The position numbers and the translations under genes were made by a program. The notes below the pieces were generated by a model that was not told where the DNA came from, did not search any database, and was given only the letters and a program-made list of their open reading frames with translations. Source: Nageia nagi (taxonomy: Eukaryota > Plantae > Pinophyta). Taken from it: a DNA stretch of 64,000 bases. How positions within the stretch are numbered: position 1 is the stretch's first letter; every line of letters begins with the position of its first letter. Positions 1 through 64,000 of this stretch are shown here, one piece after another. The stretch covers positions 190,836,001-190,900,000 of the forward strand of contig JBITNC010000001.1 of the NCBI GenBank assembly GCA_050084985.1, read 5' to 3'.

Positions 1-81
1 TCTCACCTACATGCTGGGTCGCTTTCCCGTCCTGATCGTATAGGCGATTGCTGATTAAGAGGAAAGGTTTCCTTCCCAACA
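1..81 (+). mobile_element. 3' terminus of a probable further copy of the TGTTG...CAACA giant-LTR family, inserted in element A
   Basis: Ends GAGGAAAGGTTTCCTTCCCAACA (81), like the family 3' ends GGAAAGAAAA..CCCAACA. The minus-strand reading of element A runs up to this point. The other end is outside the window. Confidence 0.5.
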
Positions 82-2740
82 CAACCCTCCAAAAATTAGC
101 AAGTGTATGATACTCATTTCTGAAATAAAAATCAGCATGCAGTGGCTCAAAATCAATTTTCAAGACTTCCCAATCAATGTACAAACATGTGTCGATAGTT
201 GGCAAAAAGGTTGCCAACGTTGGGTCTCCACAATTACACTCAAATGGTGCAATAATTGCCAACCAAAAGGTCTCTAACTATGTACTAATGGCAGCCAACA
301 AATCAGGACCTGAAATATCAACAATAATCCAAGTAAAGCCTCTTATCATCACCAAATAGTCATCAATGATTGTAGCCATTAAGACAGGGACAACAGTCAT
401 CAAATTATCATCAAATAATGCATCAACAATGTGTGTAAAGACAACAAATATTTCCTGATCATAGGCAGCCCCTATCAAATGAAGAGCATTCCTTATATCA
501 TCTTTAACATTCCTTCTTGCATCAACAATAAGTACAGCTTTTACTGAGGGTGTATCAGTCCCAAAGACACGAGTAAAGAGTACAACATCAGTCTCATTTT
601 TATCAGCAATTAATGCAGCCCATAGTGTTGCCACATCAGTCCCAACTAACGTCACAAACATTGCCTCAAAAGTCAAGGATTCAACCTCAAAATTCAATGA
701 ACATGCTGGCCAAAAACTCCTAGCAAACACATTTGCAGTCCTCTTTCCCTTGAAAAGTTTAGTCCTTGCTGTCCTCTCGTGCTGTCCTCTCGTGCTGTCC
801 AAACAGCCAAGAATGTAGCCTTGTCAGTCATGAAGAATGCAGTCCAAAATGTTGACAACAATAGCAACATGTCAGTCCTAACTGTCGCCACGATCATTGT
901 CTCCGAAGGGAAGGATTTGGTCCCCAAAATTGCCAAACATTCAGTCGATGTTAAGCACAAAATGAAAGCAATTTCACTGATCTTCAAAACACCATTAATT
1001 GGGAGGTTGGGATTGGCAAAGTTCTCACAAAAATCATGGAGTGTAAAGCTCCAAATAGGGATGTTGGGGCAGCAGATGTACAGCTGAACGTTGGGGTTGA
1101 AACCTTGAGGATCATAAGTGGACAAAGTGTCCCAAACAGTCTTCCATCTTCCCCTATCAAATGCTACTCTTAAGATGTACCAACTCAGCGCAAGGAAAGT
1201 TGTAATCAGATCTGAATTTTCCCTTCTAAATCAGCCCATACCAAGCACAAAGATGAAGAGTAAAACTTTCTATTAGTGCATAATTTGTCCTTATATATTG
1301 CAGCCTTTTGGTGCAGCAAAGTAAATTCTGAAATGACATGATTCCTTACCCCAAACAGTGATGAATTTTCAGGAACACTATGGCCACAAAAATCAACAAG
1401 TGTATTTTCCTTTTTCTTTATGTCTTGGCTGCAAGTAAATGTGTCATGAGAAAATTTGATGCCCTTCTCATGTTCAAATCCTTCAGGAGAAGCTATGGAT
1501 TCTTGCAAACACACAAACAACCAAAGTGAGCTAAAACAAGTGAGGCCATTGCCCCATGTCATGTGCCAAGGATCCAAGTGGTTCCAACGACCACCAAGAC
1601 TTTCATTATCGGTTGAAACTATTCTTCCTTTCTCCTCTAAAACTGATTTGAAAACCTTCATGCTTTCATTTTCATTCCCCATGATCACCTCCAACCTTCT
1701 TAATCTCTCATTGTGTGCAAACACATTCGGATCCCATGGAGCTAGGAGACTATTGCAATTCACATGAAGAATTGATCTTTTCAACACATCACACTTTGAA
1801 ACCCAAGGCATGAAACTAGTATGTGCATACTCACAAGGTGATTGAAAAGTTTCAACATTCACATCTACATCAAGCTTCTTGTTCTTCACTACGTTCTCAA
1901 CAAATGGAGGTGATTGCATTTTGAAGGAAATACCTTGTAGTTCTACTTGACATACCTCATGTAGTGATACAATAATTTCTGATTTTCCTCCATTTTTGCA
2001 TACCTCAATTTGTAATGGAACTGCAATTGCTGATTGTAATTCTCCTTCTTTGCAGCCCTTATCTTCTTCCATGCTATGCTCATGCTTTTCACCTTTCTCA
2101 TTGCTATCTACTAAAACCAAATCTGAAACAACAATGGCTCTATCCTCTTTCTTTCCAATATTAGTACTGTCAAAAACACCATGCAAAATTTTTGAATTAC
2201 TATCATAAAAATCAAAAATAATTTCATACCTTTTGTGGCTGATCCAAGTCTCATCATTATGCAATTGATGCTCTATGTTTTGAATCCGAAACTCCACCTT
2301 CTTCTTCAGATCCAAAGGTGCAACCTCCCCCTTGATGCACAAGGCAAGTTTGGGTCTAGCCGTTGGGGGATTTTTGGCCTCCTCCACCTCAATGTCATAT
2401 TTTGCTTTCTCCCACTGAACGATTCCATACCCCAAAAAATCTTGGTATAGCTAAAAATTGATGTCTCTCTGGAACTCTTTGGAGGTTCCTTGGTATATCT
2501 GGAGCAACACTTCAATTCTTGGTGGTGTTTTATGTGGTGGAGCAGATCTAGATTCCAGATCTCTCCTCTCTTCTACCTTATCCTTTTTCCATGCCTTTTG
2601 CCCAAATATCAAAAGAGCGTCTCCCTTTCTTCTTGAGGTATTTTTCATTCCTCAAATTGATAGAGCATTTTCTGGAACATCTTTCCAAAATCTGATTTCT
2701 TTACCTTGATTGTAGATTTGGCTGAATTTTCTCTTTCCAT
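82..2740 (-). pseudogene. Frameshifted internal ORF of element A, no recognisable RT/RH/INT, hydrophobic distal part
   Basis: ORF-track pieces 1206-2435, 694-1125 and 278-802 lie downstream of the PBS. No YxDD, zinc knuckle or DDE motif seen. Confidence 0.5.
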
Positions 2741-3056
2741 TGGTGCCAATTCTAATTCTTCATGCGAAATGCAGATTTTGTTGAACTTTCAAAAAACCCT
2801 AGCACAAAACTTGGAACTTCATATTAAATTTTTCTAACTAGCCAGGATAATAGATCAAAACTTTTTATACTTGGGAACGACCTTCAAATATGAAAATGTA
2901 TTCCCCAAACCCTAGACAACTTAGTCTAGGAATTCAGATTTTTCTGAAAAAATATCGTTTTGACCCCAAAACTAGCTTTTTAAGTGTAGAACCTTATGAT
3001 CTATCGATTCAATTTGTTTCTAGCTAGATCTTAACCACATAGGCTGGCCATATCTA

Positions 3057-3069
3057 AGCTCTGATACCA
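3057..3069 (-). promoter_or_regulatory. Primer binding site, initiator tRNA-Met
   Basis: + strand AGCTCTGATACCA = minus TGGTATCAGAGCT, adjacent to the LTR end. Confidence 0.92.
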
Positions 3070-3070
3070 C

Positions 3071-4291
3071 TGTAAGATTCCAAATACGATCTCAAGTGCA
3101 AATAGTCAAATATAAGCAAATATACACCCATGTCTGGACTAGACAATCAAAACCAAGCATAAACAAGCCCACAATTCCAACATCTCACATATACAAGCAT
3201 GAATGCATTAAAATACCCCAACGATGCAAGTATGGAGCCATACACATTAAATACAGAGACAAATACCGAGATCCAGATGCCCACGACTGTATTAATGATG
3301 AAGAATGACAAATGATACAATACAAGGCCCAAGGGCTCAACATTGGTCTCCAAGGAGCCAACTAGGGCATAACGAACATAGAAATGTGATCACTGCTGGT
3401 ACAACAGATGGGACGACCTTACTCCCTCAAGCCTGGATGCTCTGCTGCAAAACTCCCATTTAGAAACCACTGAAGGTAGAAGTGTGACCTCGGAATACAA
3501 CCGGATGGACTAAGATGCTACACCTTAGCCGTAGATTAGCAAGATCCCTCAGCCTAATAACCCTCCTGGATGTTGCACCTAGGGGAAGATTGCTTTATGC
3601 TACCCCAAGACTTGTGTCCATTGGACGTAGGAGAAATATTATCAAATCAGGTATATCCATGCAATGATGTGAATTTCCTTTATTTAACAATCCTTGGATC
3701 TCACCTAGAAATCATCACTCCAATCTCCAAGTCCAATGTTAGCCTTCTAGAGGTCCTAAAATGCCCAAAAGTGGGGTTAGATGTGTCCTAGGTATCATAC
3801 ACATGCCAATGCTGCCTAGGGATGTCAATAATTACATGATCCAATGGCTAGACATGTAATGCCTCATTATTGGAGACTAATATTGCATTTACAATTATTA
3901 ATTGCTTTGGAATCATGTATTACAACTCATACAAGTGGCCCACATAAAACATACTAAATCTACTTTTAATTACCAAGCTCACACCTAAATACAATCCATA
4001 ACTAACTCATATCTCAAGGAGTGGGACGTCACATTTCAAGGGGTCAATATGGAGATGTTTCTAGATTTCTGTGAGCGGCCGCGATATGGAAGATTGGTCC
4101 AATTGGAGAATTTCAAGAGGCCATAACTCTTTCATTTCTTGATGAAACCATGTTGTGTAACTTGTCAAAATGTTTCCCACGAGATGCCCTATCCAATGAA
4201 CAAATCAAATCAACTCTCCAAAACTTGTGGTGAATTCTATCCTCAAATCAAATTCCACAATTAAATATCTTTTACGAAAAGGGATGTTACA
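3071..4291 (-). repeat. 5' LTR of element A (1221 bp)
   Basis: TG..CA ends with TGTAA/TTACA inverted termini. Reverse-complement homolog of 6786-7932 (e.g. 3523-3592 vs 7378-7450). Confidence 0.85.
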
Positions 4292-4339
4292 TTCCTGGAA
4301 GAAGACGTTGGGAAGATAGGTGAGCAACCCGTCATTCCC

Positions 4340-5830
4340 AAATTGTCCAAACCAATGTTCGCCAGAAAATCCATCAATGAGGTAAAAAATCGGGTTCCAA
4401 GTCCTCTTGAGTTGAATCAGATTTTTAGAGTGTATTCCATGTTAGATCAAGGATTGAAGAGGGATGTGAATTTCAATGGCTATTTGGAGATCTTGGGGTT
4501 GAAGGGAGGTAGCTCTCATGGCACCCACTCCCAAAGCAACTCGTGGGGTGCCAAGAGACAGTTGTAACAGAAAATGAACAAAATGTAGGTACCAATGTAC
4601 AATGGCAAGAAGATGACGGCTAGGGGCTAGCTCCATTAGCTGCAAACATATTTCATCGTAAGTCCGAACATGTTGGAGGAGGATGCAATTCATTTTGCAT
4701 CGTTGCATTTTGAGAGAGATGCCCTCGAATGGTGGCAACATGGAGTAAGCAGTCAAAATTACTCCCACATTTCTTCTTTTGATGAATTTGCTCTAAGGTT
4801 AGTGAAGTGGTTTGACAAGAAGAGGGAGAATGACTATTTTAGATAGCTAACATCTTTGAGGCAGCAAGGTACGGTGGATAACTATGTTTCGAAATTTCGA
4901 AAAATTGCAATCATGATCCACAACATCTGTTAGGAGAGGTTGACCTTCCTATTTGTAGAAGGGTTGATGGAACCTTTGCAAGGAATAGTGAAGGTATTGG
5001 TGCCACAAACCCTTGATGATGCAATCAATGCCGCTTATGACTTGGAGCTAATAATGGTTTCCCTCAAAGGTGGGCAGACATACAAGGGGCAGGCCACCCA
5101 AAAACCGGTTGCAGAACAAGAAGAGCCTAGCAAGTTCAAACCCTTCCCCCCCTCAAACAGGCCAATTAGACACATCTACCAGAAGGAAATTGAGAGAAGG
5201 TAAATGCTTCTACTACAAAAAGACATGGGAGCCAGGAATCGTTGCCAAGGCAAAGGACATGTGCACTACATTGAAGTGCTTTCAGATGGAGAGGACGATG
5301 GTTTAGATTTGGATCTTGGTACGAACATGTTGGACCAAAAGAAGACAACTAAGGCAAAGGCATCTCTTGGGAGCATGGTTGCTTTGCTCCATGGAGTCAA
5401 GAAATATCTCATGTTGAAGGTGATTGGGCAAGCAAGTGGGCAAGACCTGATGGTCTTAATTGACTCTAGCCACTCACAATTTCATTGATGGAGACTTTGT
5501 AGAGAAGAAGGGTTTCAAAACAAGGGGGTTTGAAGGATTCAAAGTTTCCAATGCCAATGGGAAACTCATATTAGTAGGCTTAATCGTGGAGAGATTTGGG
5601 GTAAGATTACAAAGCTACACTGTGAGAGAAGATTTCTATGTGTGTCCATTGAAGGGACATCCTCACATTATCTTGGGCGTGTAATTGTTATTTGAATTGT
5701 GTGACATTCACACCAATTACAAGAAGCTCACCATGAGCTTTGACATTGATGGTAAGACCCACACTTTGCAGGGCATTCGAGATGAATGCCCATAAGTCAC
5801 CAACAAGAGATTGGAGGTGATTTGGCAACA
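4340..5830 (+). pseudogene. Degenerate gag and aspartic protease of element B
   Basis: ORF-track pieces 4343-4567, 4940-5203, 5070-5306, 5204-5488 and 5460-5684, with D-S-[G]-A-T-H-N-F-I and HIILGV motifs. Confidence 0.85.
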
Positions 5831-5882
5831 CCATGAGGGGAAGAGGAAAGAGGATGAGTCAACATTGGGCAAGGAGGCAATA

Positions 5883-6332
5883 TGGCACCCCATGTTGGAC
5901 ATGGAGGGTCCTTGGCATCATACGTTGAGCAATAAGGAGCTCTTACATCCCACGTTGGTCCTAGAGAGGCTTGGGCACCCAACGTTAGACATGGAGGAGC
6001 CTTGATATCCCACGTTGGGCCTGGAGAGGCTTAGGCACCCAACGTTGGACACAAAGGAGTCTTGGCCTCCCATGATGGGCCTATAAAGGCTTGGGCACCC
6101 AACATTGGACATGAAGGAGTCTTTTCATCCCACGTTGGGATTGGAAAGGCTTGGAAACCCAATGATGGAAATAGAAGAATCTTGGCATTCCTCGTTGGAG
6201 ATGAAGGGATCACAACACCTCATGTTGGGTCTAGAGGGAGTCTGGCACCCCATGTTGTTCATAAGGAAGAAAGGGTACCCCATGTTGGTTACAGAAGGAG
6301 TTTGGCACCCAATGTTGAGCTTGGGGAAGCCT
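5883..6332 (+). repeat. 15 x 30-bp in-register tandem array (10-aa units, partial 60-bp higher order)
   Basis: Units such as TGGCACCCCATGTTGGACATGGAGGGTCCT and GGGCACCCAACGTTAGACATGGAGGAGCCT. First unit at 5883, last at 6303 (14 x 30), no indels. Confidence 0.9.
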
Positions 6333-6785
6333 TAGCATCTACCATGGAGCAAAGGATCCAACTTTTTTCACTCATGCTTGCTTTTCTTTATGTTTTTGCA
6401 GATATATTTCTCATGAGTCTTCCACATACATGATCACTACTGCAACTAGGTGCTTAGTATGGACAAATATATCAGCATTTATGCATACAATCTTGTGTCT
6501 TCTAAACATTGTTGCACTAGAATATTTGCAGGCATTTTTGTGCTTAATGTGGTTTGCTAGAAGCAGAATAATTCTCAACAACATATCATAATTTTTGCAT
6601 GCAACGTTGAAACATAAGAAGGGAACGCCAACGTTTGATACAAGGTCTTCATTATGTGGGAGATTTATTGAAGTTGCATTCCACTTCAACGGACTACAGT
6701 TAACAAAGCAAAAGGATTCATGGAAGACAATATTTTGTGGCATTCTATAGTTGCTTGAGGGCAAGCAATACGAGAGGGGAGGCTT

Positions 6786-7932
6786 TGTAACACCCTCTCT
6801 TGCTAAAGATAATTGATTATGGGATCCTAAGGATTCCCTCTTGTAAATAGTTATTTATGTATTTCTTGTTAGTACTTGGGATAGAAATAATAATGGTCCA
6901 TTGGACCCCACTGTGAGCCACAAGGGGGACGTCTTCCTTCCAAGCATAGGCTAGCATAATTTAATGTTATTTTATGTACTTGGAGATCTTGAGAATTGAT
7001 TGTGGGAATCCCAAGGCCTTGTATGGACATGAAAATAGGATCTAGGCACATGTATGACTCTTAGAAACCCAACGCATGACATTGGGGCACTCCTAGGACC
7101 CCAATGTTGGACTTAGAGACACCTCACCACCCTTCGAGGCCCACGTCACATCTTAGAGAGTCTCTAACCCATACACATGAACATTTATGACATGTTTGAG
7201 GCATTTGAGGGCCCCTAGGAGGCTAACGTTGGATAGGGGAGGCATGGATGATTCCAAGGTGATAATCTAGATTTAGACTTGAGCTATATTAGGTGTTGGA
7301 GCATCATTGCATGGATATATTGAATTTGATATTATTTCTCCTACCGTGCAATGGACACAAGTCTTGGCGCAACATCAAGCAATCTTCCCTTAGGTGCAAC
7401 ATCTAGGAGGGTTAGCAGGCTAAGGGATCTTGCTAATGTACGGCTAAGGTGCAATATCTTAGTCTAGCCGGTGGTAGAGGTTATAGTCCTACCATTCAAT
7501 TGGTTTCTAGGATTTGGAGAGGGCTCCTTTAGTGGAGAGGGTTCAAATCTTGAGAGAGTGTAGCTGTCCCATCCATTGTTCTAGCAGTGATCATATTTGC
7601 ATATTCGTATGCTGTAGTGGGCTCCTTGGAGGCCAACGTCGAGCCCTCTTGGGCCAATTTGGTATTGTACTCATCATTATCTTGCTAATTGAAGCCATGG
7701 CATACTTGGATCTCATTCTTGTCTCATTATTTTGTGCGTTTGGTGCAATCTTGTCTCATTGTGCACGACGTTGGGCATTTGAGTGATATTCTTGCTTGTT
7801 AAGTGAATTGTTGGCATTTCTGGCTTGTTTTTGCATGTGTTTGATGCCCTAGTCCAAACTTGGGTGTAATTTTGATATTAATTGATAAGTATTTGGCTAA
7901 TTTGCACTTGAGATTATATTGGGGATTTTACA
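6786..7932 (+). repeat. 3' LTR of element B (1147 bp)
   Basis: TGTAAC...TTTACA, preceded by a PPT. Homologous, inverted, to 3071-4291. Confidence 0.88.
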
Positions 7933-8726
7933 ATGATCACCCTCACCTATAAAAGGAGATATGTTGAATATTGATTATAAGTCCGATTTTCGGATTGAGT
8001 GTGAGAACTCTTTCTTTGCCACTTGGAGGGCAACGTGCATTTGAGGTATTGAGGGGATAGGAACCTACCTTTGAACTTACGCTAGCCATCTTGAGAGGAA
8101 CGCTGTTGGTTCCATCATAGTTGCTGTAGAGGAGACCTGGTCTTGCCTAACTGGTTTTGGGATTGGTGAGGCCCTGGAACCATCCGACATAACCCTATTG
8201 GAGACAGTCTTGGTCCAAACTCCTTAGGTTGACAAAAATATTGTAATTGCTTTATTCTTGCTATATCAAATACAATTACATTCTGTTGTCGAAATATTAC
8301 CATTTGTCTCTTTGTTCTTGGACATTGGATTTGGAAGCATTATTACATTGTCGCATTGCTATTTTCTCTTACTGTTTGCAATGTTGGGTTTGGAGTGATA
8401 TTTTCATTGCTTAATATCTGTTTGGGCTCTTGAATTGGGATGTTGGGTTTGTGGAGCATTTTTGCACTGTTGAAGTATCATTTTGCTTCTTGCTCAAGTC
8501 ATCGGAATATTGGAGGAATTTGCTTGCATTAATTTCGTAATTGCTCATCATAGCTAGAGGTTGGGTTTGATGGTATTTTCTACAAGTTTAACTTCGTATC
8601 TTTCATTCCTAGCAAGTCGTTGGATATTTGGTGCATGTTTGAGCTTGTTTTGTCCAGTTTGGAGGTTGAAACCAAACGTCCCTCTCCTAGGGCACGTTTG
8701 AGGAGTGAGCCTAGAACTGCTTATCA
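7933..8726 (+). mobile_element. Remnant 3' part of an older LTR into which element B inserted
   Basis: TATAAAAGG at about 7947, T-rich U5-like tail, ends TTATCA. Boundaries uncertain. Confidence 0.35.
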
Positions 8727-9270
8727 TAGATCTGTGTGCTTACTTTGAATCATACATTTATTGCAAAAGTTGTTGACCATTTATGTTGTGTTGGGGCTGG
8801 TACTATGACCCCTAACTAGAAAGTGCAGTGGATTTTACTTGAATGGCTTTTTTCTATTACAGGTTTGTTGTTTGTCTTTATCGTGTGATGATTTGTTTGC
8901 TTCCTTTTAATCTTTCACATTTATTGCAAAGGCTTCTAAACATTTGCGTTGAACTGGTGTTGTCATCTATCACTCTATCCCCTTAACTGGAAAGCTCAGT
9001 GGCCATCCATGAATCCTGCTGGTAAACTTTCTCAAGTAGATTTTGCATCAATGTGTTGCCCGTTGTTTTCTTGTTGGCCACCATGTCTTTGTATATCTGA
9101 TGCCTACATAATATTTGTGTTCATTTTACACTTTTAAAATGAATTTGACATGTCATATACAACAATCCAGATAACAGACTCTTTTGGTTCTGCACTGTTT
9201 ACATGCATTCCGAGAATAATGAATTGCTTCTTTTCATCTCACCTTAGATTTATGGATGCAAATGTTCCAG

Positions 9271-9383
9271 ATTGCTTACCTGAACGCACTTCGTTATGGG
9301 CTCAAAAGAATTTTTTTTGGAGGTTTTTTCATACGTGGACATGCATACACAATGGACACCATCTCATTTGCAGTACATTTTTG
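9271..9383 (+). CDS. PANK2: PANK2 exon ([10 protein letters not shown]...FAVHFW)
   Basis: ccag| acceptor, TG|gtaaac donor. Contains the Pan[11 protein letters not shown] motif. Confidence 0.95.
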
Positions 9384-12300
9384 GTAAACATTTAATTGTT
9401 ATGTAGAAACTGTGTTTTGTACTTATCATATTGGTCTTTTTTGGTTTACTTTGTTCTAGATTCACTACTTTCTACTGTGTTTTCCTTTTTGGTTTCAGGT
9501 CAAAAGGTGCTGCACAGGCTATGTTTTTGCGGCACGAAGGATTTTTAGGTGCCTTAGGAGCATTTATGAGTTATGATAAACATGGTCTGTCAGATTGGAC
9601 TGCACATCAGTTTGTTGAGCGCTTTCCGATGGGAGCACCATATGCAGGTGGAAAAATTCATGGTCCACCCATTACAGATCTAAATGAAAAGGTTGTTTCA
9701 GGACGAAGTAATTTTAAGGGTGCTTTCATTAATGAAATTAAATAAAAATTTGTCAAAGTGTCTGTAATGCTTGTGAGGGTTTACAAATTTGTTATATAAG
9801 ATTTGGAATGTTTGTTTATCTAACATTCAATGTCTATGTTCCTTTGCATTGATGCCATTTCAAGATTGCTGTTTGTGTTCACGTTGAATAGTAGTGGAAT
9901 CATAGTAGTCAATCTTGGACTCGTTGAGGCTCACTCGGACTTGGCCAAACTCGGCAAAAACTCGGAAAAACAAAAAAATGATTTTTTTTTTTCACTGAAA
10001 ACAGAAGTTTTTTCAATTGCATATTATTTATTACTATTATTAGTGTCTTCTATAAGCCTACCTACTCAACAATAACATCAACATTATACAAATTTAAAAT
10101 ATTCACAATTACAAATTACGGATAGGAAGGGGCATATGTTTATATTCATCAAAATGTTAAAACTTCACACTACAGAATGTGCCTATGATGGCTGCAAACT
10201 TCATTCCTTTTGTTTTTTCCCTTTCTCATTGGAGTGAGGATTTGGTGAATTCTCATACGTGCATGGTGTTTAAACTTTGGAGCATTCTTAATGGTTTTGT
10301 GGAAATTGTTTCTTGTTGAACCTGTCACAAAATAGATCAGTCATCTTTGTGAAGACATAACTTTTTATAGAGATATTCAATTGAGGTAATTCTTTTTTCA
10401 TTGGGTAGCATTCGAAGAGACCTTTCCAACGAGTATACACATGCCTAATTAATGGTTTTTTTTTTAATGTTTTAAAGTCATTTTTCAAAATTACTTTGCT
10501 TTCACCAGACTTGCCGGACTCGGCTAGACTTGCCAAGACTTGGCTAAACTCGTCGAGACTTGGCGAATCTCGAGACTCGACGAATCTCCAGACTCGTAGT
10601 TTAAGCCCCTTGCCGGGCATAACTCGGACTCGGGACTCACGATTTTTGGCAAGTTCCGGCGAGTTTCAATACTACGAGTGGAATGCATTTATTTTTGTTT
10701 CTGAACTTCACTATTTTGGAAAGGCTCTCATGAATCTTAAACAGATTGCACTCTGAAATCAATCATCGAAAAAATTAATGATGCCTTCAAACCAAATGGA
10801 ATACATTGAATCTCTTCAAATATGTGTTAGATCTTGAATGTGCAAACCATTCATGCTTATGTTTGAAGAGCTGTTTCAATTTGTCTTGAGCATAATATGT
10901 CTGTTAAATTAATTCTTACTGTTAGTCTATCAGTGCAGATTTCTTGGATGGAGAAATTTATACAGATGGGTATAGAGATCACAGCACCTGTCCCGATGGC
11001 TTCTCCAGGTACAACAGGTCTTGGCGGATTTGAACGACCATCGTCTCGGGAAGGATTGCTACGATCTGATGCTAGTGCTGCTCTAAATGTGGGTGTGCTT
11101 CATCTTGTTCCATCATTAGAACCATTTCCGTTGTTGGAAGACCCAAAACGGTGAGCTCTATATACTTGCATTGATATGAATGAGTGAAATATTTCTTTTT
11201 TTAGTTGCTACACCATCCTCTATCTTTATATATATGCGTGTCTTTTTTATCCTTGTGTCAATCAACATTGTTTTTGTCCAGAGCAGTGTCTTTCGTGCTT
11301 CCAATTGTAAACAATCTCTGATCAAGAAATCTCAGTTTTTTAAAGCATGCTAGATATAATATCTGTTGGGTGTTTTGATGCATATCTACTATGAAAAAAA
11401 AAATCACCTCTTTAGAGTTCTTGTGATTTTTGTAAATGTGATAAGCCACATGCTAGCATAGCTCAGTAGCATGTAAAGGTAATTACTAATTTGTATTTGA
11501 ATAATTTATTCAGTACAAATTTTCTCTTGTTTCCATGATTGTGACAGACAAAGTTGTGCTTTGTTTGTTTTCATTTTTACCAAGATTTGCTTCATTAGTA
11601 TCATCAGGTATCAATCAACTACTCTTTTTGTATTACCTTCATTAGATCCCCAAACAAGAGAGCCTTCCTCCAAAAAGTGGCTCAAGAAATAAGGTTTTAG
11701 TTTGAGATTGAGCAACCTTAAAGCTTCTTCCTTTTGGGCGTTGTTACCTTTCAAAATTTTCCATTTTACACTAGATTCTTTTCTTTTTATAGAATGTTGA
11801 ACCATACACCCATACTGCATTTCCACCTCATTTCTAATTGTTGAAAGTTTTCTGTTTTTACACAAAGGATAATTGTCTATTCAAGCATCTTCCCAAAAAT
11901 ACACTTTAGTATCCCTTCCAACTTTACATCTAATACACTTTCGAAGAACTCCCCTACTCTTTATGATGTGATTCCGTAAAGATGAGCCCTTATAGGTATC
12001 TCGGCAGTTACAAGCTTTTTTGGATCATTGCTGTCCAAGTATTTAGCCTTTAAGATTCTATCCCACAGTGAATTTCCCTCTATTATAATCCTCCATCCAA
12101 TCTTTACGGCCAAAACTTTGTTTAAAGTTCATATCCTTCTTAAACACAAATCTCCACATGATTTATGTTTATTAACTTTTTCCCAAGCAACTAGTGAGAT
12201 TCTACCTTTCTATAGTTCAGACCACAAGATATTTTTTGGATAGTTTCTATTTTATATGCAATCTGCATAGGTATGTTAACACTGAGAGCCTGTAAATGGG

Positions 12301-15300
12301 AAGAGATTGGAGAGTGATTTTAAGCAGCTGTAATTTACCTGCTTGGCTCTAAAAAGTCACTTTCCAACCAACCAGTTTTCATTGAAAGTTGTCCAATAAA
12401 GGATCCCAAACACTATTCTTACATGAACCTGTAAACAGAGGCATTCCAAGGTAAACTGTAGGAGAGAGCTAACATTACAGCCCAAAATACCTGCAATTTT
12501 TCTTTGTTATGACTGACAACCTAAGAGAAGGTGAGTTATAATATGAGTAAGGCCTATCTTAGTTGGTTATTGGAGACAACATATAGAAGGCCTAACTCAT
12601 ATTCATAACATCGGAAGTAAACTTGGGATGGTGAGAATATAGCTGTGTACATGACATTGATGTATAAACTTTCTCTTGCCCTCTTTCAACCTCATTTTGT
12701 AACAGAAATATAAATCACATGACTAAATGTGGACCTTTAACTTTTAAGGACAGTGGGGAGACTTTTTTAACAGTAGTCTTTTTAAATCCTTGGTTTGCAC
12801 TTGTTTTCTACTTCTTTATTTTATGGTACAACAAACTGTATAATTGTTTCAGTGCAAGCCTTTTGTAGTTGATTCATACTGCAAAATTGTGAGACTCCAT
12901 GTTAATTCTGAGAGCAAACATGGTTTGTGTTCTCTTCCAAGTTGTTAAGCAGAACTCTTTCAGCTAAAACTCCTATTGGGATAGGGAACTGTTTTCTTTT
13001 GCCCCTTCTTTGAATGTGGCAACTATATTTGGTAAAGTACTTCTTATTAAAATTGCCTGTATGTATGTATGTATGTATATATGTGTTAGGTCATGAACTT
13101 ATCCATAATTTGAGATGTGGGATGGCTGAACTCCAGCAGATATAAACTTGTACAGGATGGCTTGGTTCCCTTTTTGGTCATCATGTAGTTTTGGGTTGGC
13201 GTTATGAGGGCCTCAGATGAAAAACGCAAGGCTTCTAGTACTGCATTTTCTGTAGTAATTTCCTTTAATCATCAGTTATGAGAACTCTATACGCATAAAT
13301 CTACTTTTTAGTGTAAAGAGAAGGGAAACGAAAAAAATTGAAAAATGATAATGGGTTTTGGGCCTTTGGCAATCACTTAAAATTAAGTTTTCCTTTCTTA
13401 GTTTGGTTTGTTCTTCTATGGAGTTATCATGAACGATTATAATATATATCTTTGATAAACACCAAATGAACTCTGATAGTCTTTCTTCTTATCCTAAACA
13501 TATGTTATTTGCAGATATGAGCCCAATACAGTTGACCTTGGGAATCCTAGTGAACTGCAGTAAGTGTACATGTTTAAATTAGTGAAAACAATAATGATTA
13601 AATTATTCAACCCTTGCTCACGAGTTTCATATGTTAATGGCATTCCATATTTTCACTACACTGAATTGTAACAAACTACATTGTATTTGAATTTTTGCAG
13701 GTACTGGTTCACAATATTGTCTGAGCATTTGCCTGATTTGGTCGACAAGGCATGTGTTACTCTACACTTGCTATGAAATTCTACAAGAACTATATCTAAA
13801 TAAATTCTGAATGTCAGGAAATATATTTCTTTTGTTGTACACAAAAGCTTTATATCAGTTTAAAGCCTCAATATTAGGTAAAATTGTAACCAGCTTTGGA
13901 AGCATAACACTAAGGAAAGTTAGGTTAAATTATATTAATGTCCTTGGGAGACTAACTTGATCTATGGGATGGTGGGCCAGTACATAACGTGCATATAGCA
14001 TTTATTTCATCTTAGAGGGATTTGGAACCTCAGACTGCCTGTACAACAGGTCAGGTCCTTTACCATCTCCCGACACAGCTAAAGATGGTGCTAAATTGAG
14101 AATATCATTGTAGCTACATCAGTAATGATTGTCTTCTAGAGGCAGGCTGTACATTATTTTCTTCAACTTATTCTTAACTAATCTTCTTGTCACTTAAATA
14201 GGCAAGATGGGCCAGAATTCTTATACCTTTCAAGTGTCTTTTACTTCTTGGAACGGGTCATCTAGGATCTAGAGACGTGATGGACATAAACAAATCATTG
14301 ACTTTCTTAGTAGAGGTTCTTTGTCCTTGATTGATAGGAGATACTAATACCTGGGATGGAAGGTGACCTACCGTAGAGCACCACACACTACTTGTTCGGG
14401 CTATGAATTGCAGCCCACTCTATCTCCTCCATACTTCTAACTCTTTTAGGCCCACTTCTTGGGTTGGGATATTATGTAGCCACTTTTGTTTCTTTTACTT
14501 TTTTCAGTTAAGTGCCTTTGGCCTCTCAGATTTTGTCATTGCTGTATATATTTTGCAGTCCCTTTGGCCATTTTTGTTTCCCTGAGGATATTAATAATAT
14601 TTCATTTCATTTCTATTCCCTGTTCCATTAAGCTGTCAAAATATTGGTTCCAAATTTTAATAAAAAGGAAAAGCTTGTTGAGGTCAATTTAAATAAAATA
14701 GTGGTTCCAAATTGATTCGATTTTTTTTTTTAATTACTACTCGTTCGTATCTGTGATTGAGCCTTGTTCTGGCCAAGGTGGTGATATTTTCCTGGGCGAA
14801 CATATGATGTGTGGTGGAACACAGCAGAGGCAGCAATCCCTTCCTAAAGTGACAATTACTTTCACACTTCAATGCTATTGTTTGATGTTTTCTTCTGAAA
14901 ATTTCCTCTAACCTTCGATGCAAGCTCCAATCAAGGTTCCTGTATCCTCTGCTGCTTAAAGTTTAGTATATTTCAAATATTCAATAATTTTCAAATGTAG
15001 GGGCCCATTTCTTATGGTATATCTTACAACATTGAATATATCTAAAGATTTGCACAAAATATAATAATTGTACACATAATTTATCTGCATAAAAGATGTA
15101 TTATAGGCAGAAAAAAGTTGGAATGTTATCATATTTCTTGGTATAGCAGTAAAGGAAGATATCCCACAGGAAAGTAGTATAGTTTGGCGTGTGATATGTT
15201 TAATTTAGTATGTAAACATCCTTTTGAGATTAAGCAAAATTTGATTTGTTGATTAGAACTTGATATTTTAATTGCTTTGAGCAAAACAATTTCAATTATT

Positions 15301-18300
15301 AGCCAAGAAAGAAAGAAGATATATTAATGTCCACATGTGACCAAAAGCAGTCAATGGGACTAGATGTACAAGAGTGGTAAAATAGCAAGACAGGCTCCTA
15401 AAAGGCCCACCCTAAAGCTAAAATCTAATAAAATAAACCCAACACAAGCAATACAATAAGGGGGTCAAAACCCTAAATGAGGCATATAACATGCCATAGA
15501 TTGGTCAAAAAGAGACCACCTTCAGTCTTGTTAAGGAAGAGGTGTGTGTGTGCTTTCGATTGCACGATCAGGGAGAGAGCTTGTTACTCACTTTGGGGAG
15601 CTTGTTACTCACTTTGGGCAGTGTTTGTGGCGATGTTGCTGGAGATGAAGAAGGACGAGATCTGACAAGTCCCCATAGGAGCTATGGTGTCTTGTCGGTG
15701 TTGTTTGATGCAACATGTAGGATGAGAAGGGTCATCTTTCCATCTCTTATGGGCTCTCTCAACTAAAGAGGCTTGAAAGAAGGATGTGAAACAACAAACT
15801 CCTATTGGGTGTTGGGTATGATATAAGAGATGCTTCCGGAGAAGGACGGTCTCTTGAATGTAGAGAGCTACAAATTGTTGGTCGGAATACTAGAATAAGG
15901 TAGATAGCGAGCTGTGTGAGTCACAAAAGAGACAATGATATCGACCTTGGGTCTCATAATAAATTGAGCATCAAAAGATGAAATGGTTTTGGGACTCAAA
16001 CTCAAGCTAGCACAAAAAATAGACTCGTAGGTCACTAGCTAGATGGTGATTTGTTTCAATCCTCAGTTGATATAAGAAACCCAAAATTGTCCAAGAAACA
16101 TCCTCAACCCAAGAGGTATGTGCAAGTTGATGTACCCAAGGGAAGATCAACCCCCTGTCAATCTAGATAAAATGTTGAGAATAGTGAGCCAACTTGGTCA
16201 TGAGGGGGATGCTAGGGAGTGACCCTAGTGGTTTGGATGGAGGCCCTATAAATTGTCTCTTGGATCGATGCCAGTGCGTCCACTAGGGATCTAGGAAAAC
16301 CCCCTTGGAGTGTAGGTAGCCTGTCGTGAGAGAAGCCATAATCAGTAAGTCCCGAGTCCGAGTCAGCTGGGACGAGTCTTGGTAGTTCGAACTCGCGAGT
16401 TTCGGCGAGTTTGGCAAGTTTTGGCAAGTTTGGACCATTTTGTATTGTGAACTTCGAAGTTTTAACATTTTGATGAATATAAACATATGCCCCTTCCTAT
16501 TCACCTTTTCTTGTTCGTAATTGTGTATATTGTAAATTATATAATGTTGATGTTGAGTAAGTAGGCTTCTAGAAGACACTAATAGCAGTAATAAGTAATA
16601 TGCAATTGAAAAAACTTGTGTTCTTAGTGAAAATATACATATTTTTTTATCTTTTTGTTTTGCCAAGTTTGGTCGATTTTTTTGCAGAGTCCTGAGTCTC
16701 GGGTCCGAGTGGGCCTCGGCGAGTCCGAGCTGAGTCTGAGATTTACTACTATGGTTGGAGCACCTCAGAGACATTGAAAATCTTGCATCGATGACAATCT
16801 TGAGCATCGATGTAGTCAAGGCCCTCGAAGGAAGTCTATTTGCATTCCCCATAGGATCTACTAGATTATGTAGACAACAAAGAAAAAGGTCTAGTGAAGC
16901 AATGATCCACACTTACAGAGGCTGGTAGCCGAACTCTACAAGCATGATAAGGTGAAGAACCATCCTCTTGCTATGAATGGAGTGAGATAATGTACCAATG
17001 TGGATCCTCTCTATTGTGGCCCAATCTATTGCACTCAAGTTTGGCCCCCAAATCTTAGCCCCATATAGCATTGTGGGGCTAACTAGGGTTTGGAAAAGAT
17101 GATGTTTGGATAGGATTTCTAGAGAATGAAGTTGAATGCATTGTCTTAAGTGTAGAGACCGTCACGTAGCCTCTCCGTACTCTAGGCAGAGTTTCCATCC
17201 TCATGGAGAATTTGGACCAGATAAGAGCACTCCCAGGTAAGTGTAGGAGGTGGTGGTCTTGACGTTACTATCATGAAAGGTGATATGAGTCTAGTCTATT
17301 GTGGTCTTGGAAACATTGAAAGACAAGTCCTTAGTTTTGCTAACATTCACCACTAGCTCTTGCCTAGTAGTGGAAGAGTCTAAGGCATCCATCATACTAT
17401 GTAGACCTTTTACCATGTGAGAAAGTGTTGTGCTCGCACAACACATCCCAATTTTTTTGCAAATTTTGAGGATCCTTCTTTTGCAAAAAAGGAGTCCTAT
17501 CTTTGACAAAGATGAAGTAGAGTGTGTAAAGAGAAATTCCAAGTTATTTCAAAAGCATGTTGTCCAAAATATTGCGAGATTTTGGGGTGTGTTGTGAAAG
17601 TCACAACACTATGTAGTCAAATTTGTCAATGGGTGTCCTTGGTAAGCTCAGGTTGTCATGAATGAAGTGTAGAACTGTCTCAGTAGGGTTGTTACTAGGA
17701 GCTAAACCTCAGATGCGAAGGTTGAGGGCTTTGGATTGTCTACATTTCTCTTCATCAAAATTCTTTTTAGCCGCTAAAACTATAAGGGGTGTTGGTTTGA
17801 AACCATGATCTTGAACTGCATCCACCTATTGTGCCTGCACAATACACCCCAAAATACAAAATTTTGGGGACCCTATTTTTGCAAATCTGGAGACCCACTT
17901 TTTGAGCAAGACAGTGAAGGGAGTCGACCTAGATGATAGGGGATTGATCATGAGTATTCAGAAACAATTGATACTACTAAAGATGGTGCACAAAGGCTAT
18001 TTATGGGACATTGTGAGATAGTTCAGTGTGCTAGACTATCAATTTTATAGCTTTCAGGATTCCTAACTCCAAAGGGTGGTGTTTCTAAGCGGTGAGCACA
18101 ACTTTGAAGATAACGGGAGTACTTTTGCTCTTGGAAATGGTCAAGGGTTGATTCAAGCAGTTTTAAAGAATGATATCATGAAATTATATAAATAACAAAT
18201 ATCCATTGGGACTCCCAAGGGAATTCAGGATGTTCAGTCACCAGACTGTGGCTTGTCAAGGATGATCAAGTGATGAAGACATGCACCCAGTAAGAAAGAC

Positions 18301-21300
18301 AAGGTATGGATTCATGGCAAATCCAAGGTTTGGCAACTCAAGATCATAGACAAGTCAAAATGAGACACATTTAGTCTTGGAACTTCTCAGTTTCGATCAA
18401 AGGCGCTCCCTAGGGGAACAAATGAAGAATTTGAGGTCTTAATACCTCCAAGAGATGTGGAATTGAGCTTAGATAGAAAAGATGAGGTTTTTCATACAAG
18501 TTTGATAAAAAATGTGAGAATACCCTTTAGAAGGCCTTGGAAAAAGAGTAGTGTTTAGGCTTGAAATTTTTTGAAATGGAGGTAAATTGCACAACAGGTG
18601 GGTAGGCATTGGTTTTCTACTTTTCCTTGAAAAATAAGAAAAAGAGAAAATCCCAAATCTCATCACCCTTTTGCACTTCAAATTTGACATTTTCTAAGTG
18701 AAAAATCCAAGACATGGGTGTTATAGAGCATGCAAAATCATGCACTTTTGCTCAAGGAAGCAACCAATTTGGATCAAGCCTCCACCCTTCACCCTTAGGC
18801 GCACATTTTCTATATTTTCTAAGCAATGGAAAAAATAGTAAACCTGCGCCTAGCCAAAAGGGGGTCCAAAATTGGTCAAAATACGAAAATTCAAGCATGA
18901 GGTGTATAATTGAATTCTACATCAAATTGGTCTTAGAAGCATTCCAATTGGACAAGTATTTCACCTCCAAATCAAGAAAACACCTCCCTAGACCTCAAGC
19001 AAGAGAAAACATAGAAAAGAGGGCAGCCAATGGGAATGCACCAAAGTTTCTCAAAATTTGGATTTGATATTTAAAGACATGGATCCCAAGGAAAGGAAAA
19101 TTTAAGCACATAGGCCTTGAAAATTTCAAAAACTGAGTAAAATTATCCAAATGGGAGGTAGGTGTAGGTTTTCTACTTTTTTCCCTTGAAAATAGAAAAA
19201 AGAAAATAGGGAAAATCTCAAATCTCATCACCATTTTCATTTCAAATTTGAGATTTTCTAAATCAAAATTCCAAGACATGGGTATTGTTGGAACTCCAAA
19301 ACTAGACACATTTGCTCTTGGAATTCTCCAAAATACCTCAAGGGCACCCATCTATAAGGTAGGCATAGGTTTTCTATTTTTTCCCCTAAAAAGAGAAAAT
19401 CCCAAACCCTTTGCACTTCAAATTTGAGATTTTCTAAGTCAAAAATCCAAGACATGGGTGTTGTGGAGCATGAAAAGTCCATCAAATTGCCTTTGCAACT
19501 TCCAAATTGCATCAAAGCTCCTTCCTCCCATGTTAGGCGCTTGTTTCCTACTTTTTCCCCTTGAAAATAGAAAAAAGGAAAATAGCTCATCTTTTGCACT
19601 TCAAATTTGAGATTTTCTAAATCAAAATTCCAAGACATGGGTATTGTTGGCAACACCAAGTTAAGCCTTTTAAACCTTGGGAACATTGCCAAAAGATCAA
19701 CATACATTATTGAGAGAGAAGAGTTGTCTGTTCATCACCAAAATACAAGCAAAAAGCCTCGAAAATGCCCCATTAAGAGGAAAATGAAAAAATCCAACGC
19801 CTATAAACCCCAAATCCTCTCAAAACTTGGAAAATGCCTTATTAATCCATCCCTCACCCATCCATGGCCTCAAAATCACATTGTAAAAATTTTCCAAAGT
19901 CCACCCTCTATTTTTTGAGAAAATAGACCAAAAAATCCACTTTTTTGGAAAATCTTCTTAGAATTGCTTGAAAATTTGACAAAATGATCACATGCAGGGC
20001 AAATCTAGATTGAAAGAAAGGAGGAGCTCAAAAAACTCATGGACGAATCCAGAATGATGATTTGAAGCTCCAAATTTTGCCAAATTGATTCAAAATGCCT
20101 CAAGATCTATGCCAAAAGGGATCAATTTGTGTAAATGATCCAATATTTGGATCCTTACAGTATTTAGTATCGACATGTTCAATGTGTTTTGTTCACGTCA
20201 GCTTTTCGACTCTTCTTTCTGATCGAAAATCCAATTCAGTTTGAGGGAGATATGTGATTTCTAAGTTTGGGTATTTTTTTATTAAAAAATACAAGAGGCA
20301 CTAAAAAAAAAGTAATTTTTCAAGTTCCTATTTATGTTTATTTTATTACATCATGTTGTAGAGCTCATTGTCCTCTTTCCGACACTTTTTACAGTTTGTG
20401 AAACCGACTTCGTGATCAAAAGTTATTGCATTTTGAAGTATGCAAATTTTTTAATGAAATGGGGGGCGTTTGGAGGCCAAATTGCATGGGGCATTTTGGA
20501 GGCCAGATTGCAAGCTACCAAGTGGCACCATTCTATTGGATCCGCCCAATTTCTTGATATTTGCATGTTTCTAAGGTGTTTTATTTTTTTATTGGCTTAA
20601 AGTCCTATTTTTGGGCTGAAGCTATTTTGTAAGCCTGTAACACTCCAGAGAGTGTGATTTCTCTTGTTTGGAAGCTTATATTAGGAGTTTTTTGTAACCA
20701 TTTGAGCTCAAATCTGATTTTCGGATAGATGAGCCAAATGGGTATCCAAATATGGTGTTTTTGTTATTTTTCCTAGTTGTAAAACCCTCCAAATTTGATC
20801 CCAAAAATTGTATAAAAAGGGAGCAAATTGGACGCGTTGGGAGAGGAAGCTTGTTGGAGAGTATAGTTAAGTTTTGTGGTGTTTTTCAGAGCTAAAAGTG
20901 TGTATGTGAATGTGAGGAGAGGTGCTGGAGATTGTGGACGTCTTCTGTACTTGAATTCCACCCATTGTTGAAGAGAGCTTTTGTTGTTGGATGTAGCCCA
21001 CATTGGGTGAACCAGGATAAAACTTGCTTATCTGTGTGTGTTTGGAGTTCTATTTTTCTTCTCTGGTTTTGCATATATGCTCTCTAATTTTTCCTTACAA
21101 GCACTTAATGAGATTTGAGTGTGGAATGATCTTGGTAGAGAATTAATATAAAATTTTAATTCTAAGGTTTATGGATCAGTAAACAATTTGTTTTCAAGCA
21201 TATTTAATGGGATGAGTGTTTTTTCTCCCACTAAACGAAGTTGTAATCTCAATTTGGCATTCAAATTAGCATTTATTAGTATTTTAGATTTTTCAAAAAA

Positions 21301-24300
21301 TATCTAAAAAAGTCTATAAATAGACCCTTATTAGGAGAGCCCATTTTGTGAGAAAAAGTGAAACTTTTGTGAAAGAGGAGCAAATTGATGTATTTTTGAC
21401 TAACTCTTTTATGAGCTATATACAAAGTGGTTAAGGCAAAGATCGAGCTTGATTTGTCATTTGTGGTGTTGTGAATTGACCCTTAAGGGCTATCTTCGTT
21501 GGTTTGACACTTTCGCATCTTGCCTTTGAAACCTCACGAGTTTTAGGGAAAATATCATTGCATTATCTTTCTTAAGTGTTTGAAACTAGTTTTGGATAGT
21601 TGCTTAATTCATAACACACACGTTAAATGAAGTATTCTGAATTTGTTTCCTGTTTTATGATAACAAATTAGGAATTTCATTCAATCTCTAATTCTTCCCA
21701 CGTTCTTCCACCATGTCCATTTGATTGTTCGCAATTAGCCACACTTCCTGCTTCTCTTTGGAACAACTTGGACAATAGTTGTTTGTTTGCAAATTTGGAT
21801 GAATTGGATGAAATCCCCTTAACTGATTCGAAAAGTATTTGTTTCCATCTCACAAGTGTAGTTTCTCACTTTCTAGTATTGCCTTTATGCTTTCTTTATG
21901 CTTTCATTTATTCTTTTAAAAACGAAATACAGTCTTTAAGTCGAAATACAGTCTTTAAGTCCATACACAAATATTATGAACAAATTCTATATAAAAAAAG
22001 TTGGTTAACAAGTGACCGTCTCTAAAAATTCCACTCAGACTGATTCCAAAGAGAGATACTACACAAGTAAGATATCACTATGCAAAGACATTTGTACAAG
22101 CATTGTATTTTGCTTTGTAGATTACCTACAAACATTAGAGTGTTGAGTAGGAGTTTTGACAAGAGCCTTGGAGGTAGACAATCCTTTTCAAGTGAGGGAA
22201 TTGGTAACTCTTTCTAAATTAAGATGGTGAGAGGCCTAAGCCTACGGTGATTTAGAGATTATCACGAGAAAGAAATACTTCCCAACATTGCCCATGTACG
22301 TTGTATTTGTATCTTCTCTACAAGAGAAGCATGTGTTTCTTTGCTTGCAAGAATCTCACCTTGAATAGAAGAGAGTTTGGTTTGAAGGGTGGCAAGAGAT
22401 GGTCTAGAATGGAAAACAACCAAGTTTATGATGAGCGAGGAGAGAGAGGAGGTGTCCACCTCCACCTCCTTGGAGCACCTTTCTAGGGCTAATAACTACA
22501 CTTAAAATCCGAGAATGAAAGATTGTTGTTTAGCTGTTGTAGTGACAAGGGAGGTAACTTGTTCAACGAGCTTGTAGTTTAGCCTTTCAAGTTGAGAAAC
22601 TTGTTGGTTCAAGGTGAAGAACCAAAAATGGAGGCTGGGACATCTTTTGTAGGATTTGCATCAGTTAACTCACCCTCTTGGTATTGGAACATTCCTCCAT
22701 CCTCAGCTCCCATGAAAAAATACAACAAAGTTAACCACTTTTTTTCATTGTGTTTAGAATATCCATCCATCCTTTTTATTGGTGCTTGGTCTAATTCTCC
22801 TTTGTCTCACTAGATCTAGGTTTGCCACTATATGAGCAATATTACCACAATCTTTGTTGTTTTATTTATGATGACCATTCCTCCTATGAGTCCTTTTAGT
22901 ATTAAGTTATGGCCAACATTTCTTGAGTGCAAGATTCTTGGAGATCCTTTATTTCAAGCAACCAATGTTGTTGTATGGACCATAAGAGAAGCTATACTCT
23001 AAGACCTACCCTAACCTCCAATTATAGCCTATTCTCTTTTTGTTTCTTAGTGCATTGTCAAGTATGATACTCAACTATAGGGGAAGTGGATGGTTAGTGA
23101 AGATTGGTTTAGAAGAATGCAAAGGAAGTTGTCTTGTGAGGTGGTGGTTGTTGTTTTAAGTTTAACCATAATTTAGAAATATGTCATATATACATGTATT
23201 TTCTAAAACGTGTATTTATATATCTTAGATATTTATAGCAAAAAAGCTTTGTATTATAATCCCATATTTTTCATGGCATATATGCATTATAAATACTCCA
23301 AAAAATACGTATTTTTTGCAAAAAGAAAACGTAATTGTCTTAAAGCGAATAAAATGCATATTCTTCAGTGAGTATATACGTGAAAAAAATGCAAAAGAAA
23401 AAAAAAAACATAATATGCCAACAGATAGGGGCAAAATGTTTAAATGGAGAAAATGAAATTTTGTGGGTCATTTATTTGTGTCGGCTTGGGAGAGGGGAGA
23501 GTGGAGCTTTGTGGAGCATTCTTGAAGTCTTGAAGGTGCATTTCGTGATTTGAAGAGGTTAGAGGCTACATTTGTCCACCATGGGGAAGATTGTTCATTT
23601 TCTTTCATTCTATGGTCTAGATTTCAAGATGCTTGGAGAGGTGGATCCATTTTGGCAGTGTGTAACACCATTGGAGGGCAATGAGGGTTGGTCATGGAAG
23701 CTAAAATGTAACCTTTGTAAAAAAGTTAGCTCTAGAGGGATTACCAAGTTCAAAGCCCATATGACATACATTTTGTAGATGACTTTTTTATTTCATATCT
23801 TTTTGTATATTGATGTTATGATTGATGAATATGAACTATGATCCTTTTATTTCATATGCTATTTTTAGGGTTTCCAAAATAATTTGAGTAGAATGCTTTT
23901 CTAAATCCCCAAAATTTTATAATAGGAAATTTTGTCACCCAATTAACTATAGCATAAAAAAGTGTAATTATAATATTTAAACAAGGCAGGCATAGATTGA
24001 TTTCATTTTTTGGGCTCATTTTTCGTTTTCCCTCCCTTGGCTTACCTCCTTTGTCGTCTTCATGCAAGGTCTCATATAATGATTTGTTTGATTAATATAT
24101 ATCTTAGTAATATAATATAATAAAATTCTTTTATTAATATAGATATTAATAGTAATATAATAAAATAATCAATCCTTAATAATAGGTAAACAAATATAAT
24201 GTAAGTTACATAATACACAACCTAATATTCTGCTCAATCAAATGCATATATAATTTTAAATTTTATGAATAAGCTTATTTTGTGAATAAGCCTATGTAAC

Positions 24301-27300
24301 TGTCTTAATTGGTAGGATGAATCCTAGGTTCAATGATATGGATCAAGTGGTAGGCATTGAGAGTTGTCAATAAACCCATCACCATTGGAGGGTCGGGATT
24401 CGATGGCACATTTCATAGGAGGGAAAAGTCCCCTCGTAAGCAGCTCGCTACCAAGGTCACCAAGAACCCTGCTCCTACCCTTGACAGAGTGAAGAAGCCC
24501 CACAAGTTCAAGCCTGACACCATTTCCCTCTACGAGAATAGGAAGCACTAGAAGAGCATCGAGCTCCTCATCATGAAGCTCTCCTTCCAAAGACTTCAAG
24601 ATCGATCTCTGCTTCTAGGGCTCTACGATGGCTGCACTGGAAGAGGCTTAAGATGCATATCTAGCATGCCTTTTTGAGAATACCAATCTTTGTGCCATCC
24701 ATGCCAAGAGGGTGACTATCATGCCCAAGGATATTCAGATCACCTGCCACATCCAAAGTGAGAGGGCTTGAAAGCCTTCTTGCTATTTCATTTCCATTAC
24801 AGTGTGTTTCTATGCTACCATCTTCTCCATGTGGAGTATGTGGTCTGGGCCTTGTTTTTCTCCTTGTTATTTGTCTTTTGTCTTCATCATGTTACAATTT
24901 TTGTAGTTATTTATTAATCTTTTGAGTATAAAAATCAATGGGTGTTCTACAAGCATTCTAGAGTTACAACTAGGGATAGGAGAACCTGCATGTTGTGTGG
25001 TCTATTCGTCTGTAAACAATGAGATGACTTGCAAATTTTCTTTTTTCTTTTAATAATATAGAACCCACTATGTTTAAAATAATTTAAGTAGTATATAAAT
25101 GTATGCGATTAATGAGTGAATGAAGGAACTTGCTCTCTGGAAGGGCATTGTTGGCAATGCAGGGTTGCAGGAGTTGAATACATGTTGAAGAGCGTAGAGA
25201 GTTGTCTACCTGTATTTGTAGTAAGCAAAATGCACATTGCGTGTTTCAACCTCCCATCATGACAGAGTTGAGTGAGATTGATATTCATATCATTTTGGTA
25301 GGCAAGTGATGAGATTGACTGAAAACGCGAGCAACAAAAGACCAATACCTTCAAAAGCAAAGAAGGTAGAGGTGGTCTTATGGTTATCTATTTCTATCTC
25401 TGTTAATATATGATTTCGATTGCAAAGAGTGGAGGATTTATATTAAGTTAAAGGTTCACGAAATGAAGGAATTAATGATCAAAATGAAGGAAGTGAGGAT
25501 TTTGGGGTGAGGTTTAATCAGAAATAGTTTGTATTATAATCGTTGTTCACTGGAATAATATATTTGTTGTAGCTGTATATTCCCTGTTCACTGTAATATC
25601 TTATATACACTATACCATCTACTTGCTGTGACTGTATTTTTGCTATTCCCTGTAATATATATCAAGAATGCAGTACACACACAAATTAAATTCTCTGTAA
25701 ATATATTCATTGTTCTCAAATGAATATATGGTTATATGGCTTTGATTGGTACACGTTACTAGTTATATGTTGTGGTTGTATATTCACCTTAATACATATA
25801 CAAACTAAATTCATTTTAATATATTCGTTGTTCTCAAATAAATACATGGTTGTGTGGCTTCTTAGTACATGTTATCAGAGTAATTTGAATGTTGTTATGA
25901 GATTAATGACATATTATTTAATGTAAAAGTTCACCCTATGACCTTTAATGTAATATTATAGTTTTTCCTTTGATTAATTGATTATATATAGATGTTTATT
26001 TAGGTATTGAGATTTTACTCTTTTGTTTTTTATTGAAATAAGTGAAAAAGGATATATTTGTAAGTTTGTAGGAGTTATCTACATTTTATTTTATTTTTTA
26101 ATCTTTTACGTATTATCAACTCATTTGGAATGGGATATATATATGTTAGTTTGCTGAATTTATCTATATTTTATTTTAATTTTTAATCGATAAATTCTTT
26201 TGTAATTTAAAATTAAGGATAATGCTTATTATAGGAAATGAAATAAATGTATTTTATTTTCTAAGCATCAAAATGTTAAAATAAAATTTGAAATAAATTA
26301 AACGTTGAAATAAACAAGTTAGAATGAAATTTGATTTTTTTTTTGGAAATAAAATAAAATAACTATAATGAATAAAATAATAAAAATGAATATAAAAATA
26401 ATACTTGTAATGTAAAAATCAAGGTTGGAAAACTTGGACTCGGGAATTACTTGGTCCAAAAAAATTTCGTGAGTTCTCGGCAACTCGGAGAGTACTTGGA
26501 AAAAAACTCGACACTAAAACTCTGCAAAAAAAAAAACACAAACATTTTATGAAAAAAACATACAAAAACATATTTAAATGCGGAATTAGAGAGCTGCAAT
26601 GATCATTGATTGTTTGTGATCATTAATGATCATCAAAAATAATACATACAACAAATTATTGTCGCGAATCATGAGTCATAAGAGTACTAGTGCTGCAATA
26701 AAAAGTAAATACTAAAAAGTGAAAACTGATCTAGACTCTAATGTGTAGGACTCTAAGAGTCTAAGACTCTAAAGTACTACTAGTGCTACTATGCAACAAT
26801 GTCCTCTTTCCCCTCGCCCTCTTATATGTCCTCGGCTCACTCCTCACAATAGGTGGTGGTTGTATGTACTCATCTTGAATAAGATTCTTAACATCAAGTA
26901 TGTACTCATCCTTGTATTGATCCTCATCCTCATCCTCATCCTCATACTCAAGCTCAGGCTCAGGCTTAGGCTCGATGTGAATTGTAGCTGCTTCCCTAGA
27001 TTTACCTTCACTTGCTCTAGATGTACCTTCACCATCATGTTCTGCCTCCCTCTCAAGTCGCTCAATGTCCGCCTTAGTGAAGATAGGTTGTGTATCTTCA
27101 GCAACCCACTCTACTAATGGATCCATAGAATCAAGGTCAATGGCATCATAGCAATCAGCGCCCTCCACCTTTCTGACATGAAGGCGAAGATTGTATTGGA
27201 CAAACACAAGGTCATTCAGGCACTGTTGGCTCAACCTGTTGTGTCTCTTGGTGTGAATGCTCTCAAACATGGACCAATTGAGCTCACACCAAGAAGACCT

Positions 27301-30300
27301 ACAAGGCTGACTCAATATCCTCACTGACATCCTTTGAAGATTCGAACATCGAGCACCATTATCTTCCCACCATAAATCTACAAAAACTCAATCTAATTCA
27401 AGATTTTATAAAATTGAAAATACTAAATTCTAAGAAAGTTAATAATTGATGAAATCATGAAAGAACCCTCCCATTTACTTGGTTGCAAGGTTGTCGTTGA
27501 CATTTTACAAATAATTGATGAAAGAACCCTTCCATCGGCCTTCTTGTAGACTTGCATCTCATTTGTACAAAGAGCTCTAAGGTTATCATTAGGTATCATC
27601 CTCTCCATGCAAGTATAGAGGCCATCCATAACCTTAGTATCGACCTCAAATTTATTAGAATTAAAAAACTTGGGGTTGAAGTAGTAACCCGCTGCATGTA
27701 AATGTCTATGGAGATGATAGGTCCATCTCTTATCAATGATTCTCTCAAGTTGCTCCAATTTATTTCTATTTCGTTTATACATGCTTTGGACAGCCCCATT
27801 TGCCCTATCCATGGCCTTATACAAATAGCCCATCGGCAACAAATCACCATCTACAAGATGAAGAACCTTGACCTAAGGTTCTGTGACTTAGAAATCATAA
27901 ATAAAACAAATTTAGATTTACAAAATACAAAGTTAGAAACTACAAACTTGCAAAGTCACAAACTTAAAATTGAAAAATCAAAAAACATAAAAGAAAGAAT
28001 TTAAATTACCTTCAAGACCTCCTCAACACCCTTCCAAAAGAAGTCGTCAAACACTATATTTTGTACCTTCTCCCCATCATCACGTTGACGAAAATAAGAC
28101 TCCCTCCATTTATCACTCATAAACATCCTCTTAAGAGGAGCTTCTGCTTCAAAGAGGCTTTGTAATGCAAGAAAATTGGAGGCAAATCTAGTGATACCTA
28201 GACGAATAATCTCCTTGCCACCTATGTGTTCTCTCATCAAACTAAGAACCCAAGTGTGGTTGTAAATGAATTTGGTAATTATTTTTGCTTCTTCAACCAC
28301 GCTTTTAATCCATGTAAGCTTGTCCATGTCTTCTAGCATAAGGTCAATCACATGGGCTCCAAAATAAGGTTTTGTACTTCCTCTCAAGCATTTTTCCTGT
28401 TGAAACATATGTTGAAGCGTTGTCCGTCATAACTTGGACAACATTCTCCACACCCACTTCCAACACCACTTCCTCAAGGAATTTGAAAAGCAATTCTGCA
28501 TCTTTTACCTTATCCGATGTATCAATAGACTTCAAGAATACCATTGATCCACTTGATGCCACCATGAAGTTGAGGAGTGTATGGTTTTTCGTATTTGTCT
28601 ATCCATTTGACATAATAGTGCATCTATGTTTGCGCCAATTCTTTCTTTGCTCATCTAATAGAGCACATTTGGTAACAACTGCATCCTCAAGCAAAGGACC
28701 ACTGAAATCCTTTGTGGTAGGGGCCTTCATCCCTCTTCCACCATTGATGAATGCATTCACCATGGCCTCCCAATAAGAACTACTTGCAACATTAAAAGGA
28801 AAGTTGCAATAGTACCAAAAATTTGCAGCTGCTGCTCGGGCTACTTGGATTTTTTCTTTTCCCCATGCTATAGTGTCAAAAGAAGGTTGTACCTCTATAT
28901 GAGCAGCAAAGAAACCATCCATGGTTGGATTCCTCATTAGAGCTACTTGTGATGTATTTTCATTTGATTGTGGATTTATGCGTAAGTAAAAATTTGATAC
29001 TGAATCTTCAAAGCTGATGTTCCCCCCAATCCCTACACCAATTGCCCTCTTGGTCTTTTGCTTTTCTATCTTTTGGTTTGTTTGTTTAGCAAGCAAGGTT
29101 TGCATCTCACGTGTGACCTCGAGAGGTGCAACATTACAAAGGATTACATCATGACCTAAAATCCTTGCAAGATGATATTTGAATCTATTGATACTACCCT
29201 TGCGACCTATTTTGCAATAATTGCATACCACTTCATTCGGAAGTTTACCCTTTTTGCTATGGTTCGAAGCAACATTTGTCCCTAGGGATGGCGCTGGGGG
29301 TTGAGGAGGAGGTGCATCTGCATGGCCCTCATATTCAGTTGACATCTGGAAAGTGCAAAAAGGTATAAAACCCATTAAAAACCCTAACCCTAAACCCTAA
29401 AAAGAAATCATAAAATATGCAAAAACGAAAAATACTCTTTTGAAGTATGGGCATTAACATAAACATAGGAAAAAAAAAAAATTCACGGTTAAAATTGGAA
29501 AAAAAAAACCCTACCTCCTCAAATGCACGGTGAGAATCGAAAAACTCTTAATTGGATTACTAAATCTTGTCAAATCTATGGTGAAATGCTTGAAATCCTT
29601 CGGAATGATGTTGATCCTTCAAATTCGTCACAAGCTGGCTTGGAGAGCAAAAAAGGGAGCAAATTGAATGAAATGAGCAAATGGAGGAGTGAAAATCGAT
29701 ATTGAAGCCAAACTGTGTTTTTTTTTGTAAAATTTCAAGGTCTATTTTGCATGTAGCCGAGTAATTGGCGGGTACTTGCAAGCAAGGACAGAGAGAAATC
29801 GGCAAAACTTGCTGGAAATCCGTCTGCGCTCGTTTTTGGATGTGTTTGGAGCTCTGTTTTAGCGGATGGCGGTTTCTTGGCGGGAAATCGCGGATTCGAT
29901 GACGGATTACTCGACAAGTTATCGACAAAACTCAGGAATGCTGGATTTTATGCCTGCCCGACCCGTTTCATCTCTTGCTAGCGGGTTCTCGTGGAAATCC
30001 GGCGATTGCTCGCAATTTTTTGAACCATGGTTTAAATAGATAAACAATTTATTTGAACTTTAAAAAAATCATTATTATAATAAATATGAATTACGTTAGA
30101 TATCGTAGATCTATATCTCAAAATATAGAGGTACGAGTTACCAATGTTAATTGTGATATAAATTGTTATCAATGTTACACTTTGGAAATTTTTCGTTTTT
30201 AGGGATTGCCTTTTTTTCTATATTTTTTTTCTTAGACTTTTGGAATCGACATCTCCACTATACACACTTCTACGAGAACAGCCAACTTATAAATCGGAAT

Positions 30301-33300
30301 CGCTTTTGTTTATATAATTAAAAATTATAATTTTTTCTTAAAATGAACCCTGCTTCCATCAATTATTCACAAACATGATTTCAAATTTACCATTAATCGG
30401 TACTATTTACAGAATGGAAGGCTTTTATACTCGAGAACTGAACTTCTATCAGCTACCTATACATGCTTGCACATTGTGCACCCACGTTCTTGTTATGTAT
30501 GCAATTGACTATTCCTGTATTTTTTAATGGCTTCAAGATCTAGAATATAAAGAAGTCAAATATATAGCTAGGTGTCAAAACAGATGTCGTACAGTAAAGC
30601 AAATGCTATGGCATAAAATAGCTGTTGGTAGTTAACTAAGGAGAGAGTACTTTGTAGACTAGTCTCTGCCTTTAAATGTTATTATTTATATGTTTTCCTA
30701 GTTGTATCTTTTTATATAAGTGATCTATTTAAGCAGTTAATCCATGATGAATTGAAAAGGAAGGTCCTTGTTTATTCTGTAGTTTTGAAATGTAAATGCA
30801 TTGAATAGGCTGTGGCAAGTGAGGGTGGGACTGATGAAGCTAAAAGAAGGGGAGATGCTTTTGCCCGTGCGTTTCGTGCTCACCTTGCAAGGTATGGGTT
30901 CTGCTAGTAGTAGATGTTATTAAAGTGCAGTATCAATAGTACATCACACAGGTAACAATGGGAGTTTCTAATGCGTGGTAAGGTATTAACCAGACTTGAA
31001 TGTGTTGCAGACTGTCTGGAACATAATCTCAATAACTGTAAATTTGTTTACCGATTTAAATGTATTACCAGTCTATGAAAATCATTTCAATATTTTTGAT
31101 TTAAAGATAACTAGCAATATATTCTTGGAATTCTTTAAATCATTAGAATTAATTATCGGAAAAAATTGCATTCCTTATGGACTGCCATAACTTTTTTTGA
31201 GTTAGTTTAATTTGCTTGCGGGAGCAAAATATTGGCTTTAAATAATGAATGCACATACTTCATTATCCATGTGTAATAAGGTGGATGACCTATTCTTCTA
31301 AAATTTGCATTATGACTAATCTGCAGGTTAATGGAAGAACCTGCAGCATATGGCAAGTTTGGTCTTGCAAATCTCTTGGAGCTCAGGGAGGAGTGTTTGA
31401 GAGAATTTCAGTTCTCAGATGCATACAAAACAATTAAACAAAGGTTGGTTAGATTTTCATGCTGTAGGAAATTTTGCAATATTTGAGAGAATTTCACTTT
31501 TCATTAAACAAAGGTTTGTAAGATTCGTGGTATAGGAAAATTTGATTACTATCAATTTAATCTCAAACATATGCATATTTTTTGCAAGTGATGTTTCTCT
31601 CACATTTGCAGTTCATGTTTTGCATGATCTGTTGAGATGCTTAATATGTTTTCCTTTTTGTGTTTTGGTTATGTGTATGTGAGTGTGTATGTTTCTCAGA
31701 TGGGGGAAGAGTAATGAGGCATCCCTCAAAACAGTCAGTATGCACATTTACTATCAAGGGAAGTTGGAATTAAAGGTGGGCTTTTAAAGGGGTACTTGAT
31801 CAGAGATCACCCTATGAAAAGCTATGAACCTACAGTAATATACCCTGTTTGCATCATATAATTACGGGTTGTCCTGTCAATATCAAACTAATTCACATTA
31901 TACCAACTAGGCTTTTATTAAAACTTAAAGAATGCATTTGTGCACATTGCGATGGATGAGTCAGTCTTACTGCAATTCAAATACATCTTGGATTCCTTTT
32001 ATAATTTAGTGAACTAAACACATCTGAATCCTAATAAAATTTCAGATTGTGTTAAGTAATATGACTTGTGAAGTTGAATTGGTAAATAGTAAATGCAAAG
32101 TGTAAATACTCTAAGTAAAAGTGGCTCTAACCCTAGCTAAAATTCTGAAATTAGGTTCTGAAATCTACCTGCAATATTCAGATCTGAAATTTCTCAGGAA
32201 AATGCACCAACATAACAATAAATGACCACTAATCCACCACCGAAAATTTATTTAATTTTTTTGGAATGAGGGTTACAAAGATCAGCCAAATGGGTGCTCA
32301 GAAATGACCTCAGATTTTGCAACCAGCTTCTCCCAAGCTGGACATCCTCTTTCTATGGCTAGAATATGCCACCAAAACCCTCAAACCTGCCTTGGAAAGC
32401 CACCTATTTTTGCAAAGGCAATAAGGTGCATTGTCTTGAGATTGGCTTTTGGTGACGAATAGTTCATTCTGAAGAGTGCAAACATGATATGAGGGAGTGA
32501 TTCAAGGAGATCATGCGACAAAGACCTTGAAGAGTATCAGAGTATTCAGCCGTCAGTTTTGCAACCAAGGAGCCAAGATTTGAGAGCTATTGACAGAGTA
32601 GGAATTTTTGGCTCTAGAATGAGATCAGTAGAGATGGGGTCGTTTTGGGTCAAGTTTGAGCCTAGCAAGCATAACCAAAAGAAGTGTTTTGGTCACTTTG
32701 GGTCCGAAAAGCTGGAAAATGGTCAGTGTCACAGAAAAACGTGTTTTGCTCAATTTTGAGCCTAGAAGTGGTCAGTATGGTAAGAATGTGCGTTTTTGCA
32801 CAGTTTGAGCTTGGAATGCTTAGAAATGACCAAAAATGCAAAGTTGCGTTCAAAGTGCTCAGAAATGCCTAGAAATGTTCATTTTTGCACATCTTGAGTT
32901 CGAAAAGGCCAGAAATGTAGACTTTGACCTTGAAATGTCGGAAATTGTCGGAAATGCACTGTTTGGGCCCGTAAAAGATGGGGAAGGCTGAGAACGTATA
33001 GTATAGCTCGGAATGGATTGAAAAAGCAAGTTTGAGCACCCCTTGGGGGGTAAAATAATATAAATGAGCGTTTTGGCATCCGAGAAGCATCGGGTTGAGC
33101 CCGGAAAAATGAGTTTTTTCAAAATGCTCGAAATGAAAATCTGAGAGAGACATGTGGTGCCAAATGATAAATTAAGGTCACTTTGCTCTTGGAAATGTTG
33201 AAAAAACTCGAGTTTTGACCTCTGAAAATCTAGGGGGGAGTTTTGCAAGTTTTTCCTCACTTCATCAAATCTCGAAAATGGCCTAAAAAATTCAAAACCT

Positions 33301-36300
33301 GTGCCTACCTTTTGGGAGGCTCAAATTGAGTCAAAAGTGGAATTTTTTGAGCTTGGGAGTGTAGAGATTGTGATTCTACATCAAATTGGTCTTTCAAGTT
33401 TACAATTTCGATGAGTTTTGCTCCACTAAAAGTGGAAAAAATAGGAAAATGAGCAAAAAGGAGAAAAGGACAGCCAATAGAATGCTTCAAGTTTTCCAAA
33501 ATTTCAAAAAATGTCAAAATGAAAATCTAAGAAAGAGGTAGGGTGGCAAATCAAAAATTAGGCATCTTTCCTCTTGGAATTTTCGAAATTGGACAAATTT
33601 TTCCCCTCCTAGAGTTAGGCACTGGTTTTGTGTGTTTTCCTTCATTTTCTCAAATTTCTAGAACTCCCCAAAAGCCCAAAACCTGAGCCTACCCTTCTTG
33701 CACCCTAAAATTGCAAAAAATTGAAAATTCTGATCTTCATGGGGTGTGGGATGGGATTTCACACAAGTTTGATGATTGAGTTTTCCGAAAAACTGAGATT
33801 TACTTCCCCAAATTATCAAAATTTGATCAGCCAATGAGAGAGCTCCAAAAATTTTCCAAATTCTCCAAAGTTGGCCAAATAAAAAAAGAAGAATGAGGTA
33901 GGGTAGCAAATCCCAATGTGAGCAACATTGGCTCTTGCAATTTTGCAAAAAAATCAAATTTTGCCCCTCGAAAACCTAGGCGGCAGTTTTGGCTGATTTC
34001 CCTCAACTTCCCAAATTTCCAAGTTGGCCTAAATGTCCCAAAACCTGTGCCAAGCTTGGAAAGGCTCAAAAATGCTCCAAAATTGAAATTTTTGGTCCTA
34101 GAAGCATGGAAAATCCAATTTTGAACAAGTTTCCTGTTTTAAGTTTTTGAAAAAAAGTGGATCTACTCCCTCAAAATCACAAAATTTGAATCAGCCAATG
34201 GGAGAGCTTGAAAATTTTCCAAATTTTCCAAAATTGTCAAAATCAAAATTGGAGAGAAAGGGAGGGTGGCAAATCAAATTCTAAGCATCTTTGCCTCTTG
34301 CAAGTTTGTAAAAAAACTCAAGTTTTTCCTTCCAAAAAGTTAGGGAGGAGTTTTGAAAGTTTTGGGCCTTTTCACCAAAGTTCCAAACTTGTCCAAAACC
34401 TTCAAAACCTGCGCCTAGCATCAAGGGGGCTTAAAAGTTGTCAAAAGTGGAATTTGTGAGCTTCATGGGGTGCAAAATTCAATTCTACACCATCTTGGTC
34501 TTCCAAGTGCTTGATTTGGACAAGAAAAACTCCTCCAATCATGGATTTGCCCTCCCAAAATGGAGAAAATCAGAAAAAAAGAGAAAAAGAAGAGAAAACT
34601 TCAAATCTTCAAAATTGTGACTCAAGATCCAAAATTTTAAAAATCAATTTTGATGATTGATTTGGGTACCCATTTCCATTGTGATGAAAAGTGATTTGGA
34701 TTCAAAAAAGTGAAGAAAAACACAAAAAAATCTCAAGATCCAAGATCTGAAGGCTGAAAATGTTGATTCTTTTTTAGAGAAAAAAAGAAATTTGGAGATC
34801 ATGTGTGGAATAAGGATTCAAACACTTTGGCTTTTGAAATTTTTCAAAAAAGAGGAAAATCATGTCCATTATGCCTAGGCGCTCATGTTCCAAGTTTTCC
34901 CACCTTTGGCTTTTCTTTTCAACATTGGGAATGAGTAAAAAACTCCAAAAATGCAAAAACACCTTATGAAGCCCCCAAAATGCCCCCTCATGAAAAAGCC
35001 CCAAATTCGATGCAAAAAGGCTCCAAATCCTCTCAAAATTTCCCAAGAACCTTAAAATCCCATCTTTCATTCATCCATGGGGTCAAATCCACTTTTTAAA
35101 ATTTTTCCAAATTTCGAACCCCATCTTTTCCAAACAATAGACCAATATTTCACTTTTTCGGAAAATTTTCTTAGAATTCCTGGAAAATTTGCTAGAATGA
35201 TCACATCAAGGGCAAATCCAGACTAAAGAAAGAAGGAGCTCAAAAGATAGACGAACAGATTTAGAACGGCGATTTGAAGCTCCAAATTTTACCAAATTGA
35301 TGCGATGAGTATTGTTCTCCCACTAAACGATATTGTAATCTCAATTTAGCATTTTAGTGTTTTTCTAGAGATTAGGGCAACACTTGAAAATTTGACCTAA
35401 TTTTGCCTATAAATAAGAGGCATGGGGTCTCATTTTCACTAGAGCTCATTTTGTGAAAAAAGTGAAACTTTTGTAAGAGAGGAGCAAATTGATGTATCCT
35501 TGCACAACTCTTTTACAAGTTAATACATAGTGGTTAAGGCAAAGATCGAGCTTGTTTATCCATTTGTGGTGTTGTGGATTGTTTCTTAAGGATTATCATT
35601 GTTCGTTTGACACTTTCGCATCCTTCCTTTGAAAACTCATGAGTTATAGGGAAAGTATCATTGCTTTATTTTTCTAAAGTGTTGGAAATCAACTTTTGAC
35701 AGTTGCTTGGTTCATATCACGCACTAGATGAGGTATTTTGAATCTATTTCCTGTTTTATAACATCCAACTAGAGGTTTACATCCAAACTCTTATTCTTTC
35801 CACATCCTTCCACCACATCCATTTGGCTGCATCGGTCCTGCTTGCAGAGCACCGACGATCGGCATTCCTACCCGCTCCTCTTTGGAACAACTCGAACATA
35901 GTTGTTTGTTTGCAAAGTTGGATGAATTGGATGAAATCCCTAAACTGATCTGAAAAGGATGAACTTTTTAGACAACGCTTCATCTTGGTGACTTGTTTGG
36001 TATCTGACCAAGTATCCATTTCCGTTTCACAAGTGTAGTCTCTCACTTCACAATATTTTATTTATGCTTTCTTTATGCTTTCAAAACCAAATACAATTGT
36101 TAAGTCCACACACAGATATTTCGAATAAACTCTATACATCAAATAAAACAACATTGGTTAACAAACTACTACCTCTCATTCCATTCCATTGAGGTTGATT
36201 TCAAAGAGGGATACCATACATTCTTTATCTATCCCTAGACTAGAAACACTTTCCCAAGCACCCGATTCGCTTGGCAAGCATACCTACAACGTCAAAACGT

Positions 36301-39300
36301 TGAGTCGTTGAGTAGGTGTTTTGACAAGAGCCTTGGAGGTACAAAGTCCTTTTCAAATTGGGGAATTGGTAACACATTCCGAACTATGTTGCTTGGGATC
36401 TCCTAAGTTCCGTGCATGATCTTCAGAGGGTCTACCGTGGGAAAGAAAAGCATCCCAACACCACCCAGGCTGGGTGTCCCTCCTATGATGCCAAGGAATA
36501 CCTGGAAAAGTCACAAAATTGACTCCCAAGGTGGGACATCACACTTCACTGAACTCCAAGTTCTGAAATTACTGAAAACTGTAGTTCCAATGTGAATCTT
36601 GATGCAAATCCACCACTTTCCTGTCATGTACAAGGGCACATCACCTTGATACAAGCCTTACTTCTCTTGGAAACCTAGGGCACAAATCCTAAAGTTCACA
36701 AGAGGTGAGTTAGGGTTTCAGCCCACACTCCAAACACAACAAAATAACATTACCTAACTCCAAAATGGGGTGCACAATTCTCTCTTATAGGAGATGTTCT
36801 AATTCCTTGTTGCGGGGGACCCACTTATTACAAGAACATAACTTTAAGTTATAAAGCACAAAAAGACTTCTAAAGACATAAAAAGTGGGAACTAAAGACT
36901 TCTAAACACATCACTCTTTATTTTTTAACATTACATTTTATTACTAAGTGGGAACTGTTGTGCCCTACACAACTTGCCCCAAAATTTCGCAATTTTGGAG
37001 ACCCTTTGCAACTTGCACCTGTGTGACACCAAGTTGGTACAATCTCTCCTTGTCCCCAACTGATAGGAAACCACATCTATCTTCCCATCACCTAAGTGAG
37101 TCCAATCGCCCAGTCTTGGTCATGTTATGATGAAAAGCTAAAACCCTAAAAAATTGGCTAAGTCTGGAAAATCTAAGTCAAGTTTAGGTGAAACTGGGAA
37201 ACTTGTGTCGAGTCGGAACCAAGCAAAGTGAGTTCGGGCCACTCCTTGGCCTAGCGTATGCTCTAGGAAGACAATTTGTTCTTTTTGGGATGTGTGCTCG
37301 GGCCAGGAGGATGCCCGATCTTAGGTCCAAGTGTTGAAGATGGAACTGGGTCACTTCCAGACCCGGTGCATGCCATGAAAAGACAAAATTTTGTCTTTTT
37401 GGGGCATGCGCCAAGCTTAGGGGGGATGCCAAGGATGGAATGAAGGCCTGAAAAAGTTGACTTAGAACATTTCAAGGTTGGCGCATGCCTCAAAAAGACA
37501 AAATTTTGTCTTTTGGGAGCATGCGTCTAAGCCATTAGGTCGCCAAAATGGACTTGAGACCCAAAAGAATGAAGTGCACTCACCCAAGAGGCTGGTGCAT
37601 GCCTCAAAAAGACAAAATGTTGTCTTTTGGGAGCATGCACCAAGCCTAGGAAGGCATCTGATTGAGTTGAAACATGGAAATTGGCTAAGGCATGGAGACT
37701 AGAAGCCTGGATCTTGCTCGAGCATGACCAGAGAGGCTAGCACATGCCTCAAAAAGACAAATTCTTGACTTTTGGGAGCATGCGCCAAGCTTGGGAAGAC
37801 ACCAAGATGGAATGAACTTGAAAATATGACTTAGTCCTGAGAGCAGAAGACCAAAATGAAGCAAATCTGGCCACCTGCAACCCAGCGCATGCCTAAGGAA
37901 GACAAAATCCTGACTTTCTGGACCATGCGCCTAGAATGGAAGAGACAAAGAGATTGGAGAGCGTTTCAAAAAGACAAGATCTTGTCTTTTGAAACCATGC
38001 GCTAGGCCTGGAGGGTCTTCTGGGCCAGATCGTTGGGCAAAATGAGCAAGCTGGGACACCAAGATGAGCAAAAATGGGCAAGTTCAGGTCACATCTAGCT
38101 CAGGAGAGAGTTGGGAGCACCGTTTCAAAAGACAAAATCTTGTCTTTCTGTAGCATGCTCCTAGCTCAAGAGAGAGTTGGAAGCACTATTTCAAAAGACA
38201 AAATCTTGTCTTTCTGTAGCATGCTCCAGGCTCAGAAGAGAATTTGGAGCATCGTTTCAAAAAACAAAATCTTGACTTTCTCTAACATGCTCCAAGTTCG
38301 AGGCATACACTCGAAATGGCCAGATTTCAAAGATAGTCCTAGGTCATCCCAATGATACATGCAGGCTACTAGATTGTCCTTGCAGGTGCCCAAAAGGTGA
38401 ACAAGTCAAGTCTAGTGTTGCAAAGGCCAAGGAGATGCATGAGCCTGAGTACCAGAAGAGCACAACGACGTGTTGTTGCAGTTGCAACAATTTTATTTTA
38501 TGTTATTTTATTTATTGCAATTTTATTATAAATTTGGATTCTGTTGGGGGCTTTTTCTTTCCTACCCCTGCAGGTTGGCAAGTAGTATCACAGGGCTTAG
38601 TGGAAAGACTCCAACACCTGAGTGGTAGGGCGTTACCCCTACCCTCTATGAGGACTGTTCACCTCAAAGGTTAGAAAGTGAAGGGTGCATGGGCTTACTC
38701 AGGTGGTTTGGTGGAGATGTTTTAAGCTATTACCAACTCAAATGAAATTTTTTACTCAAGGACTCGAAGGGTCTCTCTAATCCAATGAGGTTGTTTCTTG
38801 AAGAAAAATAAAAAATAAAAAATAAAAGGAGTTTGTTGCGAAAGCTACGCAAAAATGGAAAAATAAAGAAAAGGGGTTTGTGAAGAGACAGTGATATATG
38901 AATGGGGCTCTGGGGCAATGTTCTCACCGATTAGTGTGAATTTCAGAGACTTGATTCGCATGGGTTTGTTCTAGGTTCCACGCATTCCCGATCCGACTTG
39001 TGAGGCAACAACATGAATACCTCAACAAGGGGAGCTTGAAGCTGAAGTGGTGGAAAGGGAGGATAGGATGGGGTAAGACTCAATGATGGAATGAAGTTCC
39101 TAGGTTAAATGACATATGCAAGTTCTCTCGGAAGACACTAATCCAAAGTGCAAACTACAGAATGTTCCAACTACACACCACTTAGAATATTTTGTATGAT
39201 TAATGAGCACTCTTTTGTCCACCTTTTAGAAGATTTACAAAATGAACCAAACATTCAAGATAGCATAGAGAAGTAACATACAATGACATCCATAGTCTCA

Positions 39301-42300
39301 AATAACAACATGCTCACTTCAATTACATGATATTTATATCACAATTGCGAAAAAAGGAAACTTGCAAGTTTGGAAGCATAGTGTAAGTAGTCCAATTTTT
39401 CACAAAATGTCTAATCCCCTACAAATGACCCGAAATGGGCTATGTATAGTTTTAGAGCAACTCTAAATGTTGCCTTAACCCTAATTGCAACTTACGAAAA
39501 CATAAAATATGATCCAATCAAAATATGCCACATGGCGTTACAAGATATCTTCCAAGTTTGTGGAAGCAAATTCTCATCCATCACAAGCTTGGGAATTATT
39601 AACAAATAAATTCAAGTTTCCAATTATAACTATGAAATAAAATAAAATAAAATATAACAAGTATTGTGACTAGTCGCTTGGTGGGCCCGACGCCTCTACA
39701 TGCCCCTCAAAGTTGTCTAGGAATTTGGCTATGAGCTCCAATCTATGCAACATCTTTGATAACCTGGGCTTGTTCTCGGCCATGTAGCGTTCCACCTTGT
39801 CCGCTATCCTCAACATGTCCTTCTCCCATGCATGAGCTTTAAGCAAATGCTCCAAGTGATTGCCAATCTGGAATGTGTTGATATCTTCAGTCATAATCAA
39901 GTTGTGAAGGAAGTGCCTCATTTTTGCCACCACTAGGTCTCTGTCTCGGATGCCCGCATCATCATCAAGAAACTTTACTTGGAGCTCCATTTGCTCAAGG
40001 CAAGTGTTTGCTTTGTCATTGAGCTTTTGTACATCCTTTTGCACCTCTTGGAATCGAGTGGCTATTTGATTGACCACACCCAAATAGAACCAATATTCTT
40101 CGTAGAACTTCATGTCTTTCGACCTATGATTCTATGTATCTCAAACTGCATGATCATGTGCCGCCTAGAATCTAGGACTCTGAGAAAATTGGTTCTCTCC
40201 ACAATGATATCTTTGAGCTTTTGCTCCTCGAGTGCTACCCTTTCTAGTGTTCCAATAAATCGCTGAACTACTGCCAAGACCTCATCTATGTGCTTTTGTT
40301 TCACTGCAATCATACCCTCCTTAAGTGGCTTGATCTTCCGAAGTTCTTCGGTGGGTACCTTAGTCGACTCCAATTCTTTTGTCAACTTCTTCTGTGCGGC
40401 TAACTCCTTCTTGAGGCCCTTAATCTCGTTATTTTTCATCATACCATCTTTGGTGATGGCCTCTGCGTTGGAGACGATTGCATGTTTCCGACCAGCCAAA
40501 CCGATCAGACCTGTAGTAATGATCTGGTTAATTTGCTTGAGGTCTTTTGGGCATTGTGGGTTCTCTTTGTTGGCTATAATAGTCTTAATGTGTATAGCAT
40601 TATCGGCTAAGTGGACATACGTTTGGGATTTTCCTAGACGGGTGGAGCTTTCTCCTACTTGGTCATCCTTTTCCCCTACTCCAAATTCTTTTCCGACATC
40701 CATATTGAACACATCAAGGCACTCCTCCATGTTTGACACCCCACTCATCCATGGGTGATAGCTGATAAGTGTCCACAACGGCGTCTTGATTGGCAACAAT
40801 GTTCCTCTTTATTCTCTTTGAGGGTCTCCTCTTCTTGTTCATCATGCTGATCATCTGAAGCTCCTGTGGCTCGGGACTGCGGTGTCTTCTTCAATCAAGC
40901 CTTCCTCTGTACTGTCTCTGAAATTGGTTCTCTACTTCTCTTTGTAGACAGCCCTGATGTTGTATTCCGACGAGTCTCCTTTAAAATCTCTACAGACACC
41001 TCTTGTCGTTGCGCATCAGGGATCTCCTCATCTTGGACCATATTCCGCTCCTGTTCATCCTCCGATACTCCAATCTCTACTTCCTCTTGGTTTTCATCGG
41101 GCCTGTAAGAGGGACTAGAGGCTGCTGACCCAGATGGTGGTACAACAGGTGACGTCGTGGCTATGGTGGCTCTAGGTGGTCTAGGTGGTGGAGAAGGATC
41201 TTGATGTCTATTTCGCACACACCTTACTACCTTATTTGTGGCTACCCGCTCTAGTTCCCTTGCATCATGCTCATCCATGGTGGCTTGCACTTGCCGTACA
41301 ACTGGGTTCTTGCCGTGCATGGTTGCATACTGTCCAACAGGTATGTTGTTTATTGGAGAAGGCTGGGTGACCTGGGAAGTAGACTCTTGAATTCTTCTTC
41401 CTTTGTTCCACAAGAGTCTCTTGCTAATTGTGGCTTCCACACGGTGTTGCTCATCACTTGCATTCTTGTGTACCCTTTCTCTTATCCTCTTGATCTCTAC
41501 CTCATTGTTGATATTCCGGAAAGGTTCCTCATCTGCAAGTGGCTTATGTTCATAGGGTTTCTTCCTTTCCTTCATGAAGAATGAGTGCAACTTGTGGTCC
41601 AGATCATAGTGGTCGGTGGAAGGATATTCTTGAAGTTGAACCTAGCCAACTCTTCTTTCATAGCATCCATATCCGTCCAGAACTTACACTGGTATTCTCC
41701 CACAGCGATCGGCAGATTTGATGTAGTCGATTTCTTCTACCACACTTGTTCGTTTACAAAGGCCAATTGCCTCATCATCTCCATTAGCAGAATCTTGTTA
41801 TTCACGGACCTTGGCAATTGATAGGGCTGTATGGCTGATCCATGTATATGAACATAAGAGAAGTGTTGGTGATGGAGGAAGAAATTGCCATGTTTTTTGA
41901 AAGCATCTTGGACGGAATTGGAGATCCATGCAACTGTGATCTCTCCCTTAATTTCTTTATATATCTCATATTCCCATCCATCATTTTTCATTGTGAAACT
42001 GTCCCACCTTCTCTCTAACTTCCACTTGGGATAGCACTTCCAAATGGAGTAAGTTCCTCTTTCTATCCAAGCCGTCTCACCTTGCACTGTAACCTTGTAT
42101 CTGCCGTGGAGCAACATGTATACTAGGTATGAATTGAGGTAGAATTTAGGAGTTGTATCAATGGATGACAATTGATCGGCTATTGAGTCGCTCAACACCT
42201 TGCTCCATCTGATCCTTTTGCCTCTAGCAATTTCAAGAATGAACCCAAAAAACTCCTTGAATTTTGAAGTGTCTTCCTTCTCGAGAACTCTGGATAACAA

Positions 42301-45300
42301 GAGAATCATTAACTCGACTGTCGGGTAGAAGTTGGAGCGAGGAGCATTGATGAGTGCATTTCCCTTCAACCTGTGATGTTCTTCGAACATCCAACTCTTA
42401 ATAGCGATGGATGCCCTGGGAGTCTCTTGGTAGCATGCGAGTAACCTAGCTTCGCTATATTCATAGTCACCCTCGGAAGTCCATTGAAATGCTGCTTTAA
42501 TTGCTTTGGGGCAAAAGTCCATAATAATGTCTCCTTGATGTCTCGGAGGATTCTCTCTCCTTTTTGCCAGTGGTGACCAACTTCCATGCACAACTCAAGG
42601 AATGGGGCTGTGAACGGGATGAAGGCACAGGTGGAGAGCCCAGTGAAGAAGACAATGTCCTGCTTTAGGTCAGTGGAAGGAAGCCCACGAATGCTCTCCC
42701 TCATCTGCATGGGGTCATGTTTTGCCAGTCAGTATCTCCGATGGTTGCAAAATCGTTCCTCGAGAACCTGGCTCCTTGGGGAAGGGCTTGTTGTCTCTCA
42801 AGAATGGAGATGACACAATTCTGTTTCAACCGCTCGAGGTCCCTAGCAAAGTTAGGAGCCGAATTGCCGTTGGAGGGAGTTATGGTATTTTCAATTGCGA
42901 CATGGCTCATCAAGGATACTACGTGGGTTTCCAAGTGAGAATAACCCTCATGTGATGGTAGCTAACCTCCCAAATGCTTGCACAAGCCCTAAGATGCACT
43001 AATGAAGATGTTTAGATGCAAAAATCTGCAATTTCTTGCTATTTTGGCACAAGGGTAGAAGTGGAGCAAGTTTTGAATTTGGGAAAATGAGGTCCCAAAG
43101 CTTGTATTTATAGCCAATTTGTCTCCCACCTTGCCCTAGTCGTCTAGGGTTTCTATCAAACCTAATCATATCCCTCTATCTAGTCGACCTCGAGAAGTGT
43201 GTCAGTTCGAAAACTCATGCCAAGCCTCGTGTCCAGATGTTGGGTCCAAAAGGTCATCCAGGCTTGGCACATGAAAAAAAAGACATAAAGGTGACTTTTT
43301 AAACCATGCGCCAGCCGTAAAAGGGAGTATGCTCCCAATGTTGGGTCTCCTGGTCATGTGCTTGCTTTCTTTGATCTTCCAACTCACCCATTAACCTAAT
43401 TTCGCTCGATTTTTGGTCTTCCAGTTGGCTGAATTAATCAATTTTGATGCTTCGTTTCAAACTGGGCAACTTATAGGCTTGGCGCATGCTTTCAAAAGTC
43501 AAGATTGTGACTTTTTGAGGCATGCGCCAGGCTTGGCTGCCTCTCCAGCTTGGTCGCATGGTTCAAAAAACAAAATTTTGTTTTTTTTCAAACATGCGCC
43601 AGCCTCTTGTTGACCTAGTTTGCGAATTTTGATCTTCAAATGGTGATGCCTTAGCCGAATTTTCATGCTTCTCGAATCTTGGAGGCTTCTTGGGCTTGGC
43701 GCATGCCTCAAAAAGTCAAGAATTTGTTTTTTGAGGTCATGTGCCAGCCCCCCTGGATATGCTTGAGTTGGTTTTGAGTTCCCTGGGTCCATGCCTTGTC
43801 AAATTTTCACTTTCTGTCGAACTGAAAGCCCTTCCAAGCTTGGCGCAAGGTTCAAAAAAACAAGATTTTGTCTTTTTGAGGCATGTGCTAGCCTCTTGGG
43901 TGACTTAGATTGTTTTTTCGACATCCAAACTTGCTCAACTTGTCCTCCTGGCCAAATCCCATGGTTCAAAAAGACAAGATTTTGTCTTTTTGAAGCATGC
44001 GCCAGCCTCCTGGTGTCTTTGCCTTAGGATTATTGCGCCTTCTTCTGGTCGAGAATGCTTCCTGTATCTGGCGCATGCTCAGTAAAGTCAAAGTTTTGTC
44101 TCCTGGAGGCATACGTTGGGCTTGTAAGTGCCCAGACTTCATCCTCGAACCTTCCCTCTCACTTGGACGACCCCTTGGCCTAGTCGCATGGTTCAAAAAG
44201 ACAAGATTCTATCTTTTCGAAGCATGCGCCAGCCCTTGGGAATGCCTAGTTTGACTTGATCAGCTTCCAGCTCATCTTGGACTTCCTAATTCATCTAGAT
44301 TTGGCTTTTACTTTTCCTGGACTTAGCCATTTAAAGGAATTTGCAATTTCTATTTTATCATGGCTAACTCTAACTAAGGGAGAGGCTATGAACTATGAGT
44401 AGTCCATGAATCAGGGTCTTGATGACGCAACATGGGGAGTGAAGATGACGACAAAACGAAGTATATACAAAGATGTGCTTGATGGTCTCCAAAATCGTAG
44501 GATTTTGAGGCATGTTGTATTTTATTCACAACAGATTCCAAATACATCAAATTTTGTACAACCTTGTGACAAATGAGGATTTGCTTCCACAAGTGCTAGA
44601 ATGAATCTTGTAATGCCATGTGGCACTTTATTATTGGACCACATTTATTTTTCTTGGACCACGTAATTCGGGTTAGGGCAACACTGTGGTTGCTTCCAAA
44701 ACTATTTATACCCCATTTTGATTCATTTGTAAGGGGGGATTGACACTTTTAACAATTGAAAGGAACTTTTGTCTGCTAGACCAAAAATTCTAAGTTGTTA
44801 AATGTGGTGTGTTAGGGTAATTGTGATGATATGCTTCTCATGTTGTAATGCCGAATTTGAATGAATGATTGATAGTGTTGTCTAGTTTGTTCTATCACTG
44901 CTTTATGTTGATTTTAATCACCTGGTGCATCTTGTAAATCCTAGTTGGGGTGGACAAGAGAATGCTTGTAGATTTTATGAAGTGGTTGATTAGCATCTTT
45001 TTTGTGATATTTTGTCATTTGCAATCTTAGGCTTGGATACCTCAAGATGTCTTGTTGATTTCGCTCACAGTAATAACTTCAGCCGGATCGTTGAGTGTTA
45101 CCTTCACCCCATCCTATTCCATCCTTGCCATAGCTTCACGCTCCTTCCACTAGACCATTCGTGTTGTTGGCTAGTGGAACAGATGGAGGGTGCATGGAAC
45201 CTATGCCAAGACTTAGCAAGTCGACTCTTGAGGACCTTATCCCAAGCCCTTGAGTATGCATGTCTACAGTTATATCTCACTACCCACAGTCTTTCCACCA

Positions 45301-48300
45301 ATTTTCTTTATTTTATTTTACACTTTTTTTTCGCGAATTTCGCACCTCTATTTCCCTTTAGCACTTTTTAGAAACAGCTTTGCCTAGTTACAAAGACATT
45401 CCGAGTCCTTGAATCCACACATGATATTCATGCTGGTGGCAGCTTCAAACATCTCAGCCGTTCCCTGAGTTATCCTCACCAAGTCGTGAAGCTAACCTTT
45501 GGTGTAACCAGTCCCCATAGCGGGAGGGAGTAACATCCCTTCACCTGAGGTGTTGGCATTTTTCTCACTACTCCAGGGTAGGAAAGAAAAACACCCCAAC
45601 AGGAACTACATAAATAATAAAATAAAATGTTCAAGGTTGTCACGGATTGGGGGAGGAGTGCCCAGGGACGGTAGGGGACGACAACCTGATTTTAGGAAAT
45701 GCAAGGGGGACGACAAGTATATATATACTAGAAAAGTCCCCAAAATTTTCAAATTCAAGAAAAGTAGATATTAGATATAATTTCAATGTTTCATTCATCA
45801 TTAGCATTCATGATTCATCCATGGACCAATTTAAATATGTAACATACTTTGAAAATAAAAATCTGTAACTACTAACATCCTAACAAGTAACATGATTATA
45901 AAATGAAAATAAAAAATCTGAATCATAAGTGATAAATTAGAATAAGCTATAAATATAGTCTAATAATCATAGTCAATAATCATAATGCCATTAAGTTTGA
46001 ATATTCTAAAGCCCAAAAACATAGTCTTTGACATGAATATATCAAATAAGTCAAAAATTACAAATAAGTGTAAATGACAAAATAATTGCAATGTGAATAT
46101 AAAGACATGTTTTTAGGGTTGGAGGGGTGGAGACCCTTGTGGGACCCACCCCCTAAGGTTTATGATTTTTTTTGTAAAAAAGTTGAGATTTTTTTTTTTT
46201 TTTTTATTTTTAGTGTGCAAGAGAGGGGGGATGGCTAGCCGTCCCCTGGGACGCCCTTTGTCCCATAGCCATCCCCTAGCCCCTAGCCGTCCCCTTTTCA
46301 AAATTTTAAAAGGAAACGTCCCCAAGGCTTGGGAAACCGTCCTGGGGACGTCCCCTCCGTACGCCCTAAAAAGGGACAACGGGTAAACATCCCCTGAGGC
46401 GTCCCCTAGTCTCGGGGATGTGGGGGACGGCAAAACGGGAAAAAAAGCGGGGGGACACGTCCCCTGATAAAATTGAAAATATTAGAACACAAAATGGGGA
46501 CATTACACAAAGTGCACATTGTTACGGTTGTCTGTTGGCTTCAGTCCTCATAAGAAACAACTTAAATCACATTCCAACTGTTTGGGCATTCTGAGACTGG
46601 GAAGATGACAATAAATATGAACTCAGTTGAAGAAAGGATGATGACATCATTAATTACCACCTTATACATGATTCTCTTAATTTCATGGACTACCGAAAAT
46701 TTATTCCGGTATTTTCCCTAGTTTATTGATCTGGCATCAACTCAGAATGATGTGAAGGTTAATTGGGCCAGTTAGTGCTACATTTGCATATAAAATTCCT
46801 AAACAGCGTCTATATAAATTGGTCAATACCTCATACACATCATGACAGTTTCTCTTTATGAAAGTACATTGACTTTGGCTGATTGTATTCCTGATGTTAG
46901 TACTGCATTAATGAAAATCAGATTGTTGACCCCTTTTGACCTTTTGTTGACTATTTGGTGGAGTTTGAACTGCTCTATTTTGTTTGACTGCATGAAATGT
47001 GGGATCATGAGTGTTACACATAAGTTACTAACCTGACTTATACGAATGCTATAATTTAATGTATTGTGATAAATGGTATCGTACTATCAATGGATGTTCT
47101 TGTCCTATCAAGCAGGAGTGCCTTTAGATATTAATTTCTTTTATACAAGCTAATTATATATTTTTATGTTTCAGCCAACACTTCTACAGGTATGATATAT
47201 CATAGGAGGGCTGTCCTTTGGTATCAATTTCTGTCATAGCAGATATAACTTTATATATCTCAGAATCATAGTAGCTAATTGTATATCTTTGTTTGGTATG
47301 CATCTGGTACCGTGACTGTAGGAAATTAGCACTGCTTATGCTTCAATGGATGCATCATGGTATCACTATCTTAGCAAGATGAATGAGGATTCCTAATAGA
47401 TCTGAGCTACATGGGGCCTGCCACTGTGATCTTGGGTATTCATTGGGCATAATCTCTGAAGAAAGTCCTCATGAACTCCCTAGGCCCCACAGACTCATTG
47501 GTAAATTGAAATAGATGTGACGCCTTTGCTAAGGGTATCCCTTTGGTAGGTGTTTCTTTTTTCTAAAGGGGATGTTAATATCGTTGGCTAGAATTGATAA
47601 CAGAAAGATATGCATATTATTACTTGGTTTAGGAACTTATGAATGTTCACTTTGCAGATGACTTCAATTTAGTATTTGAACAATGTATAGTAGTTAAATT
47701 TGGTCTCGGCAATAACTTGACAAGCTGCTGGTTTAGGAAAAAACTTGTACTTGGAAAAAACTAGGATAAAACCCCAGGAATAAAAAATATTAAAACATAG
47801 TTTTACTTTTCAAATAACTTGGTAAACTTTTGACTTGCCAAAAGCTCAGTAATAGCTCAAGTCAACTAAAAAATTGGCAAAAACTTGGTTAAAACTTAAT
47901 CAAGCTTAATATACTTCAAAAGAATAGATGAATTTGGATCACAGGGGGAATGGTGGCAAATGATCTGAAGTATAATGTCAAATACAGAGAAAGCTTTAAT
48001 TTGTAATGCTTTGTTATATTTGGGTGCTTGGGAATATCACAGTTCACCAAAAATGCAATGTTGGGTAATTTGATTTAGTATACATATTTGGTGTGGATGA
48101 GGTTCGGAGGTTGAAGTTGTTGACACTTGAAGTAATCTACTAACCACAACAATCTATCCACTTGTATAAATACTTGTATTGACTCATGATATTAATCTCA
48201 TTGAGTAGTGCCAACAGATTGATCCAAGCTTGTAGGAACATGCACATAGGTGATTTGAAAATCAGGTGGCTCCACCCAATGACTTTAATAACTAAGCATT

Positions 48301-49339
48301 GTTTTTATGAACCATAAGAGTTTGATAGTTTGAGCGTAGCTCCTAGAAAGACCTGAAATAAAGAATATTGCGAAGAGAGATTGAACATGATTGTTTTAGT
48401 GAGAAAATGAGTTTTTACTTGGATCAAAATATAATCTAGGGTACATATGTCAAGCCAAGTTGTTGAACTGATTCAAACAAAATCTATTGATCTTCTTTGA
48501 AGCCTATTAGTCAAGTGTGACCAACACTATTACATGGTTAAGAGGAGAACTACATATATGCATATTAACAACTGATACAAAAGCCTGTTATATACATAGT
48601 AACATGCCATGACAAAAGGGAATAGGTTTCTATATCCCTGATTGTCAAAGCAACTTGCATGAATTGTTATTGCTTATGTAATAAGACTGGTTGATGACAT
48701 GTGGTTAGCAGTTGTCGAAACAAAAAAAGGTAAAGTCAATATTAATGTGCTTTGAAACCTATTGGTTTGTAGGACCTATCATCAGTTTTTAAATATCATC
48801 AATGTAAGGGGTAGAATTTGAACATGAAACCTTCAATGTGAGTGTCTTCACACTCACTTGTCTTCCAACTCCCCTAACAAGAGACGATATTTAAAAAACC
48901 TCTCTCTCCCTTGACATGCTCCTTAGAAGGTTTAGTACATAAAATAAGTTCAGAGGGAAGATTAGAACTTCAACATTTAATATTTTGTTCAAACACAACT
49001 AAAGAAGTGGGGCAGATGAAGAGTATCTGTGAATACTTGCAACTTGTTGAAGTCTTGGTAACTACTGCATGTATGGTTACAGGGAAGAGTGTTTCTTCAT
49101 GTACTCTAGCATACGACATAAAAATCTTGCAAATCTTCTTGACTTCTATGTTTGAGGTTTTATGATCTCCTGTTTTTTACAAAGAGTTGTGTGTTTTGTT
49201 ACTTCGTAGAGATGAGGACAGGACTAAGAATTTCTCAATTTGGTGAATTTTTCTTTTATTATTATCTTTTTGCAGGGAAAATGAAGCATCTCTAGCTGTT
49301 TTACCTGATCTGCTGATGGAACTAGACAGCATGGATGAG
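9271..49339 (+). CDS. PANK2: Pantothenate kinase 2 (PanK + DUF89 phosphatase fusion), internal 8 exons; gene continues beyond both window ends
   Basis: Exons join(9271-9383,9499-9691,10939-11150,13515-13559,13701-13749,30809-30891,31327-31443,49276-49339) splice in frame with no stops: [60 protein letters not shown]...ISWMEKF...YEPNTVDL...[34 protein letters not shown]...[27 protein letters not shown]...[21 protein letters not shown]. This matches my recall of Arabidopsis PANK2. Confidence 0.96.
9499..9691 (+). CDS. PANK2: PANK2 exon ([22 protein letters not shown]...DLNEK)
   Basis: tttcag| acceptor, AAG|gttgtt donor. Confidence 0.96.
9901..10676 (+). mobile_element. hAT-type MITE with ACTCGG/GACTCG subterminal repeats
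   Basis: Ends CATAGTA...TACTACG. Perfect 8-bp TSD AGTGGAAT (9893-9900, 10677-10684). Confidence 0.9.
10939..11150 (+). CDS. PANK2: PANK2 exon (ISWMEKF...LEDPKR)
   Basis: tgcag| acceptor, CG|gtgagc donor. Confidence 0.96.
11590..12540 (-). mobile_element. L1-type LINE ORF2 C-terminal fragment
   Basis: Minus strand reads [58 protein letters not shown], with stops and frameshifts. Ends approximate. Confidence 0.8.
13058..13077. repeat. (TGTA)5 microsatellite
   Basis: Direct reading. Confidence 0.8.
13515..13559 (+). CDS. PANK2: PANK2 exon ([15 protein letters not shown])
   Basis: ttgcag| acceptor, CA|gtaagt donor. Phases match both neighbours. Confidence 0.93.
13701..13749 (+). CDS. PANK2: PANK2 exon ([16 protein letters not shown]), ends at a GC donor
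   Basis: ttgcag| acceptor, AAG|gcatgt. Joining to 30809 gives DLVDKAVASEGG. Confidence 0.92.
16337..16753 (-). mobile_element. Second, internally shorter copy of the hAT MITE at 9901-10676, inverted
   Basis: Reverse complement starts CATAGTAGTAAATCTC and shares about 200 bp of near-identical sequence (TTTTCAATTGCATATTA...GGAAGGGGCATATGTTTATATTCATCAAAATGTTAAAACTTC). TSD poor. Confidence 0.8.
17426..17608. mobile_element. Two giant-LTR-family 5' ends fused in inverted orientation (deletion scar)
   Basis: TGTTGTGCTCGCACAACACATCCC at 17426 (+) and GGGGTGTGTTGTGAAAGTCACAACA ending 17608 (-). LINE RT on the left flank, LINE ORF1 on the right. Confidence 0.8.
17827..22287 (+). mobile_element. Giant solo-LTR-like unit, ORF-less (about 3.4 kb net of a nested solo LTR)
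   Basis: TATTGTGCCTGCACAATACACCCC...CTTCCCAACA. Flanks CCACC/TTGCC both derive from CCGCC, which restores LINE ORF1 codons W-A-D. TATAAATA at 21315. Confidence 0.88.
20130..21185 (+). mobile_element. Solo LTR (1056 bp) of a different family nested in 17827-22287
   Basis: TGTAAATGATCCA...TGGATCAGTAAACA inverted ends, TSD ATTTG on both sides, TATAAAAAGG at about 20812. Confidence 0.85.
23630..23778 (+). pseudogene. BED zinc-finger fragment (hAT-transposase N-terminus type)
   Basis: DPFWQCVTP...[22 protein letters not shown]. Confidence 0.7.
24403..24771 (+). pseudogene. Histone H3 pseudogene (intronless, H3.1-like)
   Basis: [48 protein letters not shown]. Two internal deletions and stops. 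F at position 41 suggests H3.1. Confidence 0.92.
25109..25360 (-). pseudogene. N-terminal fragment of a PLS-class PPR gene
   Basis: [20 protein letters not shown]...YST..LH..ALPE..VPSFTH resembles the typical PPR start (LC..GRLKEA..L, STY..LLQ.C, GKQVHS). Frameshifted. Confidence 0.65.
26420..30029 (-). mobile_element. hAT DNA transposon, full-length but decayed
   Basis: TIRs CAAGGTTGGAAAA / TTTTGAACCATG, TSD GTAAAAAT/GTTTAAAT (6/8), ACTCGG subterminal repeats, transposase inside. Confidence 0.92.
26761..29345 (-). pseudogene. hAT transposase pseudogene (BED finger, DUF659/RNase H-like core, C-terminal dimerisation domain)
   Basis: [59 protein letters not shown]. Frameshifts, and introns near 27380-27480 and 27880-28005. 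Confidence 0.93.
30809..30891 (+). CDS. PANK2: PANK2 exon ([28 protein letters not shown])
   Basis: aatag| acceptor, AG|gtatgg donor. Confidence 0.95.
31327..31443 (+). CDS. PANK2: PANK2 exon ([10 protein letters not shown]...YKTIKQR)
   Basis: ctgcag| acceptor, AG|gttggt donor. Confidence 0.95.
32405..36460 (+). mobile_element. Giant solo-LTR-like unit, ORF-less (4056 bp), about 45 bp missing from the 5' end
   Basis: TSD CCACC (32400-32404, 36461-36465). 3' end GGGAAAGAAAAGCATCCCAACA. TATAAATA at 35408. Collinear with the reverse complement of 53441-61606 except for the ORF block. Confidence 0.9.
37251..38294. repeat. Array of 10 degenerate 48-bp palindromes with non-repeated spacers
   Basis: Consensus GGCGCATGCCTCAAAAAGACAAAA/TTTTGTCTTTTTGAGGCATGCGCC. 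Periods 112,115,114,145,145,72,158,66,66. Confidence 0.92.
39670..42910 (-). pseudogene. LTR-embedded gene of about 1,080 codons, unknown function (N-terminal globular domain, disordered middle, coiled-coil C-terminus), decayed
   Basis: ORF-track pieces 42701-42934, 42366-42710, 41737-42591, 40895-41590, 40110-40799 and 39670-40113 tile one reading. Collinear homolog at 54679-57841. Confidence 0.85.
43105..43112 (-). promoter_or_regulatory. Candidate TATA box for the LTR-embedded gene
   Basis: Minus strand CTATAAATAC, about 200 bp upstream of the ATG at 42910 and downstream of the palindrome array. Confidence 0.45.
43263..44233. repeat. Array of 8 degenerate 48-bp palindromes
   Basis: Same consensus as 37251-38294. 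Periods in element orientation 113,114,114,144,145,72,216. Confidence 0.92.
45632..46475. mobile_element. hAT-type MITE with GTCCCC/GGGGAC subterminal repeats
   Basis: CAAGGTTGTCA...TGATAAAATTG imperfect TIRs, TSD AAAATGTT/AAAATATT (7/8). Confidence 0.8.
48803..48885 (-). mobile_element. Partial tRNA-derived SINE head related to 50541-50729
   Basis: Shares GAATTTGAACATGA (B-box-like on the minus strand) and CCCCTAACAAG. Confidence 0.5.
49276..49339 (+). CDS. PANK2: PANK2 exon ([21 protein letters not shown])
   Basis: ttgcag| acceptor, GAG|gtatcc donor. Confidence 0.95.
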
Positions 49340-49392
49340 GTATCCTTCTCACTGGTTACTGTCCTTTTGTTAGAACATAATACTTTGTAATA

Positions 49393-49965
49393 TACATAGT
49401 CTAGAGCATAATATAAAAAAACTTAATTAAAAGGCAAATATTGCCTCTGTATGTGGGATGATCCATCTTAGTGTAAGTGCTGATGTTTTGCATCTTGTAA
49501 GTTTGTTAGTCTGATAATATAGGCTCATGAATATATTATTTGTAAAAGGAAAATCAGATGGTTTCTATTCTTTAATCTAACCAAAGCATCAGGTAAATTG
49601 TCTTACTGGTGGTTAAGCATTGCTGAAGAACTGCATTGCAAATATATTCCTTTGCAAGTTCTGGGTCCTTAAAACTCTTTTAAAATGCTTTACATAGTCT
49701 AGAGCATGATCCAAAAACGTAATTACAAGGCAGGATTGCCTCTGTTTGTGGGATTATCTATCTTAAAGTAATTGATGATGTTTTGCATCTTGTACGTTTG
49801 CTTATCTGATAAGACAGGCTTATGAATATGTTATTTGTAACAGGAAAAGTCTTATGGTTTCTGATCTTTAATTTAGACCAAGCCCAGGTAAATCATTCTA
49901 GTATTGCATATATAATTCTTGGTAACTTCAAGGCCTTTAAAGCTCTGTTAAAACTTTTACATTTT
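49393..49965 (+). repeat. Diverged direct tandem duplication of about 298 bp of intron sequence
   Basis: TACATAGTCTAGAGCAT at 49393 and 49691, with collinear downstream sequence. Confidence 0.85.
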
Positions 49966-50540
49966 TCCAGATGAGCTCTATTTCCCATTAACATATCTAT
50001 TATTAAATTTGTGATGCAACTGGATTTTCATGAGTGGCTGCTATGACCAATTTTGGAATGCACAGGTTTGGTAAAGAGGAAGGAACAAACATTTGTAAAA
50101 GTCTACTACATGAATGAAATTGTGCCTCAGTCCAGGTTCTTTAAAATGCCAACGTGTAAATTGTATGACACTGTAAAATTGTTGCAACACTATATTAAAT
50201 TATTAATATACTTGTTCCTCTCTGTATTAAATATTATCAGCTATCAGGTTTATGGGGTTTTTTCTGCTATGGATGTGCACAATGAAAAAAACAGAACACT
50301 GTTAACTCTTTTACCTTAGCAGCAGGCTGTCCTTCTAATTTCAAGTGTGTTTGTATAGCTTTAAATACACATGTACATACATCTTATACATCTCTAATTC
50401 AGAAACCTATTCCAATAGCATGTAAAGACCAAGTACAGTATGATTGGCACTAGATAAGCAATCTTGAATGCAATCTCAATTAAAAATATTTTCTCAGATG
50501 ATCCTCGAAGACCTGTATATTGTCAAACAAAGACCTGCAT

Positions 50541-50729
50541 TTTTTTGGTATTGGTCATGAGGGTTTTGAAAGGCTCCCCAAAGCTTGTACAATTGGAACT
50601 TTGTCACGCACATGTGACATTTGGAGCAAATCTCTGTCTGTAGGGTGTGGAATTTGAACATGAGACTCTATTTACAAGAGCTGGGAATTTCTACACCCAA
50701 GGTTCACCAAGTCCCCTAACAAGTGGAGA
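50541..50729 (-). mobile_element. tRNA-derived SINE
   Basis: TSD TCAAACAAAGACCTG(C/T)AT on both sides, A-tail on the minus strand, B-box-like TGTTCAAATTCC. Confidence 0.75.
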
Positions 50730-50769
50730 TCAAACAAAGACCTGTATATTGTCAAGAAGTTAGCAAATA

Positions 50770-51410
50770 AATATAGATCCTCCATTCTTGAAGATGCAGA
50801 TTTATTTATCCTCCATGGTCATTGGAAATGTTTCCTACATTGTCATTGTTATTATAACTTGAATATTCCCATATAGAGATATGTACCAACAATTGTATAG
50901 TTTATCCATTCTTGGTTGTGTATACTTAGTCCTCCTCTAGGGACGTTCTTTAGTTTTAGATAATCCATGTGAGATGTCATTCATAGAAATTCCGAGATAT
51001 TTAGATTTTCCATGTGCATAGGGAGATAGAATTGCTTATTAGATCTTTGTGTTGGATTGTAGATGCTGAGATTTGATAGATCCTCTTAACAAGAGAGATG
51101 TTGGTTGTAGTTCCTTCATTAGAGGTGATTCACTGTAAGATTGCATCTTCTTCTTTGGAATTGTGAGACAAAAGAATTGCTTGCTTTATCCATGTTGAGA
51201 GATGATATGAAAAGAATCCATCATTAGAGTTGTCTTGTGAAGTCCGGTAATTCTCTTTTTGTAGGGGGTTAATTTGTAGAATGCTTCCAAATGTAAGACA
51301 TTGAATTGTTTAGCCTTCAGAAGGAGTTGAAATCATGACATTCAGACGTGGTCCATTTTTATCTCAATTTTCGTTTAAGGGGGAGAATGTTGTGAATAAA
51401 TACTTTATGC
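50770..51410 (+). mobile_element. Ty1/copia-like 3' UTR fragment with PPT and LTR start
   Basis: TTAAGGGGGAGAA immediately followed by TGTTG at 51388. Related sequence at about 52745-53020. Confidence 0.45.
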
Positions 51411-51951
51411 TTCATTGTGTAAAGTAAGTCAGCATACACATACAAGACTAGAACAGAAATTGGAGGCATTTGATGATCAACCAGAATAGAAATTATTTAA
51501 TTAATAATTGAACAGATTTTCATACTCTCATGCTAAGTGGTTGAGTTTGGCACATTCTATCCAATAAATGTGAAAATTGCCAAATCTCTAAGTGTTGTGA
51601 ACAAATTCGGATATTTTATGCAAAAACTTTGTGGCTGCATATGAGCCCTAGATCTGAAGTCAAGGCTGACCAGATTCATAACAAAGCACAAAACATTCCA
51701 TCTATGGAGTGTGTTCTATTCATTCGCCCTCTTTTGTCTGTTGTTTGCCATGTATGGTCTCCAAAGTGTGTTCAAAACAGACCCAAACAGACCCCTTTGG
51801 CCTTTGCCCTTCGCTCCCAGCCTCTTGATGCCCTTCGCTGCTAGCAAGCAGCACGTAAAGAATGGATTGATCATGTTTTACCCTAATTTTTACATGTAAA
51901 TTTAATTGTAAACTAATCCTCTTATACATTCAAATTTATTTGTAATATTTT

Positions 51952-52065
51952 TTTTTGATACACGCACCCAACTCACGCACCCAATGCAGTGATTGGAACT
52001 CAGGACCAGGCGATGACCGTTGCAGCCATCCCAAGGCCCAACCGCAGGGTTGCCTCCATTGGAGC
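51952..52065 (-). mobile_element. Short tRNA-derived SINE (about 114 bp)
   Basis: Perfect 15-bp TSD TATTTGTAATATTTT (51937-51951, 52066-52080), A-tail, B-box-like GAGTTCCAATC. Confidence 0.85.
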
Positions 52066-54678
52066 TATTTGTAATATTTTGATTTTCATATTTTTTCATT
52101 ATATTTCATTTAATTTTAATCATTAATGTTTTTATCATATTTAATTTTCTTATTTTTCTAATAATTTTATTATACTTAATTTTAATATTTTAATTATATT
52201 TAATTTTAATTTTTATAATAATTTTATAATGCATTTTAATGTATTTATAAATTTGTTTAATACATTTATATAAAATATTATATTTAATTGTGTAGAAGCA
52301 AAACTAAATGATATTTTTATTTCTATTTTTTCAGAAAAGCAATGGCACCACCCAAATCATATATGTTACTAAATGATTTATTTTCTTTGTTACTGAATGA
52401 TTTACATAATGAATTATCATATATGTACATTTTTAACATATCAAATTTTATTCCGAATTTTTTAACATGTCGAATGAAATTCGAACTTTTAAGAATGCCA
52501 AACTTGGATACGAACTTGTACTGAACTACTTACCTGTCATGTTAGTACATATCAGACCTTATTAGTTTTGGTTTTATAGCATATTTAATTGGAACTCGTG
52601 TCTAATTATAACTGACAATTGATGTACTGCAGTGGATTTTAGTAACTGATATATTGATGCACTACAGCAAAGTCAGGTTAAAATTAGTTAGCTTCACTTT
52701 AAAATACGTATTCATGATGTAGTAGACTGATTGATTTTCATATTCTAGAGATGTATTACGGAATTGTATTGTTGGGATATCCTATACGTCATATATATTA
52801 CTAAATTACAGAATAGAAGTGTGCATGTCATGAGACTTAGTGGAATTTCATTTTTCATCATTGGAGATGTCCTAAAATATTCTTGTTTGTAGTTCTCCAT
52901 GTGAGATGTTGTATCCCTCATGAGAGATGGCTCATAAATGGATGAATTATTTATGGAAATACCATGACAGTATGCACATGTGTTCTTTGTTGATTGTTGC
53001 ATTCATCTCCATAGGTTATGATACAATTCAACTTTTTTAATATGTTAATTCCACTCTCATATCACAGTAGTAGCATGAATAATATAAATGAGCAAAAAAC
53101 AGTAGAACATTATGTGTATTTGCCAAATCCAAAAACTGAATAATAGATTTTTGAAATGAATGTCAATGAAGCAATCCAAGGGCTGTTGTCACTTCGAGGG
53201 GAAAATCTCCAAGTATTTGAAAATACTGATTAAGATACGAATTGACACTGATGATTATGGGCATAGTTGCTATTCCTATTTATAAGTAAATCTAGCTAAT
53301 GCATTGATAGCTATGCTCTAGAGCCAAATATCCATGTGATAAGGCTAGAGCTAATGAACTTCAAGATAGATGTGCAGTTATGTGGAATGTTTTTTAGAAC
53401 ATTTGCTTTCTAAGTTTAATCCTCTTCAACGAGGTCCTTCTGTTGGGATGTTTTTCTTTCCTGTGTAGGACACTCTGAATATCGCGCGCAGAACTTAGGA
53501 GATCCCAAGCAACATAGTTGGGAATGTGTTACCAATTCCCTGGTTGAAAAGGACTGTGTACCTCCAAGGCTCTTGTTGAAACACCCTGCTCAGCGACCCC
53601 AACGTTGTGATGTTGAAAGGTATGTCCGCCAGGTGTGTTTTCTAAATAAAGATAGATAAATAAAAATGCAGTATCCCTATTTGAAATCAGCCTCAATGGA
53701 ATGGAATGAGAGGTATGTAGTTTGTTAACCAACGATGTTTTATTTTTTGATGTATAGAGTTTGTTCGGAATTTTTGGGTGTGTACTTAACGATCATATTT
53801 GGGTATGAAAGCATAAAGACAATACTGTAAAAGGTGAAGGACAACACCTTGGAGAAAGAAAGGATACTTGGTCGGATATGGGTTTGAGGTTCATTGACAG
53901 GAAAGTGTCTAAAAGTTTATCTCTTTCGAATTGGTTAAGGACTCTTCATCCAATTCATCCAACCTTGCAAGCAAACACCTCAACGTTCGAATTGCTTCAA
54001 AGAGGGGCGGGGAGGAATGCCAATTGTCGGTTCTCTATGAGTAGGACCGATGCAATTGAATGGAAAACGGGAACTTCTGAAAGTGGGAGGATCATGGTTT
54101 TGGATGAAGGACCTAACAAGATGTCATAGAAGTAGAAACTGACAAAGAATACCCAATCAACTTGCATGTTAAGGATCACGCAATAAACATAGGTAAGCTT
54201 CAAGTACTTTTTAAAGTTTTTCAGAGATAGCTTCCCTAAAGCTCGAGAACTTTCAAAGGAATAAAATGAAAGTACACAAACCCACTATGAGTGCCCTCAA
54301 AGAATCAATTCATAACATCAATATGAAAAGTGTCAAACTCAAGTCTTTGTATTAATTTGAAAAAGAGTTGTGCAAGGATACATCAATTTGCTACTCTCTT
54401 ACAAAAGTTATCTCTTCAAGCTTGAAGTGCTTTGCTTCAGAATGAAGTCCTTACAAAAATGAGACCCTTGGTCTCTTATAGAGTTTGAAAATCCTAAAAG
54501 TGACTTTTGAAACCCTAGAAATGAGTTTGAAAACCCTAACCATAATTGCGAAATTAAAAGCTGATTACAAGCTAATTAAAAATGCTAAATAGAGATTACA
54601 ATTGGACTTAGTGGAAATCCACTAAGTTGGTTAAATATTTGGCTTACATACCAAAAACTTGCCAAAATAAACCCTTTT

Positions 54679-57600
54679 CTATTTTGGCGATTGTAGGAAG
54701 ATGACTTGCACGTTTGTAGCGATTTTAGCTTCAAAGTCATCTCCCATGAACGCTTCTACGTTCCTAATGGTGCGGTGGATTGTTTGGAGAGCTCCTTCGT
54801 TTGATAGCAGGTGCTCCATGATGGCCTTATTGTTTTTTACCATTTCCTTGCACCAATTGGCCAATTTCATCCCTCCTATCATCTGTTTTCAGGCTATGTG
54901 GATCCTTAGAACATATTTGCTCTGCGATAGTGGTGTGGATCATTGTCATCACTGTCACATACGCCTTGATGTCGCCATTCTCCTCAAACAAGGGTGCTTG
55001 GAATTCCTATTCCCTTGCCTATTCACTAATGACAGCTTTGAGTTGAGTTCTAGTGTATATGAAGTTGGTGGACTTGGCTTTGATGTAGAACAGATAATTG
55101 TACAGTTGGAACCAATCTATGCAAAAATCTAGCACGAAAGGATGATGGGTTGCTCTTCTCCGTAGGTCTAGCATTGTAGGGTACCCACTCTTCCACTTGA
55201 TGATCAATTGGTCTATTTTCTCCGCCTGAGAATGTGAACCCTCCTCCTCAATATAAAAATTTACTATGCTTGAGTGGAGTGCTTTGATGGCCTCAATAAG
55301 GTTCTTGGTCCATCCTTGCTTCAGGATGGTGATTCCAATATTTAAGTCAACTTGCTTTTTGTTGCTTTCAACTATCAAATTAGTAGCCTTGACTTCTTTG
55401 TCGATCATTTCCTGCCTCACCATTATCTTCTTCAGCTCCCAGATCTCTAACTTTAATAAGGTACCGGATTCCCTCAATGCCCGTGCATTTGTGATGATGC
55501 TATGCTCCATTCCCAATGTGCCAACAATCTCTACAGGGATCTCTTTTGTCTCGATGGTGATGGCAAACTTTCCGATACCAACCTTGTTTTTCCTTGAGTA
55601 GAGCTTGTCCTTGTAGGTGACTTTTCCTACAATGGTGATAAGAGTATCAATTTGCTGAAGTTCCTGATTTTCATCTTCAGAATCTTCTCCTTTGCAGTGG
55701 TGATTTGAACTCAACTTCATGCTCTACTTGTCTTCTTTTTCTCCTTTGTTCTTCATTTTCTCCCTCATCCTCTTGATTTCCACCATCTCTTCCTGAAGAT
55801 GATGCCATTGTCCTAGGTTTTGAAGTACCCTTCTGAGTTGATGTTGTCATAGTCCTCCGAGATGGTGGCATTTGTGACGCCTATTTCCAAGGAGTGGATT
55901 TTGAGGTGGTTGCTTCTGCTGCTTGTACAGTCACATCAATTGAGGGACTGACTACCTTTATCAAAAATCTCTACTGAATGGTCAGTGTCAACCCTGTCGA
56001 AGGCAATATCTTAATTTGTCTCTATATTGGTATCAATGATTGCACTAAAATCCATCTCTTCATCTGACTTTGACGAACTGCTCAGTCCATACTTGTCAGA
56101 ATTGGATGATGATGTGCTAGGATTTTGATTCAGGTGTATACCACTCCGATTCAAACCTTGTGGGAGATCTATCTTTTTTCTGCAAGTGTTTGAGAGATTA
56201 AACCTTCTCTTCTGAGATCTAGGATGGCATTCTTCGTACCCGTGATAGTTGTTTCAATGGTTTTTCCAAGGATGCTATTGGTAGCATACTGCCTATTTTG
56301 TCCTTGAGACAGGCTTATTGAAGGGGATATTATGGGAATAACATACCCATGGCTTGGGGTTACTGAGACCTATGCATTGGCTCTTAACCTGGCAGCTTCT
56401 TTGGCTTCGTGCTGTTTTTGTTTTTTTTTTAGCTCCTTGTGAATCCGTTGAACTTGCAAGGCATCCTGAATGTTCTTGTACCTCTCAATGCTACCAAGCG
56501 ACTAGTGTGGATATGATGAGCTCCATGTCTTCTGGAAAAATGCATCAATCACTCCATCGGGATCATAGTGATCCGCAGCTGCTTCAGTCGAGAATTCATA
56601 CAACACTAGCTCTTGTTTAATATTTTCAATCTGTCGCCAGGTGGTGCATTCATAATTCTTGATGACAATAGGCAATTGGTAAGTGGTTGCCGCCTTCTTT
56701 ACCCATACCTTGTTGTGTAAGTTTATCAAGTGTTTTGAAAATTCCATAAGGATTATACGATCACTTGCATAACGGGGTAGCCTGTAAGGGGCTTCTTTGG
56801 AGCCATAGACCCTAAGGTAGGTGAACTCTATGTCTTCCGCAAAGAAGTCCGCATGTCCCTTGATAGTGGCAGCAGTCTCTTTGGATATTCTGAATATGTT
56901 GGCTCTATCCATGATCTCTTCGTAAATTTTGCCTTCAAAACCATCGGTCATCATCGTCCAGTTTCCAATATTCCATTTGTTATGAGCATAGAACCGGGGG
57001 TAATTTTCCCACATTGGATGTGTAGGGTTGTACAAATACTGGGTATTGGCAATTGAAGTTACCCTCTCCCTACCATGAAGGAGTAGGAAAACTAGGTAGG
57101 AGTTCATATAGAATTTCTTGCTCTTTTGAATGTGTTTCAGTTGTTGAGCCAAGGAATCACTAATTACTCTTCTCCATCTAACACCTTTACCGCTACTGAT
57201 TAGCTCTATAAATTTCGCGAATTCCGGTCCGAATTTGCTGTCATCTTTCTGTCTAGTCACTCTGGAAAGCATGGATATTAGTCTGGAGACTACTGGATAG
57301 AACTCTGCTCTGTTTGGTGTTGCTAAGGCTCTCCTTGTGAGACGCTTGTGATCATCGATCAACCAATTTCTAATCAAATCAGTTGGAGGTTTCAGACCCT
57401 TGTGGAACTTCAAGTAGTCTTGCACATTGTATGATAAGCCTTCGCCCTTCCAAGCGAATGCCCTTTCTATTCCTTCCTCAGAGAAGTCCATGATTACCTC
57501 GTTTCTTCTATCAAGGAGTCTTCGCTTTCGGATGTTGCAATGCTTTCCTAGCTCGTAGCATAGTTCAGGGAAAGGGGTGGCAAATGGCACCATAGAAGCC

Positions 57601-57841
57601 GATAGTAGCAAGGAAGTTTTCAAGGTGTCCTTCACTAGTGAAGCTGGATCCAATGTATGTATTTTCATTAGAGTTTTAATTGGATCGAGGGAGTTGAATC
57701 TGTGTCTCCAATCTCGCTCAGTTGGTCAATGATTCTTGTGGTGGGCATCACGAGCTCTGACGTATGTTCAAGTGTGATGGGACTGTCCATTGTGAGCCTT
57801 CTCTGCTTCTTGTCTTTGATGTTCTGAGTGACTAACGCCAT
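54679..57841 (-). pseudogene. LTR-embedded gene of about 1,050 codons, homolog of 39670-42910, decayed
   Basis: MALVTQ start. Pieces 57668-57973, 56502-57668, 55677-55871, 55019-55720 and 54679-54882. Shared motifs IGDTD, PF..PF.ELC, IMDF, FYP.V, GK..RW..V.SDS, KFY.NSYLV..LLHGR, PY.LPR and H.I..NA. Confidence 0.85.
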
Positions 57842-59099
57842 TGTGTCCCTATCTAAAAGAACAACAAGAGTTAGAAGAGTCCTAGGGAGCTTATGGCACT
57901 TCCTAGGCAAGCAAAGAGGGGTTTTTGAAAAATTTGGATTTTTTTGGCGTTTTTTCACTCTGTGTGCCATCATTGAAAAGCGTTGTAATTTGCAATTTTC
58001 AAGGCCCTCTGGGTAAGTTTGAGATGGTACAAAGGTAACTAGCTCAAAGGGGAATGCCTTGGTAAAAAATTAGGATGATTGGAGAATTTTTACTTTTTTC
58101 TCAAAGAAAGTTGACTTTTTCAGCAAGAAAAAGTGGTGAAATTTGACAAAATTGGCAAATGGTGCTGGAATCAAGTTTCTGACAACTTAGATATGAGTGA
58201 GGAAGGTATTTCAGACTTTGAAACGGCCAAAAAGGACTTCAAAAACAATTTTAAGAGTTTTTGGAAATTTTTTTGGATTTTTTTTCAAGAAATGAGGATT
58301 TTGAGCACTCAGATCTTGGATCATATATATATTTTTTTTGTTTTTTTTTTAAAACAAAAGTTGATCACAAAGATAAAGGGTATCCAAAAAAGTTATCAAA
58401 CTTTAATTTTGAAAAAATAAATTTTCAAGTGTTTGAGGGTTTGAAAAATGGGTTTTTGTGTAAAAATCCTCAAAACTTGGAAAAAAATGGAGTTCATGTA
58501 AATGGAGGATGCTTGGATTTCGAATTTTAATGGAGTTTGGAGGAATGGCTAAGATGCTATGTGTTTGAAAAATCCTCAAAGGCTGAAAAATGTCTTTCTT
58601 TCTCACTTGGCTCTCAAATTCTCATGCTGCCCAAATGAAAGTGGTGAAAAATGGATGGGGTATGCATGTATTTATATACTTAGGAGGTCAAATAGTGCCA
58701 CATGTCAATACCAAATTAACCCTAAGTCAAAAGCTTGCATTTTGGATTCATTCTTTCCTTGCCAAACGTTGGAAAACATAGAAAACATGGAAAAATGCCA
58801 AAACCTGCACCTAAGTGTGGAAGGAGCAGTTTTGGTGCAATGTGGGGGGTCTTGGAAGCAAAGATGATGGTCTTTGGATGCTCTTCAACCTCCATGTTTC
58901 ACATTTGGATTTCGAATTTTGAGATTTTTGAGAAAAAATCCAAATTTTTTGAGTTTTCTCAGCCCTTGAATCCCATTTGGATGCAAAAAGATGGTTTTTC
59001 GGAGTTTGTGTTGACCAAATTGCACAAATGATAGGTCAAAATGGTGTTGAATCACACCACCTATGTCATGGAGGCAAAAAATTGCAATTTTGGGCACTT

Positions 59100-60500
59100 T
59101 TAGGGATCAAGAAGGCTAGGCGCAGGTTTTAGGAGTTTAGGCAAGTTTTGAAAAATGGAAAAAATGGGGAAGTCTTGCAAAACCAGCGCCAACCTTTAAG
59201 GGGGTCAAAAATTGGTTTTGAGCAAATTTGCAAGAGGCAAAGATGCTTACATTTGGATTTGCCACCCTACCTTTCTTTCCAATTATGATTTTGAGATTTT
59301 TTTGAAAATTTTGGAGCTCTCCCATTGGCTGATCCAAATTTTGTCATTTTGAGGGGTTAGATCCACTTTTTTCAAAAAACTTGAAACATGAAAAAGATGC
59401 AAAATTGGATTTCCTTTGCCTTAAGGATCAAATTTTTCAAATTTTGGGCAAAAAAGGGGGCTTGCATGCTAGGCGCTAGCTTTGAGGGTCTTGGCATGTT
59501 TTTGGAAAATTTAGAAAATGAGGGAAACATGCCAAAACTGGCGCCTAGCTTTTTGAGGAGGTAAATTTGTTTTTTTTGCAACATTGCAAGAGGCAATGTT
59601 GATCTCCTTGGAATTTTGCATCATATCTTTCTTTCCAATTTTGATTTGGAAAATTTTTAAAAAAATTTTCAAGCTCTCTCATTGGCTGATCTAAATTTTG
59701 CCATTTTGAGGGAGTAGATCCACTTTTTTCAAAAAACTTGAAACTTGAAAAAGATGCAAAATTGGATTTTCCATGCTTCTAGGATCAATTTTTTTGATTT
59801 TTGAGCAAAAAAGGAGGCTAAGCACTAGTTTTGAGAGTCTTGGCATGTTTTTTGGAATTTGGAAAATATGGGAAACATGCCAAAACTGCCGCCTAGGAAG
59901 AGGGGCAAAAATTGTTTTTTTTTTGCAAATTTTTAAGAGGCAATATTGGTCTTCTTCAAATTTGCTACCCTACCTCACTTTTATTATTTTATTTGGCCAA
60001 CTTTGAAAAATTTAGAAAAATTTTTGAGCTCTCTCATTGGCCAATCAAATTTTGATGATTTGAGGAGGTAGATCTCATTTTTTTGAAAAACTCAAATCAT
60101 CAATCTTAAGTGGAATCCCATCCTATACCCCTTGAAAGTCAAAATTTCCAATTTGTTTTCACTTTTGGGGCACACGTAGGGTAGGCGCAGGTTTTGAGGC
60201 ATTTGGGGTGTTTTGAAAAATGATGGAAAACACCCAAAACCAATGCCTAGCTCTAGGAGAGTCAAAATTTGCCCAATTTCAAAAATTCCAAGAGGAAAAG
60301 TGCTTAATTTTTGATTTGCCACCCTACGTCATCTTTAGATTTTGATTTTTGCAATTTTGAAACTTTCAAAATTTTGGAGCATTCCTATTGGCTGTCCTTT
60401 TACTCATTTTCCTGTTTTTTTTCACTTTTTCGTGGAGCAAAACTTGTCGAAATCGTGAACTTGAAAGACCACTTTGATGTAGAATCATGATCCCCACGAT
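59100..60500 (-). repeat. About four degenerate 355-bp A/T-tract-rich units, each with a CCAAT motif
   Basis: CATTGGCTG-type motifs at about 59323, 59680, 60035 and 60387. Three equivalents (CAGCCAAT) at about 33472, 33828 and 34192. Confidence 0.75.
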
Positions 60501-62277
60501 CGTGAGCTCAAAAATTGCCATTTTAGATCAATTTGGGTCTTCCAAAAGGTAGGCGTAGGTTTTGAAGAGAATAGGCCATTTTTCGAAATTAGACTAAGTG
60601 AGGGAAAACTTGCAAAACTCACCCCTAATTTTTCGAGGATCAAAACTCGAGTTTTTTTCGAAATTTCCAAAAGTAGAGTGGCCTTAATTCGTCATTTGAC
60701 ACCACACCTCTCTCTTGGATTTTCATTCCAAACACTTTGAAAAGACTCACTTTTCGGGCTCAACCTGAAGCTTTTCGGATGCCAAAACACCCATTTTTTG
60801 ATTTTATCCCTCAAGGGCGCTCAAACTTGCTTTCCTTGTTTATTTCGGGCTATATTGCACATTGCCGACCTTTCTCGTCTTTTACGGACCCAAACGGTGC
60901 ATTTTTGGCCATTTTTGGGCTCTAAGTATGCTTTTCGACCATTTTCGTCATTTCCGAGCTCGAACAGTGAAAAAATGAGCATTTTTGGTATTTTCAGTGT
61001 TTCGAGCTCAAAGTCTACATTTCAGGCCTTTCCGAACTCAAGATATGTAAAAACGACCTTTTCGAGCAATTTCAGGCATTTCCGAGCACTTTGAGGCCAA
61101 ACTTGCATTTTTGGTCATTTTCGAGCTTTTCAGGCCCAAATTGTGCAAAAACATGGTCTTTGGCTATAGATACCTTTTTCGGGTTCAATTTGTACAAAAA
61201 TGTGCATTTTTGTCATCTTAACTGTATCCATAACTCTCGGGCTCAAATTCGATGAAAAACACACCTTTGGTCGTATTCGCACCTTTGTTGCTCAAACTTT
61301 GCCAAAACACCACCTTTTCTGCCCTGGTGGCCATTCGCTCAAAACTCCTCTATTTGGTTGTTGGCGTGATCCACAACTCCATCTTGTGAGGTGTCGCTTG
61401 AAATCAGGCCCTAAATTGGCCACTGGCTAAGTTGAACTCTCTTCATGATTCCCGGGCATGCTTGTGCATTGTTTGATCATTTGGCCGTTTTGGGTCTCCA
61501 TACTTGGCCATAAGTTGATCATGCCCAGACAATGTTGCTGATTGCCGTTTGCAAAAAATGGGTCCCTAAAATGCTGCATCTTGGGGTGTGTTGTGCGGGC
61601 ACAACACCTTCCGTTTGAAAAGTAATTTGCTGACTTCTTGATTCCTTATCTTTCTTGAGCTTTTGTTCAAAATGAATTCTGGTTGTAATGTAATCTTCCC
61701 TTCTTCATCAAGTTTTGGCATCTTTGTTTGTGTTTGAATGTTTTCACCTATTACTTGTTTCAAACAAAAAACATTAAGTAAAGGATGAATTTTGAATATG
61801 TTGGTAGTTCATGTATTAGGTCACTTTTCAAATTCTGTTACATACTTTATATGGTCCATAGAACATTCATGCCAACTTTTGTTTGGCTTTTGTTTTCAAA
61901 GATGCATGTTTGTTGATTGAAGTTGATGAAATACCATACTACCTTCCTTGAAGCTTCTTTTTATTTTGTATTGGTCCACTTGTTATTTAATGTGGTTTTG
62001 AGCTTTTTTGAATATTGTACATGAGGAGGAAGAGAACCTTTTGTTGATATTGTAGCATATTGCCCACTTTTTGGAATGTAGGAGGCTTTTCCCATAAATT
62101 GGCTTGTAGCGGAACATCTTCGTTGTAAACTAGTATGATGTGTTGCTCCACCATTTTGCTAAGGAAAACCATTTGACCATTGTACTTGTTTATTGGATGC
62201 AAAACATTTGAAGTATGTTTCAAAACATTTGTTGACAATTTTTGTTTAGCCATCCAATTGTGAATGGTAAGCAAACC

Positions 62278-64000
62278 CATAGTTGAAAAACTTAGACTTG
62301 GAGAGTGCTCGACTTGGCAAATTTTAGAGAGTACTTATAAACTCGACAACCTCAAACATTTTATGAAAAAACATACTAAAATCTATTTAAATATGAAATT
62401 AGAGAGTTGCAAAGTCAATTTTCTATTAGATTTAAGTGAAATAAGTACGTTCATCGTTTGTGATCATCAATGACTATAAAAAACACAATAATGTAAAAAG
62501 TTAAGTACTTCTAAAATACTTTCTTCTCTCACTTCGACCTCATTTATGTCCTCACAATGGGTGGTGGATCCTCATCCTCAAAAAGGATTCATAATAATTG
62601 CAGTTGTTGCAGTTGATGGATCTTTTGCTACTTCCGTTTCAAATTGCTTGATTTCCTTGTCAGTGAACATGTGTTCCACATCTTCAACAACCCAATTTGC
62701 TAATGTATCCACACCATCAAGGTCAATGACATCACGTGACTTTGTGCCCTCCACGTGTTTGAGGTGAAAGCAAAGATTATTTTAGACGAACACATGGTCA
62801 TTGAGTCGCTATTGGCTCAATCCATTGCGTTTTTTAGTTTTTTAATATGAATGCTCTTAAACAATGACCAATTGCACTCACATCTAAATGTGCTACAAGG
62901 CCGACTCAATATGCGCATTTTCTATCATTTGAAGATTAAATGATTAAGCACCATTATCTTCCCACCATAAATTTGCAAAAAAGAAATGACATTTTAAAAA
63001 AATCTATTAAAAAACTCAATCTAGATTCTACATTATGTATATTCTAAAAGGACCCTAATTTTTTTGAATTTTGAAGTGTTACTCGGTCGTTACTTGGTGG
63101 TAAAGTTGTCCTCAAGTTTTTGCAAAGCATTGAAGGAAAACCACTCCCCTTATCTTTCTTGTAGGCTTGCATCTCTTTGAGCATTAGGTCTCTGATGTGA
63201 TCCTCAAGGATCATCCTCTCTATGCAAGTATAGAGGTCATCCATAATTTCCTCATTGGGTTCAAGATCATTAGTGTAAAAATCTTGGGGTTCAATTACTA
63301 AATTGTTGCATGTAAAGGTTGATGGGGTGGTTGGTTCCATCTCCGATTAATGATACACCAAATGGGATCCAATTTATGCCTATCTACATGATAAAAATGT
63401 TGGATAGCCTTATTCACCCTATCCATGGCCTCATAGAGATAGCCCATTGGCATCAAATCACAATCCACAATGTGTGGAACCTTGACCAAAGGTTTTATCA
63501 GCTAAAACTCATAAAAAAAATAAATTAATCAGAAATTGAAATTTAGGAATACAAAAATACAAAGTTACAAACTAAAAATTGAAAAAATATAGAAGAACAA
63601 AATTTAAATTTTAAATTACCTTCATGAACTCATGAACACCTTACAAAAAAAGTTGTCAAACACTATCTTGATGACCTTCTCTCCATCCTCCTTATGGCCA
63701 AAAGAAGACCCCATCCATCACTAACTCATAAACATCCTCTTAAGAGGAGCTTCGACATTTGAAAGGCTCTGTAATGCAATAAAATTAGAGGCAAATCGAG
63801 TGATACTTAGATGAATAATCTTCTTGCCACTTGTGTGCTCTCTCACCAAACAAAGCATCCAAGTGTGGTTGTAGATGAATTTCGTAATTGTTTTAGTTTC
63901 TTCAACCACACTGGTAATCCATGCGAGCTTGCCAATGTCCTTTAGCATAAGGTTGATGCAATGGGCTACACAAGGGCTTCAAAATAAATCGGGGGTACTT
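62278..64000 (-). mobile_element. Second hAT transposon, 3' half of a decayed transposase, same family as 26420-30029
   Basis: TIR-like [39 protein letters not shown] and an equivalent intron layout. Confidence 0.9.

Follow-up and report, generated by a model that had tools for sequence, protein, structure and literature searches.

Solo-LTR-like units in Nageia nagi with remnants of an accessory gene of predicted VANC/PMD-type fold

Two large units in the genome of Nageia nagi end in the way that long terminal repeats (LTRs) of retrotransposons end, and each of them holds the remains of a long gene. What kind of element are these units, and what might a gene be doing within an LTR? Both lie in a stretch of 64,000 nucleotides (contig JBITNC010000001.1, positions 190,836,001 to 190,900,000 of the forward strand), which we call the window and to which all coordinates refer. 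The reading that we propose, with a probability of about 0.5 for the whole of it, is that the units are solo LTRs of a Tat-type lineage, carrying a sense gene that was once under selection and that is predicted to encode a DNA-binding regulator with a VANC/PMD-type fold. By way of the repeat arrays in that LTR family, the regulator would keep the family transcribed in the face of silencing by the host.

The units, their relatives and the host lineage

The units discussed here are the following (TSD, target site duplication).

38542..44533, minus strand: unit A, gene-bearing and solo-LTR-like, 5,992 bp, TSD GATTC, lying within unit E
53441..61606, minus strand: unit B, gene-bearing and solo-LTR-like, 8,166 bp, TSD CCTTC
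36956..45601, plus strand: unit E, a relative of A that has no gene, 2,649 bp once A is left out, TSD GGAAC, with 62-64% identity to A at either end
32405..36460, plus strand: unit C, a relative of B that has no gene, with 72-73% identity to B, 5' tip lost, probable TSD CCACC
17827..22287, plus strand: unit D, gene-less relative of the C/B type, without a TSD match, probably with an insert of ~1 kb
32050..45644: host LTR that continues from the flanks of C, TSD GATTG

The boundaries, lengths, TSDs and termini of A and B proved on re-check to be exactly those of the initial annotation, and a sequence check of the minus strand gave TGTTGTG...CCCAACA for both. At the nucleotide level A and B share almost nothing except the N-terminal domain of the gene and the last ~200 bp. 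A 5-bp TSD is not significant by itself, since generic TG..CA pairs with such a duplication were observed 23 times among 12,098, with ~18 expected by chance. With the termini specific to this family, a TSD is found in all three complete units (A, B and E), which have exactly the TG...CA ends, short inverted repeat and 5-bp TSD by which a solo LTR is recognized; it is probable in the truncated C and absent in D.

The two gene-bearing units had been described as lacking an internal LTR pair, a primer binding site (PBS), gag-pol and a transposase, and this was borne out. Self-comparison found no internal LTR pair in A or B, no PBS-type motif adjoins either end of either unit, the gag-pol of a related locus used as a query has no match within the 64-kb window, and no transposase match was found in A or B. 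The window also has no tRNA or Rfam matches. Elsewhere in it, the CCACC that flanks both ends suggested that the stretch from D to C (17827-36460) might be a single element with two LTRs. We rejected this, because the flanks of C continue the host LTR, D is not followed by a PBS and a gag-pol match between the two is absent.

Does an LTR lineage with these ends exist? A scan of metagenome contigs for the terminal pattern returned 26 loci, of which 9 were kept as family members and 17, having no similarity to A or B, were dropped. In one of the nine, L014, the family terminus is followed by 6 nt, then by a 17-nt motif starting with TGG, TGGCGCTAGAAGGAGGG, a PBS that may be of the tRNA-Asn type, and then by the start of a reverse transcriptase (RT). 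A literature search for this PBS type turned up no listing. The RT piece is 36% identical (E 2e-50) to the Gypsy RT of an aRH-bearing element, and upstream of it a tail of ~13 residues looks aRH-like by eye, without a Pfam match. L014 thus supports the reading of the units as an LTR lineage in the orientation first given, and its PBS excludes the opposite orientation. The LTR of L014 represents a third subfamily (F) and is gene-less, so that the PBS link holds for the lineage and not for a gene-bearing copy.

No PBS follows the terminus in the other eight contig loci or at any of the five window termini, and the family contigs, which are 1.5-8.5 kb long, contain no parent element with two gene-bearing LTRs. 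Such a pattern, together with the resemblance of the protein to a DNA-transposon factor (see below), would also suit complete, non-autonomous DNA-transposon-like elements, VANDAL-like for example, that carry an accessory gene and are not LTRs. This is highly improbable, since in L014 a PBS and an RT follow the family terminus, the ends are TG..CA with 5-bp TSDs, and neither A nor B has a transposase match. We conclude that A and B are likely to be solo LTRs of a plant retrotransposon lineage, and that the gene very probably lies inside a true LTR.

Tentatively, the host element can be placed as a Tat-type Ty3/Gypsy element of the TatII group. An aRH before the RT is given as a mark of TatI and TatII, and TatII as the gymnosperm group, in the available portion of the REXdb paper (PMC6317226). 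According to its supplement, the 27 TatII elements have PBSs of the Asp/Asn types, a 5-bp TSD in half of the cases, lengths of up to 18 kb and extra open reading frames (ORFs) in the sense orientation both 5' (23%) and 3' (26%) of pol. In these respects, and in the possible aRH tail of L014, they would resemble our family. Unlike the gene described here, the TatII extra ORFs are not placed in the LTR and have no domain named in that portion of the source; nevertheless, the 5' and 3' counts of sense ORFs would fit one gene counted once per LTR.

The gene, its history and its predicted fold

39670..42910, minus strand: remnant of the accessory gene of A, 1,080 codons, from ATG at 42910 to TAG at 39670, broken
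54679..57841, minus strand: remnant of the accessory gene of B, 1,054 codons, from ATG at 57841 to TAG at 54679, broken
56505..57725, minus strand: longest open piece of the B gene, 407 aa, with a predicted fold that matches VANC21 (PDB 9LNK)

The initial annotation assigned to each unit one whole sense gene of about 1,050 codons. The orientation and the size stand, but neither gene is whole: each reading frame is interrupted so often that about eight or more open pieces are left. The idea that every solo LTR keeps one complete gene does not hold here, since A and B each have a damaged copy and the gene is missing from many relatives. The A gene encodes a VANC/PMD-like N-domain, a low-complexity linker and a heptad-rich C-part. 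The A and B proteins are collinear, with 37% identity in the N-domain (335 aa, E 1e-65) and 25% in the C-part (128 aa, E 3e-8).

Six copies have the gene at the same position, namely A and B of the window and the loci L002, L007, L022 and L023; it is B-like in L002, L022 and L023 and A-like in L007. Such a fixed position speaks against the gene block being a separate nested insertion, a possibility considered at the outset. L017 retains both gene ends around a deleted interior, hence at least that gene-less form is a product of loss. Contigs from all four of the runs span all 30 bins of A, and the depth of the gene is of the same order as that of the tail, which is a weak hint and not a copy number.

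Judged by its substitution pattern, the gene is one that was formerly under purifying selection. Pairwise dN/dS is 0.06-0.38 in nine of 11 comparisons, the remaining two being saturated, and differences at third positions exceed those at second positions two- to four-fold in the three of four gene pieces that yielded counts. In the codon-phase control the tail of A is flat and the tail of B has no third-phase excess. Past selection had been proposed from motif conservation, and dN/dS values that are not near 1 agree with that proposal.

Protein relatives number 136 at E 0.001 or better, and an alignment search gave 29, none with a more informative name than 'hypothetical protein'. One relative is an intact protein of 1,010 aa with the same layout as the A/B gene. 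None of 4,196 candidates was a longer protein containing the 407-aa piece, which is weak evidence. Protein-to-locus scans yielded 81 stretches in metagenomes and, with query P0139, two in viral contigs; in neither set was any confirmed. Two candidates from viral contigs, L027 and L028, were discarded as unrelated, L028 being a phage.

What could such a protein be? In predicted structure the best match of the N-domain is VANC21, and the domain shares the fold of VANC, DUF1985 and PMD proteins, at a sequence identity to VANC of 7-8%. Searches by sequence were silent on this point: Pfam DUF1985, DUF287 and PMD gave no match among the families listed for 106 members and in 19 and 4 further scans, and the PDB gave none. 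Foldseek against PDB and BFVD returned nothing at E 0.001 or better. The initial annotation saw a loose resemblance to the 'putative plant transposon protein' domain; the 106 aligned members have no such Pfam match, and the fold points to VANC/DUF1985/PMD. That the gene product has the VANC/PMD fold is, on the strength of the structural model, quite probable.

A very different reading of the same domain would make it a tyrosine recombinase that moves the unit itself, as hinted by one Atlas cluster (score 0.96) in which 17% of the members have Phage_integrase. The overlap in the Atlas row is limited to 143 of 256 features, however, no Pfam integrase match was found among the 106 aligned members, the best structural match is VANC21 and no tyrosine recombinase occurs among the structural matches listed. 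TSDs and TG..CA ends, moreover, are what a retrotransposon-type integrase would leave. We regard a recombinase as extremely improbable.

The predicted VANC/PMD-type protein would not be a VANC proper. VANCs are encoded by VANDAL Mu-like DNA transposons, that is by Mutator elements (PMC5735166, in the part available), whereas the gene described here lies in units with LTR-type termini, a PBS-linked relative and no transposase; it has no sequence match to VANC, with no DUF1985 or DUF287 in Pfam, and is likened to it by predicted fold. It may nonetheless work like VANC.

Promoter motifs, repeat arrays and the place of the gene in the LTR

43270..44240, minus strand: upstream array of A, imperfect palindromes of ~48 bp at a spacing of about 72-216 bp, candidate binding sites
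58990..60730, minus strand: upstream array of B, units of ~350-380 bp without palindromes, their sequence not related to that of the A array
43105..43112, minus strand: TATA-1 of A, TATAAATA, followed ~15 nt on by CTCATTTT, candidate promoter upstream of the gene
58669..58678, minus strand: TATA-1 of B, TATATAAATA, upstream of the gene
39441..39449, minus strand: TATA-2-like motif of A, ~900 bp from the 3' end, read as CTATWTATA in relatives
54473..54481, minus strand: TATA-2 of B, decayed; L002, C and D have TATAAATA at the equivalent place
38542..39660, minus strand: 3' part of A, non-coding, ~1.1 kb, conserved in gene-less relatives, candidate R-U5
53739..53744, minus strand: AATAAA, candidate poly(A) signal ~305 bp from the 3' end, common to B, C, L002, L017 and L022

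The units are thus laid out as a terminal hairpin, a subfamily-specific repeat array, TATA-1, the gene, TATA-2 and a conserved tail of ~1 kb, with TATA-like motifs on both sides of each gene. The initial annotation was right about a motif that lies ~200-220 bp past the stop in A and B and 0.9-1.0 kb from the 3' end, but it overlooked the cleaner TATAAATA upstream of the genes (43112; 58678). Neither the repeat arrays upstream of TATA-1 nor the nesting of A in E appeared in it. Each of C, D and E still has the tail of ~1 kb as well as a repeat region upstream. Palindromes of ~48 bp occur 11 times in the upstream regions of A, E and F, and not at all in B and C or in 23.4 kb of controls.

Which of the two TATA motifs would start the genomic RNA? 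If it is TATA-2, the gene lies in U3 and would be copied into both LTRs. TATA-1 would then drive an accessory mRNA with its 3' end at the poly(A) site of the LTR itself, and everything needed to transcribe the gene would be present in any solo LTR that has kept it intact. A retroviral gene encoded in U3 and duplicated with the LTR has a precedent in MMTV sag, although sag is a small superantigen of an animal retrovirus and homology is not implied.

If TATA-1 starts the genomic RNA, the gene is still in the LTR but past the main start, and it would be the first cistron in R/U5, like the Ogre-type sense PMD-coiled-coil ORF before gag. This would agree with the clean TATAAATA of TATA-1 that in A, B and L017 stands right after the array, with a spacing between TATA-1 and CTCATTTT that equals that of TATA-2 in C, and with the sense 5' PMD-coiled-coil extra ORFs known in Tat lineage IV from the available part of PMC4408406. 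It agrees less well with a TATA-2-like motif and a 1-kb tail that have been kept in the gene-less C, D, E and F; and with AATAAA as close as ~305 bp to the 3' end, R would be ~5 kb long and a very long minus-strand strong-stop DNA would be needed. We regard an R/U5 position as rather unlikely and lean towards U3.

A possible regulator and what it would mean

With the gene placed in U3, several suggestions can be made about its product. The N-domain may bind the array and activate or unsilence the family in trans. The palindromes in A, E and F hint at a dimer, which may be joined via the coiled-coil C-part, and gene-less LTRs that retain the array would be passengers. VANCs are described as binding motifs that have been multiplied within tandem repeats, and these vary from one related element or family to the next; VANCs are reported to be dicot-specific, and a fold of the VANC/DUF1985/PMD type is also present in MAIN, which has a role in silencing (PMC13547354, PMC5735166, PMC5418596, PMC12859917, PMC13477047, bioRxiv 2026.08.24.746577, each in the portion available). 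That the product binds its own repeats as a positive regulator is a tentative proposal from the modelled fold, to which we give somewhat less than even odds.

Some observations point the other way. The CpG o/e of the arrays, a proxy for methylation and its loss, equals the background and gives no sign of protection; the fold is also used in silencing; Tat elements often have tandem arrays in any case, according to the literature; and TATA-1 is possibly the main promoter. Perhaps, then, the location and the fold are as proposed but the protein does something other than activate its own LTR: it may repress the element, in the way that MAIN/MAIL1 silence transposons, or serve integration targeting or nuclear import. 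The first three of these observations would favour such a role, as does the fact that the functions of Tat extra ORFs are called unknown in the literature, so far as it was available. Against it, the arrays are subfamily-specific and adjoin the gene, just as VANC targets vary by family, and they persist in gene-less copies. We consider such a role possible but doubtful.

How does the proposed positive regulator compare with known accessory genes? Extra ORFs with PMD and coiled coil are known in TatIII and Ogre elements, in the internal region, either antisense at the 3' side or sense at the 5' side (Ustyantsev 2015, PMC4408406; REXdb, PMC6317226; both as far as available). The A/B gene resembles them in its likely Tat-type host, its long accessory ORF, its predicted PMD/VANC-type fold, its coiled-coil-like C-part and the nearby tandem arrays. 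It differs in that theirs are internal and match Pfam PMD, while the A/B gene is sense, lies between LTR termini and has no Pfam match. The accessory genes of Retand and Grande elements (PMC7264820, PMC11963269, in the parts available) would be similar in having a promoter of their own, a predicted nuclear or DNA-binding role, coiled coils of the SMC type and family-specific arrays; they are unlike it in being antisense and internal, between pol and the 3' LTR, in the length of the LTRs of their elements (0.3-1.2 kb), in their TRP28 domain and in being lost from solo LTRs.

A literature search, which covered few subscription papers, found no description of a gene inside a plant LTR or of a VANC-like retrotransposon protein. 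What is new is likely to be the LTR-borne placement of an accessory gene; PMD and coiled-coil extra ORFs in Tat elements are already known. For lineage II, the part of PMC4408406 available reports no extra ORF, in a survey that limited LTRs to 2 kb. LTRs of 6-8 kb exceed limits of this kind, so that an abundant lineage may be under-annotated.

The most far-reaching version of our suggestion, which we hold to be distinctly unlikely as a whole, is that a gymnosperm Tat lineage has a complete VANC-like anti-silencing system in U3, consisting of a protein, its promoter, a poly(A) site and co-evolving target repeats. Solo LTRs, which are normally dead ends, would stay productive and act in trans to unsilence their family; and the VANC/MAIN fold, far from being a dicot invention, would be one long used by retrotransposons for their regulation. 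At a more modest level, the units suggest a function, open to testing, for the extra ORFs of Tat elements, a role that the literature available calls unknown, and connect these ORFs by predicted fold to the best-studied transposon anti-silencing factor, with candidate target repeats adjoining the gene. Since the gene is within the LTR, such a regulator would survive LTR-LTR recombination, the main route by which plants remove these elements.

Nested insertion of one lineage

The gene-less units C and E are inserted in a solo LTR of another family, about 0.9 kb long (window 32050-45644, TSD GATTG), and the gene-bearing unit A lies in turn inside E. With C, E and A, this host LTR is a case of nesting three levels deep by a single lineage.

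Termini of the family

The 5' end of the A/B family carries a small hairpin of the type TGTTGTG-N3-9-ACAACA, which is present in the gene-bearing units A and B and in their gene-less relatives E and D:

44512-44533, unit A (-), 5'-end hairpin
61589-61606, unit B (-), 5'-end hairpin
36956-36972, unit E (+), 5'-end hairpin
17827-17844, unit D (+), 5'-end hairpin

About 220 bp before D there is a 183-bp unit (17426-17608) that consists of two 5' ends of this family, face to face; no TSD match was found at it.

Other features of the window

Remnants of a hAT transposase occupy 26761-29396 (Dimer_Tnp_hAT, E 5e-9; DUF659 and zf-BED weak), and a 72% copy of this region lies at 62620-63973. An open frame of 414 codons (1206-2450, -), for which there was no Pfam match, has a Met-type PBS motif nearby at 3069 (-); with them goes a 72% inverted repeat (3068-3769 / 7195-7935). 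The window also contains an array of ~30-bp repeats (5884-6350) that has no relation to the A/B gene-bearing units.

Related loci and proteins

At two metagenome loci (L002:5002 and L012:1585) the B-type gene is interrupted at an identical point by a gene-less unit of the third subfamily, F, about 1.8 kb long, with TSD GGATC. At a third locus, a second Gypsy element (L014:1-5207; gag, RT, RH, aRH, INT in that order) is inserted into the RT of the PBS-bearing copy. Intact relatives of the accessory gene product are P0073 (1,010 aa) and P0162 (1,018 aa), with identity of about 21% over the N-terminal 440 aa; both share its layout of domain, linker and coiled coil.
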